NCBI GenBank assembly: GCA_963823555.1
Contig: CAWGMA010000003.1
Location: 608,001-672,000, forward strand
Direction of reading: 5' to 3'
Length of the DNA stretch: 64,000 nt
Source of the DNA: Candidatus Eiseniibacteriota bacterium
GTDB taxonomy: Bacteria > Eisenbacteria > RBG-16-71-46 > CAVPCR01
Below, one piece after another: positions 1 through 64,000 of this stretch. The translations under genes were made by a program, and so were the position numbers. The notes under the pieces are model-generated. The model did not search any database, had not been told where the DNA came from, and was given only the letters and a program-made list of their open reading frames with translations. Within the stretch, counting starts at the first letter, position 1. Each line of letters begins with the position of its first letter.

Positions 1-210
1 AGCCATGGCGAGCGTGATAAGAACCAGCCGGTGCTTGCCATTGGCGGCGAAGATAGTAGCCCATGCCAAGAGTAGGATCGTGGTTGCCATGAGGTAGTTG
101 TACAGGGCCATGTGTCGAGTCTGATCGAGGTGGATCCATAGATTCGCAGCTGCATTGAAGTGGTCTGCGGGTTCAATCCCAGGCACCGAGGGGGGGGGCG
201 TGCTCGACAT
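1..210 (-). CDS. Hypothetical membrane protein (5' part; runs off window edge)
   Basis: ATG at 210 preceded by AGGAGG. Open frame MSSTPPPSVPGIEPADHFNAAANLWIHLDQTRHMALYNYLMATTILLLAWATIF... with a hydrophobic helix. Confidence 0.65.
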   Translation of the reverse strand, partial: MSSTPPPSVPGIEPADHFNAAANLWIHLDQTRHMALYNYLMATTILLLAWATIFAANGKHRLVLITLAMA

Positions 211-384
211 ATTGCCTCCTGTCTCTCTCCTCGCAAATGTCCGGTCATGCGATAGCAATGACGGCGGATGGTATCCTGAGCCCGAGAGCTTAGCTGATTC
301 TGGTTTTGGAGCAAGGGCCGTTTGTGGAGTGGGCCAGCGGTCCACTACCGCCGAGTTTGTGGAGAGAATCCGGAATCCTTCGGC

Positions 385-891
385 TCAGCACACCATCCCG
401 CGCAGCCTCTCGAACATCTCCTCGTCGGAAACATGGGTGTAAACGACGGTCGTGAGCGGGCTCGCGTGCCTGGCGAACCGCTGGGCGAGGAAGAGGTCGC
501 GGGTAGCGAGGTAGACACAAGTGATTGCGGCATGGCGCAAACTGTGGAACGGATACAGCCGCGAGAACCCGGCGACGACCTGCCACGCGCGGAACAGCAC
601 CTGCACTCGGCGACGTGGATATCCGCCGCCGGCCCTGGTTGCAGAAGAGCGGGGCCGAGGGGTCGAGGCGTTCGCGGCGCGCCTGCTTGTTTGGAGCCAG
701 AAGCGCGCCAGCTTCGCCACCGGTCGGCGTCCGTCGCGCTTGTATCTCGCGCGAGCGACGCGGGCGCGGTGCCCGTCGAAGACACGTCGCCGTTGAGCCC
801 GATCTCGCCGAGCGAGCCGGAGGCCGGCCGTGGCTTGCAGGAGCGCGCGCTGCTCGGCCTGCGTGAGGGTAGGTGGTGACAGGTACGGCAT
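385..891 (-). pseudogene. Small catalytic-domain-only tyrosine recombinase, internally deleted/frameshifted
   Basis: MPYLSPPTLTQAEQRALL... and C-terminal YPFHSLRH...ARHASPLTTVVYTH (HxxR, H, Y catalytic motifs). The middle is broken by deletions. Confidence 0.8.
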
Positions 892-994
892 GTATCGCCT
901 CGCTGGATGACGGGTGCCGAGCCAAGGGTCCCTGCTAGCGAGGGGAAGATCAAGCCTGCACCGGGTCGCATGGCAAGGCCGTCGCGCGGGTGCC

Positions 995-1060
995 CTTCGC
1001 TCACGCCCACCAATGCTCGCTGCTCGGCGGCGGTCAGGGGGGAGGGGAGAGGTGGGGCAT
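995..1060 (-). pseudogene. N-terminal fragment of the same tyrosine recombinase
   Basis: [18 protein letters not shown], with an upstream leader (TGCAGTCTTGA...) shared with other copies. Confidence 0.6.
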
Positions 1061-1256
1061 CGGCGCACTCCGGGGCTCCGGGGTCGGCGGCCGGGAACCA
1101 TGATGGCTCGTGGAGCCGGGAGATCAAGACTGCAGCGGCAGGGGGTTGGGGGTGCAGATGTGGATGGTCCCGGCAGCAACGGGGGTGAGGTCGAGCGGAC
1201 GTATACTTGATGGGAAGGCGGCGAGGTGTCCGGAGGGGCAAACAAGGAGGTGCGCC

Positions 1257-1481
1257 GTGCGATGGTGTTTTGTACTACTAACGTCCCTGTGGATCTCTGT
1301 GCCGTTTCCTGCCCAAGCTCAAGTGCTCGAACGTCTCCCGGCCATCAACGACGCCGATCCGCAGGTGGTCTACCTGTTCTACCGAGGGGTGGACCGTCTG
1401 TACGTTGACTCCGTAACGGAGATCGATGTGCCGGAAGTGCGGTTTCGGTCTCTTGCCAATTACTTCGAGAGGGGTGGCTGA
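1257..1481 (+). pseudogene. Secreted protein truncated by IS256
   Basis: AGGAGG then GTG; signal peptide VRWCFVLLTSLWISVPFPAQA. The stop is created at the IS256 end (1480). Confidence 0.6.
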
Positions 1482-2911
1482 GTCAAGCCCATTCTTAGTG
1501 GGGAATCGTCACGGCTCGTGAACATCTGATCACGCTGCGTTCTGATGACCGACCTCTGCGCTCTCGATCTTGAGGTCGCGTTGAATGGCGACACGGAGGA
1601 CTGGAAGATGATGGTACCCCTTGACCCTCCGCAGACGCGGCTCGGTGTCGAGCAGGGCAGCCGCCATCCAGCGCTGCCTCTGGTTCGAGTTCTTCCAGGC
1701 ATCTACCTTCGCGCAGCGCTCCTCGACCAAGGCGTTGACCGATTCCAGGCAGTTCGTGGTCTTGAACGAGCGGCCCAGGAGTGCGGCCACGCCCAGTCGG
1801 TGGAGGGTCAGCGTCTCCTCCAGGCCTTCGGCCAGGCTCGCCGCCGCCGACTGGTTCTTCTGCTCCAGCTCCCGGTGGAGCGTCTTCAAAGCGGCGAGCG
1901 CCTCGGCATGCGTCGGCCGGTCGTAGGCTCGCTGCAACCGCTTGCGCATGGCCGCCTGCTCACCCTTCGGCAAGTACCCCACCACGTTCTCGCGCTTGTG
2001 CCACATGCAACGCTGGATCACGGCCCGGCGGGTGAAGGCCTTGTTCACCGCCGCCCGCAGCCCCTTTCCGCCGTCGATGATCACCAGCACCCCGGCCGAG
2101 ATGTCGACACCTCGCTCGAGCAGGGAACGCAGGAACGGAGTCAGCACCTTCTCGTTCTCCGTGTCAGTCTCCACGAACCCCAGGAAGCGCTTCTCGCCCG
2201 TGATCGTGATGCCCAACGCCACCACCATCGTCGCGTCCGCGAACGTCTTGCCGTCCAAGAAGATCGCCACGATGTCTTCCCCCGTGAGGTCCCGCTCCTG
2301 GAACTCCTTGAGCTTCTCGGCGCTGGCTGCCACGAACGACCGCGACACCGACGAGCTCGACAGCCCGATCGCCCCGGGGATCGCCTCGGCCGCCGCCTCG
2401 TAGTTGCGACAGGACAGCCCGTACAGCACCCGCCGCAGCAAGAGGTCGTTCACTTCTCCCGACTCCTGGAGTGCCGCGTAGGATCGCAGCGACACCTCGC
2501 CGCGCAGCCCGCGGACTCGAGGCACGTGGATCGGCACCCGCTGCCCGGCCACCCGGATCGACCCCGGATTGCGCCCGTGCCGGATCGCCGGCGCCGGGCC
2601 CTCCTTCCGCGAGTACCGTGGCCCCACCAGCGCCTCCACCTCTGCCTTCATCAGTTCAAAGGCATGCATCAGGCCCAGGGGAACCAGCGTCCGGATCACC
2701 TCCACCTTCGTGTCCACATCCATGACGTCGTACTCTTCACGGCTCAGGACACGGACCTCCCCCAGGCGTCGAGTCTTCTTGCGCTTGGCAACGGAACGTA
2801 GGAAACTGCTCATGTCGGCTCCTTCTTCTGCGGTTGATGTCCGTCAGACCAACGTCATCAAACCACAGGGTGGGAGCCGCTTCAATTCCCCACTAAGTTT
2901 GGCACGGACTC
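1480..2911 (-). mobile_element. IS256-family element; transposase 1530-2813
   Basis: Mutator-type transposase (FLDGK, IDGGKGL, QRCMWHK, TTNCLES). TIRs GAGTCAAGCCCATTCTTAGTGGGGAAT / GAGTCCGTGCCAAACTTAGTGGGGAAT. No target duplication. Confidence 0.92.
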
Positions 2912-2955
2912 GTTGCTTTCGGCAAGAAGTTCGAGAGAAAGCTGGTGGTTGTCAG

Positions 2956-3597
2956 ATGATGAGAACGAGCAAATGCTGCGTGATAAGGTTGCTACTGGTA
3001 GTCGTTGTCGCGATTCTTGTCGCTCGTCCAGATAGGGCTATATGCACTCCGCAAAGCGAAGTAACGCTGCCGCTGCATGCCCAGGCTGGATCACTTGTTC
3101 CATGCGAGGGCGATCCGTGCGGGGGCGATAGCCTTCGAACAAGAATGGAGATAGGTAATTACTATACAGTTCTATTGTACGTCAGCAATTACGACTCAGT
3201 AATGGGGGTTAACACAGCTTTCGATTGGCCGTCCGATTGGTCTTTCCTCTACTCCGCGCTAGAATGCCAGCCGGGGCAAATGGGCGACCGGACGCCAAGC
3301 GGGCCAGGTCCGATACTCGGCGCTTTGAATACTGTGTTCAACTGTGTCACAGGAGGCGCCACTATACCAGTTGCCAGGATTGTATTGCGACCCAACTCTG
3401 AAGGCTGCGTGCGACAGATACGCCCGCAGGGGCCTGCCTTCGGCATCGCAATCCTAAGGTGCGATGGGGAGATCGAGGAACTGGGGGAGCACAATCTCGG
3501 GTCTGTATGTGCTGGGAGCTCAGGAGTGGATGTTTGCGACGGTCCGGTTGCAGTGGAACCAGCCTCCTGGGGCGCTATCAAGGCAACCTATCGGTAG
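2956..3597 (+). CDS. Secreted Cys-rich (cohesin-like?) protein with C-terminal WGxIK motif
   Basis: Hydrophobic N-terminus; ends ASWGAIKATYR; homologous to the N-terminal domain of the S8 protein at 5797. Confidence 0.75.
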   Translation: MMRTSKCCVIRLLLVVVVAILVARPDRAICTPQSEVTLPLHAQAGSLVPCEGDPCGGDSLRTRMEIGNYYTVLLYVSNYDSVMGVNTAFDWPSDWSFLYSALECQPGQMGDRTPSGPGPILGALNTVFNCVTGGATIPVARIVLRPNSEGCVRQIRPQGPAFGIAILRCDGEIEELGEHNLGSVCAGSSGVDVCDGPVAVEPASWGAIKATYR

Positions 3598-3737
3598 GCG
3601 GGCCTGGAGTCTTTTGGGGTAGGACTGGCTGCGACAGCGTACACCCGGCAGTTGCATAAGAACCTGCGCAATCTCGTAGGAATCGGTGGGTACGATGCAG
3701 ATTGTGTGTACTGGACCAGCGATTTCGGACGCCCGTA

Positions 3738-5334
3738 TATTGGTCCACCGAATCCCGGCACGCCGTCCCGGCGGCGGAACCTGATGCAGAGACTGATGTT
3801 ATCCTGTGTTCGTGAATGATCTCACGAGGGAATTCACGGGAGGGCAGGATGATGTCCGCACCACCGGCGGGATGGACCCGATACGTTCGCTCCGCCCTGC
3901 TCCACGCCATCTCCCTGGCCGCCACGGCATGGACCCTTGCCCGGAGCCGGGCGGCTACGAGCCGCCATGAGCGGGAGCGCCTCCAAGCCGGACTCGACCG
4001 TGCCCACACCGAGATCGCGTTGCTCAAGGAGGAGTTGCGAATCAAGGACGCCCGCTGGAGCCGGTTGCCTTCGCGTCGCCGCCCGCACTACAGGGCGATC
4101 GAGCGGCTGCGGATTCTCGAACTCAAGGCCGCCCGGGGCTGGTCGCGCGAGCAAGCGGCGCGGATCTTCCTGCTCGACGAGCAGACGGTGCGGTCGTGGC
4201 AAGGGCGAGTGGACGAGGAAGGAGCAGATGCGCTGGTCCGCATGGCGGAGCCGGTGAACCGGTTCCCGGAGTTCGTGCGCTACCTGGTGAAGGAACTGAA
4301 GGCGCTGGTTCCGAGCATGGGGAAGGTGCGCATCGCCCAAGTGCTGGCGCGAGCGGGGCTCCACCTCGGGGCAACGACCATCGGGCGGATGCTTCGGGAG
4401 ACGGAACCGGTGCCCGAGGCATCAGAGGCGTCTGGCGCGATCGAGATCGTCGAGACGCGGGCGGTCACAGCGACGCATCCTGACGAGATCTGGCACGTCG
4501 ATCTGACGACGGTGCCGACGGCGGCGGGGTTCTGGGTGCCGTGGCTGCCGTTCACCTGGCCGCAGACGTGGCCGTTCTGCTGGTGGGTGGCCGTGGTGAT
4601 CGATCACTTCTCACGCGCCGTGGTCGGGTTCGCGGTCTTCTTGCGCCCACCGACCTCGGCGGAAGTCCAGCGTTCACTTGGCCTGGCGATCCGCCGAGCC
4701 GGTCAGCGGCCGAAGTACGTGATCAGCGACCAGGGGCGGCAGTTCCGCTGCAAGTCCTTCCGGCGCTGGTGCCGGCGCCAGCGCATTCGACCGCGCTTCG
4801 GAGCCGTCGGCCAGTACGGGAGCCTCGCGGTCATCGAGCGGTTCATGCGCTCGCTGAAGACGGAGTGCACACGGCAGATCCTGGTTCCTGTCCAGCTGGA
4901 GGCCATGCGCCGGGAGATCGCGCTGTACGTTGTCTGGCACAACCAGCACCGGCCGAGCCAGGCCTTGGGCGGCCGGACGCCGCAGGAAGTTCACGCTGGC
5001 CTTCCGCCGGCGAATGCGAGTCCACGGCTCGAACCCCGAACGGGATGGCCAAGCGAGGCGCCCTGTGCGTCACCGCAGACGGCGATTCGCGGCCAGTGCA
5101 GCACGAGACTCGCTCTTGTCGTCGGCCACCTGGAAGGCAGGAGGCACCTGCCGGTGGTCGCGCTGCGCGAAGCGGCCTGATCCTCGCTCGCCTGATCTGT
5201 AATCGAACGAGATCGCGCCATCCTGTGTGGCGCGCCGACGGGGAGCATCTCATCCACATCTGCGACGGCCCGTCCTCGCCGATGACAGCGGGAACTGCGG
5301 GTGGGCGCGGCGTCCCGAAATCGGTGGACCTCAA
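3738..5334 (+). mobile_element. rve/DDE integrase-core IS (IS481-like, 'family Z'); ORF 3849-5180
   Basis: HTH region plus WHVDLT, VIDHFSR, ISDQGRQF, IERFMRSLKTE, HNQHRPSQALGGRTP. TIRs TGGTCCACCGAATCCCGG / CCGAAATCGGTGGACC. Confidence 0.85.
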
Positions 5335-5566
5335 CACCAGCGGTGGCTTGCAGGAGCGCGCGCTGCTCGGCCTGGGTGAGGGTTGGGGGGCTGAGGTAGG
5401 GCATCGTTCTCCTCCCCGAATGACAGGTGCCGAGCCAATGGTCCCGGCCGGCGAGGTGAAGTTCAAGCCTGCAACGGGGCCGCTGGCAGGCTGTCGCGCG
5501 GTCTCCCTGCGCTCACGGCCAGCAGGCGCGCTGCTCGGCGGCGGTCTGGGTCGGGTGCCGTGCCAT
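5335..5566 (-). pseudogene. Two N-terminal fragments of the small tyrosine recombinase (5335-5404; ~5505-5566)
   Basis: MPYLSPPTLTQAEQRALLQATAG, cut by the family-Z element; second fragment TQTAAEQRA. Mirrors 830-1060. Confidence 0.65.
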
Positions 5567-5634
5567 CCCGTAACCTACTCCGCAGGTGTCAGTTCCACGA
5601 AAGTCGCCAATCTTCACTTTCTTCTGATCTTCCC

Positions 5635-5796
5635 TTGAACCGCGCCGCCAGGAGGAGCATTCTGAACTGTCAGTCCCCCGCTCCACCGCGAGCCGAGAGA
5701 CAAGGCCAGACCTCACCGCCCCGCGACCCACGAGGTCCCGGCGCGAGCCGCCCGACGATGAGGCCGCAACCGCCCGATATGGGCAGGAGGGCGGCC
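5635..5796 (+). promoter_or_regulatory. Conserved promoter plus structured 5' leader, copy 1
   Basis: TTGAAC-N17-CATTCT followed by AGGCCAGACCTCACCGCC...GACCC..GGTCCCGGCG...TGAGGCC; shared with 27954, 34480 and 37620. Confidence 0.7.
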
Positions 5797-8700
5797 ATGG
5801 ACGGTCGTGCGCTATTCCTCTCGGCGGTGCTTGTTGCTCTCGCGTCGGCCGCATCCGCCGGATCGAACCCTGACGCCACTTTCGTTCTCCATGTTCGACC
5901 AGGACTCGATGGAACCTGCACCATCGGCGGTCAGCCTGACTGCGCCGCGGTACGGCCGACGGTAAACGTGCAGCCGAGCAGCACGTGTCAAGTGTACTTC
6001 TACCTCAATAACGTGAGTGCAGTCAGCGGCGTCCAGACGGCATTCGCGTGGGATGCGAGCTGGACCCTGCTTGCGAATTCCTGGAACTGCCGAGCGAATC
6101 AGCTTAGCGCCGTGACGCCAGACCCGGCAACGCACGGCGGGGCGAGGTCTGGCACGCTCGCGACAGTCTTCGATTGCGTGACGAGCCCAGGGCTCCTGCT
6201 CATCGGGGACATGTATTTCATGACGGGGGCAACCGGGTGCCTCACGCAAGTGCAATCGAGCTACCCATTCGGGAACCACGTTCTTGATTGCGCCCTGGGA
6301 ACCGGTGCGTTCGATCCCGGAATCTCCCCGGAGCGGTTTGGCAGCGTGTGTGTTGGCTCGGGCGGGCATGATGCATGCGATCCTCCCTCGAGTGAGAACC
6401 TTGCGCCGCTCGCCGATCCTGGAGGGCCGTACTACGGCCCGGTGGACGTCCCCATTCAGTTCGACGCCACGGCCTCGACCGATCCGGACGGCGCGATCGT
6501 GTCGTACACCTGGACCTTTGGCGACGGGGCGACGGGCACCGGGCCGACGCCGACGCATAGCTACACCGCGCCGAACTCCTACGAGGTGACCCTTGAGGTG
6601 ACAGATGACGGAGGGGCATCGGCGGGTGAAGAGACGGCGGCGCTCGCGGCCCACATGGAGGCCGCGCTCGCTGACTCGGTGGCACGTGCCGGCCCAGATG
6701 ATCTCATCCCGGTCTTTGGGGTGCTTGCAACCCAGATAAGCTCGGCGGAGCTGTACGCGATGACGGCGGGGCTTTCCCGCGAGGAGAGTCGGCGTGCGGT
6801 CATCAACGCGAAGCGCTCGGTGACGAGCGCCCAGGACCCCATACTCCAGTATCTGGAAGGGCAAGCGCAGTTGGGCAATGCCACACCACCGGTCTCCATC
6901 TTTTCGGTGAACGCAGTGGCGACAGAAGCCAAGGTGCCAGTGGTAACCACCTTGGCACTGATGCCGGAATTCGACGCGCTCTACCTCGACCGGGAAGCCA
7001 TCTCTACGATCGACTGCACAACGCAGCCCAACTACCTCATCTGCACTGGGGACCTGTGCGACCAGGCACCTCCCGGGTGCGCTCTCAATGTAGAGGCGAT
7101 GTGCATTGATGAAGAGGGGCAGCCGGTCACGATCCCGGTGCCGCTCGGCCCCAATCCCGATAGCGCGAGCGTGAGCTACGCGTTGCGGTTCCTTGAGGTG
7201 CCGGATGTGTGGAATAACTTTCGACTCAAAGGAACGGGAATTTTGGTGCTCAACGTCGATACGGGGATCGACTACTGCCAGCCGTCGCTCGAGCACCGCT
7301 ACTCATTCAACACATGCGAAGGGATTCTTCCGGACGGAATAGACGAGGACCAGAACGGCTTCCTCGACGACTACTTCGGTTGGAACTACCTGTACCAAGA
7401 CGGAGATCCGTACACCATCCCGAGATACCCAAGCGGGAGCTGCGACATCGGCGGGGACCACGGGACCTTCACGGCGGGCGCCATTGTCGGGGATGCGTCC
7501 CTGTACCCACCGGAAGGGACCTTCGAAGGGGGCAGCAAGATCACGGGAGTGGCCCCGGGCGCCTCGCTGCGCTCGTTCGCGGGGACCTTCCAGAGCCCTG
7601 GCAACCAGAGCTCTACCTTCCGTTCGGCGGACTATGCCATGGCCATCGGTGCGGATGTCGTCTCGGTCCAGTTCCTGACCTGCTTCGGAAGCGCTGAGCT
7701 TGAGACGTCGAAAAAAGTCAGGGTCGCCGTCCAGGCCCTCGATGCTGCGGGTATCCTAACCGTTGCGTCGATGGGCAATGTTCAAACAGCAGGTGGTCCC
7801 AACGACCCGTGCCCTGGATACGCGCCCTTGTTTGACGTCCCGTGCGTGCCAGAGGCGATCGCCGTCGGTGGGATCTGGAATGAGCAGCCGAACCCTGATC
7901 TCTGTGGCTATGCCCGTTACCATCACCCCCCAGGTCCCGTTACATGGCCTGACGGGACGTTCATTAAGCCGGACCTCGTGGCTCCGGCGATACACGTCGA
8001 GACCATCGCTGGGTACTGGGACTGCCACCGTCAGCTCTGCGAGGGCCCGGTGCCCGTTGGCGAAGGGTTGCCGCGGGGTACGTTTGCGCACCAGTATCAC
8101 AACGGCACGTCGATGTCGTCTCCGCTTGTCGCCGGAATGGCGGCAATCATGTTCGAACGCAATAACGAAATCCGCCCCGCTGACCTCAAGGACGTGCTTG
8201 AGGGCACCGCCTTCGACATTCCGCCGCTCGGGAAGGACAACGACTTCGGCGCGGGCGTCCCAAGGCTCAGCTCGGCACTGCGGAGCATTAGCCTTGTCAA
8301 CACATTCGACCGCTTCCTTGAGCTCCACGCCGTACGAGCGGGAGGCTTACCAACCAACTGGACCTTCGACGTGGACGACCACTCGACGCCTATCGTCAGC
8401 ATCGCAGACCTGACCCCGGGTGGATACGACCCCTGCGATCCCTCACGGCCGGCGCCGCGAGGTGGGCTCCGGATGCAGTCGCCCTTGCAGTCTCGCACTG
8501 TGGGCTACGTCTGGGACGAGCAAGAGAGCTACTACTCGTTCACGACAAACTTCCGATTCGATACTGATCCGCACGGCGACCGGTGGCTTGGCCTCCTGCT
8601 ACGCTGGGACCCCGAGACCCGCCACTGCGTCTTTATCCGAACACGGCAGGTCGTACCTACCGACCCGACGTCGACGGAGTTCGTGTTCGGCCACGAGGAG

Positions 8701-9273
8701 CCGAGCGGCTCTGAGCCATATCGCACAGTCCCTTGGACCAGCCACCACTTTGACTTCCAGGACATGACCAAGGATTATAACTGGATGGTGAGGGACCACG
8801 GTGGTGGAGTGAGCCTGTGGGTCGGCGTCGTTGGTGAACCCTGGGTGCAAGTGTTCGATGACATTCAGTATACGACTGCGGTGCCGTCGACAAACAAAGG
8901 CGTCTTTGTCCAGGCGGGAGCAGGGGTCATCTTCGACGACGTGGGCGTGTGGAACACATTCCCTGCCGTTGCGGTAGACGACGCGTCTGAGGTACAGAAC
9001 ACCGCTCCACTCTCGCTCGTCGTGACCTCTCCCCTGTGTTCTGGTGTCACAACCTTCGAGGTGACAAAAAAGGTCGGCTTTGGGTTGCTGAAGGTGTACG
9101 ACGTGACTGGGCGCGAGGTGCAGACGCTTCCCCTGCTCTCCGCGGCCGGTATCCATACCGTGCGGTGGAATGGCCTGACCGCAAATGGGCTCAGAGTACC
9201 AGCGGGCGTGTATTTTGCGCGCGTGCTGTCCGGAGCGGAGCGCGTGAATAAGAAGTTCATCGTCATGCGATAG
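5797..9273 (+). CDS. Secreted S8 (subtilisin-like) serine protease with cohesin-like N-domain, PKD domain and FlgD-like C-terminal domain
   Basis: RBS AGGAGG and signal peptide. PKD (DPDGAIVSYTWTFGDG). Triad VDTGID, HGTFTAG, GTSMSSP. C-terminal VYDVTGREV...WNG...PAGVYFARV. Confidence 0.9.
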   Translation: MDGRALFLSAVLVALASAASAGSNPDATFVLHVRPGLDGTCTIGGQPDCAAVRPTVNVQPSSTCQVYFYLNNVSAVSGVQTAFAWDASWTLLANSWNCRANQLSAVTPDPATHGGARSGTLATVFDCVTSPGLLLIGDMYFMTGATGCLTQVQSSYPFGNHVLDCALGTGAFDPGISPERFGSVCVGSGGHDACDPPSSENLAPLADPGGPYYGPVDVPIQFDATASTDPDGAIVSYTWTFGDGATGTGPTPTHSYTAPNSYEVTLEVTDDGGASAGEETAALAAHMEAALADSVARAGPDDLIPVFGVLATQISSAELYAMTAGLSREESRRAVINAKRSVTSAQDPILQYLEGQAQLGNATPPVSIFSVNAVATEAKVPVVTTLALMPEFDALYLDREAISTIDCTTQPNYLICTGDLCDQAPPGCALNVEAMCIDEEGQPVTIPVPLGPNPDSASVSYALRFLEVPDVWNNFRLKGTGILVLNVDTGIDYCQPSLEHRYSFNTCEGILPDGIDEDQNGFLDDYFGWNYLYQDGDPYTIPRYPSGSCDIGGDHGTFTAGAIVGDASLYPPEGTFEGGSKITGVAPGASLRSFAGTFQSPGNQSSTFRSADYAMAIGADVVSVQFLTCFGSAELETSKKVRVAVQALDAAGILTVASMGNVQTAGGPNDPCPGYAPLFDVPCVPEAIAVGGIWNEQPNPDLCGYARYHHPPGPVTWPDGTFIKPDLVAPAIHVETIAGYWDCHRQLCEGPVPVGEGLPRGTFAHQYHNGTSMSSPLVAGMAAIMFERNNEIRPADLKDVLEGTAFDIPPLGKDNDFGAGVPRLSSALRSISLVNTFDRFLELHAVRAGGLPTNWTFDVDDHSTPIVSIADLTPGGYDPCDPSRPAPRGGLRMQSPLQSRTVGYVWDEQESYYSFTTNFRFDTDPHGDRWLGLLLRWDPETRHCVFIRTRQVVPTDPTSTEFVFGHEEPSGSEPYRTVPWTSHHFDFQDMTKDYNWMVRDHGGGVSLWVGVVGEPWVQVFDDIQYTTAVPSTNKGVFVQAGAGVIFDDVGVWNTFPAVAVDDASEVQNTAPLSLVVTSPLCSGVTTFEVTKKVGFGLLKVYDVTGREVQTLPLLSAAGIHTVRWNGLTANGLRVPAGVYFARVLSGAERVNKKFIVMR

Positions 9274-9290
9274 TATCAAGTATGACTCCA

Positions 9291-9343
9291 GGAGGGGTGG
9301 AGGGGCTGAGGCGTTGATAGGTCTCAGCATCCTCCATCCCCTC
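9291..9343. terminator. Long GC hairpin between convergent genes
   Basis: GAGGGGTGGAGGGGCTGAG...CTCAGCATCCTCCATCCCCTC imperfect inverted repeat; no U-tract. Confidence 0.35.
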
Positions 9344-9461
9344 GAAGGCGTGATACGAACGTACGCTGAGTTCCCGCTAGCCGCGCCAACGAGTGGGCGT
9401 CGCCGAAGGGTCGCTGGAGGTGACGATGAAGAGATACGGGCTCGGGCAGCGGGGGCGCGAC

Positions 9462-10703
9462 CTAGCGCTCCTGCCAGTTGGCCTTGATCTGGCCCCATGA
9501 TGACGGGCGCACCGTGTCAACCCCGCAGCCGACGTCCCGAGCGCCGATCAATCCGCAGGTGGAATTGTTCGCCGGAGCGCACGGGGAGTCCGCCTGTAGA
9601 TCCCATCGGTCGGTACCGCAGTATTGCGGATCTGCGGCGAGGTTGTTCAGGCCACCAGGGCATACCGTGTCGTCAGCGTTGCCCCAGACGTCTGAGCAAA
9701 CGACGGTAAGCGCTCCGGCGACGCAGCCGAGGGCTGGCGTCGGACCATTGCCCGTGACGATGCAATTCTCGATAAGGGTTTGCGTCGTTGCCCAGACCGC
9801 TGAGTTGTCGCGGTGACCGGTGTTGCCGGCGATGGTGCAATTCCGAATGGTCGCAGCCCCACCACCTTCGGTCAAGATAGCACCGCAGTATGTTCCCTCA
9901 TTGCCAACAAAGAGACAGCGTTCAACAAGCGCCGTCCCGCCGGCAATGTACAGACCGCCGACAAGCCCACCGAAATTCGCGACGCTTCGATTACCGATGA
10001 AGTCGCAGTCAACAAAGCGCACGTCGCGAGCAGTGACGTCAGCCGCTCCGGCGCCGTTGAGGTTCCTATTCGTGACATTGTTCTCGAATCGGCACCTCGT
10101 GAAGTACGCCGCGTTGCCAAGATGGACGTCGACGGCGCCGATGACTCCAGTGTTGCCGAGGAAAAGCACATCTGTGCAAAACAAGTTTGCATCGAGGCCC
10201 GTCGCCAGGGCTCCACCACCGGTCCCACCTCCATGTGAATCGTGAATCCGGCAGGACTCGAGGTAAAGAGTGGATTGGACCACGATGAACGAAGGTGTAC
10301 CGCCCCCGGGGCTCGTGACGTCGAAGCCGGTCACGGTGACGTCCGCGAGGCCGCGAATGTCGAAACCGACCGCAGGATTGGAGGACAGAAATGTCGCATC
10401 CCGCCCAGCGCCCACGATCAGTAGCTTCTTGCCCGCGATTCTGATCCAAAGTTCGGTGTAGCTCCCGGCGGCCACGACGATGCTGTCCCCGTCGGCCGCG
10501 GCATCGACGGCGGCCTGAATCGTCGGATACTCCGACGGGACGTTGAGCGTAGTGGCGAGGCAGGATGCTGCAGAGAAGGAGCCGAATAGTACACCGAGAG
10601 AGAGGAGAATCGCGGGGGATGGATAGGTGAAGATGGCGGGACTTATGCCAGTAGTGCGCGTGTGTCGGGTGAAGAGAGCTTGCGTCGTTTCAACTCCATC
10701 CAT
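9462..10703 (-). CDS. Secreted right-handed parallel beta-helix protein with WGxIK tail
   Basis: VPSEYPTIQAAVDAAADGD N-cap; GG/FxxN repeats; ends SSWGQIKANWQER. Confidence 0.85.
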   Translation of the reverse strand: MDGVETTQALFTRHTRTTGISPAIFTYPSPAILLSLGVLFGSFSAASCLATTLNVPSEYPTIQAAVDAAADGDSIVVAAGSYTELWIRIAGKKLLIVGAGRDATFLSSNPAVGFDIRGLADVTVTGFDVTSPGGGTPSFIVVQSTLYLESCRIHDSHGGGTGGGALATGLDANLFCTDVLFLGNTGVIGAVDVHLGNAAYFTRCRFENNVTNRNLNGAGAADVTARDVRFVDCDFIGNRSVANFGGLVGGLYIAGGTALVERCLFVGNEGTYCGAILTEGGGAATIRNCTIAGNTGHRDNSAVWATTQTLIENCIVTGNGPTPALGCVAGALTVVCSDVWGNADDTVCPGGLNNLAADPQYCGTDRWDLQADSPCAPANNSTCGLIGARDVGCGVDTVRPSSWGQIKANWQER

Positions 10704-11146
10704 TGCACCACCTCACAGGAAGTGTACCAGATCCCCGCAGCGGCATCAATGCCTCTCTCGTGCGTGTCGCGATGTTGATTGAGCGCGCCAGGACTTTGGA
10801 CGCCGCCCCCGCGCGGCGCAGTCGACTGTCGCCGTTGATGTTATGATGCTTCTCCGTCGGCTCTGCAGACGATTCTCGCGGAGCTTTGGGATGATCGGTA
10901 GAGGCACTACTTCGGTGCCGCGGGCGGCCCAAGCACGGCTGGACGGCCCTGCTCCACGCCATCTCCCTGGCCGCGGGGCCTGGACCTTCCCATGGAGCCG
11001 AGCTGCGCCCAGCCGGCGGCGCCTTCAGGGGGCGATCGCGCCCACACCCCAGGGGGGCGGGAGGGAAGCCTTCTCCGGCCCCCTTTCCCGGCCAAGCGTG
11101 GAGGCCAGTGAAGGCCGGCTGGGCGGTTGCACGAGAGAAAGGTTCG

Positions 11147-11410
11147 ACGCGCCACGAAGTCCGGGAAAGGAGGATGGTGCCCGCTGCTTGAGACCCTTCG
11201 CCGAGACCCTGTGGGGAACCAATCCCATCCGGCAGGGGCCGGCCAGTAGCCGGGAAGCGAGTCTCTCGCGGTCGTCGGGTGGCCGGTCAACGGTCAAGGG
11301 GTCGAGCACGCTGGCTGTAGCGAGAGTGCGGAAGGGGAGCGGCGGGGTTTCCCGGACCCCTTCGGGAGGGGCCACGAGAAGGCCCCGCCGGGCGGTCGCA
11401 AAGAGAGAAT
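11147..11410 (+). repeat. Repeat B (second copy 14483-14656); 5' part resembles a degenerate group II intron domain I
   Basis: CCGGCAG..GGCCAG..GCCGGAAGCGAGTCT..GCG..GGCGGTCGCAAAGAGAGA is shared by both copies. The intron resemblance is recalled, not searched. Confidence 0.5.
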
Positions 11411-11720
11411 GGTTCGAACACCGTCCCACTTGGGGAGCCATCATCGGGAGTCGCGAACTGCAAGCGGCTCCGTGGTTAACGCGTGGCCCCGGTGGAGCGA
11501 TCCGCCGGGGTCGCGTCGTTGTGCGAGAAGTCGCACCGAGTTGCGGGTGCAAGCGCGGCGGGTGCGACTCTCTGTTCGCGAACGGTGCGAGTTGGCGGCC
11601 CGAGATGCGGCCGCGAAATGGGGCGATGGTACCCGAAACTCTCTCCTTCGTGGCGAGAGTCGGAGAATTGGTGAACGGGACCGCACTACTTGGTGGCCAA
11701 GTGGGACGGTATTCGAAATC
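11411..11720. repeat. Repeat X (~310 bp) bounded by inverted copies of the att-like core; copy 1
   Basis: Left GGTTCGAACACCGTCCCACTTGG, right CCAAGTGGGACGGTATTCGAAATC; homologous to 27109-27418. Confidence 0.75.
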
Positions 11721-11791
11721 CTCGGCCGGTGGTAAACTAGTTGCGTCCTCCCCATCTTGGCGTACTTACTCCTGACCCGAGGAGGCCCGCC

Positions 11792-11920
11792 GTGCGCTGC
11801 TTTGCCTTGGCTATTGCCGCTTCGATCGCCATCGTGCTCAGCCAGGCTGCTGCTGCCCAGGAGCCGCCGATGGTGCAATTGACCTTCGGCCCTACGAACG
11901 ACCGGTATCCCGCTTCCATG
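11792..11920 (+). pseudogene. Possible 5' fragment of a secreted TolB/PD40-like protein
   Basis: GGAGG plus GTG, signal peptide, then VQLTFGPTNDRYPA; the frame degenerates afterwards. Confidence 0.3.
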
Positions 11921-12229
11921 ATGGCCTTTCATCATGGTTCACGGCGGGCCGTCTGTTCCGACTGCACGCCCTGACTATGTTGGCTGCGGCCACGAGGCTT
12001 CGAGAAGTGAAAGTCCTCCCCCTGAGCAGGTCAAGGCGAAGGGGGAGGCGTCCACATGCGCAGCCTACCCCAGCCGCCTCAAGCAAGCGTCGAATTACAC
12101 CGGCGCGCCGACGAACAACCGCGCTGAACGAGGACCGGATGGCCTGTGGAGACCGAGATCGAAGCTCCTATCTTGTCCATCGTACCATCGCACCACGGTC
12201 AAGTAGATGGATAAACCCGGGTTCAGGAA

Positions 12230-14191
12230 ATGACGAGATTACGGAAGCACGTCAAGACGTACGCTAACAACCCCAAACATGGGGCACCGGTGGCGCTTTT
12301 CGTACTGGCGCTCCTTGCTCGAGTGATCTATCTCTTGCAGTACAGGAGCAGTCCCTTTTTCGAGTTCCCCATCATTGACAGCGCCACCTATGATCGTATG
12401 GCGTGGGATTACGCGCAGGGAAGGCCGCTATGGAAGGGCGCGTTCTGGCAACCACCGCTGTACCCATGGTTTCTAGGATTACTCTACAACATTCTCGGCC
12501 ACTCGCTGTTCGGCGTCCGTGTGATACAGGCGCTCCTTAGTTCGGTGTCCTGCATTCTGCTCTATGGCATTGGGCGCAACGTCTTTTCCCGGCGGGTTGG
12601 TATCATGGCGGGGGCTATCATGGCTGTCAATGGCACCTTGATCTACTTCGATGGCGAGCTCTTACCAGCAAGCCTCTACGTATTCCTACTTCTCTGTGGC
12701 CTTGTTGCGCTCCTACACGCTTCCAGCACCAAGGTGAATGAGTGGATGTGGAGATTAGCAGCCGGCCTGATTCTGGGTCTAGCCGCCCTGACTCGCTCAG
12801 ATGTGATGCTGTTCCTTTGTCTCGGGGCGGCATGGGCATGGTCGATGGCTCGTGGGCGGTGGCATGAACGACTCGCCTCTCCGGCCTTTCTTGTGGTTGG
12901 CGCCGCTATAGCGGTTTTGCCCGTAACCGTTCGAAACTACTATGCTTCAGACGACGTGGTTCTGGTCTCTTCCAACGGTGGCTTGAACTTCTATCTCGGG
13001 AACAACCCTAAGGCAGATAGTACCGTAGCAATACGTCCCGGTTTCGCATGGGAGAGTCTTGTGAATGAACCATTTCTGAAAGGCGGAATTGAGAAGCCGT
13101 CTGCCCGTTCGCGCTATTTCTTCCAGAAAGGATGGGTGTTCCTTCTGGAGAATCCCAGGGCGGGAGCTAGGCTGTATCTAGAGAAAGCTGCTCGCTTCTG
13201 GAATTCACTTGAAATCGGGAGAAATCGAGATGTGTACAGCACAAGGGGAAATTCTCGGTTGCTATCTATCCTCCTATGGCGCGTTGGTCCCTTTGGGTTT
13301 CCATTTGGACTCCTTGTGCCACTTGCTTGCGTCGGTGTTATGACATGTGTCCCGCTCAGTCGTGGTGCGGTGTTGTTGGTTGTGTTCGTCGCCAGCTACA
13401 TGGTCGTCGTGGTGGCGTTTTTTGTTGCCTCGCGCTACCGGCTTCCGATATTGCCGATTATGGGTATTTTTGCGGCGCAGTACGTCAGTTGGCTAGCGAG
13501 ACAATTGTCGCATCGGCGTTTGCGACCGGCCATTCTGTCCGTTGCGCTCTTTGCATTGGTTGCCGTGGGTGTAAGTCCAGGTCTTCCAGCGATCGTTGAG
13601 AGCTACGGGGGCGAGGAAGACCGATATCTAGGGGTGTATTACGTAGACAGAGGTCGATACAAGGAGGCGGAGGCAGCTTATCGCCGGGCGCTCGCGGTCA
13701 CACCGGACTATCCGGAGGCGCACTCGGAGCTCGGGCAACTGCTCCTTGTTCAAGCCCGTAGTCGGGAGGCTCTCTATCACCTTAAGAGGGCGAACGAATT
13801 GTGTGGTTTCTCGGAGAGGACTCATTACTTGCTTGGGATCGGCTTGAGAGCGTCAGGAGACTCAGTAGAGGCAGAAAGGGTGTTTCGCAAGGCAATCAGT
13901 ATTGCACCGTACGGACCGGCTCATCGAGAGCTAGGAGTGCTGCTTCTAGAGCAGGGGCGAATAGCGGAGGCGGAGGGGCTTCTCCTGGAGGCCGTGCGGT
14001 GCGATCCATCCGACCTCGATGCATGGTACAAACTCGGGCAGTGCTACTTCCTACTTGGGAGTTACGGAAAGGCCGAGGATGCTCTGCAGGGAGCACTTAG
14101 GCTGGCCCCCGGTGACGCAGAGATCAGGGAGAAAATCAGGAGCCTTCAGATCTTAAGAGGCTCTTCCGGGAGTCGAGTGGGTGATTTGTAA
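12230..14191 (+). CDS. GT-C (PMT/GT39-like) glycosyltransferase with C-terminal TPR repeats
   Basis: DSATYD, WQPPLYPWFL, multiple TM helices, RYRLPILP, TPRs (EAEAAYRRALAVTPDYPEAH). Confidence 0.85.
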   Translation: MTRLRKHVKTYANNPKHGAPVALFVLALLARVIYLLQYRSSPFFEFPIIDSATYDRMAWDYAQGRPLWKGAFWQPPLYPWFLGLLYNILGHSLFGVRVIQALLSSVSCILLYGIGRNVFSRRVGIMAGAIMAVNGTLIYFDGELLPASLYVFLLLCGLVALLHASSTKVNEWMWRLAAGLILGLAALTRSDVMLFLCLGAAWAWSMARGRWHERLASPAFLVVGAAIAVLPVTVRNYYASDDVVLVSSNGGLNFYLGNNPKADSTVAIRPGFAWESLVNEPFLKGGIEKPSARSRYFFQKGWVFLLENPRAGARLYLEKAARFWNSLEIGRNRDVYSTRGNSRLLSILLWRVGPFGFPFGLLVPLACVGVMTCVPLSRGAVLLVVFVASYMVVVVAFFVASRYRLPILPIMGIFAAQYVSWLARQLSHRRLRPAILSVALFALVAVGVSPGLPAIVESYGGEEDRYLGVYYVDRGRYKEAEAAYRRALAVTPDYPEAHSELGQLLLVQARSREALYHLKRANELCGFSERTHYLLGIGLRASGDSVEAERVFRKAISIAPYGPAHRELGVLLLEQGRIAEAEGLLLEAVRCDPSDLDAWYKLGQCYFLLGSYGKAEDALQGALRLAPGDAEIREKIRSLQILRGSSGSRVGDL

Positions 14192-14212
14192 CCGCCTCTT
14201 TACGCCCCGTTG

Positions 14213-14470
14213 TGTTGGTCCACCGAATCTCGGCCGCCTCGCCCCGGTGGCGGAACCTGATGCATGGGAGGATGTTATCTTGTGTGAATCGTCGGCCCCG
14301 CGAGGGAGTTACCCGGAGCGCAGGATGATGTCCTCTCACGTTTTGCGCCCTTGTCGCGCTGCCGAAAGGCTGGACACGGCACGTCCGCTCCGCCCTGCTC
14401 CAGGCCATGTTGTTGGTCGCTACGGCTTGGAACCTCGCCCGGGGCCAGGCGGTCACGAGCTGCCATCGAC
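14213..14470 (+). mobile_element. Family-Z left-end remnant
   Basis: TTGGTCCACCGAATCTCGG...GGATGTTATC...GCAGGATGATGTCC plus degenerate ORF start. Confidence 0.7.
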
Positions 14471-14656
14471 GGGAACGCCTCCCCGGCAGAGCCTGGCCAG
14501 CGGCCGGAAGCGAGTCTTGCGTGGCCATCGGGTAACCGGTGTCGGGGGTCAGCCTGGTGGTGGGCAGCGAGAGGGCGGGTTCGGGGCTGCCTATCGCGGA
14601 CTCCCTTGGCAAAGGGGCCATAGGAAGGCTCGGCAGGGCGGTCGCAAAGAGAGAGA

Positions 14657-14860
14657 GGTTCGCACACCGTCCAAGATGGGGAGCCAAATGTGGCTGTCTG
14701 CGAGGCGAGACGGGTACGGAAGTCCGTACCTGACCTCGACGGTCAGACGGTCATGAACGAGCACCTTCTTCACCACTTGGTGGAGGAGGTGCTTCTTTTG
14801 GGGGGCCGGTCCCTCGGCCATGACCTCCTCGAACCTCTTGACGATCTGCTCCAGCTCCCG
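14657..14860 (-). pseudogene. Large serine recombinase C-terminal remnant reading through the att-like core
   Basis: [28 protein letters not shown]...HIWLPILDGVRT; near-identical to 30846-31088. Confidence 0.55.
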
Positions 14861-14861
14861 T

Positions 14862-15027
14862 CGGGGAAGAAGATGTCGCCGACGTTGAGCCCGACGATCT
14901 CTCCCAGCGGGAGGCCGGTGCCGAGGGCGAGGGAGAATATCGTGTGGTCACGGGGGCATGTGGCGCTCGCATCTAGCAACGCTCGCTGCTCGGCGGCGGT
15001 CAGGGTGGTAGGGGAGAGGTGGGGCAT
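14862..15027 (-). pseudogene. Tyrosine recombinase N-terminal fragment fused to the serine-recombinase tail
   Basis: [18 protein letters not shown]...[26 protein letters not shown]. Confidence 0.75.
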
Positions 15028-15101
15028 CGGCGGTGGTCCTCAGAGTCCAGGGTCAATGATGCCTCGGGGGGACGGCGGGTCAAGGCTGCACCGATAGGAG
15101 G

Positions 15102-15310
15102 TCACCTGGAGGGCAGGAGGCACCTGCTGCTCATCGCGCTGCGGGAGGCCGCGTGATCCTCACCACCTATCCGATCGAAGATCGGACGAGATCGCGGAAT
15201 CTGTTCGCCGCGCGGGCGACGAACGCCTAACGCGTATCTGCGACGACCCGGTTGTCGGGGCTGACCCGGGGAACTGCGTGTCGGAGCGGAGTCCTGAAAT
15301 CGATGGACTA
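15102..15310 (+). mobile_element. Family-Z right-end remnant
   Basis: HLEGRRHLLLIALREAA* then GAAATCGATGGAC. Confidence 0.65.
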
Positions 15311-15421
15311 CTACACCTGACCTGCCCGGCCCTCTCCTTACCAACCCCGTCGCGCTCAGAACACCCGGCTTCACCTGCGGCCGCGCTGTGTCAGCGGGCG
15401 GCCGCCGGGTGTATGCCGCTG

Positions 15422-15808
15422 CTAAGGCCGCCGTTTCCCTGCCAAGTGCCCCCCGACAACTCCGGAAGGCACGATGAGAACGAACGACACGATGCCGTAC
15501 CATCGGGGAAGGTCTTCGCTCAGGCCCGCGAATTCGGCGATGAGGCCGATGAACAGTGCCCCGAGACCGACAGCCGCCCCGTGCCGCGCCTGCTGTGTTT
15601 CGACCAGACGGCCGGCAACGAAACCGCCGAGTGCCACGAGAGCCAAGCCGACGACTTCGGCGGCAATGAGCGCGCCCATGGTGTTCGGCGTCGCCGCCGC
15701 CGCGTCAGGTCCCTTCGTCACGACGATCAGGGCAGCGTACAGCACCCCAACGAGGATGCTGCCGACGGTATCGACCAGCAAACCCACCACAATCGGCCAG
15801 GCTTTCAA
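15422..15808 (-). CDS. Small 4-TM membrane protein
   Basis: GGGGAG RBS plus TTG start; hydrophobic helices, GGFVAGRL...HGAAVG. Confidence 0.7.
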   Translation of the reverse strand: MKAWPIVVGLLVDTVGSILVGVLYAALIVVTKGPDAAAATPNTMGALIAAEVVGLALVALGGFVAGRLVETQQARHGAAVGLGALFIGLIAEFAGLSEDLPRWYGIVSFVLIVPSGVVGGHLAGKRRP

Positions 15809-15871
15809 TCTCGCTCCCCCTTATCAAGGCCTGAGGTAAGAGACACTTCTACCCTCTATCATAGACCCAAC

Positions 15872-17444
15872 GGCAGAGTCTCGGTAGTTGTTGAATAAGG
15901 TCTGACGTTCTCTCCGGACCTCTTGAATCCTAGCGTTTCGAGCCGTTTGCTTCCATCTTCAGAATGCGGTCTGCGATTTCCTTCCTCCTGGCCGCGGTGA
16001 GCCCTGGATGGGCTGTTCGCCCGATGATCGCTGAGAACCGGCTTCACCAGAGGCCCCAGGATCAACGTTCTCGAGTCGGTCCGACCCGTAGTACCCCCCT
16101 CTTTCGGGGTGGCGGGGGCTCGGCGCGGATCCCGGGAGTCTCATGCGAGCTTCCTCTGCGCGCCGTCGATCATCTCCTCGAGCTTATGGTACCCGTCGAT
16201 CTTGCGCAGGCGGATCGCACCAGAAGCGATCAGACCGAACAGCAAGGTCAGCGCCGCCGCCTCGGTCGGGAACGACCCCTGGGTCTTGGTCCGCCGGCGG
16301 AACTCCTCGTTGATCCGCTCGATCAGGTTCGTCGTGCGCAGACTCTTCCACATCGCGGCGGGGAAGTTGTAGAAGGTCAGCAGCTCCCGCCCCGCCTCCT
16401 CGAGGCTGACGACGACCTCCGGCACCAGCGGCTGCCACTTCCGGCAGAACGCCGCGTAGGCCTTCTCGGCCGCCTCTCGGTTCTCGGCGTGGGTGATCGC
16501 CGCATAGTCGCGCTTGAGCTCGGCGTGGCAGTGCTTCGGCGCCTTGGCCAGCAGGTTCTCCAGCTTATGCCATGTGCACCTCTGCAGCTCGGCCTCCGGC
16601 CACGCCTCCCGCACCGCACGGATCAGGCCCGCGTTGCCGTCGAGCAGCACCAGCCGCGGCGCGACCAGGTTCAGCGCGACGAGTCCCTCGATCACTCCCG
16701 CCCACGCCTTCAAGCTCTCGCTCGGCGCCAGTCGCAGCTCGAGCAGCTCCTTCTCGCCGGTGGCCTTCACCCCGACCACCACCTGCACCGGCACCTTGAC
16801 CACCCGCCGGGCCAGCCGCACCGGCAGCCGCATCGCATCCAGGATCACGATCGCGTACGACTCGCGGCTCAGGTCGCGTCCTCGCCACATGGCGAACAGA
16901 TCCTGCAGCCGCTTGACCACCCGCGACACCGCACTCCGGGACATCGCCGTCCCCTCGACCAGCGGCTTCAGCGCCAGTCGGATCTTCCGCGTGTTCGTCC
17001 CCGTCAGGTAGCTCGTGACCAAGGCCGCGTCCAACCGCCGCGTGCGCCGCGCGTAGCGCCGGACGATGTCGCTCGTGAACTCCTGCGTCCCCGTCGTGGT
17101 CCGCAAGCGAGCGCGGGGCACCTCCACCTCCACCGGGCCGAACGAGGTCATCAACCGCCGCGGCGGCCGGCTGCCGTGCCGGTAGCCGGTGCGGGCCTCG
17201 GTGCGCTCCCGGAGGCTGGCCCCCAGGGCACCCTCCACTTCCTCGTCGAGGATGTCGACGATCATCTCCCGGACCCGGCCCCGGACGAGGGTCTCGAGAT
17301 CATGGAAATCCGCTGGCGGCACCAGCAACTGCGCAGTACGATCTTTCACGGCGTATTCCTCCGGTTAAGCCCATACTGGGCTTTGCTTTATGACACCCGG
17401 AGAATACGCCATTTCCCTTTCTCAACAAGTCCCGGGACGCTGCC
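15872..17444 (-). mobile_element. IS256-family element; transposase 16141-17349
   Basis: ILDAM, LDGNAGL, QRCTWHK, RTTNLIERINEE. TIRs GGCAGAGTCTCGGTAGTTGTTGA / GGCAGCGTCCCGGGACTTGTTGA. 8-bp TSD GACCCAAC (15864-15871, 17445-17452). Confidence 0.95.
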
Positions 17445-17466
17445 GACCCAACCGAGGAGGGACACT

Positions 17467-17531
17467 ATGGCCCATGACTCGCGTCCGGAGTCCGTGGTCC
17501 GCGAGATCCGCCGCAAGACCCGCCGCCGCGC
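17467..17531 (+). pseudogene. IS3-family OrfA N-terminal remnant (its left end at ~15831 is split off by the IS256)
   Basis: GAGGAGG plus MAHDSRPESVVREIRRKTRRR. Confidence 0.5.
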
Positions 17532-17717
17532 GGGTAACGAACTCACGCGGATCTGCGATGGCCTGGTTGTTGGCGCTGGCGGGGGAACCACGGATCCGGG
17601 CGGTGTGCTGAAGTCGGTGTACGAGCACAGGCGGGTCGAATCCCCTGATAGGACCGGCATTGTCTGGGAGAGGTGGAGTACAATCACCGGAGGAGGTATC
17701 GAGCGAGGGGGGCAACG

Positions 17718-18077
17718 ATGAACACCTTGGAATACCTGATCAATCTCGTCGTGTACGAGTTCTTGCTTATGCTCATCTTGAGCCCGATTCTGCTTGCAGC
17801 CATCGGTATCATGGAAGGGATCAAGTTGCTTGAACTCGGCGCGATCGCTGGTGTGGCTAGGGTGTTGTTGTTTCTCGTGGTGATAGTCGTGTTGCTGGGC
17901 ATGCCCTATGTGGCCCACAAGGCAGCGGGGAATCGCGTGCTGGCCAATATGTCGTTCATGAGTGCCCTCAGGAGCGCATGGGTTGACACGCGGGTCGAAC
18001 TTCAGTTCCTGCCAATCATCGGACAGTGGCTGTCGGGCCTACTGGGGGCACGGGACGACCGAGGCGAAGACTTCTAG
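17718..18077 (+). CDS. Small membrane protein
   Basis: MNTLEYLINLVVYEFLLMLIL... hydrophobic segments; RBS-like GAGGGG. Confidence 0.6.
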   Translation: MNTLEYLINLVVYEFLLMLILSPILLAAIGIMEGIKLLELGAIAGVARVLLFLVVIVVLLGMPYVAHKAAGNRVLANMSFMSALRSAWVDTRVELQFLPIIGQWLSGLLGARDDRGEDF

Positions 18078-18244
18078 AGGATGCCATGGCTCCTCTGACG
18101 ATTCGACTTGGCGGTGGGTGACCGCCCACCCTCGCTGAATCTTGGGAGTCGTGCGATGCTCCAGCCTGACAGCTCATACCACTGGTTCGATGCAGGTTCG
18201 TCTCTGTTCGGACGTAGCGCCGTGGCGTTGGGCCTCATAGTCGA

Positions 18245-19033
18245 TTGCCAGGCGCATCACCGGTATTGAGGATGGTAGGGAGGCGTTGGACCGTAGGAGG
18301 GACCTTGCACTGCACCGCCATCATCGTCACGCTGCTTACTATGGTCTGTGCTGCCGCGCCTACGTACCACACTCGTGGGCAGAGCACTCCCAATCCGTAT
18401 GTACTCGACGGACTTCGCAAAGCCCCGCACGAGTTCAGCATCGGTCGCCTCCCTCCCATAAGTGAGGTTGATGGATGCTGGCTTGACGACGACCAGTGGA
18501 ATGCCCTTCGTCGTGCGTTGATCGATAGCATCGCCTGCACCGATTGCAGCATGGGTTGGGCAGGCGATGTGCCTAGGCTAGTTGTCGTGCGACCGGTCGG
18601 TCCCGACGGGAGCAGTGCCTACTGGAATATCCAATTCGCCATGCTGTCAGCGGAAGGGGAACTGGAGGGCCTATGCCTAGGAGCATCCACCATGGGGTAT
18701 CGCGGGATTGGTCACCTGATCTACGATGACCTTGTGCCTTTCTTCCCGCTGGAGTGGTTCAAGGATCTTGATGGGGATGGCCTGAATGAGCTTATTCTCT
18801 GGGACAGTGTTCTAACAGTCGAGGAGCTACTATCAACAAATGCCGACTACGCCCTGGTCCCCCGAATCTACCAGCTGCGAGGCAACAAGTTGATAGAGAA
18901 GGCATCGCTCGGGCGGCTCCTCTATCAACAGGTTGCCGCCGTCTATGACGGCCTCGGTCGAGACACCTGGCTTCCGCCGGGTATCGCAGCTGCCATTCGG
19001 GTCTATCTCGCGGAGTCAACTGAGCAGCGGTGA
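18245..19033 (+). CDS. Hypothetical exported protein (start may be 18272)
   Basis: Hydrophobic N-region; DLDGDGLNEL Ca-binding-like motif; non-shadow composition. Confidence 0.55.
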   Translation: MPGASPVLRMVGRRWTVGGTLHCTAIIVTLLTMVCAAAPTYHTRGQSTPNPYVLDGLRKAPHEFSIGRLPPISEVDGCWLDDDQWNALRRALIDSIACTDCSMGWAGDVPRLVVVRPVGPDGSSAYWNIQFAMLSAEGELEGLCLGASTMGYRGIGHLIYDDLVPFFPLEWFKDLDGDGLNELILWDSVLTVEELLSTNADYALVPRIYQLRGNKLIEKASLGRLLYQQVAAVYDGLGRDTWLPPGIAAAIRVYLAESTEQR

Positions 19034-19473
19034 GTGCTGCCTGGCCGAACCCTCCCGAAGCTTGCTGACCAGGCGGAAACCGCGTATACTCCCGCCAATT
19101 CAGTAGGCTCCTCGCCAAGCCGAGCGCCGCACCCCATCCACGCCGCCCGACCGACGAGGCCTGAATCCACGTGGTCCAAGGAGGACGCCCATGGACCCTC
19201 CCGGCTGCGTCTCCGCTCTTCCTCGCCTTCTGCCTGTCCTCGCCACCTGGCCGGAGGCCCTTTCTCCGTCTTGTCGTTGCCTGACGTGACTGCTTCAGCG
19301 TATATTTCCCGGGCGGAGCCCGAAAGCCGAACTGCATCTGAGTTACCCGCCCGGTCAGGCAAATCATCACCGGACCTACCGGCCGAGAAGGAAGGGCGCT
19401 GACTCTGTCTGTCCAACATCGCCGAGGGTGTGTTGGAAGTACCTTGGCTGCAAGATGGCAAACTCCTGGTCTC

Positions 19474-19843
19474 TCAGCACTCCATCCCGCGCAGCCGCTC
19501 GAACATCTCCTCGTCGCTCGGGTGCGTATACACGACGGTCGTGAGCGGGCTCGCATGCCGGGCGAACCGCTGGGCGAGGAAGAGGTCGTGCGTCGCACGG
19601 TATACACAGGTTATTGCGCGATGCCGCAGACAATGGAATCCGTAAAGCCGCGAGAACCCGGCGACCACCTGCCACGCGCGGAACAGGACCTGCACGCGAC
19701 GACGTGAGATGCGCCGCCGTCCCTGGTTGCAGAAGAGCGGGGCCGAGGAGTGGAGTCGCTCGCGGCGCGTCTGCTTGTAGAGCCAGAAGCGCGTCAGCTT
19801 CTCGACCAGCGCGTCGGGAACGAACACGTCTCCCGTGCGGCCG
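19474..19843 (-). pseudogene. Tyrosine recombinase C-terminal two-thirds, cut by IS
   Basis: GRTGDVFVPDALVEKL...YGFHCLRH...RHASPLTTVVYTH...RGMEC*. Confidence 0.8.
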
Positions 19844-21013
19844 CGTAGTGTCCGAAAAGTCGATCGTGCTGCCGGAGCGCCAGATACGGTGCATCTGGTA
19901 GCCTCGTCGCATGCTTGACTCCATCCGCTTCCGCCTCTTCCTGGCCACCTTCGCTGGCTGGGTTGGTCGGCGCCAGACCCGTGCGATCGCCTATCTTATA
20001 GAAGAGAACCGCGTGCTGAAGGAACAGCTCCAGTCTGGCGGCCGCCGTCTGCGCTTCACCGACGACCAGCGTCGCCGGCTGGCCGCCAAGGGTAAGCCGT
20101 TGGGTCGCCGACTCCTTGAGCAGATCGCCACGATCGTGACCCCGGACACCATCCTGGCCTGGCATCGGCGGCTGATCGCCGCGAAGTGGACCTATCCCCA
20201 CAGGGGCGTTGGTCGACCCGGGGTCATGAAGGAGATCCGCGAGCTGGTGGTGCGGATGGCGGAGGAGAACCCGAGCTGGGGCTATGCGCGAATCCAGGGT
20301 GCGCTGAAGCACCTTGACCACCGTGTGGCTCGCAGCACGATCGCGAGGGTGCTGAAGGAGCACGGCATCAAGCCGTCGCCAGAGCGACCGATGAGTTGGG
20401 CGACGTTCGTCCGAGCACATGCCACCGCCATCGCGGCGGCGGACTTGTTCACCACGGAGGTGTGGACCGCTCGGGGCCTGGTCCGGTACTTCACGTTGTT
20501 CGTGATCGACATCGCAACCCGCCGTGTCCACATCGCCGGGACGACGGCGAACCCGAGTTCGGTGTGGATGGTGCAGATGGCGCGGAACCTGACGGACTGC
20601 GGCACTGGCTTCCTGGTCGGGAAACGGTACCTGATCATCGATCGGGATTCGATCTTCTCGCCGCGCTTCAAGGCGATTCTGGAAGGTGCCGGTGTCGAGA
20701 TCCTGCTCACGGCGTACCAGGCGCCGAACATGAACGCCTATGCCGAGCGTTTCGTGCGGTCGATCAAGTCGGAGTGCCTGGCCCGGATGATCTTCCTGGG
20801 GCGAAGGTCCCTCGACCGGGCGATCGCCGAGTACGCAGCGCACTACCATGACGAGCGGAGCCACCAGGGGATCGGGAACGAGCTTATCGGCGGTGCGGTG
20901 GCGCAGCGGGAAGGTGTCGTCGGCACCAGCGAACGGTTGGGTGGCCTGCTCAAGTACTATCACCGACAGGCAGCTTGAGATGCGCGTCGTCGATCGAGTT
21001 TTCGGACAGCACG
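19844..21013 (+). mobile_element. IS481/rve-type element; transposase 19911-20978
   Basis: [34 protein letters not shown]. TIRs CGTAGTGTCCGAAAAGTCGATCG / CGATCGAGTTTTCGGACAGCACG. Confidence 0.9.
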
Positions 21014-21334
21014 GGCGGGAACCCGTCGTTGGACCAGACGCAGCGGCGCGATTCTGCTTGACGCGGAATCGCCCCTACACTAGCCTTCACGTAGGTTTCC
21101 AGAGGTACCGGAAACCACTAGGCAAAGGCAGGCCGTCGCTCGTAGGTCCGCCTGGGGGCCGTCCTTCGTGGGCCCGACCTACCTCATGCCCGGGATCCCC
21201 TCCTCAGGCAGCCAGTCAAGTAATAGCCCACCCGGAATACGTTTCGGGTCCGCGCTTAGCAGGGACGCTGGCGTCCTCGTCTGAGGGGCTCGTGTCGCGG
21301 GCCGGTCCTTCCGGCCAGTGAGGGGGGAGATGCA

Positions 21335-21685
21335 ATGAGACTCGAATCTCTCGTACTTGTGTTTGGTCTGCTCATGGTGACGTCGCTTCCTTCGTCGGCG
21401 GACTGCATTCACGGATGCAGCACGATAAGCGTAGGCATACTGGATTACGTGAGGATCACCCAGCCGGTTGAATCGGACTGCAGCCCCGATTGCTCAGCGG
21501 GAACCGGCACCCAGTATCGCATTGAGATCCTCGACGGTACCTGTGGCGGAGATGTAATGGACGAAGGTGACTTCTGCACGTCAGAGCCCATCACCGCCGG
21601 TAAGATCTATCAAGTCATCGCTATCAGCAGCGGGTGTTCGGGAACCCCGCAGGGATGCGTAAAGATCTGCGGCCCATGCGATTAA
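21335..21685 (+). CDS. Small secreted Cys-rich peptide (module 1)
   Basis: Signal peptide; ends CVKICGPCD; directly upstream of a beta-helix gene. Confidence 0.75.
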   Translation: MRLESLVLVFGLLMVTSLPSSADCIHGCSTISVGILDYVRITQPVESDCSPDCSAGTGTQYRIEILDGTCGGDVMDEGDFCTSEPITAGKIYQVIAISSGCSGTPQGCVKICGPCD

Positions 21686-21784
21686 TCACCTTGCAGCGCT
21701 GCCGCACTGCATTCTGACGCCTCGGGGGCCCTTTGGCCTCCGGTTTGGGCATGGCTCATAACGGCTCATAAGAGGAGTCATGAC

Positions 21785-23284
21785 ATGGAAGCGCATGCGG
21801 CGAGGGGACCGAAGGCCCGGTGGATGTGGGCCGGCATCGGCCTTGTCCTGATTGCCGGCGCGCGGACGGAGGGAGCAACGCGGCGAGTGCCGGCGGACTT
21901 CCCGACCATCCAGCTTGCCATCGATGCGTCCGAAACGTCCGGTGATACGGTGCTCGTGAGCCCGGGGACCTACGTCGAGAACATCGAGATCCTACACAAG
22001 GACATCGTGCTCCTGAGTGCGGAAGGTCCCGAGATAACCATCATTGACGGCAGCCAGCCGTCAAACCCTGACACGGCATCTGTTGCATTCCTGCTCGGCG
22101 TCGGAATTGGAGGGAAGACCGAGGGCTTCACCATGCGGGGAGGGGCAGGCGCAATCGGTGTTATCTCAGGAGTGGGCACCGGAGGCGGTGGCATCTGCAT
22201 TGTCGATTCCATCGATGAAGGCCCGACGATCCAGGGCAACTGGATTCTCCACAACATGGCCACTCGTGGTGGCGGCGTGCTTGTTGCGGGCGCAGCTCGC
22301 GTCCTTGGCAACCGCATCGCATTCAACACGGCAGAAGACGGAGGGGGCGGCATTGGGATCTTTGAATCGGGTCTTCCAACTAGTACGCCGCGCCGATTGA
22401 TTGCCGACAATGAGATCTTCTTGAATCAAGCATCCAGCGGAGGTGGGATCGCCTATGTTCCCTTCAACGGAGGCGCCGGGTTCGATGGGGTCGACATCCT
22501 GGGCAATGTGGTGGCCTGCAATCAAGCGGTAAGCCAAGGGGGTGGAATGCGGGTATCAGGCCACCCGGGGAGCACGCGTATCGAGGGGAACACGATTTTC
22601 GGGAACTGGAGCCAGCAGCTAGGGGGCGCGATGTACCTCTGGGTGCTGTCCGGCAACCAGCTCGAGGTCCAAGGCAACGTGGTGGTCTACAATCTCGGCG
22701 GAAACGCCGTGGACTGCTCTGATCTCCCCGGCCCGCAACCGATGTTCACTTGTAACGACATCTTCGGCAACCAGCCGACGAACTCGGTCGGTGAGGTGTG
22801 CGGGGAGGTGCTGGGATTAAACAACAACTTCAGTCTCGACCCCGCGTTCGGCAGTGCCGACTGCGCCCCGACAGAACCCTACCATTTCTGCCTTCTTTCG
22901 GGATCGCCACTGCTACCCGAGAACTCGCCTCCGGGCTGCGGGCTGATCGGAGCGCGGGGGGCGTGCGCATGGGTCGGGATCGAAGTGTCCGAGCCGACTC
23001 CTCGTGCGGATCCGGCGGTGCTCCCAGCCCAGCCCAACCCCTTTGCCGAGCGGACGGCGATGCCGATCGATCTCCCTGAGGCAGCCGAAATCCGGGTTCA
23101 GATCGTGAACGCCCGCGGCGCTGCGGTCATCGAGCTGACGCCGGGTCGTTTTCCGGCAGGGGAGCATCGCGTTACCTGGGACGGACGTGACGCGCGCGGT
23201 CGCCGGTGTCCGGCAGGTGTCTACTTCGCGAGGATGCAGGCGGGAGAGCGGCAGTTCCAGAGCCGGCTTCTGCTGCTGCGTTGA
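21785..23284 (+). CDS. Secreted beta-helix protein with FlgD-like C-terminal domain (module 1)
   Basis: VPADFPTIQLAID, GGGI repeats, PNPF...WDGRD...AGVYFARM. Confidence 0.87.
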   Translation: MEAHAARGPKARWMWAGIGLVLIAGARTEGATRRVPADFPTIQLAIDASETSGDTVLVSPGTYVENIEILHKDIVLLSAEGPEITIIDGSQPSNPDTASVAFLLGVGIGGKTEGFTMRGGAGAIGVISGVGTGGGGICIVDSIDEGPTIQGNWILHNMATRGGGVLVAGAARVLGNRIAFNTAEDGGGGIGIFESGLPTSTPRRLIADNEIFLNQASSGGGIAYVPFNGGAGFDGVDILGNVVACNQAVSQGGGMRVSGHPGSTRIEGNTIFGNWSQQLGGAMYLWVLSGNQLEVQGNVVVYNLGGNAVDCSDLPGPQPMFTCNDIFGNQPTNSVGEVCGEVLGLNNNFSLDPAFGSADCAPTEPYHFCLLSGSPLLPENSPPGCGLIGARGACAWVGIEVSEPTPRADPAVLPAQPNPFAERTAMPIDLPEAAEIRVQIVNARGAAVIELTPGRFPAGEHRVTWDGRDARGRRCPAGVYFARMQAGERQFQSRLLLLR

Positions 23285-23315
23285 CCGCGTGGCCGGGGCC
23301 GCGTACTGCTATATC

Positions 23316-24215
23316 TGTCCGTCCCGAAAACTCCGTAGCGCGGGTCCGTTGCGCTTTTGGGCGCGTAGTGTCCGAAAATACGATCGTGCTGCCAGGACGC
23401 CATTTACAGCGCATCTGATAGCATCGTTGGATGCTCGATGCCATCCGCTTCCGCCTCTTCCTGGCCCCTCAGCACACCATTCCCCTGAGCCTCTCGAACA
23501 TCTCCTCGTCGGATACATGGGTATAGACGACTGACCGTCCCGAAAACTCCGAGTCGCGGTTCCATCTGTCTGTCCGTCCCGAAAACTCCGTATCGCGGGT
23601 CCGTTGCGCTGTTGGGCCGGATGGATCCTCGGAATGCTGGTTGGCAGCATGATCCTGGTGGAACCGAAGAGCACGAGTGCTGGGAGTCGCTGTGGTTGGC
23701 GCGTTCGGGACACGCGTAGTTGTCCGAAAAGTCGATCGCGCTGCAAGGACGCCAGTTACAGCGCACCTGATAGAATCGTCGGATGCTCGATGCCATCCGC
23801 TTCCGCCTCTTCCTGGCTACTTTCGCCGGCTGGGTTGGCCGTCGCCAGGCCCGTGCAATCACCTATCTTATAGAGGCTCTTCCGGGAATCGTGTGGGTAA
23901 ACGGGTGCCGATCGGAGAGCCGTGGATACTGACGCCCCGAAGCCTGGGGCTTGGACAGCGGCCCACTCCCCACCTCTCCCGTCAAGCCGCTGCCCACAGT
24001 CTCCACGGCTCCAACAACTTAGAAGCTGTCGCATGATTTCCCCCGCCCCGGCCTTGAGGCGTCGGGCCCGGCGCGATCGGAGCCCTCGGGCGCTGGCTCC
24101 CTGGTTTCACGCACACGAAAGCCGGAAGAGCCCTTATAGAAGAGAACCGCGTCCTGAAGGAACAGCTCCAGTCGGGCGGTCGCCGCCTGCGCTTCACCGA
24201 CGACCAGCGCCGCCG
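23316..24215. mobile_element. Mosaic of IS ends and fragments
   Basis: Three TGTCCGTCCCGAAAACTCC-like ends of the 46452 element, two left ends of the 19844 element, and a tyrosine recombinase C-terminus at 23469-23530. Confidence 0.75.
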
Positions 24216-24481
24216 AGCTTGACAGCCTCGATGAACAGGTATCAAATCGTATCGGCGGTCTCCCGGCTAGGGAAGCCCCTTCGAACCGACCACGTGGCTG
24301 TGCCCACAGCGGTTCACCCGCCCTGGACGCTCCAGCGGCCTGTTCGTTGAGCCCCTACCGGGCGATCCATGGAATCGTCGTGGCGCGGAGGGAGATCCCC
24401 GGTCACGAAGAGCAGGCAGGGTAGAGTTCATTACTATTCCTAGGCTTGCCGGGATCAGATTGAATCATGGAGGGTGCTCTA

Positions 24482-24721
24482 ATGAAGACGACCGCTTTAG
24501 CCGTCATTCTCGTCTCTGCTGTCGCCGTTGCCACCGCTGTGGCTCCCGATCTTGCTTGGGCTCAGCCCGAATGCACCGAAGTCTGGTTTCAGTTGGAGGA
24601 CCCGCTGCATGACCCCCCATGCACCTGCACGATTGTTGCTACCGAGAGCATCCTGTCAGGCGACTACCTGATCCAGGAGGTCGATGGCGCTTGCTTCATG
24701 GTATGTCAACCTTGTCCATAG
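24482..24721 (+). CDS. Small secreted Cys-rich peptide (module 2)
   Basis: GGAGG RBS; signal peptide, AQPEC...DPPC...SILSGDY...CFMVCQPCP. Confidence 0.8.
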   Translation: MKTTALAVILVSAVAVATAVAPDLAWAQPECTEVWFQLEDPLHDPPCTCTIVATESILSGDYLIQEVDGACFMVCQPCP

Positions 24722-24730
24722 TCTAACGTC

Positions 24731-27070
24731 ATGAGTGCATTAACACACGGCCGGGCACTTCACCGCTGGCAAGCCACCAGAGCAGGTTCCCCTTGGCGCC
24801 ACGGCTGGGGACTTGCTCTTGCTCTGGCGTTGGCGTCCACTCCCAGCGCCGCCCTGACCATTCTGGTTCCTGGGAATGCCCCGACGATCCAGGGGGGAAT
24901 CGATCTTGCCGCCCCAGGCGACACCGTCGTTGTTGCCGCGGGTATCTACACAGGTGCTGGCAACCGTAGCCTCAACTTCTCCGGCAAGGCGTTGGTACTG
25001 CGGTCGGCGGCTGGACCAGCAGCCACCACCATCGATTGCCAGAACCTTGCTCGGGGCTTCGTGTTTGAAACAGCGGAGACGCCCCTCACAATCGTTCAGG
25101 GCTTCACGATTCGGAACGGTCTCGCAGCACTTGATTATGGCGGGGGCATGATCATGTCCGGCTCATCGCCTACCATTCGCGACTGCGTCATAACGAATAG
25201 CCATGCCAACAGTGGTGGTGCTCTCTTTCTCAGCCAAGCGTCACCGCAGCTCGAGGGATGCACGCTCTCGGCCAACAGCGCCGACAACTGGGGCGGGGCC
25301 ATCTATTGCGAGAGCTCCTCTCATCTCACCTTCACTGACTGTGTCGTCGCTGACAACTCCTCGGCGATGGGCGCCGGCATCTACGCGCTTGCCGGCACGG
25401 AACTCGCGATCAGTCGCTGTAGCTTCATGCGGAACATCCCGGTGAATCTCGCTGGAGGTATTTTCGCCCAGGGTGCCACGGTTGGCATCAGGGGTTCCAG
25501 CTTTAGCGCAAACGAAGGCAAGTATGGAGGTGGCATCTACGGCATCGACGGATGCTCAGTCACCGTGGATAGTTGCTCCTTTTCAATGAATGTCGCGGAC
25601 TTCGCCGGTGGTGGATTGTACACAGACCAATCGTCTCTGTCTCTGGCCGGGTGTACATTCCAGGGCAATCGAACCACGACGGAGGCCCCTCCAGGCATCA
25701 ACGGGGGAGGGGCCGGTCTTCACGCCGAGACCTTTGCCTTGCCCACTGCTGTCTTCTCGATGTCAGACTGCGTGTTCACGGATAATGAGACCTTCGGTGC
25801 CGGTGCCGATGGGGGAGGTGCGTTCGTCAAATTCGGTCAGACCCCGCGGATGACAGTGGAGCGCTGTGTCTTTTCGGAGAATCATGCGGATCGATATGGC
25901 GGAGGTGCGCGCGTATTTGGCGCTCCATACACGATTCGGGACTGCGCATTCAGCGGCAACACGGCTGGCAATGATGGGGGTGGGCTCGAGGCCAGCGGGG
26001 GGGTGGGTCAGGAGTGTCTCATAGTCGACTGCGTGATCACCAACAATCACAGTGGTACACGGGGGGGCGGGCTAGAACCCGGTGCCGGCAGTGGGTCGCT
26101 GACAATCTCCGGGTGCACCATTGCAGAGAATACCGCGGCGATTGAGGGCGGAGGAATCCGGTATCTTGTCTCCCCTACCGTCACTTCCTCACCAACGTTG
26201 TTGATCGAGAGCTGTCAGTTTACCCGGAACAGCGCTGGCCAGGGGGGCGGTGTCTACGTGCGGACCGGTTCGCCGTATGGTACTGGGGACACGAGGATCA
26301 CCAATTGCCTGTTTGATCGGAATGCGGCCACGATGGGCGGTGGGATCGCTGTCATGCCGCATCAGGGTAACGGTGCCGCTAGCATTGAAGGCTGCACATT
26401 GGTCAACGGTGCTTCGCCGGACGGGGGAGGGCTCAAGGTCGGCTCACTCTATGGGACATGGGGGAGCCGGACGGTCAGCGTCGAGGTCGCAAACTCGATC
26501 ATCGCATTTGGCGAAGCCGGGGTGGCAGTGAGTGTCGATACGCTGAGTACGGCTGTGCTGTCTTGCACGGACATCTTCGGCAATGCGGGCGGCGATTGGA
26601 CCGGACGGATCGCCGACCAACTTGGGATCAACGGTTGCTTCTCGGCGGACCCGCTCTTCTGCAATGCGGTGGCTGGAGATTACACACTGGCGGAAACCTC
26701 GCCCTGCGCCCCCGCGCATTCGCCGGTAGGGTGCGGGCTGATCGGGGCTCACCCGGTAGCGTGTGCGGCACCGATCGGGGTGGCGGATGAGGGAGCGCCG
26801 AGGATTGGCCCGCTCCTGCGTGTGCTGCCGAACCCGCTGCGGGGGGCGGGGACGATCGAGTGGATGGGAGCAGGGGTCGCGTCTGAGTTGCGGCTCTACG
26901 ACGCCGCAGGCCGACTGGTGGCGAGGCAGAGGGGTGAGGGCAGCCGCGGCCGGATGTCGTGGAGCGACCTGACCAGAGGCGGTGATGTGGCTTCAGGGGT
27001 GTACTTTCTGGAGTTGGGGTCGGACGGTGGAGGAGTGGCTGCTCGGTCGCGGCTCGTGGTGATTAGGTAG
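24731..27070 (+). CDS. Secreted beta-helix protein with constant FlgD-like C-terminus (module 2)
   Basis: PTIQGGID, GGAI/FxxN repeats, SGVYFLELG. Confidence 0.9.
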   Translation: MSALTHGRALHRWQATRAGSPWRHGWGLALALALASTPSAALTILVPGNAPTIQGGIDLAAPGDTVVVAAGIYTGAGNRSLNFSGKALVLRSAAGPAATTIDCQNLARGFVFETAETPLTIVQGFTIRNGLAALDYGGGMIMSGSSPTIRDCVITNSHANSGGALFLSQASPQLEGCTLSANSADNWGGAIYCESSSHLTFTDCVVADNSSAMGAGIYALAGTELAISRCSFMRNIPVNLAGGIFAQGATVGIRGSSFSANEGKYGGGIYGIDGCSVTVDSCSFSMNVADFAGGGLYTDQSSLSLAGCTFQGNRTTTEAPPGINGGGAGLHAETFALPTAVFSMSDCVFTDNETFGAGADGGGAFVKFGQTPRMTVERCVFSENHADRYGGGARVFGAPYTIRDCAFSGNTAGNDGGGLEASGGVGQECLIVDCVITNNHSGTRGGGLEPGAGSGSLTISGCTIAENTAAIEGGGIRYLVSPTVTSSPTLLIESCQFTRNSAGQGGGVYVRTGSPYGTGDTRITNCLFDRNAATMGGGIAVMPHQGNGAASIEGCTLVNGASPDGGGLKVGSLYGTWGSRTVSVEVANSIIAFGEAGVAVSVDTLSTAVLSCTDIFGNAGGDWTGRIADQLGINGCFSADPLFCNAVAGDYTLAETSPCAPAHSPVGCGLIGAHPVACAAPIGVADEGAPRIGPLLRVLPNPLRGAGTIEWMGAGVASELRLYDAAGRLVARQRGEGSRGRMSWSDLTRGGDVASGVYFLELGSDGGGVAARSRLVVIR

Positions 27071-27108
27071 GGGGGCGAGCGCCGGGGGCCGCGGCAGAGA
27101 CGGAGAGT

Positions 27109-27418
27109 GGTTCGCATACCGTCCCATTTGGGGAGCCATCGTGCGGAGTCGCGAACTGCAAGCGGCTCCGTGGTTGACAGGAGACCCCGACGGAGAGATC
27201 CGCCGGGGTCTCGTTCTTATGCGAGAAATGGCACCGAGTTGCGGGTGCAAGCGCGGCGGGTGCGACTCTCTGTTTGCGAACCGGGGGAGTTGGCGGCCCG
27301 AGGTGGCGTCGCGAAATGGGCGGTTGGCGGGCGAAACTCTCTCTTCCACGGCGAGAGTCGGAGAACTGGTTAACAGGTGTGGCCTACTTGGGGGGCCAAG
27401 TAGGACGGGTTTCGAGAA
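27109..27418. repeat. Repeat X copy 2, starting with the att-like core
   Basis: GGTTCGCATACCGTCCCATTTGGGGAGCCA...CCAAGTAGGACGGGTTTCGA. Confidence 0.75.
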
Positions 27419-27692
27419 CGCTTGGTCCGGTGCTCGTGACGCTGCGCACATCGCATAATCGCGGCAAGGCGTCTTGCACCTTCACGGCGACCCAGGAATC
27501 TACAAAGAGAATTGTAGCCATTCAGCGTCGCGCGGACTTGTTCACGCTACTGGCGCGGCGTAACGTTGAAGGCGTGGGAACCTGGGCAGGCCGCCTAGGA
27601 CAAGACCCAGTCCCGGCACGTGGGAGCAGCGACTCGGAGGATTCCAATGATATCCCGGCGACTTTTCGGCGATATTGGCCGCGTGGCGATCC

Positions 27693-27847
27693 CGTAGTGT
27701 CCGAAAAGTCGATCGTGCTGCCAGGACGCCAGTTACGGTGCATCTGGTAGCATCGTCGGATGCTTGATGCCATCCGCTTTCGCTTCTTCCTGGTCCCTCA
27801 GCACACCATCATCCCCCTCAGCCTCTCGAACATCCCCTCGTCCGACG
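27693..27847. mobile_element. IS481 left end fused to tyrosine recombinase 3' end
   Basis: Same chimeric junction (CTTCCTGGYCCCTCAGCACACCAT) as at 23364-23530. Confidence 0.7.
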
Positions 27848-27953
27848 GATGGATCGAAGCTGCAACGGGCGTTCCAGATTCCGCGTTCATGTTGCATTCG
27901 AGTTTCAACTTCACCTTTCGGCAGATCGGTTTCCTACAAGGCCGGATTTCTGC

Positions 27954-28120
27954 TTGCCAGGGTGTGAAGCGAGGAGCATCCTTGAACTCGGTTCCCCGGC
28001 TCGGACCGCGAGCCGGGCCCCAGGCCAGACCTCACCGCCCGGCGACCCCACGCGGGTCCCGGCGCCAAGCCGCCCGACGATGAGGCCCGACGAGCAAGGA
28101 GTTTCAGCGGGAGGTGGGTT
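27954..28120 (+). promoter_or_regulatory. Conserved promoter plus structured leader, copy 2
   Basis: TTGCCA-N17-CATCCT; CCGGCTC..GAGCCGG hairpin; AGGCCAGACCTCACCGCC core. Confidence 0.72.
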
Positions 28121-28507
28121 GTGAAGGCAAGTGTTCTCTTCGTGATGCTCGTGACAATGGTGGGACTGAGCTACGGGGTGTGCGCGGCGCAACCCGATTG
28201 TACGAACGTCTACCTGAAGATCTACGATCCAGTAAGCGATCCACCGTGTGGGGACCAATCCGGCGTGACCACGGGTTGGTTCATCCACGTGACTTCGTCG
28301 CCGTCCTCAGTCAATGGTGGGACGTGCTCAACGTTCTCGCTCAACCAGCTCTACGCCGACGTTGACTTCTTTAACACTCTGGGCTGCGGCACGCAGCATG
28401 TCTTTACCTGTGACATCGCAGCGAGCTCAAGCATCCTTTCCGGATACTACGAGCTTGATGACCTGGGTGATGGCTGTTTCCGGGTGTGTGAGACATGCAC
28501 CCCGTAA
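28121..28507 (+). CDS. Small secreted Cys-rich peptide (module 3)
   Basis: GGAGG plus GTG; signal peptide; ends CFRVCETCTP. Confidence 0.82.
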   Translation: MKASVLFVMLVTMVGLSYGVCAAQPDCTNVYLKIYDPVSDPPCGDQSGVTTGWFIHVTSSPSSVNGGTCSTFSLNQLYADVDFFNTLGCGTQHVFTCDIAASSSILSGYYELDDLGDGCFRVCETCTP

Positions 28508-28593
28508 GGAGGGGGAATCGGAGCCTCAAACTATGGGGACTGCGCGATTCGGTCCCCGGAGCTAGGGCGAGCGCATTGAGTCGTCAGGGACGA

Positions 28594-30795
28594 ATGGACT
28601 ACATGGGAGCTATACTAATCTCTGTCTTCCTGCTTCAAACGACAATCATCGCACCGGCTCTTGGAGGAATAGTTCATGTCCCTTCGGAGCAATCGACCAT
28701 TCAGGAGGGGATCAACACTGCCGCACTTGGTGATACCGTCCTCGTCGCTCCGGGAACCTACGTTGGCGCCCTGAACCGTAACCTCGATTTCGGTGGCAAG
28801 AACTTGGTCCTCCGATCCTCCGGGGGCGCTGCCATCACGATGATCGACTGCCAGAGCCAAGGTCGTGCGCTGCACTTCCACAGCGGCGAGTCGGTTGCTG
28901 CAATGGTGGAGGGTTTCACGATCCGAAACGGACTTGCTGCCGGCACCGTCGGCGGTGGGCTGTTGATCGAAGGTGGAGCGACGCCGACTATCAAAGAATG
29001 CCACCTGGAAGCGAATCACGCGATCACGGGTGGTGGGGTCTTTGTGGCTTCGGCGGTGACGTTGATCGACTGCGATCTCGAGGGAAACATCGCGGACAAC
29101 TGGGGCGGTGGGATCTACGCCGAGAGCGCCATACTGAGCGCTCGGGGCTGTGCGCTGACGCGGAACGGAGCTGGGATCGGTGCCGGGATGTATGTGACGC
29201 TCGGCACCACGGCAATGGTGTCCGACTGTAACTTCACGGAGAACTCGCCTGTGAACCGGGCAGGAGGGATTCACGGGTCGGGGTCGTCGTTCATCGTCCA
29301 GAGGTGCAGCTTTGTCGAGAACACGGGGCGGGAGGGAGCGGGAATGTGGCTTCTCGGAGGGACCGCGACCATCGATAGCTGCACTTTCATCATGAACATG
29401 GCGCAGTTCAGCGGAGGTGCAATACGGGCGGAGGGTGTAGAGGGCTTCCGGCTGACTGGGTCAATGCTGAGAGATAACACTGCGCTTGAGCATGAGATTG
29501 GCTACGACTTTACGGGCGGAGGGGGACTCGCCTATCGGAACAGAGGGGCGCTAAGCGTCGGACCCTACATAGCTGACAGCATATTCCTCGCAAATCGGGC
29601 CCTTGGACTGCCTGCGATTGGAGTTGGAGGATACGGTGGTGGCATGCGGATTGCCAGCGGATCGGGCGACAGCTTGCTTGTGGAGCGCTGCCAGTTCATC
29701 GGCAATCATGCCGACGACGTTGGGGGAGGGGCGGACGCTCCCGGAGTCTATCGGAGCTGCATTTTCGAGGGGAATAGCGCCAACGCCTGCGGAGGCTTGA
29801 GTGGCGGGCTCGAGCTGAGCGACTGCCGATTCACGGACAATCATGCGCTCACTGTGGGTGGAGCGTGCATACCGAGCCGTGGCATCATCATTCGCTGTGA
29901 GTTTTCTGGCAATTCTGCGAGTCAAAACGGAGGGGCTTTGCGGTGGGTGTATTTCAGCCCTCTATTCATTGAGGACTCGCGATTCGCGGACAACTATGCG
30001 AACCAGGGGGGCGGCGTCTTCATGTACAACGTGGATCCGGCCTCGATTACGGGATCTACATTCGAAGGCAACACGGCTACGACCGACGGCGGCGCCCTGA
30101 GCATCTGGGGGCCGGCATCTCCAGCATCTGTTACGCTGTCGGGCTGCACCCTGGTAGGAAACAGCTCACCGGTAGGAGGGGGCGTGTCGGTGAGGATACC
30201 GGTCAATATAGAGAACACGATCATCGCCTTCGGCATGGAGGGGGAAGCAGTGACCTGCATGGGCGACGGAGTCGGCGTGATGTCGTGCACTAATATCATC
30301 GGAAACGCCGGCGGCGATTGGACGGGATGCATCGCCGACCAACTCGGGATCGACGGGAACTTCTCGGCGGACCCGCTCTTCTGCAATGCGGTGGCTGGAG
30401 ACTACACGCTGGCGGAAACCTCGCCCTGCGCCCCCGCGCATTCCCCGGTAGGGTGCGGGCTGATCGGGGCTCACCCGGTGGCATGTGCTGAGCCGATCGG
30501 CGTGGCGGATGAAGGAGCACCAAGGATTGGCCCGCTCCTGCGCGTGTTGCCGAACCCGCTGCGGGGGACGGGGACGATTGAGTGGATGGGAGCAAGGGTC
30601 GCGCCTGAGTTGCGGCTTTACGACGCCGCGGGTCGACTGGTGGCGAGGCGGAGCGGCGAGGGGGGCGGTGGCCGGATGTCGTGGAGCGAGCTGACCAGAG
30701 GCGGTGATATGGCCTCAGGGGTGTACTTCTTGGAGCTCGGGACCGGCGGCGGAGGTGAGGTGGCTATTCGATCGCGGCTAGTGGTGATCAGGTAG
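28594..30795 (+). CDS. Secreted beta-helix protein with constant FlgD-like C-terminus (module 3)
   Basis: Paralog of 24731 and 31849; start uncertain (ORF opens at 28495). Confidence 0.9.
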   Translation: MDYMGAILISVFLLQTTIIAPALGGIVHVPSEQSTIQEGINTAALGDTVLVAPGTYVGALNRNLDFGGKNLVLRSSGGAAITMIDCQSQGRALHFHSGESVAAMVEGFTIRNGLAAGTVGGGLLIEGGATPTIKECHLEANHAITGGGVFVASAVTLIDCDLEGNIADNWGGGIYAESAILSARGCALTRNGAGIGAGMYVTLGTTAMVSDCNFTENSPVNRAGGIHGSGSSFIVQRCSFVENTGREGAGMWLLGGTATIDSCTFIMNMAQFSGGAIRAEGVEGFRLTGSMLRDNTALEHEIGYDFTGGGGLAYRNRGALSVGPYIADSIFLANRALGLPAIGVGGYGGGMRIASGSGDSLLVERCQFIGNHADDVGGGADAPGVYRSCIFEGNSANACGGLSGGLELSDCRFTDNHALTVGGACIPSRGIIIRCEFSGNSASQNGGALRWVYFSPLFIEDSRFADNYANQGGGVFMYNVDPASITGSTFEGNTATTDGGALSIWGPASPASVTLSGCTLVGNSSPVGGGVSVRIPVNIENTIIAFGMEGEAVTCMGDGVGVMSCTNIIGNAGGDWTGCIADQLGIDGNFSADPLFCNAVAGDYTLAETSPCAPAHSPVGCGLIGAHPVACAEPIGVADEGAPRIGPLLRVLPNPLRGTGTIEWMGARVAPELRLYDAAGRLVARRSGEGGGGRMSWSELTRGGDMASGVYFLELGTGGGGEVAIRSRLVVIR

Positions 30796-30845
30796 GCGGG
30801 CCGAGCACCGGAGGACGAGTAGAGGGCGCCACAGAGGCGGAGAGT

Positions 30846-31088
30846 GGTTCGCAAACAGTCCCACTTGGGGAGCCAAATGTGGCTGTCTGCGAGGCGAGAT
30901 GGGTACGGTAGTCCGTACCACACCTCGACCGTCAGGCGGTCATGAACGAGCACCTTCTTCACTACTTGGTGGAAGAGGTGCTTCTTTTGTGGGTTCGTTC
31001 CGGCGGCCATCACCTGCTCGAAGTCGTCGATGAGTGCGGCAACTCGCTCGCGGTCAAGTGCGGGCAGTTCGAGTTGCTCGACAGCCAT
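30846..31088 (-). pseudogene. Large serine recombinase C-terminal remnant with att-like core (30846-30875)
   Basis: [43 protein letters not shown]...HIWLPKWDCLRT. Confidence 0.55.
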
Positions 31089-31390
31089 GTGTTATCGATC
31101 AAGGGACACAGCTACCGGCTGCGGGAACGCACCCTGGCCACGACCCAGGCCCCTGCTCTCGCCCCGGCCTGAGCAGACTCGGAACCAGAAAGGAGGTCAG
31201 AACTTACCGTGATCAGCCCGGATCCTCAGCAGGGGTGGTCCACTTTTCGCCGTTCACCTTGGACCAGTTTTCAATGTTCGTTGACAATCGCTAGCTGAGC
31301 ACCGTCCCCGACCCCGAGGGGACATCGAACCCGACGATCAGGGGACATCTTAACCCGGTGATTCGGGGACATGCCGATCCGACGTTGACA
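31085..31390 (+). mobile_element. IS21-family remnants: istB C-terminus and two right ends
   Basis: HVLSIKGHSYRLRE*. Ends ...GTTGACA at 31286 and 31390; the second has three GGGGACAT internal repeats. Confidence 0.65.
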
Positions 31391-31771
31391 AGAGAAAGTG
31401 CTGCAGCGCATGCCCGTAGTGCCCGGTCGCCTCCAGACCGAATCGCACCTCGCTGCTGCCACTGGCAGCGCGCGCCAACTCGACCCGCTCCAACAGCTTG
31501 GCGAACCCCTCCCGGTCGTTGCTGAAGGAGAACGGCCGCTGAAAACGGCCGTCAGGAAGCCGGATCGCGGCCACGTGGCGTCGCTTTGCCACGTCGATGC
31601 CCACCACCAGCACACCGGACTTGATCGGAAGCCGACCGTTCGCTTTACTCGCCATGGGACTGCCTCCTCGTTGCTCGAGCCAAAGACCTTACGACCTTCG
31701 ACTCGGCAGCTTGGGACAGTCCTCCTACTTCTTCAAGACTGCCGTCTCCCCGCCTGTCCGCTTATAGCACT
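31391..31771 (-). mobile_element. IS110-family remnant: left non-coding end plus N-terminal DEDD transposase (ATG 31655)
   Basis: VVGIDVAKRRH, GLEATGHY. Truncated by an IS21 end; the left end abuts the att-like core. Confidence 0.8.
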
Positions 31772-31848
31772 CTCCCCAAGTGGGACGGTTTGCGAACCAT
31801 TCTCCGCCTCTGTGGCGATCTCTACTCGTCCTCCGCTACTCGGCCCGC

Positions 31849-34083
31849 CTACCTGATCACCACAAGCCGGACCCGAGCAGCCACCTCTCCGCCGCCGTCC
31901 GACCCCAGCTCCAGAAAGTACACCCCTGAGGCCATATCACCGCCTCTGGTCAGCTCGCTCCACGACATCCGGCCACCGCCCCCCTCACCGCTCCGCCTCG
32001 CCACCAGTCGACCCCCGACGTCGTAGAGCCGCAACTCAGGCACAACCCCTGCTCCCATCCACTCGATCGTCCCCACACCCCGCAGCGGGTTCGGCAGCAC
32101 TCGCAGGAGCGGGCTAATCCTCGGCGCTCCTTCATCCGCAATGCCGATCGGTGCCGCACACGCCACCGGGTGAGCCCCGATCAGCCCGCACCCTACCGGG
32201 GAATGCGCGGGGGCGCAGGGCGAGGTTTCCGCCAGCGTGTAGTCTCCAGCCACCGCATTGCAGAAGAGCGGGTCGGCAGAGAAGCAACCGTTGATTCCCA
32301 GCTGATCCGCGATGCACCCGGTCCAGTCGCCCCCTGCGTTCCCATAGATATTGGTGCAGGACAGCACCGGTGGTACTGCTTGACAGCGGATGGCCTCCCC
32401 CCCCGCTCCAAAGGCAATGATCGAGTTCTCAATCGATACCGGTAGCCCCGAGATCACTCCCCCCCCAAGGGGCGCCCCGTTCCCGACCAATGTGCATCTG
32501 GAGAACATCACATGAAGGGATGTGGCGGGTCCCGTTACGGCGACCCCTCCCCCAGTGCTGCCAGCTGTGTTTTGCTCAAAGGTACAGCCACTAACAGATG
32601 CACTCCGATCGTTGTACATAAAAACTCCGCCGCCTTCACTAGCGTAGTTTCCGGAGAACCAGCTGTCTTCGATCACAAGTTCCTGGAATGTGATCCAGTA
32701 CAGCCCCCCTCCCCGGCGGCTTGCCGAATTGCGATGGAATTCGCAATGGATGACAGCAGCCCCCGGCACAGCGCCACCCGACGGAATGCACCCGCCTCCA
32801 TCGAGGAAGGCGTAGTTTTGGTCAAAGCGGCAGTCAGTTATTTCCTTTCCACCCCACAGCCCTCCTCCAGACAGGGCGCTATTGCCCTCGAAGACACAAT
32901 CGCGCAGGCGACCACTGCAGTTTGCCCCCCCGCCGACATGATCAGCGTGATTGTTCACGAACTCGCAACGCTCGACAAGCGCGTCGCGAGAGCCGATCGA
33001 CATTCCTCCGCCCGCCGCACCGCTGTTCTCTGTACCAAGCGAGCGGTTCGAAACGAATCTGCTGTCTGCAATGTATGGTTCGATATTCAATTGCTCAAAG
33101 GCCAAGAAGTGAATACCTCCGCCACCCGCGTACGTGGATGCAGGCACAGACAGCGTCGCGTTGTCTTCGAATGTGCATCCCGTAACCCTGAACGACTCCA
33201 CTCTCTCTGCTCGTATCCCCCCACCACTCCAATCCGCTGCATTCTGTCTGAACGTGCAGTCATTAACGCTAGCGGTTCCACCGAGGAGGTACATCCCTGC
33301 ACCCTCTTTGCCCCTGTTCTCCACAAAGCTACATCGTTCGACCGTGAGATCGCAGCCTGAGGAATAGACTCCCCCAGCTCTATTGACCGGTATGTTGGCC
33401 ACGAAGCTGCAGTCGGACAAGGTCGCCGACGCCCCAAGCGTCACATATACCGCCGCCCCGATACTCGCAACGTTCTGAGAAAACGAACAACCCGCAGCAT
33501 CAACGATCGCGCTCTCCGCGTACAGGCCACCGCCCCAGTTGTCGGCCGCGTTGCCTGCGAACTCGCAGTCGACGAGTGCCACGCTTGATGAAACAAAAAC
33601 CCCGCCACCCGCGTTCGCATGGTTCGACTCGAAGCGGCACTCGACTAGCATCGGCGTGGCCGCCCCCTCAATCAGTACCGCCCCTCCAAAGGTCCCTTGC
33701 GCAGACCCACTCCGGATCGTGAAGCCGCTGACCAGCGCCGCCTCCCCGGAGTGGAAGTGAATCCCTCTCCCCAGCCCCTGGCAATCTATGACCGTCATCA
33801 TTGCTCCACTCGAAGAGAGGAGAACGAGGTCCTTGCCGAGGAAATCCAGGTTGCGATTGCCGGGTCCGGTGTAGGTGCCCGAGGCAACGAGGACGGTGTC
33901 GCCGGAGGATGCGGCGCTCAGTCCAGCTTGGATTGTCGGCTCAACAGAGGGGACATGGATTACCCCAGCCCCAGCCGACTTGGCAATCCCCAAGGCGACG
34001 ACGACAGAGAGACGTAGCACCTGCTTTGTGAAAGACAACTGCTCGCCTGATCTAGGCAGTTGCAGGCCTGATGAGTACGGCAT
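31849..34083 (-). CDS. Secreted beta-helix protein with constant FlgD-like C-terminus (module 4)
   Basis: Inverted paralog of 28594-30795. Confidence 0.9.
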   Translation of the reverse strand: MPYSSGLQLPRSGEQLSFTKQVLRLSVVVALGIAKSAGAGVIHVPSVEPTIQAGLSAASSGDTVLVASGTYTGPGNRNLDFLGKDLVLLSSSGAMMTVIDCQGLGRGIHFHSGEAALVSGFTIRSGSAQGTFGGAVLIEGAATPMLVECRFESNHANAGGGVFVSSSVALVDCEFAGNAADNWGGGLYAESAIVDAAGCSFSQNVASIGAAVYVTLGASATLSDCSFVANIPVNRAGGVYSSGCDLTVERCSFVENRGKEGAGMYLLGGTASVNDCTFRQNAADWSGGGIRAERVESFRVTGCTFEDNATLSVPASTYAGGGGIHFLAFEQLNIEPYIADSRFVSNRSLGTENSGAAGGGMSIGSRDALVERCEFVNNHADHVGGGANCSGRLRDCVFEGNSALSGGGLWGGKEITDCRFDQNYAFLDGGGCIPSGGAVPGAAVIHCEFHRNSASRRGGGLYWITFQELVIEDSWFSGNYASEGGGVFMYNDRSASVSGCTFEQNTAGSTGGGVAVTGPATSLHVMFSRCTLVGNGAPLGGGVISGLPVSIENSIIAFGAGGEAIRCQAVPPVLSCTNIYGNAGGDWTGCIADQLGINGCFSADPLFCNAVAGDYTLAETSPCAPAHSPVGCGLIGAHPVACAAPIGIADEGAPRISPLLRVLPNPLRGVGTIEWMGAGVVPELRLYDVGGRLVARRSGEGGGGRMSWSELTRGGDMASGVYFLELGSDGGGEVAARVRLVVIR

Positions 34084-34092
34084 GGCGGATCC

Positions 34093-34479
34093 CTATGGTG
34101 CGCACGTCTCACAGACTGTAATGCACCCTCCACTTTCGGCGGTAACGGGATAGTAGCCAGACAAATCACTTCCAGTTGCCACGATATCACAGGTGAATTG
34201 GTAGTTCACGCCACAACCGGTTCCTGCGTAGAACTCGACATCGGTGTAGAGGTTGTCGAGAGCGAAGCTAGAGCAAGAACCCGCGCTGATTGAGGTAGGA
34301 CACGAAGTAACCCGGATGGACCAGCTGGTCGTTATGCTTGCATTGTCCCCACAGGGCGGGTCGCTCACGGGATCGTAGATCCTCAAGTACACGTTCGCGC
34401 ATTCTGGCTGTGCCGTGCACACGCCGTAGCTCAGTCCCACCATTGCCACGAGCATCACGAAAAGGACACTTGCCTTCAT
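34093..34479 (-). CDS. Small secreted Cys-rich peptide (module 4)
   Basis: MKASVLFVMLVAMVGLSYGVC...CITVCETCAP; same length as the module 3 peptide. Confidence 0.82.
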   Translation of the reverse strand: MKASVLFVMLVAMVGLSYGVCTAQPECANVYLRIYDPVSDPPCGDNASITTSWSIRVTSCPTSISAGSCSSFALDNLYTDVEFYAGTGCGVNYQFTCDIVATGSDLSGYYPVTAESGGCITVCETCAP

Positions 34480-34646
34480 GATCCACCTCCCGCTGGACTC
34501 CAGTTGCTCGTCGGGCCTCATCGTCGGGCGGCTTGGCGCCGGGACCTGCGTGGGTCGCCGGGCGGTGAGGTCTGGCCTGGTCCCAGCTCGCGATTGAGCC
34601 GGCGGCCACGCTTTCCAGAGTGCTCCTGCGATCGACCCAGAAGCAA
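34480..34646 (-). promoter_or_regulatory. Conserved promoter plus structured leader, copy 3
   Basis: TTGCTT-N18-CACTCT; same AGGCCAGACCTCACCGCC core. Confidence 0.72.
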
Positions 34647-34812
34647 GCGGAGAATCTGCGGGCGGTGGCAATTACGATAAGAGGTTATCCAGGTTGCTGT
34701 TACATGAGAAGCTGAGATTTCGTCCGGCGCGCCGACGCGGATGGCAGGGGCAGGGTTCTGCAGCCTTGACCCGCCGTCCCCCCGAGGCACCATTGGCTCC
34801 GAGGACCAACCC

Positions 34813-35251
34813 ATGCCCCACCTTTCCCCTACCACCCTAACCGCCGCCGAGCAGCGTAGCCTGCTGGTTGCGACGGCTGCACGCCCCCGCGGCCACACCA
34901 TCTTCTCGCTGGCCCTCAGCACCGGCCTGAGACTGGGCGAGATCGTTGGCCTCAACGTCGGTGACGTGTACCACCCCGACGGCACGCCTCGCACTCGTGT
35001 TCACTTGCGCCGCGAGATCGCGAAGGGCGGGCGAGCTGGCGACGTGTTCCTACCCGACGCGCTGGTCGAGAAGCTTGCGCGGTTCTGGCTCTACAAACAG
35101 GCGCGCCACGAGCGTCTCGATGCCTCATCCCCGCTCTTCTGCAAACCAGGGGCGACGCCGCATCTCACGGCGCCGGGTGCAGGTGCTCTTCCGGGCTTGG
35201 CAAACCGTCGCCGGGTTCTCGCGGCTTTATCCCTTCCACGCCTTGCGCCAT
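34813..35251 (+). pseudogene. Most complete tyrosine recombinase copy; frameshift near 35143, 3' end lost
   Basis: TGLRLGE, IAKGGRAGDV, then YPFHALRH in the shifted frame; catalytic Tyr region missing. Confidence 0.82.
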
Positions 35252-35404
35252 TATGCCGCGCTCCGGATTATGCCGCGGAGACTTGGAAAGTGCTTGTTTG
35301 GCAAGCAGTTAACGCTGCGGAGCTGCACGACGACGCGGCATAAGCCTAACGTCTCCTCACCTGGTCGCAGTGCCAGAGGAGGAGGAGACATGAGAGGAGG
35401 ATTT

Positions 35405-35815
35405 CGCTTCGGCCCGGCTGTGGGCCACCGTCCACGCCGCGGTCGCTAAGGAGATGGCATGCAGCAGGCCGGACCGGACGTGCCGCGTCCAGCCTTTCGG
35501 CAGCAGCGCGACGGGCTGCGAGATGTGAAAGGACACCATCCTGCGCCTCCCGTGAATTCCCCTGCGGGACCGACCGCTCACACAGGATAACATCCTTCTG
35601 CGCAACACGTTCCACCGCCGTGGCGGGGCCCCGAGATTCGGTGGACCAGTTCAGTGACACGCGAGTGGACATCATCCTGCGCCTCCCGGAATTCAACCGC
35701 GAGATCGTTCACTCGCACAGGATAACATCCACCACATTAACAGGTTCGACCACTGAAGCGCGGCGCCGAGATTCGCTGGACTAGTTCAGGCAGCACGATC
35801 GACTGTTGGACAGCG
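35405..35815 (-). mobile_element. Nested family-Z left ends plus an IS481 end remnant
   Basis: LPKGWTRHVRSGLLHAISLA; two GTCCA(C/G)CGAATCTCGG ends. Confidence 0.65.
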
Positions 35816-35826
35816 CGAGTTTCATA

Positions 35827-37266
35827 CTAGCGTACTCGGACAACCGGGAGCACGCTTTCGCGGCGTCCAACGCGCGCCCTGAGGAAGTATACGCCAGGAG
35901 GCACGGCATGGCCTTCCGCGTCAACTCCAGACCATTGCCACCGATGGGCCCCCGGAGAACCGGCGCACGCCACGACAGTCGCTACGCGTCTCCCCTGCGG
36001 ATCAAAGACGGCGATTTCGATCGTGTCCGCATGTTCCATTGCCAGCTCGATTGAAATCGAAGATCTGAATGGACTCGGGAACGCGGTGAGGCGGAGTGGT
36101 GCAGAAAGAGATCCAGCGTCATTGATTCCGATGAGCGGACAGGGCCCCACCGCTCCGATGAGTCCACATCCCGGCGGGGAGTTCTCTGGAAGAAGCGGCG
36201 ATCCCGGGAGCAGACAGAACGAGCCAAAGGGTAGATCGTAGCAACCTCCGATCCCATACAGCGGATCCTCGGAGATGTTACCTTCCACTCCGATGGCATC
36301 CTCGCAGGTGCCGATGATATTCGCGGGTGTGTTCCCGGCTAGGTTGTTGCATTCAAGAGCAATCGTCCCGGGCGAAAAGACGCACTCCAGTCCATATCCA
36401 TCGTTATCCGTAATGCAGTTATTTCGAAACGCGAGCGTTTGCCCTGCTCCTGGGCTAAGCACGACGGTAGCCGTTGGCGGATCGCTGAGACTCCGGTTAA
36501 CAACGAAGGTGTTACCCTCGATGAGCGAAGACGGGCCGCTTGCGGAGCCGATGAGTGCTCCCGCAGCATGCTTTGCCCAATTGCAGACGATGAGGTTCTC
36601 TCGCATTACAGCCGTATAGGCGTAGATGCCACCGCCGCTGTTGGAGGCGGTCGTCAAGAAGGTGTTGGCGAATATCTCGTTGCGCTCAAGGACAAGCTCG
36701 GATCCTTGTGACATCTGATAGATCCCCACTCCGCTCCCGTTCAACGACTCGATCGAATTCGCATAGATCTTGTTGTCCGTGAGCCGCGCCACTGAGGCAA
36801 CACAGACGCCCGCTCCTCCTCCTCCGGCGAGAGGCCCTGGCTCGAGTCGGTTGTCTGTAATCCAGTTGTTCCTAAGAAGCGGACCAGGATAGGATCCGGA
36901 GCCCACATATATTCCACCTCCCAGACGCCCAAAGGGCCGTGTCAGCCCCGATCCCCCCCGGATCGTGAATCCATCGATGACCGTGCCCGGTCCTGGGCTG
37001 AAGACACGTAACGTGGTGATGTCCTCTCCGGAGCCGTCGATGATCGTCTGCTCCGGACCTGCAAAGCTCTTGAGAACAAGATCGACCGCGATTATGGGAT
37101 TTTCCAGATAGACTCCCGGATGCACAAGAACCGTATCACCCGGTGCAGATGCATCAACGGCCGCCTGGATTGTGGCATACTGAGTAGGGACCACCCTCGT
37201 TCCGCCAAGAACGGTCCGGCTGCCAAGCAAGCAGCACGATAGAAGAAGGACAGATCGCCAGTGCAT
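35827..37266 (-). CDS. Secreted beta-helix protein with FlgD-like C-terminal domain (module 5)
   Basis: MHWRSVLLLSCC...VPTQYATIQAAVD...PPGVYFLRA; closest to the module 1 protein (SPLLPENSPPGCGLIGA). Confidence 0.87.
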   Translation of the reverse strand: MHWRSVLLLSCCLLGSRTVLGGTRVVPTQYATIQAAVDASAPGDTVLVHPGVYLENPIIAVDLVLKSFAGPEQTIIDGSGEDITTLRVFSPGPGTVIDGFTIRGGSGLTRPFGRLGGGIYVGSGSYPGPLLRNNWITDNRLEPGPLAGGGGAGVCVASVARLTDNKIYANSIESLNGSGVGIYQMSQGSELVLERNEIFANTFLTTASNSGGGIYAYTAVMRENLIVCNWAKHAAGALIGSASGPSSLIEGNTFVVNRSLSDPPTATVVLSPGAGQTLAFRNNCITDNDGYGLECVFSPGTIALECNNLAGNTPANIIGTCEDAIGVEGNISEDPLYGIGGCYDLPFGSFCLLPGSPLLPENSPPGCGLIGAVGPCPLIGINDAGSLSAPLRLTAFPSPFRSSISIELAMEHADTIEIAVFDPQGRRVATVVACAGSPGAHRWQWSGVDAEGHAVPPGVYFLRARVGRRESVLPVVRVR

Positions 37267-37277
37267 GCTACTTCTAG

Positions 37278-37619
37278 CTATGGGCTGCACTTGCAGAGTT
37301 CGATGCAGTTGCCGTTCACGCTGTCGACCCGATATATGGCATTGACCTCCAGGCTGACCGCATGAATCGTAGGCCCCGCACACTCGCTTTGCTGTGTGCA
37401 GGTAGAGGCCGTACACGTGGAGTACTGGTTCAGGAAGGTATTATTGCAGGCACTTGTGTTCACTGACATGTCGAATGACACGATGTGGAGGTACTGGTAG
37501 AGAGAGGGGACGGTGCCGGACTGAACATAGGCTGGTTTGAGATCACAGTCCGGATCGGCGTAGGCGAGGGGGAAGGCCACAATGAGTGCGAGGACGGCGA
37601 AGCAAAGGACGATCTTCAT
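37278..37619 (-). CDS. Small secreted Cys-rich peptide (module 5)
   Basis: AAGGAG RBS; signal peptide; ends CIELCKCSP. Confidence 0.8.
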   Translation of the reverse strand: MKIVLCFAVLALIVAFPLAYADPDCDLKPAYVQSGTVPSLYQYLHIVSFDMSVNTSACNNTFLNQYSTCTASTCTQQSECAGPTIHAVSLEVNAIYRVDSVNGNCIELCKCSP

Positions 37620-37775
37620 GACGACTCCTTACGCTGGCATGCTGGCAACTCGCCAGACCAATCACTAACGCCGGGACCTCGTGGGGTCGCCAGGCGGTGA
37701 GGTCTGGCCTGATCCCAGGCTCCTATGAGCCGTAGAACCGAGTTCAAGGATGCTCCCCGGATCGCCCAGAAACAA
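37620..37775 (-). promoter_or_regulatory. Conserved promoter plus structured leader, copy 4
   Basis: TTGTTT-N17-CATCCT; GGCTC-ATAG-GAGCC; GCCAGACC pairs with downstream GGTCTGGC. Confidence 0.72.
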
Positions 37776-37802
37776 GCGAAACATCAGCGGGAGGTGAGAC
37801 TG

Positions 37803-39201
37803 GAGTGAGTGCTAGCCTTCGTTGAAAAGTAGACGGCTCCAGGTAGGATGTGCCGGTTCGCTTCCAAACGATCGGTACACCCAGAACCAGGAGCCGGTGA
37901 TGAGAAGAGTAGTCCGGAAGAAGGCTGGACGGAAGTCCCAAGTGTCGGTGGCGGCTGAGGCGGCGATCTTGGATCTCGACGCGCGTGTCGCCATGATCCA
38001 GGCGTTGATCCCCCTCGGCCTGGAGAAGATCGGAGAAGAGCTCAAGGGATCGGTCGAGGAGCTGGTCGGGCCGCGGTACCAGCGGACCGGAGAAGATCGG
38101 CGCTACTACCGCTGGGGATCGGGACAGGGATCGGTATACTTGGCGGACCAGAAGGTTCGGGTGCGGGTACCTCGCGTGCGGGACGTTCACGCGAACGAGG
38201 AGATTCGATTGCCGGTCTACGAGCGGTTGCAGGAGCCGCACGCAGGAGATCGGCAGCTGCTCGGGCGACTGCTGCGCGGGTTGGGATGCCGGAACTACGC
38301 CGAGACGGCGGCGCTGGTGCCCGAGGTGTTCGGCCTCTCGGCTTCGACGGTGTCGCGGCGTTTCATCCGGGCCAGCGGCCAGAAACTCCAGGAACTCATG
38401 GAGCGCGATCTTTCGGGGTACGACATCGTCGGATTGTTCTTGGACGGGAAGGCGTTCGCCGACGATGAGATCGTGATCGCCGTCGGCATCACGATTACCG
38501 GGGATAAGGTCATCCTCGGTCTGATCCAAACGGCGAGCGAGAACACGGCAGTGTGCCGTGAGTTCCTCGCGTCGCTGGTAGAGCGCGGGCTTCATTTCGA
38601 TCACGGGCTGTACTGCGTGGTTGACGGAGCGAAGGGGCTTCACCGAGCGGTCGAGACGGTGTTCGCAGGGTGCGTGGTGATCCAGAGGTGCCGGTGGCAC
38701 AAGCGGGAGAACGTGCTCGCCTACCTGCCGATCAGTCAACGGCCCGTCATGCGGCGAAAGCTCCAGGCGGCGTACCAGCAACCGACGTACGAGAAGGCGA
38801 AGGCGGCGCTGAAACGCGTACGAAGTGAGCTTGCCCTCATGAACCAATCGGCCGCTCGCAGTCTGGATGAAGGTCTCGAGGAGACGTTGACGCTCCACCG
38901 CCTGGGGCTGGCGAAGGAACTCGGCATCTCTTTCTCGACCACAAACGTGATCGAGTCGATCCTGGGCCACGTCGGCCGGTTGACCGATCATATCGATCGC
39001 TACCGGAACAGCGATCAGAAACAGCGCTGGGTTGGAACGGCGCTGACAACGATCGAACCGCGGTTGCGGCGGGTGCGGGGCAAGCACCATCTTCGGGCTC
39101 TTCGCGAAGCGATTCAGAGGGAGCTCGGCATCAGCAAGCGTCAGGCGGTGGCTTGACATGGACGAGAGCCGTCACTTTTCAACGAGAAATGGCATTGACT
39201 C
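37803..39201 (+). mobile_element. IS256-family element; transposase ~37899-39156
   Basis: FLDGKAF, VDGAKGL, QRCRWHK, TTNVIES. TIRs share TCGTTGAAAAGT(A)GACGGCTC. No TSD. Confidence 0.92.
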
Positions 39202-39685
39202 CGGTCTTGTGCTTGAGGAAAGCACCGTGAAACGAATGGCTGAGCTTGGTGTTCTTAACTCTCCCCAGTTGTTCCTGCCCTTGCAGCCGACTGCGGACAA
39301 TCCGGTGTTTCAGGATCCGATCCAGCAGGCAAAGCTGAAGATTGTCGCTGATGGAACACGCAATGCGATCGCCCTGGCAAAGAAGCATAAGCTCACCATC
39401 CTCTGGGGGACGGACGTCTTTTTTGGCAGCGCTCCCTTCAATGCCTTCACCCAGGAATTTGCCTATTGCGACGAGTTCTTTACCCCCACCAAACAGCTCA
39501 AACAAATAACGGGTAACAATGGAAAAGTCCTCGCGCTTTCTGGACTCAAAAATCCTTATCCCGGGGCTGAACTGGGCGTGATCAAGGAAGGCGCATTTGC
39601 GGATAGCATCTTGGTCAACGGTGACCCGACCAAGGACATTCGCTTGCTGATGGATGCAGGGAAGAACATCGATCTCAGTCCCTGA
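39202..39685 (+). pseudogene. Amidohydrolase C-terminal fragment truncated by IS256
   Basis: ILWGTD, LGVIKEGAFADSILVNGDP. Confidence 0.75.
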
Positions 39686-40486
39686 TTCGCAGGCGTTTAT
39701 CGAGTGTGCCGCCGGGAGAATCCGTGGCAATTCTCCCGGCGGTCCGGTTATCGAGGCCCCTGATGTTCAACCACGAAGGGCCAACAGAGAGAAGCCGTGA
39801 CCGAACCTCCGGGTGAATCTTGCCACCGGACGAGGACCGGGGCCATAGCCAACGCCAACCCCCCAGGCAGGGCGTCGCGGTTGGTCTTGACGCGGATCGC
39901 GGGCGAATTGGCGTTGCGCCACTCCATCACTTCCTCGGCGGAGATTTCACGGAACTCTCTGTTTCACACGGACTTCCCACTGCTGAACGGGTTGCAGGCA
40001 TGATCGGCACGGATGGCCCTGCGGTAGAGGGGCTGGAGAACAATGTCCGTGTAGCCTGCCAGAAGATCCGATTGTCCCCCCAAAGACCTTGTTCGATCCG
40101 GCGACTGAATGCTACTCTCCCGGCGGTGGAGTCGAAATCGCCGGGTGCGAACCGGGCTGTATTGGCCGTGGGGGCAACGGACTCCTTGCCGACTCGTCGT
40201 CGGCAGGGGACGCCGCGAATTGGCTCACGGCCGAGGGCTGGACGAACGCATTCTATGCTTCCCCGGTGGATTGTGGCGGTGGCGTGCCCGATTCACGGCC
40301 AGAGTCAGCGGGCATGGAGGGGGGCGGTCAAGCGCCTCTCCTCTGATGAATTCGATGCCGTGTTCCTGGACGGTGCTCTTTGGAAGCGCGGCAACATCGG
40401 TCAGGGCATCCATATCGATCCCGGGCGCGAGAGAAGTGCTCGACAAGAAGTAGTAATCACGACCCTAAAAAAGCGGAGGTATACGG

Positions 40487-42106
40487 TTGAAAACGATATT
40501 TCTAACGGTCCTCGCATGCGCTTGCTTTGCCATCAATGCCGCAGCACAGGACTACGATGTCGTGATCAACAACGGCAGGGTCATAGACCCGGAAACCATG
40601 TATGACGATGTGGCCAATGTCGGTATCAAGGACGGCCGTATTGCCACGATTACCAAAGAGAAGATTACTGGTAGCGAAACCATCAATGCGAAAGGCATGG
40701 TGGTGGCGCCCGGTTTCATCGACACCCATTTCCACTTTCAAATGCCGGTCGGCTATTCCCTCGGGTTGCGCGATGGCTTGACCAGCAGCATGGATTTCGA
40801 GATGGGCTGTGCGGGATCCTATATCGACGACTGGTATAAAGCGCGCACCGGTGTGACCCAGGCCAACTATGGAATCGCGGTCAGTCACGAGTTTGCCCGC
40901 GCGATGTTCATCGACGGTTCAGACGGCGCCGATTACCTGGTAAACGGCCCCATAGCCGCTTACACAACCCGGGCGAAAACAGGCTGGAGCCAAACACGTC
41001 CAACCCTGGAACAGGGTAACGCAATTCTCCAAGAGATTGACAAGGGCCTACAGGCTGGTGCCGTGGGAATCGGCAGCACCGTGGGCTACATGAGAGAGGG
41101 CGTCTCTTCACGCGAGATGTTCGAAGTGCAGAAAGTCGGCGCACGGTATGGCCGACCGACCGGCGCACATACACGCTATACGCTCGGCAACGACACGCAA
41201 GAGAATAACGGCGCGCAGGAACTCATTGCCAACGCCGTGGCTCTTGGCGCCCCGGCGATCGTCGAGCACTTCAACAACCCTGGTTGGCGCCTAGCACACG
41301 AAATGGTTATTGGGCTTCAGGAACAGGGCCACAACATCTGGGGTGAAGTCTATCCCTACGCCGCGGGTTCCACCACGATCAATGCTTCGTTCCTGGTGCC
41401 TGAGATCTGGATCGACGTAATGGGTAAACGCTATGAAGATACCATGCTGGATCCGGTCACGGGTGAGTACTATACCTTGGAGACCTACAAGGCCACCGTC
41501 GCATCCGAACCGACCAGGCCGATCGTCATATTCAAGATGCCCGCCGAAGACCAGGCGAAGTGGCTGACGCTGAAGGGCGTGACCATGGCCAGCGATGCGG
41601 TTGGTGCCAAGCCGTACGACGCCCCGTGGGATTACCCGATGGAAAAGCTGGGCGGCACCCATCCGCGGACGGCTGGCGCCCGAGGTGCTACGATTCGCCT
41701 AGGTCGGGAAAACAACATCCCGATGATGCAGCTGATGTCGATCCTCAGCTACAACGCAGCCAAGCATATGGGCGATACGGGGCTGAAGTTCATGCAAGAG
41801 CGCGGCCGCATCCAGACCGGCATGGTTGCCGATATCGTCGTCTTTGACCCCGAAACCTTCACGGACAATTCAACCTACGAAAATGGCGCTATCCCTTCAA
41901 CGGGCATGAAGGCCGTGGTCGTCAACGGTCAGATCGTTGTGCGCGACGATGTGCAGCTTCCTGTCTTCCCCGGTCAGCCGATCCGGTTTGAACCCGAAGA
42001 CAGGCCGCGCTTCGTGCCGATCTCGGAAGAGGCATGGAACGCCGAATTCTCGACCGGTATGCCTAGTGAATTCACGGGCGCCTTCCCTGTGGACGGCGAA
42101 CACTGA
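40487..42106 (+). CDS. Secreted amidohydrolase (N-acyl-D-amino-acid deacylase-like)
   Basis: Signal peptide; VAPGFIDTHFH; EVYPYAAGST; HPR; GRIQTGMVADIVVFDP. Confidence 0.88.
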   Translation: MKTIFLTVLACACFAINAAAQDYDVVINNGRVIDPETMYDDVANVGIKDGRIATITKEKITGSETINAKGMVVAPGFIDTHFHFQMPVGYSLGLRDGLTSSMDFEMGCAGSYIDDWYKARTGVTQANYGIAVSHEFARAMFIDGSDGADYLVNGPIAAYTTRAKTGWSQTRPTLEQGNAILQEIDKGLQAGAVGIGSTVGYMREGVSSREMFEVQKVGARYGRPTGAHTRYTLGNDTQENNGAQELIANAVALGAPAIVEHFNNPGWRLAHEMVIGLQEQGHNIWGEVYPYAAGSTTINASFLVPEIWIDVMGKRYEDTMLDPVTGEYYTLETYKATVASEPTRPIVIFKMPAEDQAKWLTLKGVTMASDAVGAKPYDAPWDYPMEKLGGTHPRTAGARGATIRLGRENNIPMMQLMSILSYNAAKHMGDTGLKFMQERGRIQTGMVADIVVFDPETFTDNSTYENGAIPSTGMKAVVVNGQIVVRDDVQLPVFPGQPIRFEPEDRPRFVPISEEAWNAEFSTGMPSEFTGAFPVDGEH

Positions 42107-42184
42107 TCGTGACATTCCCGGCCGACGGGGCGAAGAAAGTGGCATCAGGGAGTAACTCTATTTTTGAAGGCTCAGGAGCAACAT

Positions 42185-43084
42185 ATGCAAGCGAAATCCA
42201 ATCTTAGCCATCTGATCACAATCTGTGTCTTCTCTGCTTTGAGTGTTACCGCTCTTGCTCAAGACCAGGCAGAAGAGAGTATCGAGCTAAGCACCACACC
42301 CTTGATAAAGCAGGCGGCGACAGCCGACGACATTGCCAGGGAGTTGGCGAATCCGAACACTGTGCTTGGGTCATTGAACTTCAATTTCGACTACTTTACG
42401 TATAAAGGTGACCTGCCGGGTGCATCTGATCAGAGCGCAACTCGCCTGACCTTTCAACCCGTCTTGCCCTATCCGATCAGCAAGGGTACCAACTTTTACC
42501 TGCGGCCCGCAGTGCCGATTGTGATTGCGCAAGACGTGCCGGCAATAGGCGGATTCAAGAATAAAGGTGTCGAACTTGGGGATATTTCTTTTGATGCCGC
42601 GTTGGGCAAAAGTCTTCCAGGTGGCTATGTTGTGGTCGGTGGTGTTGTGGGTACCTTGCCCACGGCAACAGACGACGCACTGGGGCTGGACCAGTGGTTG
42701 CTGGGCCCTGAGGTCGCTTTTGCAAAGGTTTTCAAATGGGGTGTGCTCGGACTGCTCGTCTCGCATCAGTGGGACGTCGCTGGCGAGGACAGTTTTTCAA
42801 CGAGTATTACCGGTGGACAGTATTTCTACACGTATAACCTCAGCAATGGCTGGCAAATCAGTTCGTCACCAACCTTTTCTTACAACCACGAGGCGGACAG
42901 TGGACAGCGCTGGACGGTTCCGGTTGGTTTCGGTGTGTCCAAGACCACAATCCTTGGTGGCCAGCCCTGGAAGTTCGGTCTCCAATACTGGCAATACGTC
43001 AAGCAGGCGGATGCTTTCGGGCAGGATTGGGAGGTGCGTTTCACCGTAACCCCGGTAGTCTCCTTGCCATGGGGTAAGAATTAG
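42185..43084 (+). CDS. Putative outer-membrane beta-barrel/transporter (MetA-pathway-like)
   Basis: Signal peptide; ELANP, FQPVLP, TLPTATDDALG..QW, WTVPVG. Confidence 0.7.
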   Translation: MQAKSNLSHLITICVFSALSVTALAQDQAEESIELSTTPLIKQAATADDIARELANPNTVLGSLNFNFDYFTYKGDLPGASDQSATRLTFQPVLPYPISKGTNFYLRPAVPIVIAQDVPAIGGFKNKGVELGDISFDAALGKSLPGGYVVVGGVVGTLPTATDDALGLDQWLLGPEVAFAKVFKWGVLGLLVSHQWDVAGEDSFSTSITGGQYFYTYNLSNGWQISSSPTFSYNHEADSGQRWTVPVGFGVSKTTILGGQPWKFGLQYWQYVKQADAFGQDWEVRFTVTPVVSLPWGKN

Positions 43085-43222
43085 CAGTGGCCAATGCCTG
43101 GACAGAAGGAAAGCGAAAAGATGCAGTTGATTAGAAATGTTTGTTCAGGACCTGGCAGCAAATCCTTGCCGCCGATGAAACTTTCCCGGCCATGTATCTG
43201 GCCTTTGGATTGGAGGATAGAA

Positions 43223-44846
43223 ATGAAACGACTAACGGCGCTTTTGCGCGTATTGGTACCTACCCTGGTTTTGGCCACATCGGCATTGGCCGCCGATTAC
43301 GATGTCGTGATCAACAACGGCCGGGTCATGGACCCCGAGACCAACTTTGATGGCGTGCGCAATGTGGGGATCAAGGATGGCAAAATTGTTGTGATCACCG
43401 AGGACGCGATCAAGGGTAAGGAGACCATCGACGCCAGGGGTCACGTCGTAGCCCCGGGCTTTATTGATGGGCACCAGCACGCGACTGACCCGTTCAGTCG
43501 CAAGGTGAATTTGCGTGATGGCTTGACCACCGGGATGGACTTCGAAGCAGGCGCCGGTGATATCGCTAAATGGTATGCAGAGGCCGAGGGTAAAACCCAG
43601 AGCCAACTACGGTATGGTCGTGCTCGCAACTCTTGCCCGTGTAGCGGTGCTGGACGGTCCTGAAATAGCGGCTGGTGCTAATGACATGGGCGGCCTGTTC
43701 CCTATGGTGGGTGCCGCCGCCGCAAAGGCTGAGAAAGAAGGACGCAAGCCAGGCTGGACTGCCACCTTGCCCAATAAAGAGCAGATGACCAAGATCATGA
43801 GTATCGTCGATGAAGGCCTTCGCCAAGGCGCCTTGGGCGTGGGCATTCCAGTCGGCTATATGACCACGGGCGTGACCCAGTACGAATTGTATAAATACCA
43901 GGAGTTGGCATCAAAATACGGTCGTGTTTCGAATGCGCATGTACGCTTTGCGGGTGTCAGACCTCCCACCGAGGGACAATTGGGTGTTCAGGAAATGCTG
44001 GCCAATGCCATGGTTTTGGATGCACCTTTCCTGGCTTCACACCTGAACAGCAACATGGACTGGGAGTACACGATCCCGCTCATCAACGACGCAAGAGAAA
44101 AACGCGGGGCCAAAGTATGGGGTGAGGTTTACCCGTATGCGGCCGGCTCTACCGTTGCTTCGACAGATATTCTCACAGAGTCGAGCATGGCTCAGATGAA
44201 TATAACCTATTCGAACGTCGCCAACCTTGACGGCACGCGTTGGGACAAGGCGATGTATGAGGACGTTCGCAAGAATGATCCGGGCAGAACGATTTTGATT
44301 TTCAACAACTCCCCTGAGGACATCGCTAAATGGATGGCTCAGCCGGGAGTTGTCGTCGTCTCAGACGGCATGGCTATCCAGGATGAAAAAGGCGAATACT
44401 ACCCTTGGGATTCACCTTATGAAGGCAAGTCAATCCACCCGCGTAGCGCAGGTACCCGCGCCAAGGTGCTGCGCATGGTGCGTGAAGATAAGAACATGCC
44501 TTTGATGGAAGCCATTTCCAAGATGAGCTACCTGCACGCCAAGTATTTTGACGAGTTGGGCGGCATCAGCCAGTTCAGGACCAAGGGACGGGTGCAGGTG
44601 GGTGCTGACGCCGACATCGTCGTCTTCAACCCGGATACGGTCACTGACAACAGCACTTACAAGCCCGGCGAGGGAGCGCTGCCCTCTACCGGCATACCCT
44701 TTGTGTTGGTGAACGGTGTGGTGGTCGTCAAGGATTCCAAAGTTCAGAAGGTCTTTCCGGGTAAACCGATTCGCTTCCCGGTACTGCCCACCGGCCGCCT
44801 GGACCAGATATCGATCGAACCCAGGGAGTTTGATCCCAACCAGTGA
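43223..44846 (+). pseudogene. Second D-aminoacylase-like amidohydrolase, single frameshift near 43600
   Basis: Two overlapping frames jointly align end-to-end with the 40487 paralog (KTQ|ANYG). Confidence 0.82.
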
Positions 44847-45075
44847 GCAGCGTATTCGAGACAGCAGAGTTCCAAGCTGATGCAAAGGCCTGCCGCGATG
44901 GCCGAAGAGGACCGGCTGGTGGGCGTGCAGCAGTTCGGTCAAATGTTCGTGGTCGCCATGATCATCGTCGCTGGTGTCATGGTCGGCTACACCATCGTTC
45001 GTCCTAAACAGGGCGTGTGAACCCGCAAGCAGTGCGCTGCGGACGAGTTCCGTCGGACGCCAGGAGGAAAGACAA

Positions 45076-46335
45076 GTGAGGGTGATTCGATCAGTTCTGC
45101 TTTTCGTATTCGTGCTGGCCCTGCCGGCTGCGGTACTCGCGGAAACGCAGACTGCGTCAACTCCAGACGACCCCCGAATCGATCCGCTGGACAACCGTTC
45201 GGTGGACATGACGGGCGACGACCTGGCGGTTGATTCCTTCGATCACTCCTGGCCGCTGGCTGGGTCTCGCGCCCGCATGGCGATTCGCGGATACGTCAAG
45301 CTCGACTACATCCAGGACTTCGACGGGGCCTATGATCGGTTCCAGTTTCTGGTGGCGGCCATCCCGGTCTCCGGCGACGGCCGACCGGAGCAGTCGGGCT
45401 ACATGAACATGTTCGCCCGGGAAAGCCGGATCAATTTCGACATCCGGTCGTTCACCGAGAACGGTACTCCGCTGCAGGTCTTTCTGGAGATCGATTTCTG
45501 GAACCTGGGGGACACGCCGTTCTACGCCACACCGCGGCTCCGGCACTTCTATGGAGTGTTCGGCCCCTTGCTGGCAGGGCGTACCTGGGGCACGCTGACC
45601 GACGTCTATTCCCTGGCTACGACTATCGACTTCGCGGTGGGCGACGCAATCTCGGGAGCACGTCGTCCCCAGATCCGTTACGAGCACCCGCTCGCCAACG
45701 GGTTCAAAGCCGCCGTCGCCCTGGAGATGCTCGAGTTCACGGACATCGACAACGTCGACGATCAGCCAGGTCAGGGGAGCCAGCAGTTCCCGTTGCTGGC
45801 GGCCCGCATTACGCGCGCCACGAACCGGGGGCGGGCCATGCTGGGTGCGTCGGTGTACCAGCTACGGTGGGACGGGTACGGGACGGACCCCGATGCAACG
45901 TCGGTGGCCTTCGGTGCGCTCTGCAGCGGCCGCCTGGGCCTGGGGCAGCGGGACTACTTCGTGTGGAACACATCGGCGGGGAACGGCTGGGCCAGCAACA
46001 TCGCGACCGAGATCGGATCGGGATCCGCCGCGGTCCTGATGCCCGAAGGCACGCTCGATCTCCTGTTCTCGTGGAACGCGCAGGTGGGTGTCTCGCACTA
46101 TCTGTCCGAGTTGTTGGCGTTGAACCTGTCGGTGGCGTGGGCCTCCGTGGAGAAGTCGGACCTCAGGTCCCAATACAGCCTCCGGGAGGGCGGTACGGCG
46201 CACGCCAATGTGATCTGGTCACCATTCAAGTCGGTGAACACCGGCGTGGAGTACATTTTCGGCCTGCATCGCAACTACGACGGATCCGATGGCAGTGCAA
46301 ACCGCGTCCAGGGGATGATCAAGTTCATCTTCTGA
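45076..46335 (+). CDS. DcaP-like outer-membrane porin
   Basis: GYVKLD, ARESRINF, PRLRHFY, RRPQIRY; C-terminal Phe. Confidence 0.8.
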   Translation: MRVIRSVLLFVFVLALPAAVLAETQTASTPDDPRIDPLDNRSVDMTGDDLAVDSFDHSWPLAGSRARMAIRGYVKLDYIQDFDGAYDRFQFLVAAIPVSGDGRPEQSGYMNMFARESRINFDIRSFTENGTPLQVFLEIDFWNLGDTPFYATPRLRHFYGVFGPLLAGRTWGTLTDVYSLATTIDFAVGDAISGARRPQIRYEHPLANGFKAAVALEMLEFTDIDNVDDQPGQGSQQFPLLAARITRATNRGRAMLGASVYQLRWDGYGTDPDATSVAFGALCSGRLGLGQRDYFVWNTSAGNGWASNIATEIGSGSAAVLMPEGTLDLLFSWNAQVGVSHYLSELLALNLSVAWASVEKSDLRSQYSLREGGTAHANVIWSPFKSVNTGVEYIFGLHRNYDGSDGSANRVQGMIKFIF

Positions 46336-46451
46336 TGCGATGACGGAATGATTGACCAGAAATCCGTCGGGCCGCGATGGCCGAAGGGGACCTGCTGGTG
46401 GGAGCACAGCAGTTTGGTCAAATGTTCGTGGTTGCCCTGACCATCGTCATC

Positions 46452-47838
46452 TGTCCGTCCCGAAAACTCCGTATCGCAGGTCCGTTGCACATTTGGGGGG
46501 CCTGATCGACCCAGGGAATGCTGGTTGGCAGCATGATCGTGGTGGGATCCGAAGAACGCGAGTGCTGGGAGTCGCTGCGTGTCGCGCGTTCAGGACGCGC
46601 TTGACCAGCGGCGGCAAGCGAAGTGCAGGCGTGATGGACAGGCGATGGCGGCGGCTACGCGGCGCGCCGCTCGTAGTGGTGATGTAACCCGCCCACCTCC
46701 GGGATCTCGACCACTGCCCCCAAGGCCTGGACAGCTCGCCCCTCCGGAGCGTCCATGTCGAGTGCCTGGTGCGTGCGCCAGCCGTGGTAGTAGCGGAAGT
46801 AGCTCCGGAGAATGCCTATCAGGTGCCGTTTGTTCATCACGATGACGTGGTCGAGGCACTCGCGGCGGATGGTGCCGATCAGCCGCTCGACGTACGGGTT
46901 CTGCCAGGGACTACGCGGCGCGGTAATGATCTGCTCCATCCCCAAACCACGAACTCGCCGTTGAAAGTCTTCGCCGTAGATGTGATCGCGGTCGCGGAGA
47001 AGATAGCGTGTCGGGTGGACGTAGGGGAAAACCTCAACAACCTGCTGGCCGGTCCATCGTGCTGAGGGAGTGGCGGTGACATGGAAGTGAAGAACCCGGC
47101 GCCGATCGTGCGCGAGGATGAGGAAGACGAAGAGCACCTGGAACTTGACCGTCGGCACGACGAAGAAGTCAGTCGAGATCATGTCCGCAGCGTGAGTGCG
47201 AAGGAAGGTCATCCAGGTGGGGGAGGCAGGTCCCCGGCGGCGAACCATGTACTTCTCGACCGTCGACTTGGGGATCTCGATGCCGATCTTGGCGAGTTCA
47301 CCGACGATCTTCGGGGCTCCCCACAGCGGATTGGCCGCCGATAGCCGCCGAATGAGAGCGCGTACTTCCTTTGCTACCGGGGGTCGTCCGGGCTTGCCCA
47401 GACCGGCAGAGCCGCGTCCAGTGGTCGCGGAATCGACGGCGTTGCCAGGCGATGACCGTTCTTGGCTTCACGATGACGAGCCCTTCCCGCCAAGCCGGCC
47501 AGAACCGGGCGAGCCAGGCCCAGAGGAGGCGGTCGGCGGGTTTGAGTCGCGGCCGCTTCACGGATCGCTGGCAGACGGCGAGTTGGTGCCGGAGGGCGAG
47601 GATCTCGATTTGCATCGAGGCCCGGGAGCGAAGGCCGGCGCCGAGGAACGCGAAGAGGGCCACGAAGATAGGGGGCATGAGGCGAGCGATCCGTCCAAGG
47701 TCTGCGGGGAGGGCGGGTAGCCTACAACGCCGGCAGGCAGCGATCGAGCCGGGGTGTCCCTGCGGGAAGGCGCCTGACGGCGAGGTCGATCGGGCGTATG
47801 CTTGAAGGAGGCTGGCAACGGGGTTTTCGGGAGGCACA
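46452..47838 (-). mobile_element. IS481/rve-type element with frameshifted transposase (47678-46655)
   Basis: EILALRHQL, STDFFVVPT, LRDRD, PWQNPYVERLIGTIRRECLD. TIRs TGTCCGTCCCGAAAACTC / TGTGCCTCCCGAAAACCC. Confidence 0.88.
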
Positions 47839-47887
47839 AATGATCTCCTGATCAGCGAAATGAACATCCTGGCGGGTGACTGCTGAA

Positions 47888-49096
47888 ATGTGCAGCAGCT
47901 ACAAAGTTGCGATGGCCATGGCTTCTTTGGTGGTCGCCGGCGCCGCCCAGGGCAGCACCTGGACTGTCCCCGATGAATTCGTGACCATCCAGGCGGCCGT
48001 GGACTTCGCCGCAAGCGGCGATACGGTGCTCGTTCGCCCCGGAACCTACGTCGAGACCGTTCTTCTCCTCGGCAAGTCGCTGCGGATCGCTTCCCTGGCG
48101 GGTCCCGCCACGACGATCATCGACGGCAGCGCCCCGACGCGACCGGACACGCTAAGTGTCTTGTGCGCGATCGGCCCACTCGAGCTTGATCTCGAGGGCT
48201 TCACCATCCGCAACGGCCTGGAAGGAACGACGATCGAGGGTGGTGGCGGCGACTCCGGGGGAGGAATCGCTCTCTACGGCGTGGACGGCAGGCTCAAAGA
48301 CTGCGTTGTCGAGCACAACTTCTGTCCTGGCTCGGGCGGTGGCATCTACCTCGTGGGCTCCTCGGTCACGATCGCTGACTGCACCATTCGGGACAACGAG
48401 TGCTTCTCGAACGGCGGCGGTATCGACGCGGTCGTCTGCTCGCCGACGATCGAGCGGTGCATCGTGGCGAACAACGGCACCGAGTCGACCAACTCGGGTG
48501 GGGGAATCGGAGTCTACTTCGGGTCGCCGGTGATCCGTGACTGCGAGATCACCGGCAACCGCGGTCGCTCTGGATCGGGTCTCGGGTTCGAGGCCACTTC
48601 GAGCCCGACCATCACGCGATGCCTGATCGCAGGGAACAGCAACGGGGTCGACAACCAGTCCGTGGGCGGCGGCATCTCGGTCGGCGAGGGCAACGCTCGC
48701 ATCGAGCAGTGCACCATCGTTGGAAACCGGGGCTACCTGGGGGCGGGCGTCCATGCGAGCGCACCCACAAGCGCGAGGGTCACGCGGTCGATCGTTGCCT
48801 TCAACCTGGGCGGACCAGGAGTATCGTGCCCGGGCACGGTCACCTTCGAGTGCTGTGACGTGTTCGGCAACGAGGACAGCGACGACATCTGTGGAACCGA
48901 CCTCGGCAGCAACTTCTCCCTCGACCCCTTCTTCTGTGCGGACTACTCGATCGCCGAGTCCTCGCCCTGTGCGCCCGCCAACGCGCCGGTTGGGTGCGGG
49001 CTGATCGGGGCCCGCGATGTGGGCTGTACTGGGGCAATCGAAGCCAGCACCTGGGGCCGCATCAAGGCGCGATTGTCCGTCCCGAAAACTCCGTAG
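47888..49096 (+). CDS. Secreted beta-helix protein with WGxIK tail
   Basis: VPDEFVTIQAAVD; STWGRIKAR; the last codons are supplied by an IS end at 49074. Confidence 0.85.
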   Translation: MCSSYKVAMAMASLVVAGAAQGSTWTVPDEFVTIQAAVDFAASGDTVLVRPGTYVETVLLLGKSLRIASLAGPATTIIDGSAPTRPDTLSVLCAIGPLELDLEGFTIRNGLEGTTIEGGGGDSGGGIALYGVDGRLKDCVVEHNFCPGSGGGIYLVGSSVTIADCTIRDNECFSNGGGIDAVVCSPTIERCIVANNGTESTNSGGGIGVYFGSPVIRDCEITGNRGRSGSGLGFEATSSPTITRCLIAGNSNGVDNQSVGGGISVGEGNARIEQCTIVGNRGYLGAGVHASAPTSARVTRSIVAFNLGGPGVSCPGTVTFECCDVFGNEDSDDICGTDLGSNFSLDPFFCADYSIAESSPCAPANAPVGCGLIGARDVGCTGAIEASTWGRIKARLSVPKTP

Positions 49097-49104
49097 CGCG
49101 GGTG

Positions 49105-52077
49105 AACTAGTCCAGCGAATCTCGGCGCCGCGCTTCAGTGGTCGAAGCTGTTAATGTGGTGGATGTTATCCTGTCCTGTGAGCGGGATTTCCCGGGAGGC
49201 GCAGGATGATGTCCTTTCAAGTTTCGCAGCCTGTCGCGCTGCCGAAAGGGTGGACGCGGTACGTCCGCTCCGCCCTGCTCCAGGCCATCTCCCTGGCGGC
49301 TACGGCATGGATCCTCGCCCGGAGCCGGGCGGTCACGAGCCGCCATGAGCGGGAGCGCCTCCAAGCCGGACTCGACCGCGCGCAGACCGAGGGTAGTTCC
49401 CCCCGATTTCTGGACAGCTTGTTAAGGTGTACCCGCAAGCGCTACGGAGGGCAGGATGAAGCGCAAGCGGTACAGTCCCGAGCTTAAGGCCAAGGTCGCC
49501 GTCGAGGCTATCCACGGGCTGAAGACGGCCAGCGAGATCGCCCGCCGGTACCAGGTCCATCCCAACCTGGTCGGCTTGTGGAAGCGGCAGGCCCTGGAGT
49601 CGCTGCCCGCGCTGTTCTCCCGGAAGGGGGACCACAGCCACGAGGACCAGGAGCAGCTGGCCCGGGAGCTTTACCAGCGGATCGGCGAGCTCGAGATGGA
49701 ACTGGAGTGGCTCAAAAAAAACGATGGGAGCTTCCGCTCCGGGAGAAGCGGAAGATGATCGAGCTCGGCCACCCCCAGCTCTCGATCCAGCGCCAGTGCG
49801 CTTTGCTCGGGCTTCCCCGGTCGAGCTTTTACTACGAGCCGGCCGCCGAGAGCGCGTTCAACCTGGAGCTGATGCGGCGGATTGACGAGCAATACTTACG
49901 GACCCCGTTCTTCGGGAGTCCGAAGATGACGGGGTGGCTGCGGCGACAAGGCTACGCGGTCAATCCCAAGCGGATTGCGCGGCTGATGCGACTGATGGGT
50001 CTGCAGGCGATTGCCCCGGGGCCGCACACGAGCCAGAAGCACCCCGAGCACCCGATCTACCCGTATCTGCTGCACGGCTTGGCGATTGTGCGGCCGAATC
50101 AGGTCTGGGCAACCGATATCACGTACATCCGGATGGCGTACGGATTCCTCTACCTGGTGGCGATCATGGACTGGTTCAGCCGCTTCGTGCTGTCGTGGCG
50201 GTTGTCGAACACGTTGGATGTGGGCTTCTGCCTCGAGGCGTTGGAGGAAGCGCTCGGGTTCGGCCGCCCCGAGATCTTCAACTCCGATCAGGGGGCGCAG
50301 TTCACGAGCGGCGACTTCACCGGGGCGCTGAAGCAGCAAGGCATCCAGGTCAGCATGGACGGCCGCCGGCGAGCGGTGGACAACATCTTCGTCGAGCGCC
50401 TGTGGCGGTCGGTCAAGTACGAGGAGGTCTACCTCAAGGACTACCAGGACGGGAACGAGGCCTTCGCGGGCCTGGGCGCCTACTTCGGCTTCTACAACAC
50501 CGAGCGGCCGCACCAGGCTCTGAACTACCGGACGCCCCAGGAGGTTCACTGGGGATGAAAAAGGGGGGATACTACGGGTCGGGTCAACCCGAGAACGTGG
50601 CTCCTGGAGCCTCTATGGAAGTCGATTTTCCGACGGTCCCCGCGGAGGGGACGAAACCCGAGCCGACGGCGGATCCGGGCACGGTGCCCGGGCAACCCCG
50701 GCGGCTCACGCACCCCGCGGTCTACACCTTAAGAAGACCGGAAAACTGTCCAAAGGATGGGGGAAGCTGCCGAGATCGCGCTCCTGAAGGAGGAGCTGCG
50801 GATCAAGGATGAACGTTGGAGCCGGTTGTCCTCGCGCCGGCGGCCGCACTACACGGCGATCGAACGGCTGCGGATTCTCGAACTCAAAGCGGCTCGCGGC
50901 TGGTCGCGGGAGCAAGCAGCGCGGATCTTCCTGCTCGACGAGCAGACGGTGCGGGTGCTCTGGTGCGGCTTGCCGATCCGGTGAACAAGTTCCCGGAGTT
51001 CGTGCGCTACCTGGTGAAGGAGCTCAAAGCGCTGGTCCCGGCCATGGGGAAGGTGCGTATCGCGCAGGTGCTGGCGCGGGCGGGGCTGCACCTGGGCGCC
51101 ACCACCGTCGGGCGGATCCTCAAGGAGCCAGAGCCGTTGCCAGGGGAAGCAGCGGGGTTCGTAGAGACAGAGGTCGTCGAGACGCGCGTGATGGCCACGC
51201 ATCCTGATGAGATCTGGCACGTTGACCTCACCACCGTGCCGACGGCGGCGGGGTTCTGGGTGCCGTGGCTGCCGTTCACCTGGCCGCAGGCCTGGCCGTT
51301 CTGCTGGTGGGTGGCGGTGGTGATCGATCACTTCTCGCGGGCGGTGGTCGGCTTTGCCGTCTTCTCTCGCCCTCCGACCTCGGCGGAAGTCCAGCGCTCA
51401 CTTGGCCTGGCGATCCGCCGCGCCGGTCATCGCCCGCGGTACGTGATCAGCGACCAGGGGCGGCAGTTTCGCTGCAAGTCCTTCCGGCGCTGGTGCCGGC
51501 GACGGGGCATTCGTCCCCGCTTCGGTGCCGTCGGTGAGTACGGCAGCCTCGCCGTCATCGAGCGGTTCATGCGCTCGCTGAAGGCGGAGTGCACGCGGCA
51601 GATCCTGGTTCCGCTGCGGCTGGACGCAGTACGGCGAGAGATCGCGCTGTACGTCGTCTGGCACAATCTGCACCGACCGAGCCGGGCCTTGGGCGGCCGG
51701 ACGCCGTGGGAAGTGTACGCGGAACTGCCCCCGGCGAACGCGCGACCACGGCACGAACCCCGGGCGGGGTGGCCAGCCGAGGCGCCCTGCGCGGCCCCGC
51801 AGACCGCGATCCGCGGCCAGTGCAGCACGAGACTCGCTCTTGTCGTCGGCTACCTGGAAGGCCGGAGGCACCTGCCGGTGGTAGCGCTGCATGAAGCGGC
51901 GTGATCGCGGGTGACGAAGACTCACCCAGGATTCTGCAGCCAGCGGCGTCAGTTGCGCAGCCCTGATGCCCTGATGGCCAACTGCGCGCTTGACATTGGC
52001 CTATGCGGCCCAACTTCTCGCGGCGCTGGCAAGCCGAATCGGGGTTCTGAAGGCGGCGCTGAAATCGGTGGACGAGT
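49105..52077 (+). mobile_element. Family-Z element, second copy, interrupted by IS3 and frameshifted near 50955
   Basis: ORF pieces 49206-49391 and 50772-51904 match 3849-5180; ends TAGTCCAGCGAATC / GAAATCGGTGGAC. Confidence 0.85.
49392..50771 (+). mobile_element. IS3-family element: orfA 49456-49758, orfB to 50558, -1 frameshift at A8 (49714-49721)
   Basis: MKRKRYSPELKAKVA; WATDITY, NSDQGAQF, ERLWRSVKYE. Terminal IRs and a (CC)GAG target duplication. Confidence 0.93.
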
Positions 52078-52079
52078 TC

Positions 52080-52270
52080 ACAGGATAACATCCGTCGGTG
52101 CCTCAGGTTCCGCCAACCGGAGCGGGGCGCCGAGATTCGGTGGACCAATATGGGCGTCGGCCAACCCAGCCAGCGAAGGTGGCCAGGAAGGGGCGAAAGC
52201 GGATGGAGTCAAGCATCCGACGAGGCTATCAGCCGGCTTCCTGACAGCACGATCGACTTTTCGGATAGGA
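52080..52270 (-). mobile_element. Family-Z and IS481 left-end remnants
   Basis: TATTGGTCCACCGAATCTCGG and TCCGAAAAGTCGATCGTGCTG...MLDSIRF on the minus strand. Confidence 0.6.
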
Positions 52271-52307
52271 CGCGATCGCTGCCACGGAGACAATTGCCAT
52301 TAAAGCG

Positions 52308-52466
52308 CTAGGAGTTGTCGCGCTGCGCCGTCGAGCCCTTGCGGAAAGCGAGGAGTGCCTTCCGCATCGCAACTGACACCCTGAGCTTCTCCGCCCAGGG
52401 CTTCGCCCTCCGGGCGCGCTGCCACGCGGCTTGACGCTCGAGTAGTCGACGGATCTCGGGTCTCAT
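52308..52466 (-). CDS. Small basic protein coupled to the nucleotidyltransferase
   Basis: ATGA overlap with the upstream gene; MRPEIRRLLERQAAWQRARR... Confidence 0.55.
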   Translation of the reverse strand: MRPEIRRLLERQAAWQRARRAKPWAEKLRVSVAMRKALLAFRKGSTAQRDNS

Positions 52467-52966
52467 GCGAAGCGTTCCATAAAGGACTCCCACTTCTTCG
52501 AGAGCCCGTGCGCGTTCGCGAGAGCCCCGATCTGGGAATGGGTGACGGCGCCAGCCTCAACGAGCGCCAGGATGCGGGCGAAGTCCTTGGCCCGACCCAC
52601 ACTGAGTGCGATGACCGCAAGGTAGTCGGCTCGCACGACACGTAGCGGAGCGCCCTCCATGTCAGCGCTCTCAGCGTGTTCGATGGCGGCGTCTGTAAGG
52701 CGGTCAATGCTCGGTATGAACTGGACCGGCCAGTCCCCCACACGGATCGCCTCTCCCTCCGGCTCGTAGCCTCGATCCGCGCAGAATCGGTAGATGGGGC
52801 TTAGCACATCGAGGGCGTCTGGTTCGGGAACGGTCACAAGAACATCCGCGTCCATCGTGGCCACGGCCTCGGTATATCTCATCTGAGCGACAGCCCCGAA
52901 CACCGCGTAGTTCGTCACTACACCTGCGTCAACGAGGTCGTTCAGGAGTTCAGCCACACGCTTCAT
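52463..52966 (-). CDS. Pol-beta-type nucleotidyltransferase-like protein
   Basis: YAVFGAVA...ATMDADVLV (G[A/S]...DxD); GRAKD motif. Confidence 0.65.
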   Translation of the reverse strand: MKRVAELLNDLVDAGVVTNYAVFGAVAQMRYTEAVATMDADVLVTVPEPDALDVLSPIYRFCADRGYEPEGEAIRVGDWPVQFIPSIDRLTDAAIEHAESADMEGAPLRVVRADYLAVIALSVGRAKDFARILALVEAGAVTHSQIGALANAHGLSKKWESFMERFA

Positions 52967-53289
52967 CGGGCGCAGTGTACCTCCGCAACTGCCGAGCTTC
53001 AAGGTGACTGGGACTGCCATGACCCGGCCTGGCGGGTTTCTAGCCCTGATCATTCATGAAGGGCGGCCACAAACTTCAGCGAGTGTCTGCCCTCCTATAT
53101 TGGTCCACCGAATCTCGGCGTCGCGTCTTGGCGGTTGAACGTGTTGCAGCGAAGGATGTTATCCTTCGCTCGTGGATGCCGTGGCCGGAGCCGTGCGGCG
53201 ACGAGCCGCCATCAGCGGGAACGGCTACAGGGGGAACTCGACCGTGCTCACACCGAGATCGCGCTCCTCAAGGAGGAGTTACGGATCAA

Positions 53290-54463
53290 GCGACGCCCAT
53301 GAGATTGGGCTGGCCGGCGCCGGCTGGGCGGCACGGCCGGACGGTCCCAGCACTCTCTTCCGGAACCCGGCCGGGATGAGCGAGCTCGATGGGGGCTTCT
53401 CCTCGTGAAAGCACAGATGCTCTACGGGGATCTCGGCTTCGATCCCGACGAGAGAACCACGGTGGATGGGAACGACGGCGGCAACCCGATCGGTGCTTTC
53501 CCGGGAGGAAGCTTCTATTACACCCGACGCCATGATTCCGGCCTCGGGTACGGGGTCGGCGTTCTTTCCTACTTCGGCTCGGCACAGGAGTACGAGTCGG
53601 GATGGGTCGGGCGCTACTACATCCAGGAAGCCACCTTGCTCGGCCTCACCGCCATGCCCGCTGTGAGCTATGCGCTCAACGACCGGTTCAGCTTCGGTGC
53701 CGGGCTCAACGTCATGTACGGTGTGTTCGATACGACGGTCAAGCTCCGGAGCCCATCGAGCGAGGCCGATGCCGAGCTGACGGTCGATAGTTCCGACACC
53801 GGGGTTGGGGCCAACATCGGCATCATGTTCGAGACCGATGAGGAGACGCGCGTTGGCGTTACCTACCTGTCGCCGGTGAATCTCGATTTCGAATCCACAC
53901 CTGAGTTCGATGGGCTGGGGCCAGTTCTTGAGGGGGTGCTGACACGGCACGGAGTGTTCGGGGCGCCACTCGACGTGGACATGAAGGTGCCGCAAACGGT
54001 AATGACGAGCGTGCACAGCAATGTGAGCGAGAGCTGGGCGCTCATGTTCAACTTCGGGTGGCAAGACTGGGATCGGTTCGGCAAGGTGGGGATATCGCTC
54101 GGCGACACGCTCGCCAGCGTGACCGCCGATCGGCGGTACCGCGATACCTGGCACTTGGCCGTGGGCGCCGAGGCTGAGGTCAACCCGAAGCTCCAGCTGA
54201 CGACCGGCTTTTCCTACGACACATCAGCGGTGAGCGATGGCGACCGCACCCTCGACTTCGCCGTCGGCGAGAGCTATCGGTTTGCCGGTGGGGGGCGGTT
54301 CGCGCTCCGGCCGAGCCTGGTTCTCGGACTCGGATATGCGTTCATCTGGTCGGGGGATCTGCCGGTCGACCAGTTCCGAGGCCCGCTGGCAGGCCGCGTG
54401 TCCGGGGAATTCGCCGACACGATGCTGCACTTCTTCGGCGCGAGCCTCGAGTGGAAGCTATAG
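53290..54463 (+). pseudogene. OmpP1/FadL-family outer-membrane protein, 5'-truncated with frame break near 53400
   Basis: GLAGAG..RNPAGMSEL in one frame; GRYY, PAVSY, YRDTW, YDTSAV in the next. A family-Z remnant lies at 53097-53285. Confidence 0.72.
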
Positions 54464-54534
54464 GCGCAGAGGATGCTACGTTGGTGTACTGATCCAGCGA
54501 ATATCGAGACGCGGCACGCCCGGTCCGGTCTGCT

Positions 54535-54930
54535 GCAGGCCATCTTCCTGGCCACCTTCGCTGGCTGGGTTGGCCGTCTGGCCTGGCATCGCACGCTCAT
54601 CGCGGCAAAGTGGACCTATCCTCGACAGCGGGTTGGTCGGCCCGGCGTCATAAAGGAGATCCGCGAGCTGGTGGTCAGGATGGCGGAGGAGAACCCGATC
54701 TGGAGGCATGCGAGGATCCCGGGTGCGCTGAAACACCTGGGCCATCGTGTGGCTTGCAGCACGATCGCCAGGATGTTGAAAGAACATGGCATCAAGCCGT
54801 CGCCCGAGCGGCCGATGGGGTGGGCGACGTTGATCCGTGAGCATGCCACCGCCATTGCGGCGGCGGACTTCTTCACGACCGAGGTATGGACGGCTCGTGG
54901 TCTGGTCCGGTACTACACGGGGAAGACGGT
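54535..54930 (+). mobile_element. Deleted remnant of the 19844-type IS481 transposase
   Basis: [10 protein letters not shown]...[12 protein letters not shown]...[18 protein letters not shown]. Confidence 0.8.
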
Positions 54931-54970
54931 ACGTTCCCCGGAGCTGTGATCGCTGTACATGGCCCGTTAG

Positions 54971-57187
<2,217 letters not shown>

Positions 57188-57502
57188 TGTCCGGAGAGGA
57201 CCCAGAGCGAGGCGAGCATCAACCGGCGCATGGCGGATCTCCGAGGTTATCGTGAAGAGCCGAGGTGATGACCCTCCGAGATTACACCCGCTCGGGTGAA
57301 CCGGCAGGGGGCTGACCGGAGGCGCGGGCTCCCGGTCCCGGTGGCTGAACGTGTTGCAGGAGGGGCCGGATGATGTCCGGGCGCTTCCCCTCCGTCCACG
57401 CAGGGCGCCGCACGGCAGCCGTAGGAGCAACGCCTGTCACTGGATAGGGACAGGGAGCCAGAGCCGAGAATCGCTGGACCAGCGCAGAACATCTTATCTA
57501 AT

Positions 57503-59950
57503 CTACGACCCGTCCATCGGTGCCGACGATGGGAATGTGGGTCGGAGCTGCGGCCTGAACTCGGTGGCCCTGTTCAGTTGCGACAACGCCAGGAACGCCA
57601 CGGCGTAAATCGAGAGTCCCAGGATCAGAGTCGCGTGAAACCCGATGAAGATCGAAAGCGCGGTCGATACCAGGCCGCCGATCAGCGTGAAGAGACCATT
57701 CATCGCCCAAGCCCACGCCACGGAGCCGGGGGGCATACGCTCGATCGACAGGATGCCGAGAGGGAAAGGCATGCCGAGAACGAAGCCGAGAGGGAAGATG
57801 AGGGCGAAGGATACGCCGACTCGGAGAGGGAGGGGCTGTGACAGAAAGAGCTCGATCACGAACGGGTAGGAGAGGGCCATCGCGCCGCCGAAGACGGCGA
57901 TTCCCACGAAGGGCCAGGTCCACCGGTGATCGGGGCGAATGCCGATCCGTGACGATGCGATACTGCCGAGGCCGGCCGCGACGAGCATGGTCAGGAGGAC
58001 CGTCGAGATCGCGTAGAGCGGGAATCCGACGAGCTTCATGAAGATCTGGATGAGTACCAGCTCGATGATGATGAAGCCGGCGCCCAGGGAAGAGAAATAG
58101 ACAAGCGTCGGGGCTCGCCGCGCCCAGGTCGCCCTTCCCACCTCCGAGAAGCGGAGCGGCAGCAAGAGGAATGCGAAGGCGAAGGTCAGCGAAACCACGC
58201 CGGTCACGATCAGATGGATTACGTCCATCGGCACGAACTTGCGCGTGCGGGCATTCAGCACCCAGGCCGTGGCGTCGTGCAGGAAGAGCTCCGGATCGGC
58301 CTCGACCTTCCCGAGGTGGCGCCGCAGGAAGTTGAAATAGGGCTGATCGTCGGTGGGCGGCTCCACGCGGTAGGACATGCGGTCGGCTAGCTCCTCCGGA
58401 AAAGCCCCCGAGTAGAAGTCCGAAGACAGGGAGCTTCGTTCCGGGTGCAGCGGGTTCTCGACAAGCACTTGCGGTGTCTTGGAGAGCGCAGCCAGCCGGG
58501 TCAGCTCGTCGAGCTCCGTCTGATGCCACAGCGACATCTTGATCAAGAGCGTCGGCAGGTTGTCGCGGCCGGCTGGCCTCCGCAGTACGACGACGTGTCG
58601 CTGAAGGTCGCGCCGCCCCATCTCTTTCCAGGCCTGCGCGGCCGTAGTCAGCATTCGTGGAAAGACATGGTGGTTGATGTGGAGGATGCCGTCGTCGTTC
58701 AGGTGCTCGAAGTACTCGCGGTAGGCTTCGACGGTCTGCAGATAGTGCGGTGACATGGCTCCCGACCCGCCACCGACGCTGGAGCTCGTGTGGTTGCTGA
58801 AGATCTGGATGATGTCGTAGAGCTGGTCCGTGCCGCGCAGAAAGCTCCGCCCCTCTGCCCGGATGCATCGCACTCGCGGATCCAGGAACAGAGCGCCCGT
58901 ATAGTCGGAGTACTCGTTGCGGGCAAGATCGATCACCGCACCGACCATCTCCACTGCGTCGACCGACGCGGCGCCGTACGTCAGTGCGGCCTTGGTCTCC
59001 TGGCCTCCGGCGCTGCCTATGATCAGCACCGACTGATCGCTATCGCGCTTCAGGTAGTGTGAGGCAATGACGCCCGAGAACCAGAAGTGACGATCGATCG
59101 GATCGACTCCACTCTCGATCCGTTGTCGCAGGCCGGCGAAGTCGCCGTCGAACTCGTAGTAGTTGCTGCTTTGCTGTCCGCCATCGTACGCGATGTGCTT
59201 GCGGTGCTTGCCCTTCACGTCCAGAACATCGATCTTCGAAATCGGATCCCAGCGCGTCAGCTCGATCATCCCCTTGGCGCGCATTCTGGATACCGCCCTC
59301 TTGTCGACGTGCTCGCGGAACGCGAAGTAGTCTGGCATGCGAAGAACCGGCATGACGGCGAGCGCGACGGCTCCCACGACCGCGGCGACTGCCCAGGCGC
59401 GATTTCCCGCGAACAGGGCCGAGGCGAGCAGCCCAAGGGCGGCAACACCGAAGAGCAATCCGCCGGGGCCGATCGGCTTGATCAGCGGAATCAGGAGCAC
59501 GCAACCGACGCCAGCACCCACCAAATCGAAGAAGTAGAGCGATTGGATCCGGGAAGTGAAGACCGAGAAGAGCGCGGTGAATACCAGACCGGCGAGGAAG
59601 AAGGGAACGGCGAGTGCCAGGTACATCCCCAGGAAGTAGACGGCCTGCGCCCCGGGCGCTGCCGTGATTTCGTCGTAGTTGAATGGAAGAAGATTGAGGA
59701 GCGGACGGAGGGCCAGTGTGGACAGGGCGAAGCCGAGCGTGAGAGACGCGAGCGTGCGGCGGATGTGCGGCGGGTGAAAGGGCCGGAGGGCGCCGTAGAT
59801 CCCCGCCAGCCCGATGCTGAACATGGCGCAGGTGATGACCATGTAGGCCATGTTCGGCGCCAGGATCACGTCGAACGCTCGCGTCAGAACCAGCTCCATC
59901 ACGAGCACCGCCATCGCCACGAGGAAGATGCCGAGATAGATGCTTCTCAA
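57503..59950 (-). CDS. Polytopic membrane protein with spermidine-synthase-like SAM-binding domain
   Basis: TM blocks flanking VLIIGSAGGQE...DAVE...EGRSFL; GMPFPLG, AWAWAMNG. Confidence 0.82.
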   Translation of the reverse strand: MRSIYLGIFLVAMAVLVMELVLTRAFDVILAPNMAYMVITCAMFSIGLAGIYGALRPFHPPHIRRTLASLTLGFALSTLALRPLLNLLPFNYDEITAAPGAQAVYFLGMYLALAVPFFLAGLVFTALFSVFTSRIQSLYFFDLVGAGVGCVLLIPLIKPIGPGGLLFGVAALGLLASALFAGNRAWAVAAVVGAVALAVMPVLRMPDYFAFREHVDKRAVSRMRAKGMIELTRWDPISKIDVLDVKGKHRKHIAYDGGQQSSNYYEFDGDFAGLRQRIESGVDPIDRHFWFSGVIASHYLKRDSDQSVLIIGSAGGQETKAALTYGAASVDAVEMVGAVIDLARNEYSDYTGALFLDPRVRCIRAEGRSFLRGTDQLYDIIQIFSNHTSSSVGGGSGAMSPHYLQTVEAYREYFEHLNDDGILHINHHVFPRMLTTAAQAWKEMGRRDLQRHVVVLRRPAGRDNLPTLLIKMSLWHQTELDELTRLAALSKTPQVLVENPLHPERSSLSSDFYSGAFPEELADRMSYRVEPPTDDQPYFNFLRRHLGKVEADPELFLHDATAWVLNARTRKFVPMDVIHLIVTGVVSLTFAFAFLLLPLRFSEVGRATWARRAPTLVYFSSLGAGFIIIELVLIQIFMKLVGFPLYAISTVLLTMLVAAGLGSIASSRIGIRPDHRWTWPFVGIAVFGGAMALSYPFVIELFLSQPLPLRVGVSFALIFPLGFVLGMPFPLGILSIERMPPGSVAWAWAMNGLFTLIGGLVSTALSIFIGFHATLILGLSIYAVAFLALSQLNRATEFRPQLRPTFPSSAPMDGS

Positions 59951-60215
59951 GTAGGGTCCGCTCCTTTGCAGAGAGATCAGCGAGCGTGTGTCCTGGTATC
60001 GGCTCTTGAACGCATACTCTCTTGAGCCGCTTTCGGCTATCCACCCCGCGACTAGAGCGCCCCGGGTCCGTCGTTGTCAAGCCATTAGCGAGTCGTCGCA
60101 CGGGGTCCGTGTAGTGCGATCGTGCTCAGATACTATCACCGCGGGGCGGCGTCAACAGCGGGAATGCAGGTCGGAGCGACCAATTCCGGCAGCGCACGGT
60201 TGTCCGAAAGCTCGA

Positions 60216-60800
60216 TCACTTGAGCATGGTCAGCGTCCCGCTCGCCGCATCCACCGGCGTCCGTAGCTCGTAGAGAAAGAGACCGGAGCCCACCTGATGT
60301 CCTGCATCGTCGCGCCCGTCCCAGGTCACCTCGATCGGCGCGCCGCCGACATCGAAGAGGCGATCTTGCAACAGCGTGCGGATCAGCCGTCCCGTGGCAT
60401 CGAAGACCCGCAAGCTGACCGGCTGCCGGACGCCGTATTCGAAGCGGATCGTGGTCGAGGGACTGGCTGGATTGGGCCGTACAGCAAGGAGCCAGATGCC
60501 CGCTTCGACCACGGGGAGGCGCCGACACCGGTGGTGCCGCCGCTATCGATTGCGATTCCCAGGCGGTAGGCGCCGAGGCCGGGGTCCGTGCGCAACGTCG
60601 ATGCACCCAGCACCGTCGTGGAGCCGATCGAGAGCAACGCGGGTCTGATCTCGGGCACGGCCAGGGCCGCGACCGGAACGCCGGCCGGATCGAGCACCGA
60701 GCCGTCAGGTGCGATCCTGGCGCCGTAGATGTCGGTTCATCTATCGAAGTAGATCTCGGCGTTGCGCTTGTCCTCCCAGACGACGACGAATTCCTCACCG
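60216..60800 (-). pseudogene. Fragments of a surface protein with FlgD-like C-terminus
   Basis: RPNPASPSTTIRF..VFDATGRLIRTL..WDGRDDAG; separate pieces VVWEDKR and DIYGARI in broken frames. Confidence 0.6.
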
Positions 60801-60848
60801 TTCCAGCTCACCGCCGGCCGCAGCTGCTTCTCGGGCGCCGAGGAGATC

Positions 60849-61139
60849 GTGAATATCGGAATCCACCACATCATCAACGACGCGCAGAAGTGGGAGCAAG
60901 GTGTGCAGAGCGTGATGCGCCAGGTCGAAGGAGGCGCTCTCCCTGCAGGAATGAAGCCTGTTATCTTCATTCCTGCCGTCAACCAGAAGACTACCTTCTG
61001 CGTCTGGGAAGCCGATTCCATCGACACCGTCAAGAAGTTCATCGACCGTGAGACAGGCACCGCCGCTCGCAACGAGTACTTTGAAGTGGACACGAAGAAC
61101 GCGCTGGGCTTGCCGGAAGTCGCCGTGGGGAAGAGGTAG
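60849..61139 (+). CDS. Small hypothetical protein
   Basis: GAGGAG plus GTG; CVWEADS..VKKFID...NEYFEVD. Confidence 0.65.
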   Translation: MNIGIHHIINDAQKWEQGVQSVMRQVEGGALPAGMKPVIFIPAVNQKTTFCVWEADSIDTVKKFIDRETGTAARNEYFEVDTKNALGLPEVAVGKR

Positions 61140-61442
61140 AGCTGAAGGAGTGTGGACGGCGCGAGTAAGCGTTTTTAGCGCGCATCGAAGCTGATTTATG
61201 AAGCGGCGGAGAACGAGCTCCGCCGCTTCTTCTGTGCCTACGGCGTGGGCATTGGTCCGCCGATTCTCGATAGACCCTTCTGCGCACAGTACCGTTACCA
61301 CCGGCGGGCACCGTGAAAGGCGCTGATTCCATTTTCGAGGGCATCGTTCTACAATCGTTGTAGGAATGGAGGGAGAGGCGCGCCTCGGCCCTTTCCCTGC
61401 CTGATCCGCAACGGCCGCCTGCCCAGGATTCTGGAGTCGCCC

Positions 61443-63032
61443 ATGCAACCGCCGCGTTTCTCCTACTGCCGCGGTCTCCGGAGCCCGGCCTCCTGGCTGC
61501 CGGTGGTCGCCCTTTTCTCTTGGTCCTTACCGGCGGGTAGTTACCTGCAAGGCGTCGCGACCTCGGCCGAGATGGCACAGGCGATTCAGCCGGAGACCTA
61601 CTCGGCGGTCCTTCCCACCGGGTTCCGTAAGGGGCCCTATCTGATCTATCCCGGCGATCCATCAACCATGGAGATCCTCTGGCAGGCCTACGGGACAACC
61701 CTCTGCACCCTCGAATGGGGCAGGGACCCCCATCATTCGGAGGGCACGGTCGAAACGGCCGAGTACGGCGACGACCATCAGCACTCGTTCCTGATCAGGG
61801 ACCTTGCACCAGGGACTCGTTACTACTACCGCGTGACTCTTGGCGAGGAAACCTATGCCGCCTCTTTCATCGCGGCACCGGATGACAATGCCACTTCCAT
61901 CAAGTTCATGCTGCACGGCGATACGCAGGCGAACGCCGCGAGCCATGACTCCATCTGCGCGGCGATTATCGATGAATATCTCGCCGATCCCGCCTATCAG
62001 TCCCTGATTCTGGGCCTGGGCGACCTGTCCAATTTCGGCCGACTGGAATCGGACTGGGATCAGTACCTCTTCAATCCAGCGCATTCGCACATCCGCGAGC
62101 GACTGGCCAACATCCCCTTCAACACTTGCATCGGCAACCACGAGCTCTATGAAAGCGCGACCACCTACGATCTCGACGCCCCCTTATTCAAAAAGTACTT
62201 CCCGTACCCGTTCGTGGCCGATCGCTACTGGTCCTTCGACTACGGGCCTGCCCACATCATCGTCGCCGACCTCTATCCCTGGTACTACGACCCCGGGTTG
62301 CCCAGCCTGATTCCGCCCGGCTTCATCTCGCCGGAGCAGGCGGAGTGGATCGAAAACGATCTAGCCTTGACGGACAGGACCTGGAAGTTCGTGATCATCC
62401 ACGAACCGGGCTGGTCTGCCGGCCCCCATCCCAACAACCCTTCGGTTCAAGACACGCTACATCCGCTCTGCGAACTCCGGGGGATCGATATCGTCTTCGC
62501 CGGTCACAACCACTACTATGCTCGGGCCGATGTAGATGGCATCCGCTACCTGACGACGAGCGGCGGAGCCCGCCTCTACTGGCCGGCGTCGGGGAGCCCC
62601 CATATCGTAACCAGCAGCCGCGACCATACGTACTGCAAGATCGAAATCAGCGGATCGGTGCTCAATATCTGGGCGGTGACGCTGGACGGCGAAATCATCG
62701 ACCAGTTCACCATCGTCAAGAACACCGCGGTGAATGCCGACCCGCCGCCGGCGCCCGCACTCCGGCTCGACCAGAATCGCCCCAACCCGTTTGTGCTGAA
62801 CACGGCGATCACCTTCGATCTTCCCGAACCGTCGCCCGCAGCCTTGCGCATCTACGATGTTGGAGGGCATCTGGCAAGAACTCTGGTCGAGGCCTGGCTG
62901 GATGCCGACACCTATCGCATCGAGTGGGACGGGCTCGACTCCCGGGGGCGTCGCCTGGCCCCGGGAGTCTATTGGTACCAGCTCACCACTCCGCGGCACA
63001 GGACAGCGAAGAAGCTCATCATTAGCCCGTAG
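61443..63032 (+). CDS. Secreted purple-acid-phosphatase-like metallophosphoesterase (FN3 + MPP + FlgD-like)
   Basis: GPYL, HGDTQ, GLGDL, GNHE, IIHEP, AGHNHYY; PNPF...WDG. Confidence 0.88.
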   Translation: MQPPRFSYCRGLRSPASWLPVVALFSWSLPAGSYLQGVATSAEMAQAIQPETYSAVLPTGFRKGPYLIYPGDPSTMEILWQAYGTTLCTLEWGRDPHHSEGTVETAEYGDDHQHSFLIRDLAPGTRYYYRVTLGEETYAASFIAAPDDNATSIKFMLHGDTQANAASHDSICAAIIDEYLADPAYQSLILGLGDLSNFGRLESDWDQYLFNPAHSHIRERLANIPFNTCIGNHELYESATTYDLDAPLFKKYFPYPFVADRYWSFDYGPAHIIVADLYPWYYDPGLPSLIPPGFISPEQAEWIENDLALTDRTWKFVIIHEPGWSAGPHPNNPSVQDTLHPLCELRGIDIVFAGHNHYYARADVDGIRYLTTSGGARLYWPASGSPHIVTSSRDHTYCKIEISGSVLNIWAVTLDGEIIDQFTIVKNTAVNADPPPAPALRLDQNRPNPFVLNTAITFDLPEPSPAALRIYDVGGHLARTLVEAWLDADTYRIEWDGLDSRGRRLAPGVYWYQLTTPRHRTAKKLIISP

Positions 63033-63117
63033 GTGGAGCGAATCCGAGAGTCGAGCCTGCGGGCCGCCGACCGAGTTCTCGGTGCTCCGGGGTTCGGAAG
63101 CCGACCTTTCTCCTGGC

Positions 63118-63160
63118 TTGACATACCTAGGACTACCATGTATAGTGCCTCATGGTATGA
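63118..63160 (+). promoter_or_regulatory. Sigma70 promoter with overlapping putative PadR operator
   Basis: TTGACA-N17-TATAGT with extended TG; CATACC...GGTATG inverted repeat. Confidence 0.7.
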
Positions 63161-63173
63161 GAAGGGTGCTGTC

Positions 63174-63524
63174 ATGAACATCCAGAAGGATCTTGTCGCC
63201 GCCTCCGCCACACCGCTGGTGCTGGCCATCCTCAGCGAGGGGGAGAGCTACGGATACGCCATCATCAAACGGGTTGGCGAATTGTCCGGGGGCGAGCTGC
63301 AATGGACGGACGGCATGATCTATCCGCTCCTGCATCGCCTCGAACGCAACGGCTTCATCAAGGCGGTCTGGGGACAATCGGAAACGGGCAGGCGGCGCAA
63401 GTACTACCGGCTGACACGCGCGGGGACGGCGCAACTCGCCCGTCAGCGTCGTCAGTGGCAAGTAGTCGACCTCGCGCTGCGGGGCATCTGGCTCACCGCG
63501 GCCGACTCGCCATCGCGGCCTTGA
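63174..63524 (+). CDS. PadR-family transcriptional regulator
   Basis: ESYGYAII...GMIYPLLHRLE...RRRKYYRLT..G. Confidence 0.92.
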   Translation: MNIQKDLVAASATPLVLAILSEGESYGYAIIKRVGELSGGELQWTDGMIYPLLHRLERNGFIKAVWGQSETGRRRKYYRLTRAGTAQLARQRRQWQVVDLALRGIWLTAADSPSRP

Positions 63525-63549
63525 GGATCCGCAACTGGAGAGAGACACA

Positions 63550-64000
63550 GTGACCGAAGACGGAGCGCTGGAAGAGCGAATCGGTGAGTGGCGCAGTTAC
63601 TTTCGCCGGCGGCAGGCCATGCACTCCGCCGACGTCGAGGAGCTCGAGGACCATCTTCGCAGCCAGGTCGAGGCGTTGAGCGAAGCAGGCCTCGATCAGG
63701 ACGAAGCGTTCGTCGTCGCGGTCAAGCGCCTGGGCAATCTCGATTCGGTATCGCGTGAGTTCGCGAGCGAGTACTCGGAACGTCTCTGGAAGCAGCTCGG
63801 CGTCGCGCCGGAGGGCGACGCCTCATCATCAGTGGCGCGCCGCGAGGCCCGCGTCGCCGTCGTCCTGGCGATCGCGGCTGGCGCTGCAATCAAGCTTCCG
63901 GAGCTGCTTGGGATGCGCATCGACGAGTCGCAGGAAGACTCGTTGTTCTATCTGCGCAACATGAGCCTCCTGGTGCTGCCGTTCCTCGCCGGATTCTTCG
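63550..64000 (+). CDS. Permease-prefix-domain membrane protein (partial)
   Basis: VEELEDHLR..V..L...GLDQDEAFVVAVKRLG; typical PadR partner. Confidence 0.8.
   Translation, partial: MTEDGALEERIGEWRSYFRRRQAMHSADVEELEDHLRSQVEALSEAGLDQDEAFVVAVKRLGNLDSVSREFASEYSERLWKQLGVAPEGDASSSVARREARVAVVLAIAAGAAIKLPELLGMRIDESQEDSLFYLRNMSLLVLPFLAGFF

Follow-up and report, generated by a model that had tools for sequence, protein, structure and literature searches.

Stacks of inserted elements similar to the one described here are already known at other genes in other bacteria, and the closest published examples are the Dehalococcoides ssrA islands and the composite islands of the staphylococcal cassette chromosome (SCC). 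According to the available part of the Dehalococcoides account (DsiB; PMC3146451), tandem islands are found up to about 100 kb downstream of a stable-RNA gene. Short repeated copies of the gene's 3' end lie between them, next to an additional conserved upstream motif that is unmatched in the gene. The serine recombinase gene is on the reverse strand and its 3' end overlaps the site, many islands are devoid of an integration module, and the cargo is paralogous. The accessible text on SCC and ccr-less cassettes (CcrAB/CcrC; PMC13739063, 10.1101/336396) describes tandem cassettes driven by large serine recombinases (LSRs) at the 3' end of a core gene, with internal att sites, the recombinase inside the element and recombinase-less units; a central GA dinucleotide is also reported (PMC13739063). 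All of these traits have a counterpart at the present locus, where the GA centre is a deduction from arm symmetry.

Two further groups of elements are comparable. In the accessible portions of the reports on tycheposons and Islander islands (10.1101/2020.12.28.424599, PMC4383910), primase/helicase elements are stacked at tRNA genes, newcomers push older elements away and partial tRNA copies remain, as here. Tyrosine integrases predominate in those elements (in 910 of 937 of the tycheposon type), and the tRNA fragments left behind are long, whereas a serine recombinase and a 9-bp block are found here; the 2014 Islander text, in its available part, says that targeting of tRNA genes was not known for serine integrases (PMC4383910). 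Phage LSRs (LI/A118, phiC31, Bxb1) share the resolvase, recombinase and zinc-ribbon domains, and their ZD motif lies 5 bp nearer the centre in attB than in attP, as far as the available part of PMC3783163 describes them. They are strictly directional and single-copy, whereas stacking at this locus needs attP x attL-type events and its X arm is 1 bp off symmetry.

The window is the whole 64,000-nucleotide stretch of DNA that was analysed, from one Candidatus Eiseniibacteriota genome (G000). A preliminary description reported a tRNA-3'-like att core at five places, and all five copies were confirmed with 0-1 mismatches. In 100 shuffles of the window, the core pattern occurred on average 0.01 times and at most once. 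Genome-wide there are nine copies, the other four lying at C2:696600 (reverse), C2:706538 (forward), C2:716491 (reverse) and C4:6849 (forward). C2:716491 and C4:6849 are regarded as one event because both fall within a 9.4-kb stretch that is 98.6% identical, and the three separate C2/C4 sites have no tRNA-Asn nearby. The sites in the window are as follows.

11411-11440, forward: site 1, P arm plus GGGGAGCCA, B-P/X junction, 42.0 kb past the tRNA-Asn end
14657-14686, forward: site 2, B-P/Y junction
27109-27138, forward: site 3, A-P/X junction
30846-30875, forward: site 4, A-P/Y junction, spanned by a run X2 contig with 0 differences
31772-31798, reverse: site 5, inverted A-P arm without CCA

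No tRNA gene was called within the window by ARAGORN. The cognate tRNA with an Asn-like 3' end, for which a genome-wide search had been proposed, was found at C3:577370-577444, 30.6 kb ahead of the window. It is the sole tRNA-Asn called in the genome, and an X arm abuts its end. The four forward sites are co-oriented with it, at spacings of 41996, 3246, 12452 and 3737 bp from the tRNA onward.

Identity between the core and the end of tRNA-Asn is limited to the last 9 bp, GGGGAGCCA, and the remainder of the core is an attP-type arm. The crossover is bounded by sequence alone to this shared block, and the symmetry of the arms suggests that strand exchange would take place at its GA. Counted outward from GA as the centre, GTTCG occupies positions 24-20 of the P arm but 19-15 of the tRNA, so that the GGTTCG motif is 5 bp further out in the P arm. 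This offset corresponds to the attP/attB shift described for LSRs (PMC3783163). Among 77 copies of GGGGAGCCA genome-wide, the motif occurs at the P spacing in eight and at the B spacing in one, which is tRNA-Asn. The mirrored motif was found at +20 to +24 with no more than one mismatch in 21 of the 24 core-located loci with Y arms (29 loci examined), and two reading frames are involved (14 and 9). These Y arms had come from a protein search, which makes the count a non-circular check. The window's own Y arms have two mismatches to the mirrored motif. In X arms it occurs at +19, one base off symmetry, in 23 of 40 cases, and 11 of the 40 have none. In-frame stops in the P arm of relatives (L086, L087, L099, L108 and L150) rule out protein-coding constraint on this arm; therefore, the core motif is conserved as DNA and not as protein. 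The proposal that the core is an att site of LSRs was borne out by the linked enzymes and by the ZD-motif spacing.

All four reported joins, namely B-X (11411), B-Y (14657), A-X (27109) and A-Y (30846), are present. When the five sites were aligned, the right-arm homologies all began and the left-arm homologies all finished at the crossover. From the crossover rightward, X matches X over 296 bp at 82% (sites 1 and 3) and Y matches Y over 152 bp at 89%. On the left, A copies match over 575-682 bp at 83-90%, and B copies over 207 bp at 72%. X was described as a 310-bp repeat; it is a repeat, but its length is about 280-296 bp. A and B were taken as distinct flank types up to the core, yet both share 31-46 bp reaching the crossover. 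The true left arms are consequently the tRNA and a common P arm, and A and B differ only upstream of the latter. Site 5 also departs from the others with which it had been grouped: CCA is absent and an IS110 fragment follows, neither X nor Y. The arms are listed below.

11133-11410, forward: B, the long end of X-type elements on their distal, P side
11441-11731, forward: X, the end of DUF2924-LSR elements that faces the tRNA, with a P'-type arm and a strong hairpin
14482-14656, forward: B-type end ahead of site 2, following the remnant of a repeat that also occurs at rve-transposase copies
14687-14869, reverse: Y, truncated 3' tail of a Y-family LSR gene reading toward site 2, 64% to L037 residues 439-505
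27139-27431, forward: X copy at the start of the 3737-bp unit (sites 3-4), 81% identical over 281 bp to the X beside the tRNA
30876-31080, reverse: another Y-family LSR tail, interrupted by the IS21-like end, 65% to L037 residues 437-505

Over about 310 bp, core included, B shares 77-84% identity with the sequence left of the P sites in the metagenome loci L156 and L165. X at site 1 is 86.5% identical over 282 bp to the DNA directly after tRNA-Asn. Downstream of that tRNA-Asn/X join lie a DUF2924 gene, an intact 526-aa LSR (C3:579888-581468; PF00239, PF07508 and PF13408, i.e., resolvase, recombinase and zinc-ribbon), a sigma70-region protein and a D5/NrS-1 primase-helicase. This LSR gene is internal to its element and does not read through the site. 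A DUF2924-LSR follows tRNA-Asn/X in 6 of the 13 tRNA-Asn stretches examined (G000 included), and in four of the 13 an X-like arm is present with no LSR within the DNA fetched. In 20 LSR-centred stretches, tRNA/X or P/X was found upstream in six and no upstream site in 14; of the latter, four end early at contig ends and four, from G008, are more divergent. In G022, two contigs with an exact 127-bp overlap join into one element of about 11.3 kb, running from tRNA/X through the LSR to P/other. X is unlikely to be native downstream DNA because it is multi-copy and diverged (81-87% identity) and has a DUF2924-LSR behind it in those six stretches. The native downstream arm (P/B') was not found in G000, where the right flank of L166 has no match. 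The first 100 nt of X fold with a z of -6.6. X as a known RNA was also considered and rejected, as Rfam gave no match across 10800-32000 of the window, X included.

The Y arm was described as the tail of an LSR with a reading frame that crosses the site, and this holds: both tails are 64-65% identical to a 512-aa protein (L037) with PF00239, PF07508 and PF13408, the same three domains as the C3 LSR. The X- and Y-linked LSR families are only 29% identical. tRNA-Asn abuts a Y tail in 12 of 29 loci. An intact LSR ending in WLPxxDxxRT, the other target proposed for a genome-wide search, was not found in G000, Y family included.

These results bear on the earlier suggestion that one Y-type recombinase acts on A, B, X and Y as its four arms, with the joins as attB, attP, attL and attR of a single reciprocal exchange. 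The presence of all four joins and the Y tail running through the site fit this suggestion. However, A and B share the P arm and neither has attB spacing, the attB-type arm being the tRNA, while X is tied to the other, DUF2924-linked LSR family and G000 has no intact Y-LSR. A single exchange is thus very improbable. Because two LSR families share the site and the arm that follows A and B is a common one, tandem accretion is the most probable reading of the four joins.

The sites are probably junctions in a stack of elements inserted serially by LSRs at the last bases of tRNA-Asn. The circular form of an X-type element would carry attP as P arm, GGGGAGCCA and X, with the LSR gene 0.6-6 kb inside, behind the DUF2924 gene. 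Its integration would create tRNA/X at the near end, where the element restores the GCCA of the tRNA, and P joined to the former tRNA neighbour at the far end. Later arrivals would displace older elements outward and leave P/X joins, and an older resident of the second LSR family, whose gene end crosses the site, would account for P/Y. Some elements may have been trimmed by deletions and IS insertions until a single cargo gene was left between X and P, with the recombinase lost; the intact LSR could mobilise such X..P units in trans, or they could travel along with their neighbours. Such stacking would need a relaxed directionality (attP x attL). Canonical LSRs are not known to recombine attP with attL. 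Counted against stacking were the lack of a P/B' arm in G000, the asymmetry of the X arm, the two mismatches in the window's Y arms and the C2/C4 sites away from tRNA-Asn. The mixed ends of the site 2-3 stretch, the 14 LSR-centred stretches lacking an upstream site, and the absence of circles, empty sites or alternative joins in contigs of four runs also weigh against it.

The P-arm pattern occurs in 15 of 206 genomes of the phylum, and a reversed control gave 0 matches. The LSR is present in 11 of the 15 P-arm genomes and in 17 of the 191 others, related genomes not being independent. Sorted by a crude rule, 52 distinct P joins comprise 26 with X, four with Y and 22 with other DNA. It can be argued that a few att scars were spread passively by IS rearrangement and homologous recombination, so that most joins are not LSR products. 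The dense IS content, the IS21 and IS110 pieces at sites 4-5, the near-identical 9.4-kb C2/C4 duplication, the tRNA-remote sites and the shared A module would agree with such copying, but the alignment breaks exactly at the crossover on both sides. Moreover, the P/X geometry recurs in the 15 genomes and in 22 metagenome stretches, the X copies are just 81-87% alike, as expected of separate arrivals, and core-exact joins with unrelated cargo on either side have already largely been seen in further genomes. Passive copying is therefore quite unlikely, though less so than a single exchange.

Compared with Dehalococcoides, as described in the available part of PMC3146451, the target here is the acceptor end of tRNA-Asn and not the T-loop of tmRNA, and the identity block is 9 bp instead of 20. 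Two LSR families share the site here, the dominant one internal and DUF2924-linked, and the cargo encodes beta-helix surface proteins. The tmRNA gene of this genome is on contig C1 with no P site near, and the six-gene dsi module (dsiB, dsiA, recF-like, parB, mom and polymerase-like) was not seen beside the X-type LSR. Compared with staphylococcal SCC, the target is tRNA-Asn and not rlmH, and there is no ccrAB pair and no mec. On the Ccr models, the LSR scored 170 bits against a cut-off of 900 (CcrB), 120 against 900 and 104 against 700.

The DNA between and around the sites carries the following genes and IS pieces.

12230-14191, forward: TPR protein (Pfam TPR), cargo of the 3246-bp unit, weak glycosyltransferase-like N-terminus
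24731-27070, forward: secreted beta-helix protein (Pmp-like repeats, T9SS/FlgD-type tail) whose stop codon lies 38 nt ahead of site 3
28495-30795, forward: beta-helix paralog carried as cargo in the 3737-bp unit; its final 170 codons, starting near 30283, form the shared A module
31081-31286, forward: IS21-like right end (istB-like tail, terminal repeat), 206 bp 100% identical to C3:426599-426804
31350-31655, reverse: IS110 transposase N-terminal fragment (PF01548)
31849-34083, reverse: third beta-helix paralog, also carrying the shared A module, whose stop codon lies 50 nt ahead of site 5

Two units between sites, of 3246 bp (sites 1-2) and 3737 bp (sites 3-4), are recombinase-less. The TPR cargo protein has NCBIfam matches below cut-off, and its local GC is 0.55-0.57. 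The stretch from site 2 to site 3 has Y at its start and an X-type P arm at its end, which calls for a deletion or shared use of arms. C3:426599-426804 terminates an element that carries a gene for a Mu-transposase C-terminal domain together with an IstB-like ORF. The DNA upstream of the IS110 fragment begins directly past the GGGGAG of site 5. Whether IS110 habitually targets the att site was considered, and the fragment had no match at E<=1e-15 among the other 205 genomes. IS21/IS110 activity would have inverted and broken site 5. Read by eye, the DNA beyond site 5 also resembles the X arm minus CCA.

The four arm-linked beta-helix genes are mosaic. Their silent divergence is saturated over about 530 codons and only 0.16-0.28 over the last 170; two of four control paralogs were used for comparison, x2 and x4 having been dropped for a wrong or partial frame. 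From these values, the shared tail appears to have been exchanged recently. In the four closest genomes, the A module plus P arm gave just 66-79% matches to its first 230 bp.

An integron-like alternative is that the intact LSR excises, reorders and re-inserts X..P and Y..P cassettes, while the 3' module captures beta-helix passenger domains; overall, this is unlikely. One-gene units of about 3-4 kb do occur in G000, G028 (2970 bp, with an AbiEi/AbiEii pair) and G057 (2911 bp), and all of these are LSR-less. P sites lie only 0.4-1.5 kb apart in the metagenome loci L149, L162 and L170, Y is retained in G001 as an arm of roughly 45 bp only, and the left-flank type of C2:696600 joins X in G000 and Y in G001; the mosaic genes also agree. 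Nevertheless, copies that are 81-90% identical indicate old events, the units are full of IS remnants, the array has gaps of 42 and 12 kb, and no cassette was seen at two positions. Fourteen matches to tyrosine recombinases, the class to which IntI belongs, were found genome-wide, and the sites themselves have LSR geometry.

Reads were checked through contigs from four runs (word shares 0.13-0.34), which drop rare variants. A run X2 contig covers 30673-31186 with 0 differences, and the A-core-Y join is therefore not an assembly artefact. Among the matches listed, no contig bridges the other sites. Alternative joins, circles or empty sites did not appear at the att sites in these contigs, which cannot show absence, and this too speaks against integron-like reordering. 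A run X5 contig matches 30793-31079 and then diverges from the window. A run X1 contig joins 30354 to 32310 on opposite strands (side 31), between two beta-helix 3' modules; it could be an assembly chimera and was not counted. The idea that surface-protein modules are moved or shuffled at the core is accordingly kept in part: their placement by site-specific recombination is most likely, but no ongoing shuffling was seen in the reads.

It is doubtful that an active, integron-like DUF2924-LSR cassette system takes arms of more than one LSR family and moves one-gene units, and that the att-linked 170-codon secretion tail is a platform for swapping beta-helix passengers. If true, cassette and passenger swapping at tRNA-Asn would diversify the cell surface.

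No published account of a tRNA-Asn/DUF2924-LSR system was found in a literature search that covered few subscription journals, and the available part of PMC12884075 does not address serine integrases at tRNAs. With serial insertion as the preferred reading, the unannotated DUF2924 family is now linked to a specific att site, and the acceptor end of a tRNA joins tmRNA and rlmH, the targets in published work, as a place where LSR islands stack. Short synthetic sites would allow tests of whether att sites are recognised across families and directionality is lost, given that the two LSR families at this one site are only 29% alike. The short, conserved tRNA-Asn landing site may serve integration tools. 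In this uncultured phylum, the mosaic surface-protein genes suggest one way in which cell surfaces could diversify.

The tRNA-3'-like motif that the preliminary description placed in the window is present there in five copies (sites 1 to 5), against 0.01 expected by chance, and the joins B-X, B-Y, A-X and A-Y (A and B, left flanks; X and Y, right arms) occur as it claimed. Nine copies were found across the four contigs of the host genome G000 (at most 4 mismatches), including the five in the window, which corresponds to C3:608001-672000.

Motif copies outside the window (search of G000, at most 4 mismatches)
C2:696600, minus strand, motif copy
C2:706538, plus strand, motif copy
C2:716491, minus strand, motif copy
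C4:6849, plus strand, motif copy

The copies at C2:716491 and C4:6849 lie within one 9.4-kb stretch that is 98.6% identical between the two contigs. It includes beta-helix genes as well as a P|X site, spans C2:713925-723326 and C4:1-9414, close to contig ends, and is either a true duplication or strain variation.

The A-type and B-type left flanks have 31-46 bp in common up to the crossover; therefore, they differ only upstream of a common arm, here termed the P arm. B is an element end of approximately 310 bp that also precedes P sites in the metagenome loci L156 and L165. Site 5, which is inverted and has no CCA, continues into an IS110 fragment. Site 4 is bridged without differences by a contig of read run X2. 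An IS21-like end, 206 bp of which are identical to another copy, truncates its Y tail, and a contig of run X5 departs from the window sequence exactly at this cut.

A genome-wide search for the cognate tRNA, expected to be Asn-like, yielded a single tRNA-Asn (ARAGORN; C3:577370-577444), 30.6 kb before the window. The four plus-strand sites share its orientation, with spacings of 42.0, 3.2, 12.5, and 3.7 kb. Its 3' end is GGGGAGCCA, directly followed by an X arm 86.5% identical over 282 bp to that of site 1. Identity between the tRNA and the motif is limited to the 9 bases of GGGGAGCCA; both contain GGTTCG, 5 bp further from the end in the motif. Counted from the GA of GGGGAGCCA as the centre, GTTCG spans positions 24-20 of the motif and positions 19-15 of the tRNA. 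According to PMC3783163, large serine recombinases (LSRs) have their zinc-ribbon (ZD) motif at 16-24 in attP and 5 bp further inward in attB. By this matching shift, the arm at the tRNA end is of attB type and the motif is of attP type. Among 77 occurrences of the GGGGAGCCA 9-mer in the genome, GTTCG stands at the P spacing in 8 and at the tRNA spacing in 1.

X is the tRNA-side end of elements carrying DUF2924 and an LSR. In G000, the genes behind the tRNA-Asn|X join encode DUF2924, an intact LSR of 526 aa, a protein of 157 aa, a sigma70-region protein, and a D5/NrS-1 primase-helicase. Compared with the Y family, the LSR has 29% identity, and it scores far under the Ccr model cut-offs. In 13 tRNA-Asn stretches (G000 and 12 relatives), tRNA|X and then DUF2924-LSR occurred in 6; the other seven showed tRNA|Y (1), a third LSR-like tail (1), another arm (1), or an X-like arm without an LSR in the DNA covered (4). 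Upstream of DUF2924-LSR in 20 stretches, a selection from 47 LSR matches, tRNA-Asn|X was found in 5, P|X in 1, and neither in 14, four of which are shortened by contig ends. Two contigs of G022, a phylum genome, have an exact 127-base overlap within the LSR; joined, they form a single element of approximately 11.3 kb, with tRNA|X at one end and P|other at the opposite end. The P-arm pattern occurred in 15 of 206 phylum genomes (none with the reversed control) and in 22 metagenome stretches. The DUF2924-linked LSR (E<=1e-60) was present in 11 of these 15 genomes versus 17 of the 191 others; related genomes in this comparison are not independent. By a crude rule, 52 distinct P joins comprised 26 to X, 4 to Y, and 22 to other arms, several of them X-like by eye. 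The X-arm motif lies at +19, one base off symmetry, in 23 of 40 cases and is absent in 11. At its start, X has a region of strong hairpin potential (z -3.7 to -6.6), which perhaps supplies the terminator of the tRNA.

A second DUF2924-LSR copy, behind the site at C2:706538, is broken by clustered tyrosine-recombinase genes, and C4 has three more in a row (C2:707745-710400 and C4:11775-14145), an arrangement resembling RIT elements.

On the opposite strand, Y contains the final ~70 codons of an LSR gene; its translation shares 64-65% identity with the tail of a protein of 512 aa that combines resolvase, recombinase, and Zn-ribbon domains. The closest relative of the Y tail (86%) is in a Candidatus Eisenbacteria record. 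Of 29 Y-family loci, counted separately from the phylum genomes that they may overlap, 12 have a complete tRNA-Asn directly next to the tail, and in 9 the frame is open for 440 codons or more upstream of the match. Among the 24 loci with a script-located core, 21 have the mirrored ZD motif at +20..24 with no more than 1 mismatch; this position is kept even though the tail enters the site in either of two frames (14 and 9 loci). The intact recombinase that the preliminary description proposed to look for was not found in G000, where the Y family survives as the tails of sites 2 and 4, plus a piece at C3:673.1 kb in a more advanced state of decay. The circular form of the Y-family element may encode a longer recombinase. 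In loci L052, L053, and L063, where the tail meets a non-tRNA arm, the open frame extends beyond the site into conserved sequence; by eye, the L052 extension has a helix-turn-helix-like segment similar to the small protein that follows DUF2924-LSR. In locus L054, the tail adjoins tRNA-Arg(CCG) and not tRNA-Asn. Other LSR-like tails adjoin tRNA-Asn or the P arm in L075 (genome G003), L149, and L162; these resemble neither X nor Y, so at least three LSR families are present at this site.

From this directly observed anatomy, we infer the steps of integration and stacking. An X-type circle (P-GGGGAGCCA-X) would insert at the tRNA-Asn end, restoring GCCA, and its P arm would become joined to the former downstream neighbour of the tRNA. 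Successive insertions would give tRNA|X ... P|X ... P|Y, the youngest closest to the tRNA. The four joins, previously read as an attB/attP/attL/attR signature, would then be a side effect of the order in which elements arrived and of the use of one site by two LSR families. Stacking would require attP x attL-type events; non-canonical attP x attP activity is noted for A118 and CcrA/B in PMC3783163. Tandem stacking at tRNA-Asn is the most likely origin of the sites, although the native far-end join was not found in G000, three sites are distant from any tRNA-Asn, the stretch between sites 2 and 3 runs from Y to P, and contigs of four read runs showed no activity at the sites. An active, integron-like system is improbable. 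Small recombinase-less units in the window carry one gene each, for a TPR protein and a beta-helix protein; those in the phylum genomes G028 and G057 carry an AbiEi/AbiEii pair and one unannotated ORF, respectively.

A P arm lies 38-50 nt past the stop of four beta-helix genes, of which the window has three and C2 one. In all 6 pairs, the fourfold-degenerate difference is 0.63-0.74 over the first ~530 codons (saturation ~0.71-0.73) and 0.16-0.28 over the last 170 codons (saturation 0.63), with a sharp step between the two parts. Two valid control paralogs without a P-arm link differ from these genes by 0.55-0.67 in the 3' part; two others were excluded for wrong frames. The low 3' and saturated 5' silent divergence indicates that the 3' module and P arm were shared recently and that the passengers are old. 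This module is a C-terminal domain with a T9SS/FlgD-type tail scoring near the TIGR04183 cut-off. Either passengers were swapped onto the att-linked module or gene conversion homogenised the 3' ends; the shared tracts of 575-682 bp fit homologous recombination, not an LSR. G000 also has a full-length paralog at C1:982480-984654 (minus strand), with 42% identity to the site-4 gene; it faces tRNA-Leu(GAG), and ~110 nt separate its end from the 3' end of this tRNA.

The low-GC island, which begins near C3:575 kb and ends near 705 kb, is filled by many secreted proteins that carry FlgD-Ig tails (subtilase-PKD, beta-helix, metallophosphoesterase). A repeat family is associated with rve-type transposase genes at their 5' ends, and many of its copies are short, MITE-like remnants.

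Other features of the island (window coordinates)
3743-4046, 14215-14511, 35412-35790, 49103-49424, 53094-53290: rve-linked repeats
40487-46335: low-GC block encoding a DcaP-type porin and two related amidohydrolases, the gene of one being split over two ORFs
5560-9273, 21785-23284, 35827-37416, 61443-63032: secreted proteins with FlgD-Ig tails

The Dehalococcoides ssrA islands (PMC3146451) and SCC composite islands (PMC13739063) work similarly, but the stack in the window has another target and other recombinases and belongs to neither. In tycheposon stacks at tRNAs, the integrases are mostly of the tyrosine type (10.1101/2020.12.28.424599). Serine integrases were not then known to target tRNA genes, according to the 2014 Islander paper (PMC4383910). 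DUF2924 is mentioned in three Wolbachia papers, once in each. No published account of a DUF2924-LSR/tRNA-Asn stack was found in the literature searched. The window adds the link between DUF2924-LSR and X, two LSR families sharing one site, and mosaic surface genes.

Follow-up and report, generated by a model that had tools for sequence, protein, structure and literature searches.

The closest described counterparts of the gene pairs studied here are the potempins of Tannerella forsythia, barrels of 98-132 aa encoded just upstream of KLIKK peptidases that are secreted by a type IX secretion system (T9SS), each potempin inhibiting its own peptidase (PMC9890683). Potempins are lipoproteins with precursors of 118-152 aa and gene gaps of mostly 5 nt or less, and they adopt beta-barrel folds, either eight-stranded barrels or OB-folds, the latter in three of them (PMC9890683). 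The range described for the T9SS is Fibrobacteres-Chlorobi-Bacteroidota (PMC11969387). Here we analyze the window, i.e. the whole stretch of 64,000 nucleotides from an Eisenbacterium, in which five modules (m1 to m5) pair a small cysteine-rich protein (the peptide) with a beta-helix protein (the partner); the peptide family is new, and the potempin/KLIKK-peptidase pairs are a published precedent for this kind of architecture (PMC9890683).

Gene pairs of the window

The ten reading frames of the five pairs are all open at the coordinates listed below, as expected from an earlier note on this DNA that had reported five peptide/partner bicistrons. That note also called all ten ORFs intact, which stands for the open frames but not for peptide m2, the product of an internal deletion.

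19911..20978, + strand, IS transposase, rve_3/HTH_21 (domain match)
21335..21685, + strand, peptide m1, 116 aa with 10 Cys, a divergent member of the family (ORF, hhalign)
21785..23284, + strand, partner m1, 499 aa short beta-helix, FlgD_ig/T9SS-A tail (Pfam, NCBIfam)
24482..24721, + strand, peptide m2, 79 aa, 51 aa shorter than P0004 by an in-frame deletion, likely decayed (homolog comparison)
24731..27070, + strand, partner m2, long beta-helix of 779 aa with Pmp repeats, T9SS-A-like tail (Pfam, NCBIfam)
28121..28507, + strand, peptide m3, 128 aa, 8 conserved Cys, all-beta model (alignment, AlphaFold2)
28594..30795, + strand, partner m3, 733 aa long beta-helix, T9SS-A-like tail (Pfam, NCBIfam)
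31350..31655, - strand, IS110 transposase fragment (PF01548)
31849..34083, - strand, partner m4, 744 aa long beta-helix, T9SS-A-like tail (Pfam, NCBIfam)
34093..34479, - strand, peptide m4, 128 aa, 63% identical to m3 (pairwise identity)
35827..37266, - strand, partner m5, 479 aa short beta-helix, FlgD_ig tail (Pfam, NCBIfam)
37278..37619, - strand, peptide m5, 113 aa, CxxxCxC subfamily (motif, leave-one-out score)
37822..39156, + strand, IS256/Mutator transposase (domain match)

From the peptide stop to the partner start the gaps are 99, 9, 86, 9 and 11 nt in m1 to m5. In public runs from other studies, contigs span the junction between peptide and partner in m1 and in m5, thus indicating that these are not assembly artefacts.

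A family of small cysteine-rich peptides

All five peptides have hydrophobic N-termini and finish in CxxxCxxC (m1-m4) or CxxxCxC (m5), just as the earlier description of signal-peptide proteins ending in CxxxCx(1-2)C had it, and on sequence grounds they are one family. Leave-one-out family scores were 139, 150 and 40 bits for m3, m4 and m5, and m2 reached 68 bits against the family without its homolog P0004, with none of 300 shuffles scoring as high in each case; m1 alone failed this comparison (4.5 bits, 16/300 shuffles as high), and it is P0151, a relative of m1, that ties it to the family (hhalign 95.7%, E 1e-8). A search with the m1 profile gave one further weak match only, within a 1046-aa frame. 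The three terminal cysteines are invariant across the family; most members have cysteines in even number, about 8, distributed over the length of the protein, and CxxCH is absent. A lipobox ([LVI][ASTVI][GAS]C) was found in none of the 26 family sequences with an N-terminus, a count that leaves out three rows with truncated or extended starts, and the peptides have no secretion tail of their own. The dN/dS values of 0.17 (peptides m3/m4) and 0.28 (L097/L083) indicate that the family is under purifying selection.

The peptide fold is predicted to be all-beta and weakly OB-like, with about 8 cysteines: the AlphaFold2 model of m3 is all-beta (mean pLDDT 82), and its top structural matches are OB-folds with weak scores (Z 4.1, rmsd 3.3, 66 aligned, and Z 3.9), none of the 48,161 chains compared reaching Z 5. 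Comparison with Pfam, NCBIfam and PDB sequences gave no meaningful match, so that the peptides belong to no family named in these collections; Foldseek returned nothing at E up to 0.001 and the ESM Atlas gave no usable match, its model of P0026 being poor. The family was found in 2/206 genomes of the phylum (1/206 with the first alignment). When metagenome and viral contigs were scanned by alignment, no relative was detected, and among the hits of a pattern scan 0/6 in viral contigs and 1/19 in genome contigs were real.

Peptide m2 (79 aa) corresponds to an in-frame 51-aa internal deletion of the 130-aa homolog P0004 with loss of core residues, and a contig of run X4 ceases to match at 24622, which is the deletion junction; this peptide is likely decayed. 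At a sixth copy (G000:C2:704200) only the last 14 peptide codons are left, followed by an intact partner. C2:576314 and four further small ORFs rich in Cys did not qualify for the family, since 3-73 of 300 shuffles scored as high, and the borderline C4:5638 (8.8 bits, 0/300 shuffles; hhalign 12.9%) was left out of the family count.

Beta-helix partners and type IX secretion

According to Pfam, all five partners are beta-helix/Pmp-repeat proteins; they display GGA(I/L/V) and FxxN repeats (PF02415, TIGR01376), begin with a signal peptide and end in an Ig-like tail, and a profile match was obtained to Rhombotarget A (9cdu, E 3e-4). The FlgD-like C-terminus previously attributed to these beta-helix proteins was recovered in part, the beta-helix being found in 5/5 but FlgD_ig above the Pfam cut-off in m1 and m5 only. 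TIGR04183 was above cut-off for partner m1 and gave E values of 6e-5 to 8e-3 for the other four, and with 22.9, 20.6 and 17.2 bits the tails of m2, m3 and m4 stay under the cut-off (23) of the T9SS type A model. Pfam detected neither an autotransporter beta-barrel nor a peptidase domain in any of the five partners, no catalytic family was above cut-off, and weak matches of m1 and m5 to NCBIfam peptidase models span the tail only. Many partner homologs have precomputed matches to PF22842, presumably a lyase-type beta-helix family, and strong partner homologs occur in 20/206 genomes of the phylum.

The host has SprA and PorV genes (TIGR04189 and NF033709 above cut-off), with a PF01364 gene (C25 peptidase, PorU-like) adjoining a PorV gene (C1:703-706 kb); thus the partner tails are likely type IX signals. 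GldM and GldN gave no match in the host, and none in control genomes either. A literature search, with most subscription papers outside its coverage, returned nothing on the peptide family and no paper joining Eisenbacteria with type IX secretion.

Shared upstream element

Comparison of copies defined a shared upstream element, or leader:

27930..28120, + strand, shared upstream element of m3 (hairpin and predicted three-way junction)
34480..34667, - strand, shared upstream element of m4
37621..37800, - strand, upstream element of m5, 3' half lost

A structured leader had been assigned to all five modules; it is present on m3, m4 and m5 only, it is also found upstream of unrelated secreted-protein genes in the genus, and both metagenome modules lack it; it was not retained as a defining feature of the module. 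Within this genus, genes for secreted proteins have the leader as a general upstream element. Among its 9 copies, 4/26 pairs change on both sides (3 in the 5' hairpin), a value equalled in 19/500 shuffles, and single-sequence folding was unremarkable (z -0.6 for m3 and -0.2 for m4). Rfam yielded no match in the window at gathering score, the leaders stayed without a match at E up to 5, as did 6 further leader loci at E up to 1, and nothing was found when viral contigs were searched with the leader pattern. Boxes of the -35/-10 kind were seen by eye upstream of the leader and are missing from the promoter scan output.

Linkage and co-divergence of peptides and partners

The peptide is directly upstream of the beta-helix gene in 5/5 window copies, and the remnant mentioned above precedes the sixth partner. 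Only three of 69 metagenome pattern matches were family members (L097 and L063=L083, two distinct loci), and in them the peptide is directly upstream of a beta-helix partner of the same clade. In G038, the one other genome match, the peptide gene and a gene for a beta-helix with tail adjoin tail to tail, which makes a single transcript impossible there. The suggested linkage of peptide homologs to beta-helix genes was thus observed at every peptide locus with readable context, and no unrelated gene class lies beside the family at these loci.

Seen from the beta-helix genes, 5/42 in genome G000 have an upstream family ORF and 37/42 do not, which argues that the peptide is not a general folding factor; C1:982477, the sister of partner m2, has no such ORF. 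No peptide was detected beside 28 beta-helix loci of other genomes (0/28, within flanks of 1.5 kb only). Peptide-paired partners fall in at least two separate clades of the tree (at least two changes forced; 0/500 shuffles as clustered), and identity between peptides goes in step with identity between their partners (79/85% for L097-L083, 63/62% for m3-m4, 47/49% for m2-m3 and 19/42% for m1-m5). Simple co-transfer also predicts such co-divergence.

Small Cys-rich exported ORFs of G000 precede a tailed cargo gene in 8/14 cases vs ~4% expected, a count that is not independent, as five of the eight are this peptide family; other, unrelated small Cys-rich proteins also occupy this slot.

tRNA-Asn islets and recombination

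Tandem genomic islets at tRNA 3' ends are an established phenomenon, and the array described here is downstream of a tRNA-Asn carrying a serine-recombinase element.

19474..19842, - strand, tyrosine recombinase remnant (small, C-terminal half), divergent from module 1, IS-cut (PF00589 E 1.6e-10, tblastn)
23459..23534, - strand, tyrosine recombinase C-terminal stub amid IS debris (sequence comparison)
27109..27138, + strand, att-like copy of the tRNA-Asn 3' end, 39 nt past the partner m2 stop (repeat comparison)
27139..27415, + strand, left end of an islet, sharing 81% identity with the 277 nt that follow the genuine tRNA-Asn (sequence comparison)
30846..30875, + strand, att-like tRNA-Asn 3' repeat, 51 nt past the partner m3 stop (repeat comparison)
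31772..31817, - strand, truncated att-like repeat after partner m4 (repeat comparison)
34741..35343, + strand, frameshifted small tyrosine recombinase, divergent from m4 (domain match, tblastn)

A loose end from run X1 joins tRNA-Asn sequence at 27130. Partners m2-m4 have a common, recently homogenised 3' tail beside the att-like repeats, partner dS being 0.2-0.4 in the last ~160 codons vs >1.2 or saturated upstream. The multi-copy layout is explained by islets stacked at tRNA-Asn and recombination at the common 3' tail, an account that takes the place of the diversified cassette family, maintained as such, that had been suggested before.

Possible roles of the peptide

By analogy with potempins, we tentatively propose, at a little short of an even chance, that the peptide, an exported protein predicted to resemble a beta-barrel, binds its own downstream beta-helix as a cognate guard or cap, the partner being secreted by a type IX-like system. 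Both proteins would be made from one transcript and pass the inner membrane through Sec; the peptide would form about four disulfides in the periplasm and dock on its own partner, in a groove or as an N-terminal cap, and docking may block premature binding or activity, or else the peptide may ride with the partner through SprA/PorV. Its role would be accessory, not essential. The pairs would move as end cargo of small tRNA-Asn islets and, among modules of the long type, the peptide gene would likely swap as one block together with the partner's variable 5' part, landing on a near-constant 3' tail (cap, secretion signal and att site). The persistence of partners with a deleted (m2) or destroyed (C2) peptide counts against this partner model, as do the 0/26 lipobox count, the lack of a partner peptidase domain and the weak OB-fold score. 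As to the two-component system with structured leader of the earlier note, what stands is an unnamed peptide family linked to secreted beta-helix cargo; system and leader were overstated, since partners survive peptide loss and most beta-helix genes have no peptide.

The peptide might instead be a small secreted protein with a role of its own, as ligand binder or antagonist, having its promoter in common with the beta-helix gene and linked to it through one mobile cassette. Modules bracketed by att-like tRNA-Asn repeats and islet ends, homogenised 3' tails of the partners, partners that outlive their peptide and an upstream element that also drives unrelated secreted genes would all fit; however, the linkage extends across two distant partner clades as well as differing leaders and orientations and so outlasts the history of one cassette, and no family member has an unrelated gene class as neighbour in readable contexts, which leaves this reading plausible but rather unlikely. 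A required folding chaperone or a nucleating cap for beta-helices would agree with the upstream position and the co-divergence, autochaperone regions being a known feature of beta-helix passengers; we consider it quite improbable, as 37/42 of the G000 beta-helix genes, close relatives included, do without an upstream family ORF, and the family is found in 2/206 phylum genomes vs 20/206 for strong partner homologs.

We give similarly little weight to an antibacterial or cell-wall-degrading beta-helix enzyme with the peptide as its immunity protein, in spite of the small periplasmic protein next to a polymorphic secreted protein (variable 5', constant 3') on mobile islets and of the PF22842 matches (presumably lyase-type) in many partner homologs: if this were truly toxin and immunity protein, losing the peptide while the partner stays intact (m2, C2) would carry a high cost, and no catalytic family is above cut-off. 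Finally, the three invariant terminal cysteines could form a metal or cluster site in a small redox or metal carrier, which seems very improbable for exported proteins that mostly have ~8 Cys, in even number, along the chain and no CxxCH, where disulfides are simpler.

Returning to the cognate guard or cap, a broader and unlikely extension of it is that in Eisenbacteria tail-less small disulfide-bonded proteins leave through a reduced type IX system by riding on tailed cargo that is cognate to them, with at least three unrelated small families in the slot, and that long-type modules have their peptide gene and variable passenger block-swapped onto a constant att-linked secretion tail, making up a polymorphic surface system. 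If peptides do leave the cell on their partners, this would be a type IX route for proteins without a signal of their own. Moreover, the natural cognate and non-cognate pairs of this new disulfide-rich family make specificity easy to test. The reach of these proposals is limited by the rarity of the family and by its putative function.

Comparison with known systems

The partners resemble chlamydial Pmp/rhombotarget-type beta-helices in their GGA(I/L/V) and FxxN repeats and differ from Pmp autotransporters in having a type IX-like tail and no barrel. With T9SS type A cargo (TIGR04183/FlgD_ig) they have in common the signal peptide and the Ig-like tail, in a host with SprA and PorV, although this Eisenbacterium is outside the published range (PMC11969387) and the m2-m4 tails are below cut-off. 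In its recurring copies of the tRNA-Asn 3' end and its conserved islet end the array matches tandem tRNA islets, whereas the recombinases inside it are broken and the cargo is almost all secreted proteins, unlike the typical case.

As with potempins, a small exported protein is encoded directly upstream of type IX cargo, and the arrangement is repeated with divergent partners. Precursors here are of 113-128 aa (79 in the deleted m2) and gaps of 9-99 nt, compared with potempin gaps of mostly 5 nt or less; unlike potempins, the peptides are a single cysteine-rich family without lipobox (0/26), and their partners are beta-helices lacking a peptidase domain. The best reading, by analogy, is that the peptide would be a potempin-like cognate partner of non-protease type IX cargo, which would extend the design of small partner plus type IX cargo from Tannerella proteases to non-protease beta-helices of an uncultured phylum.

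The gene pairs and the peptide family

The window occupies positions 608001-672000 of contig C3 in genome G000. The five pairs of a small exported Cys-rich peptide gene and a large beta-helix partner gene (m1 to m5) have all ten reading frames open where the earlier note had placed them, peptide and partner lying 9-99 nt apart; the terminal cysteine motif of the peptides was likewise borne out, and the peptide-partner junctions of m1 and m5 are bridged by contigs from other studies' sequencing runs. The FlgD-like C-terminus claimed for the partners was recovered with FlgD_ig above cut-off in m1 and m5 only, m2-m4 matching a type A model of type IX secretion (T9SS) just below cut-off.

An initial search gave seven outside family members, and further searches a total of 21 proteins at E ≤0.001; three of these, 910-2733 aa in length and matched in many short stretches, were excluded. 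Peptides m2, m3, m4 and m5 pass leave-one-out tests, with none of 300 shuffles scoring as high, and m1 fails on its own; paired with its own relative P0151 it matches the family (95.7%, E 1e-8). Values of dN/dS of 0.17 (peptides m3/m4) and 0.28 (metagenome loci L097/L083) indicate that the peptide ORFs are real genes. Most members carry about eight cysteines after the signal peptide, and a lipobox was found in 0 of 26. The AlphaFold2 model is an all-beta domain (mean pLDDT 82), its closest structural matches being OB-folds at Z ≤4.1, too weak for naming the fold. Searches of Pfam, NCBIfam and PDB sequences gave no match, in line with a previously unnamed family, and a literature search at listing level found no description of it. 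The family occurs in two of 206 genomes of the phylum, G038, of the same order as the source genome G000, being the sole other; it is real, new and rare, and set in a known kind of architecture.

The block G000:C4:4396-8775 is nearly identical to C2:714564-718941, on a different contig, where the copy is frameshifted. A small protein at C4:5638, a borderline family member, ends CxxxCxC and precedes a beta-helix gene.

Linkage to beta-helix genes

At every locus with a readable neighbourhood peptide and beta-helix gene adjoin: in the window, in metagenomes and in G038, where the peptide and a tailed beta-helix gene lie tail to tail. Of 69 matches from a metagenome pattern scan, three were real family members and came from two loci, one of them sampled twice in overlapping copies; at each locus the peptide is immediately 5' of a partner belonging to the m3/m4 clade. 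Seen from the beta-helix side the linkage does not hold: a profile of the five partners retrieved 42 beta-helix genes with the same N-terminus in G000, only five with a family ORF upstream, and 0 of 28 beta-helix loci from other genomes, whose flanks are short, had a peptide match. In a quickly built tree of 70 N-terminal domains, those partners that are linked to a peptide form at least two separate groups, one short (m1, m5) and one long (m2-m4, the sixth G000 partner on contig C2, L083, L097), interspersed with unlinked genes. Across pairs, the identity between peptides tracks that between their partners, but co-transfer alone could be sufficient to produce this. A long-type gene, sister of partner m2 and without an upstream peptide (G000:C1:982282-984762), ends convergently about 110 nt from a tRNA-Leu.

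The statement that all copies are intact did not survive. Relative to its homolog P0004, peptide m2 has lost 51 residues from the centre together with two conserved cysteines, and a contig of public run X4 matches as far as 24622 and then diverges, as a full-length allele would; the C2 partner is preceded by only the last 14 peptide codons. Compared with P0016, P0025 has an independent, similar central in-frame deletion, which spares the signal peptide, first strand and terminal cysteine hairpin. Both affected partners, m2 and C2, are nevertheless intact, and the peptide is therefore not required in cis.

The leader element

The leader of about 190 nt, proposed as a structured part of the module, precedes m3, m4 and m5 and is absent before m1 and m2. 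An exact pattern search found seven copies in G000, two in G036 and none in the rest of the 206 genomes. The remaining copies lie ahead of genes for an S8 peptidase, for two more large proteins of secreted type and, in G000 and G036 alike, for a small Cys-rich protein of another kind whose partner is tailed; one further copy precedes an additional ORF.

Leader copy upstream of the peptidase
5613-5801, + strand, and 5560-9273: leader copy before an S8 peptidase that carries PKD and FlgD_ig domains

The predicted fold is a hairpin plus three-way junction with weak covariation, and an Rfam search gave no match. Metagenome modules have different upstream sequence and no window-type leader; L097 and L083 share their own conserved ~200 nt upstream of the peptide, unrelated to it. 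The leader is a lineage-specific expression element and no part of the module.

Origin of the array

Some 30.6 kb upstream of the window lies a tRNA-Asn followed by a serine-recombinase element; a related recombinase is found at C2:707748, beyond the C2 partner.

tRNA-Asn features
G000:C3:577370-582000: tRNA-Asn and large serine recombinase element with phage-like genes
11411-11440 and 14657-14686: att-like tRNA-Asn repeats flanking a PMT/TPR glycosyltransferase-like gene (12230-14191)

The tRNA-Asn 3' end recurs in degenerate form at 11411, 14657, 27109 and 30846 and, truncated, at ~31772; the 277 nt following copies 11411 and 27109 share 81-86% identity with the sequence downstream of the genuine tRNA. 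The stop codons of partners m2, m3 and C2 lie 39-51 nt short of a repeat of this kind, and that of m4 immediately ahead of the truncated one. Over the last ~160 codons of these four partners dS is 0.2-0.4, against >1.2 or saturation elsewhere, so the 3' tail was recently shared through recombination. Broken small tyrosine-recombinase genes, divergently oriented, lie upstream of m1, m2 and m4, and a DNA-level stub before m3. We infer that the array consists of stacked islets with the peptide-partner pair as end cargo; the segment between the 11411 and 14657 repeats is apparently another islet.

Type IX secretion and other small Cys-rich proteins

Background on T9SS was taken from PMC11969387. 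SprA and PorV score above cut-offs in G000, one PorV gene has a C25 peptidase gene as its neighbour, and for these reasons the FlgD-like tails are likely type IX-type sorting signals; 149 ORFs carry a partner-type tail. GldM and GldN searches of G000 gave no match, likewise in control genomes. The host, likely an Eisenbacterium, possibly has a reduced type IX system outside the phyla usually listed.

Secretion genes and further small families
G000:C1:1890-1897 kb, C1:703-706 kb: SprA, several PorV paralogs, 21 C25 peptidase matches
G000:C4:501523-503248; G000:C1:1045912-1047651; L018 (G036:C1): second bicistron type, three copies
G000:C1:1047525-1049505, C1:1057060-1058760: third small family and short beta-helix genes with a terminal WGxIK motif

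Among 14 small Cys-rich exported ORFs selected by fixed rules in G000, eight lie before a tailed cargo gene (~4% expected): five are of this family and three of two unrelated families. A ninth (C4:501 kb), missed by the tail filter, is outside the count.

The second bicistron type has an unrelated small 10-Cys exported protein 5' of a tailed protein with, by eye, the look of a BNR/YCF48-type propeller, and the leader on two of three copies. Members of the third family have 14-16 Cys and, on visual inspection, an Fn3-like pattern; they are encoded directly 5' of their beta-helix genes. The [ST]WGx[IVL]K terminus, on 100 stop-to-stop ORFs genome-wide (e.g. window 47876-49096, 2569-3597), likely serves the lineage as a second signal, very short, for secretion or anchoring.

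Possible function and comparison with known systems

Our tentative preference, held at slightly under even chances, is that the peptide would be exported via Sec, fold with disulfides and bind the beta-helix protein of its own pair, which it would guard or cap in an accessory role; the two may leave the cell together. Somewhat less probable, but a serious competitor, is an independent passenger co-regulated with the beta-helix gene. A required chaperone is improbable; we consider an immunity protein equally improbable, and a metal carrier more doubtful still.

Among known systems the nearest is the potempin/KLIKK-peptidase set of Tannerella forsythia (PMC9890683), small inhibitors with a like gene layout; the window peptides, by contrast, have no lipobox and the partners no peptidase. 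Because of these two differences the pairs, judged by analogy, are potempin-like in layout and not members of the potempin system.
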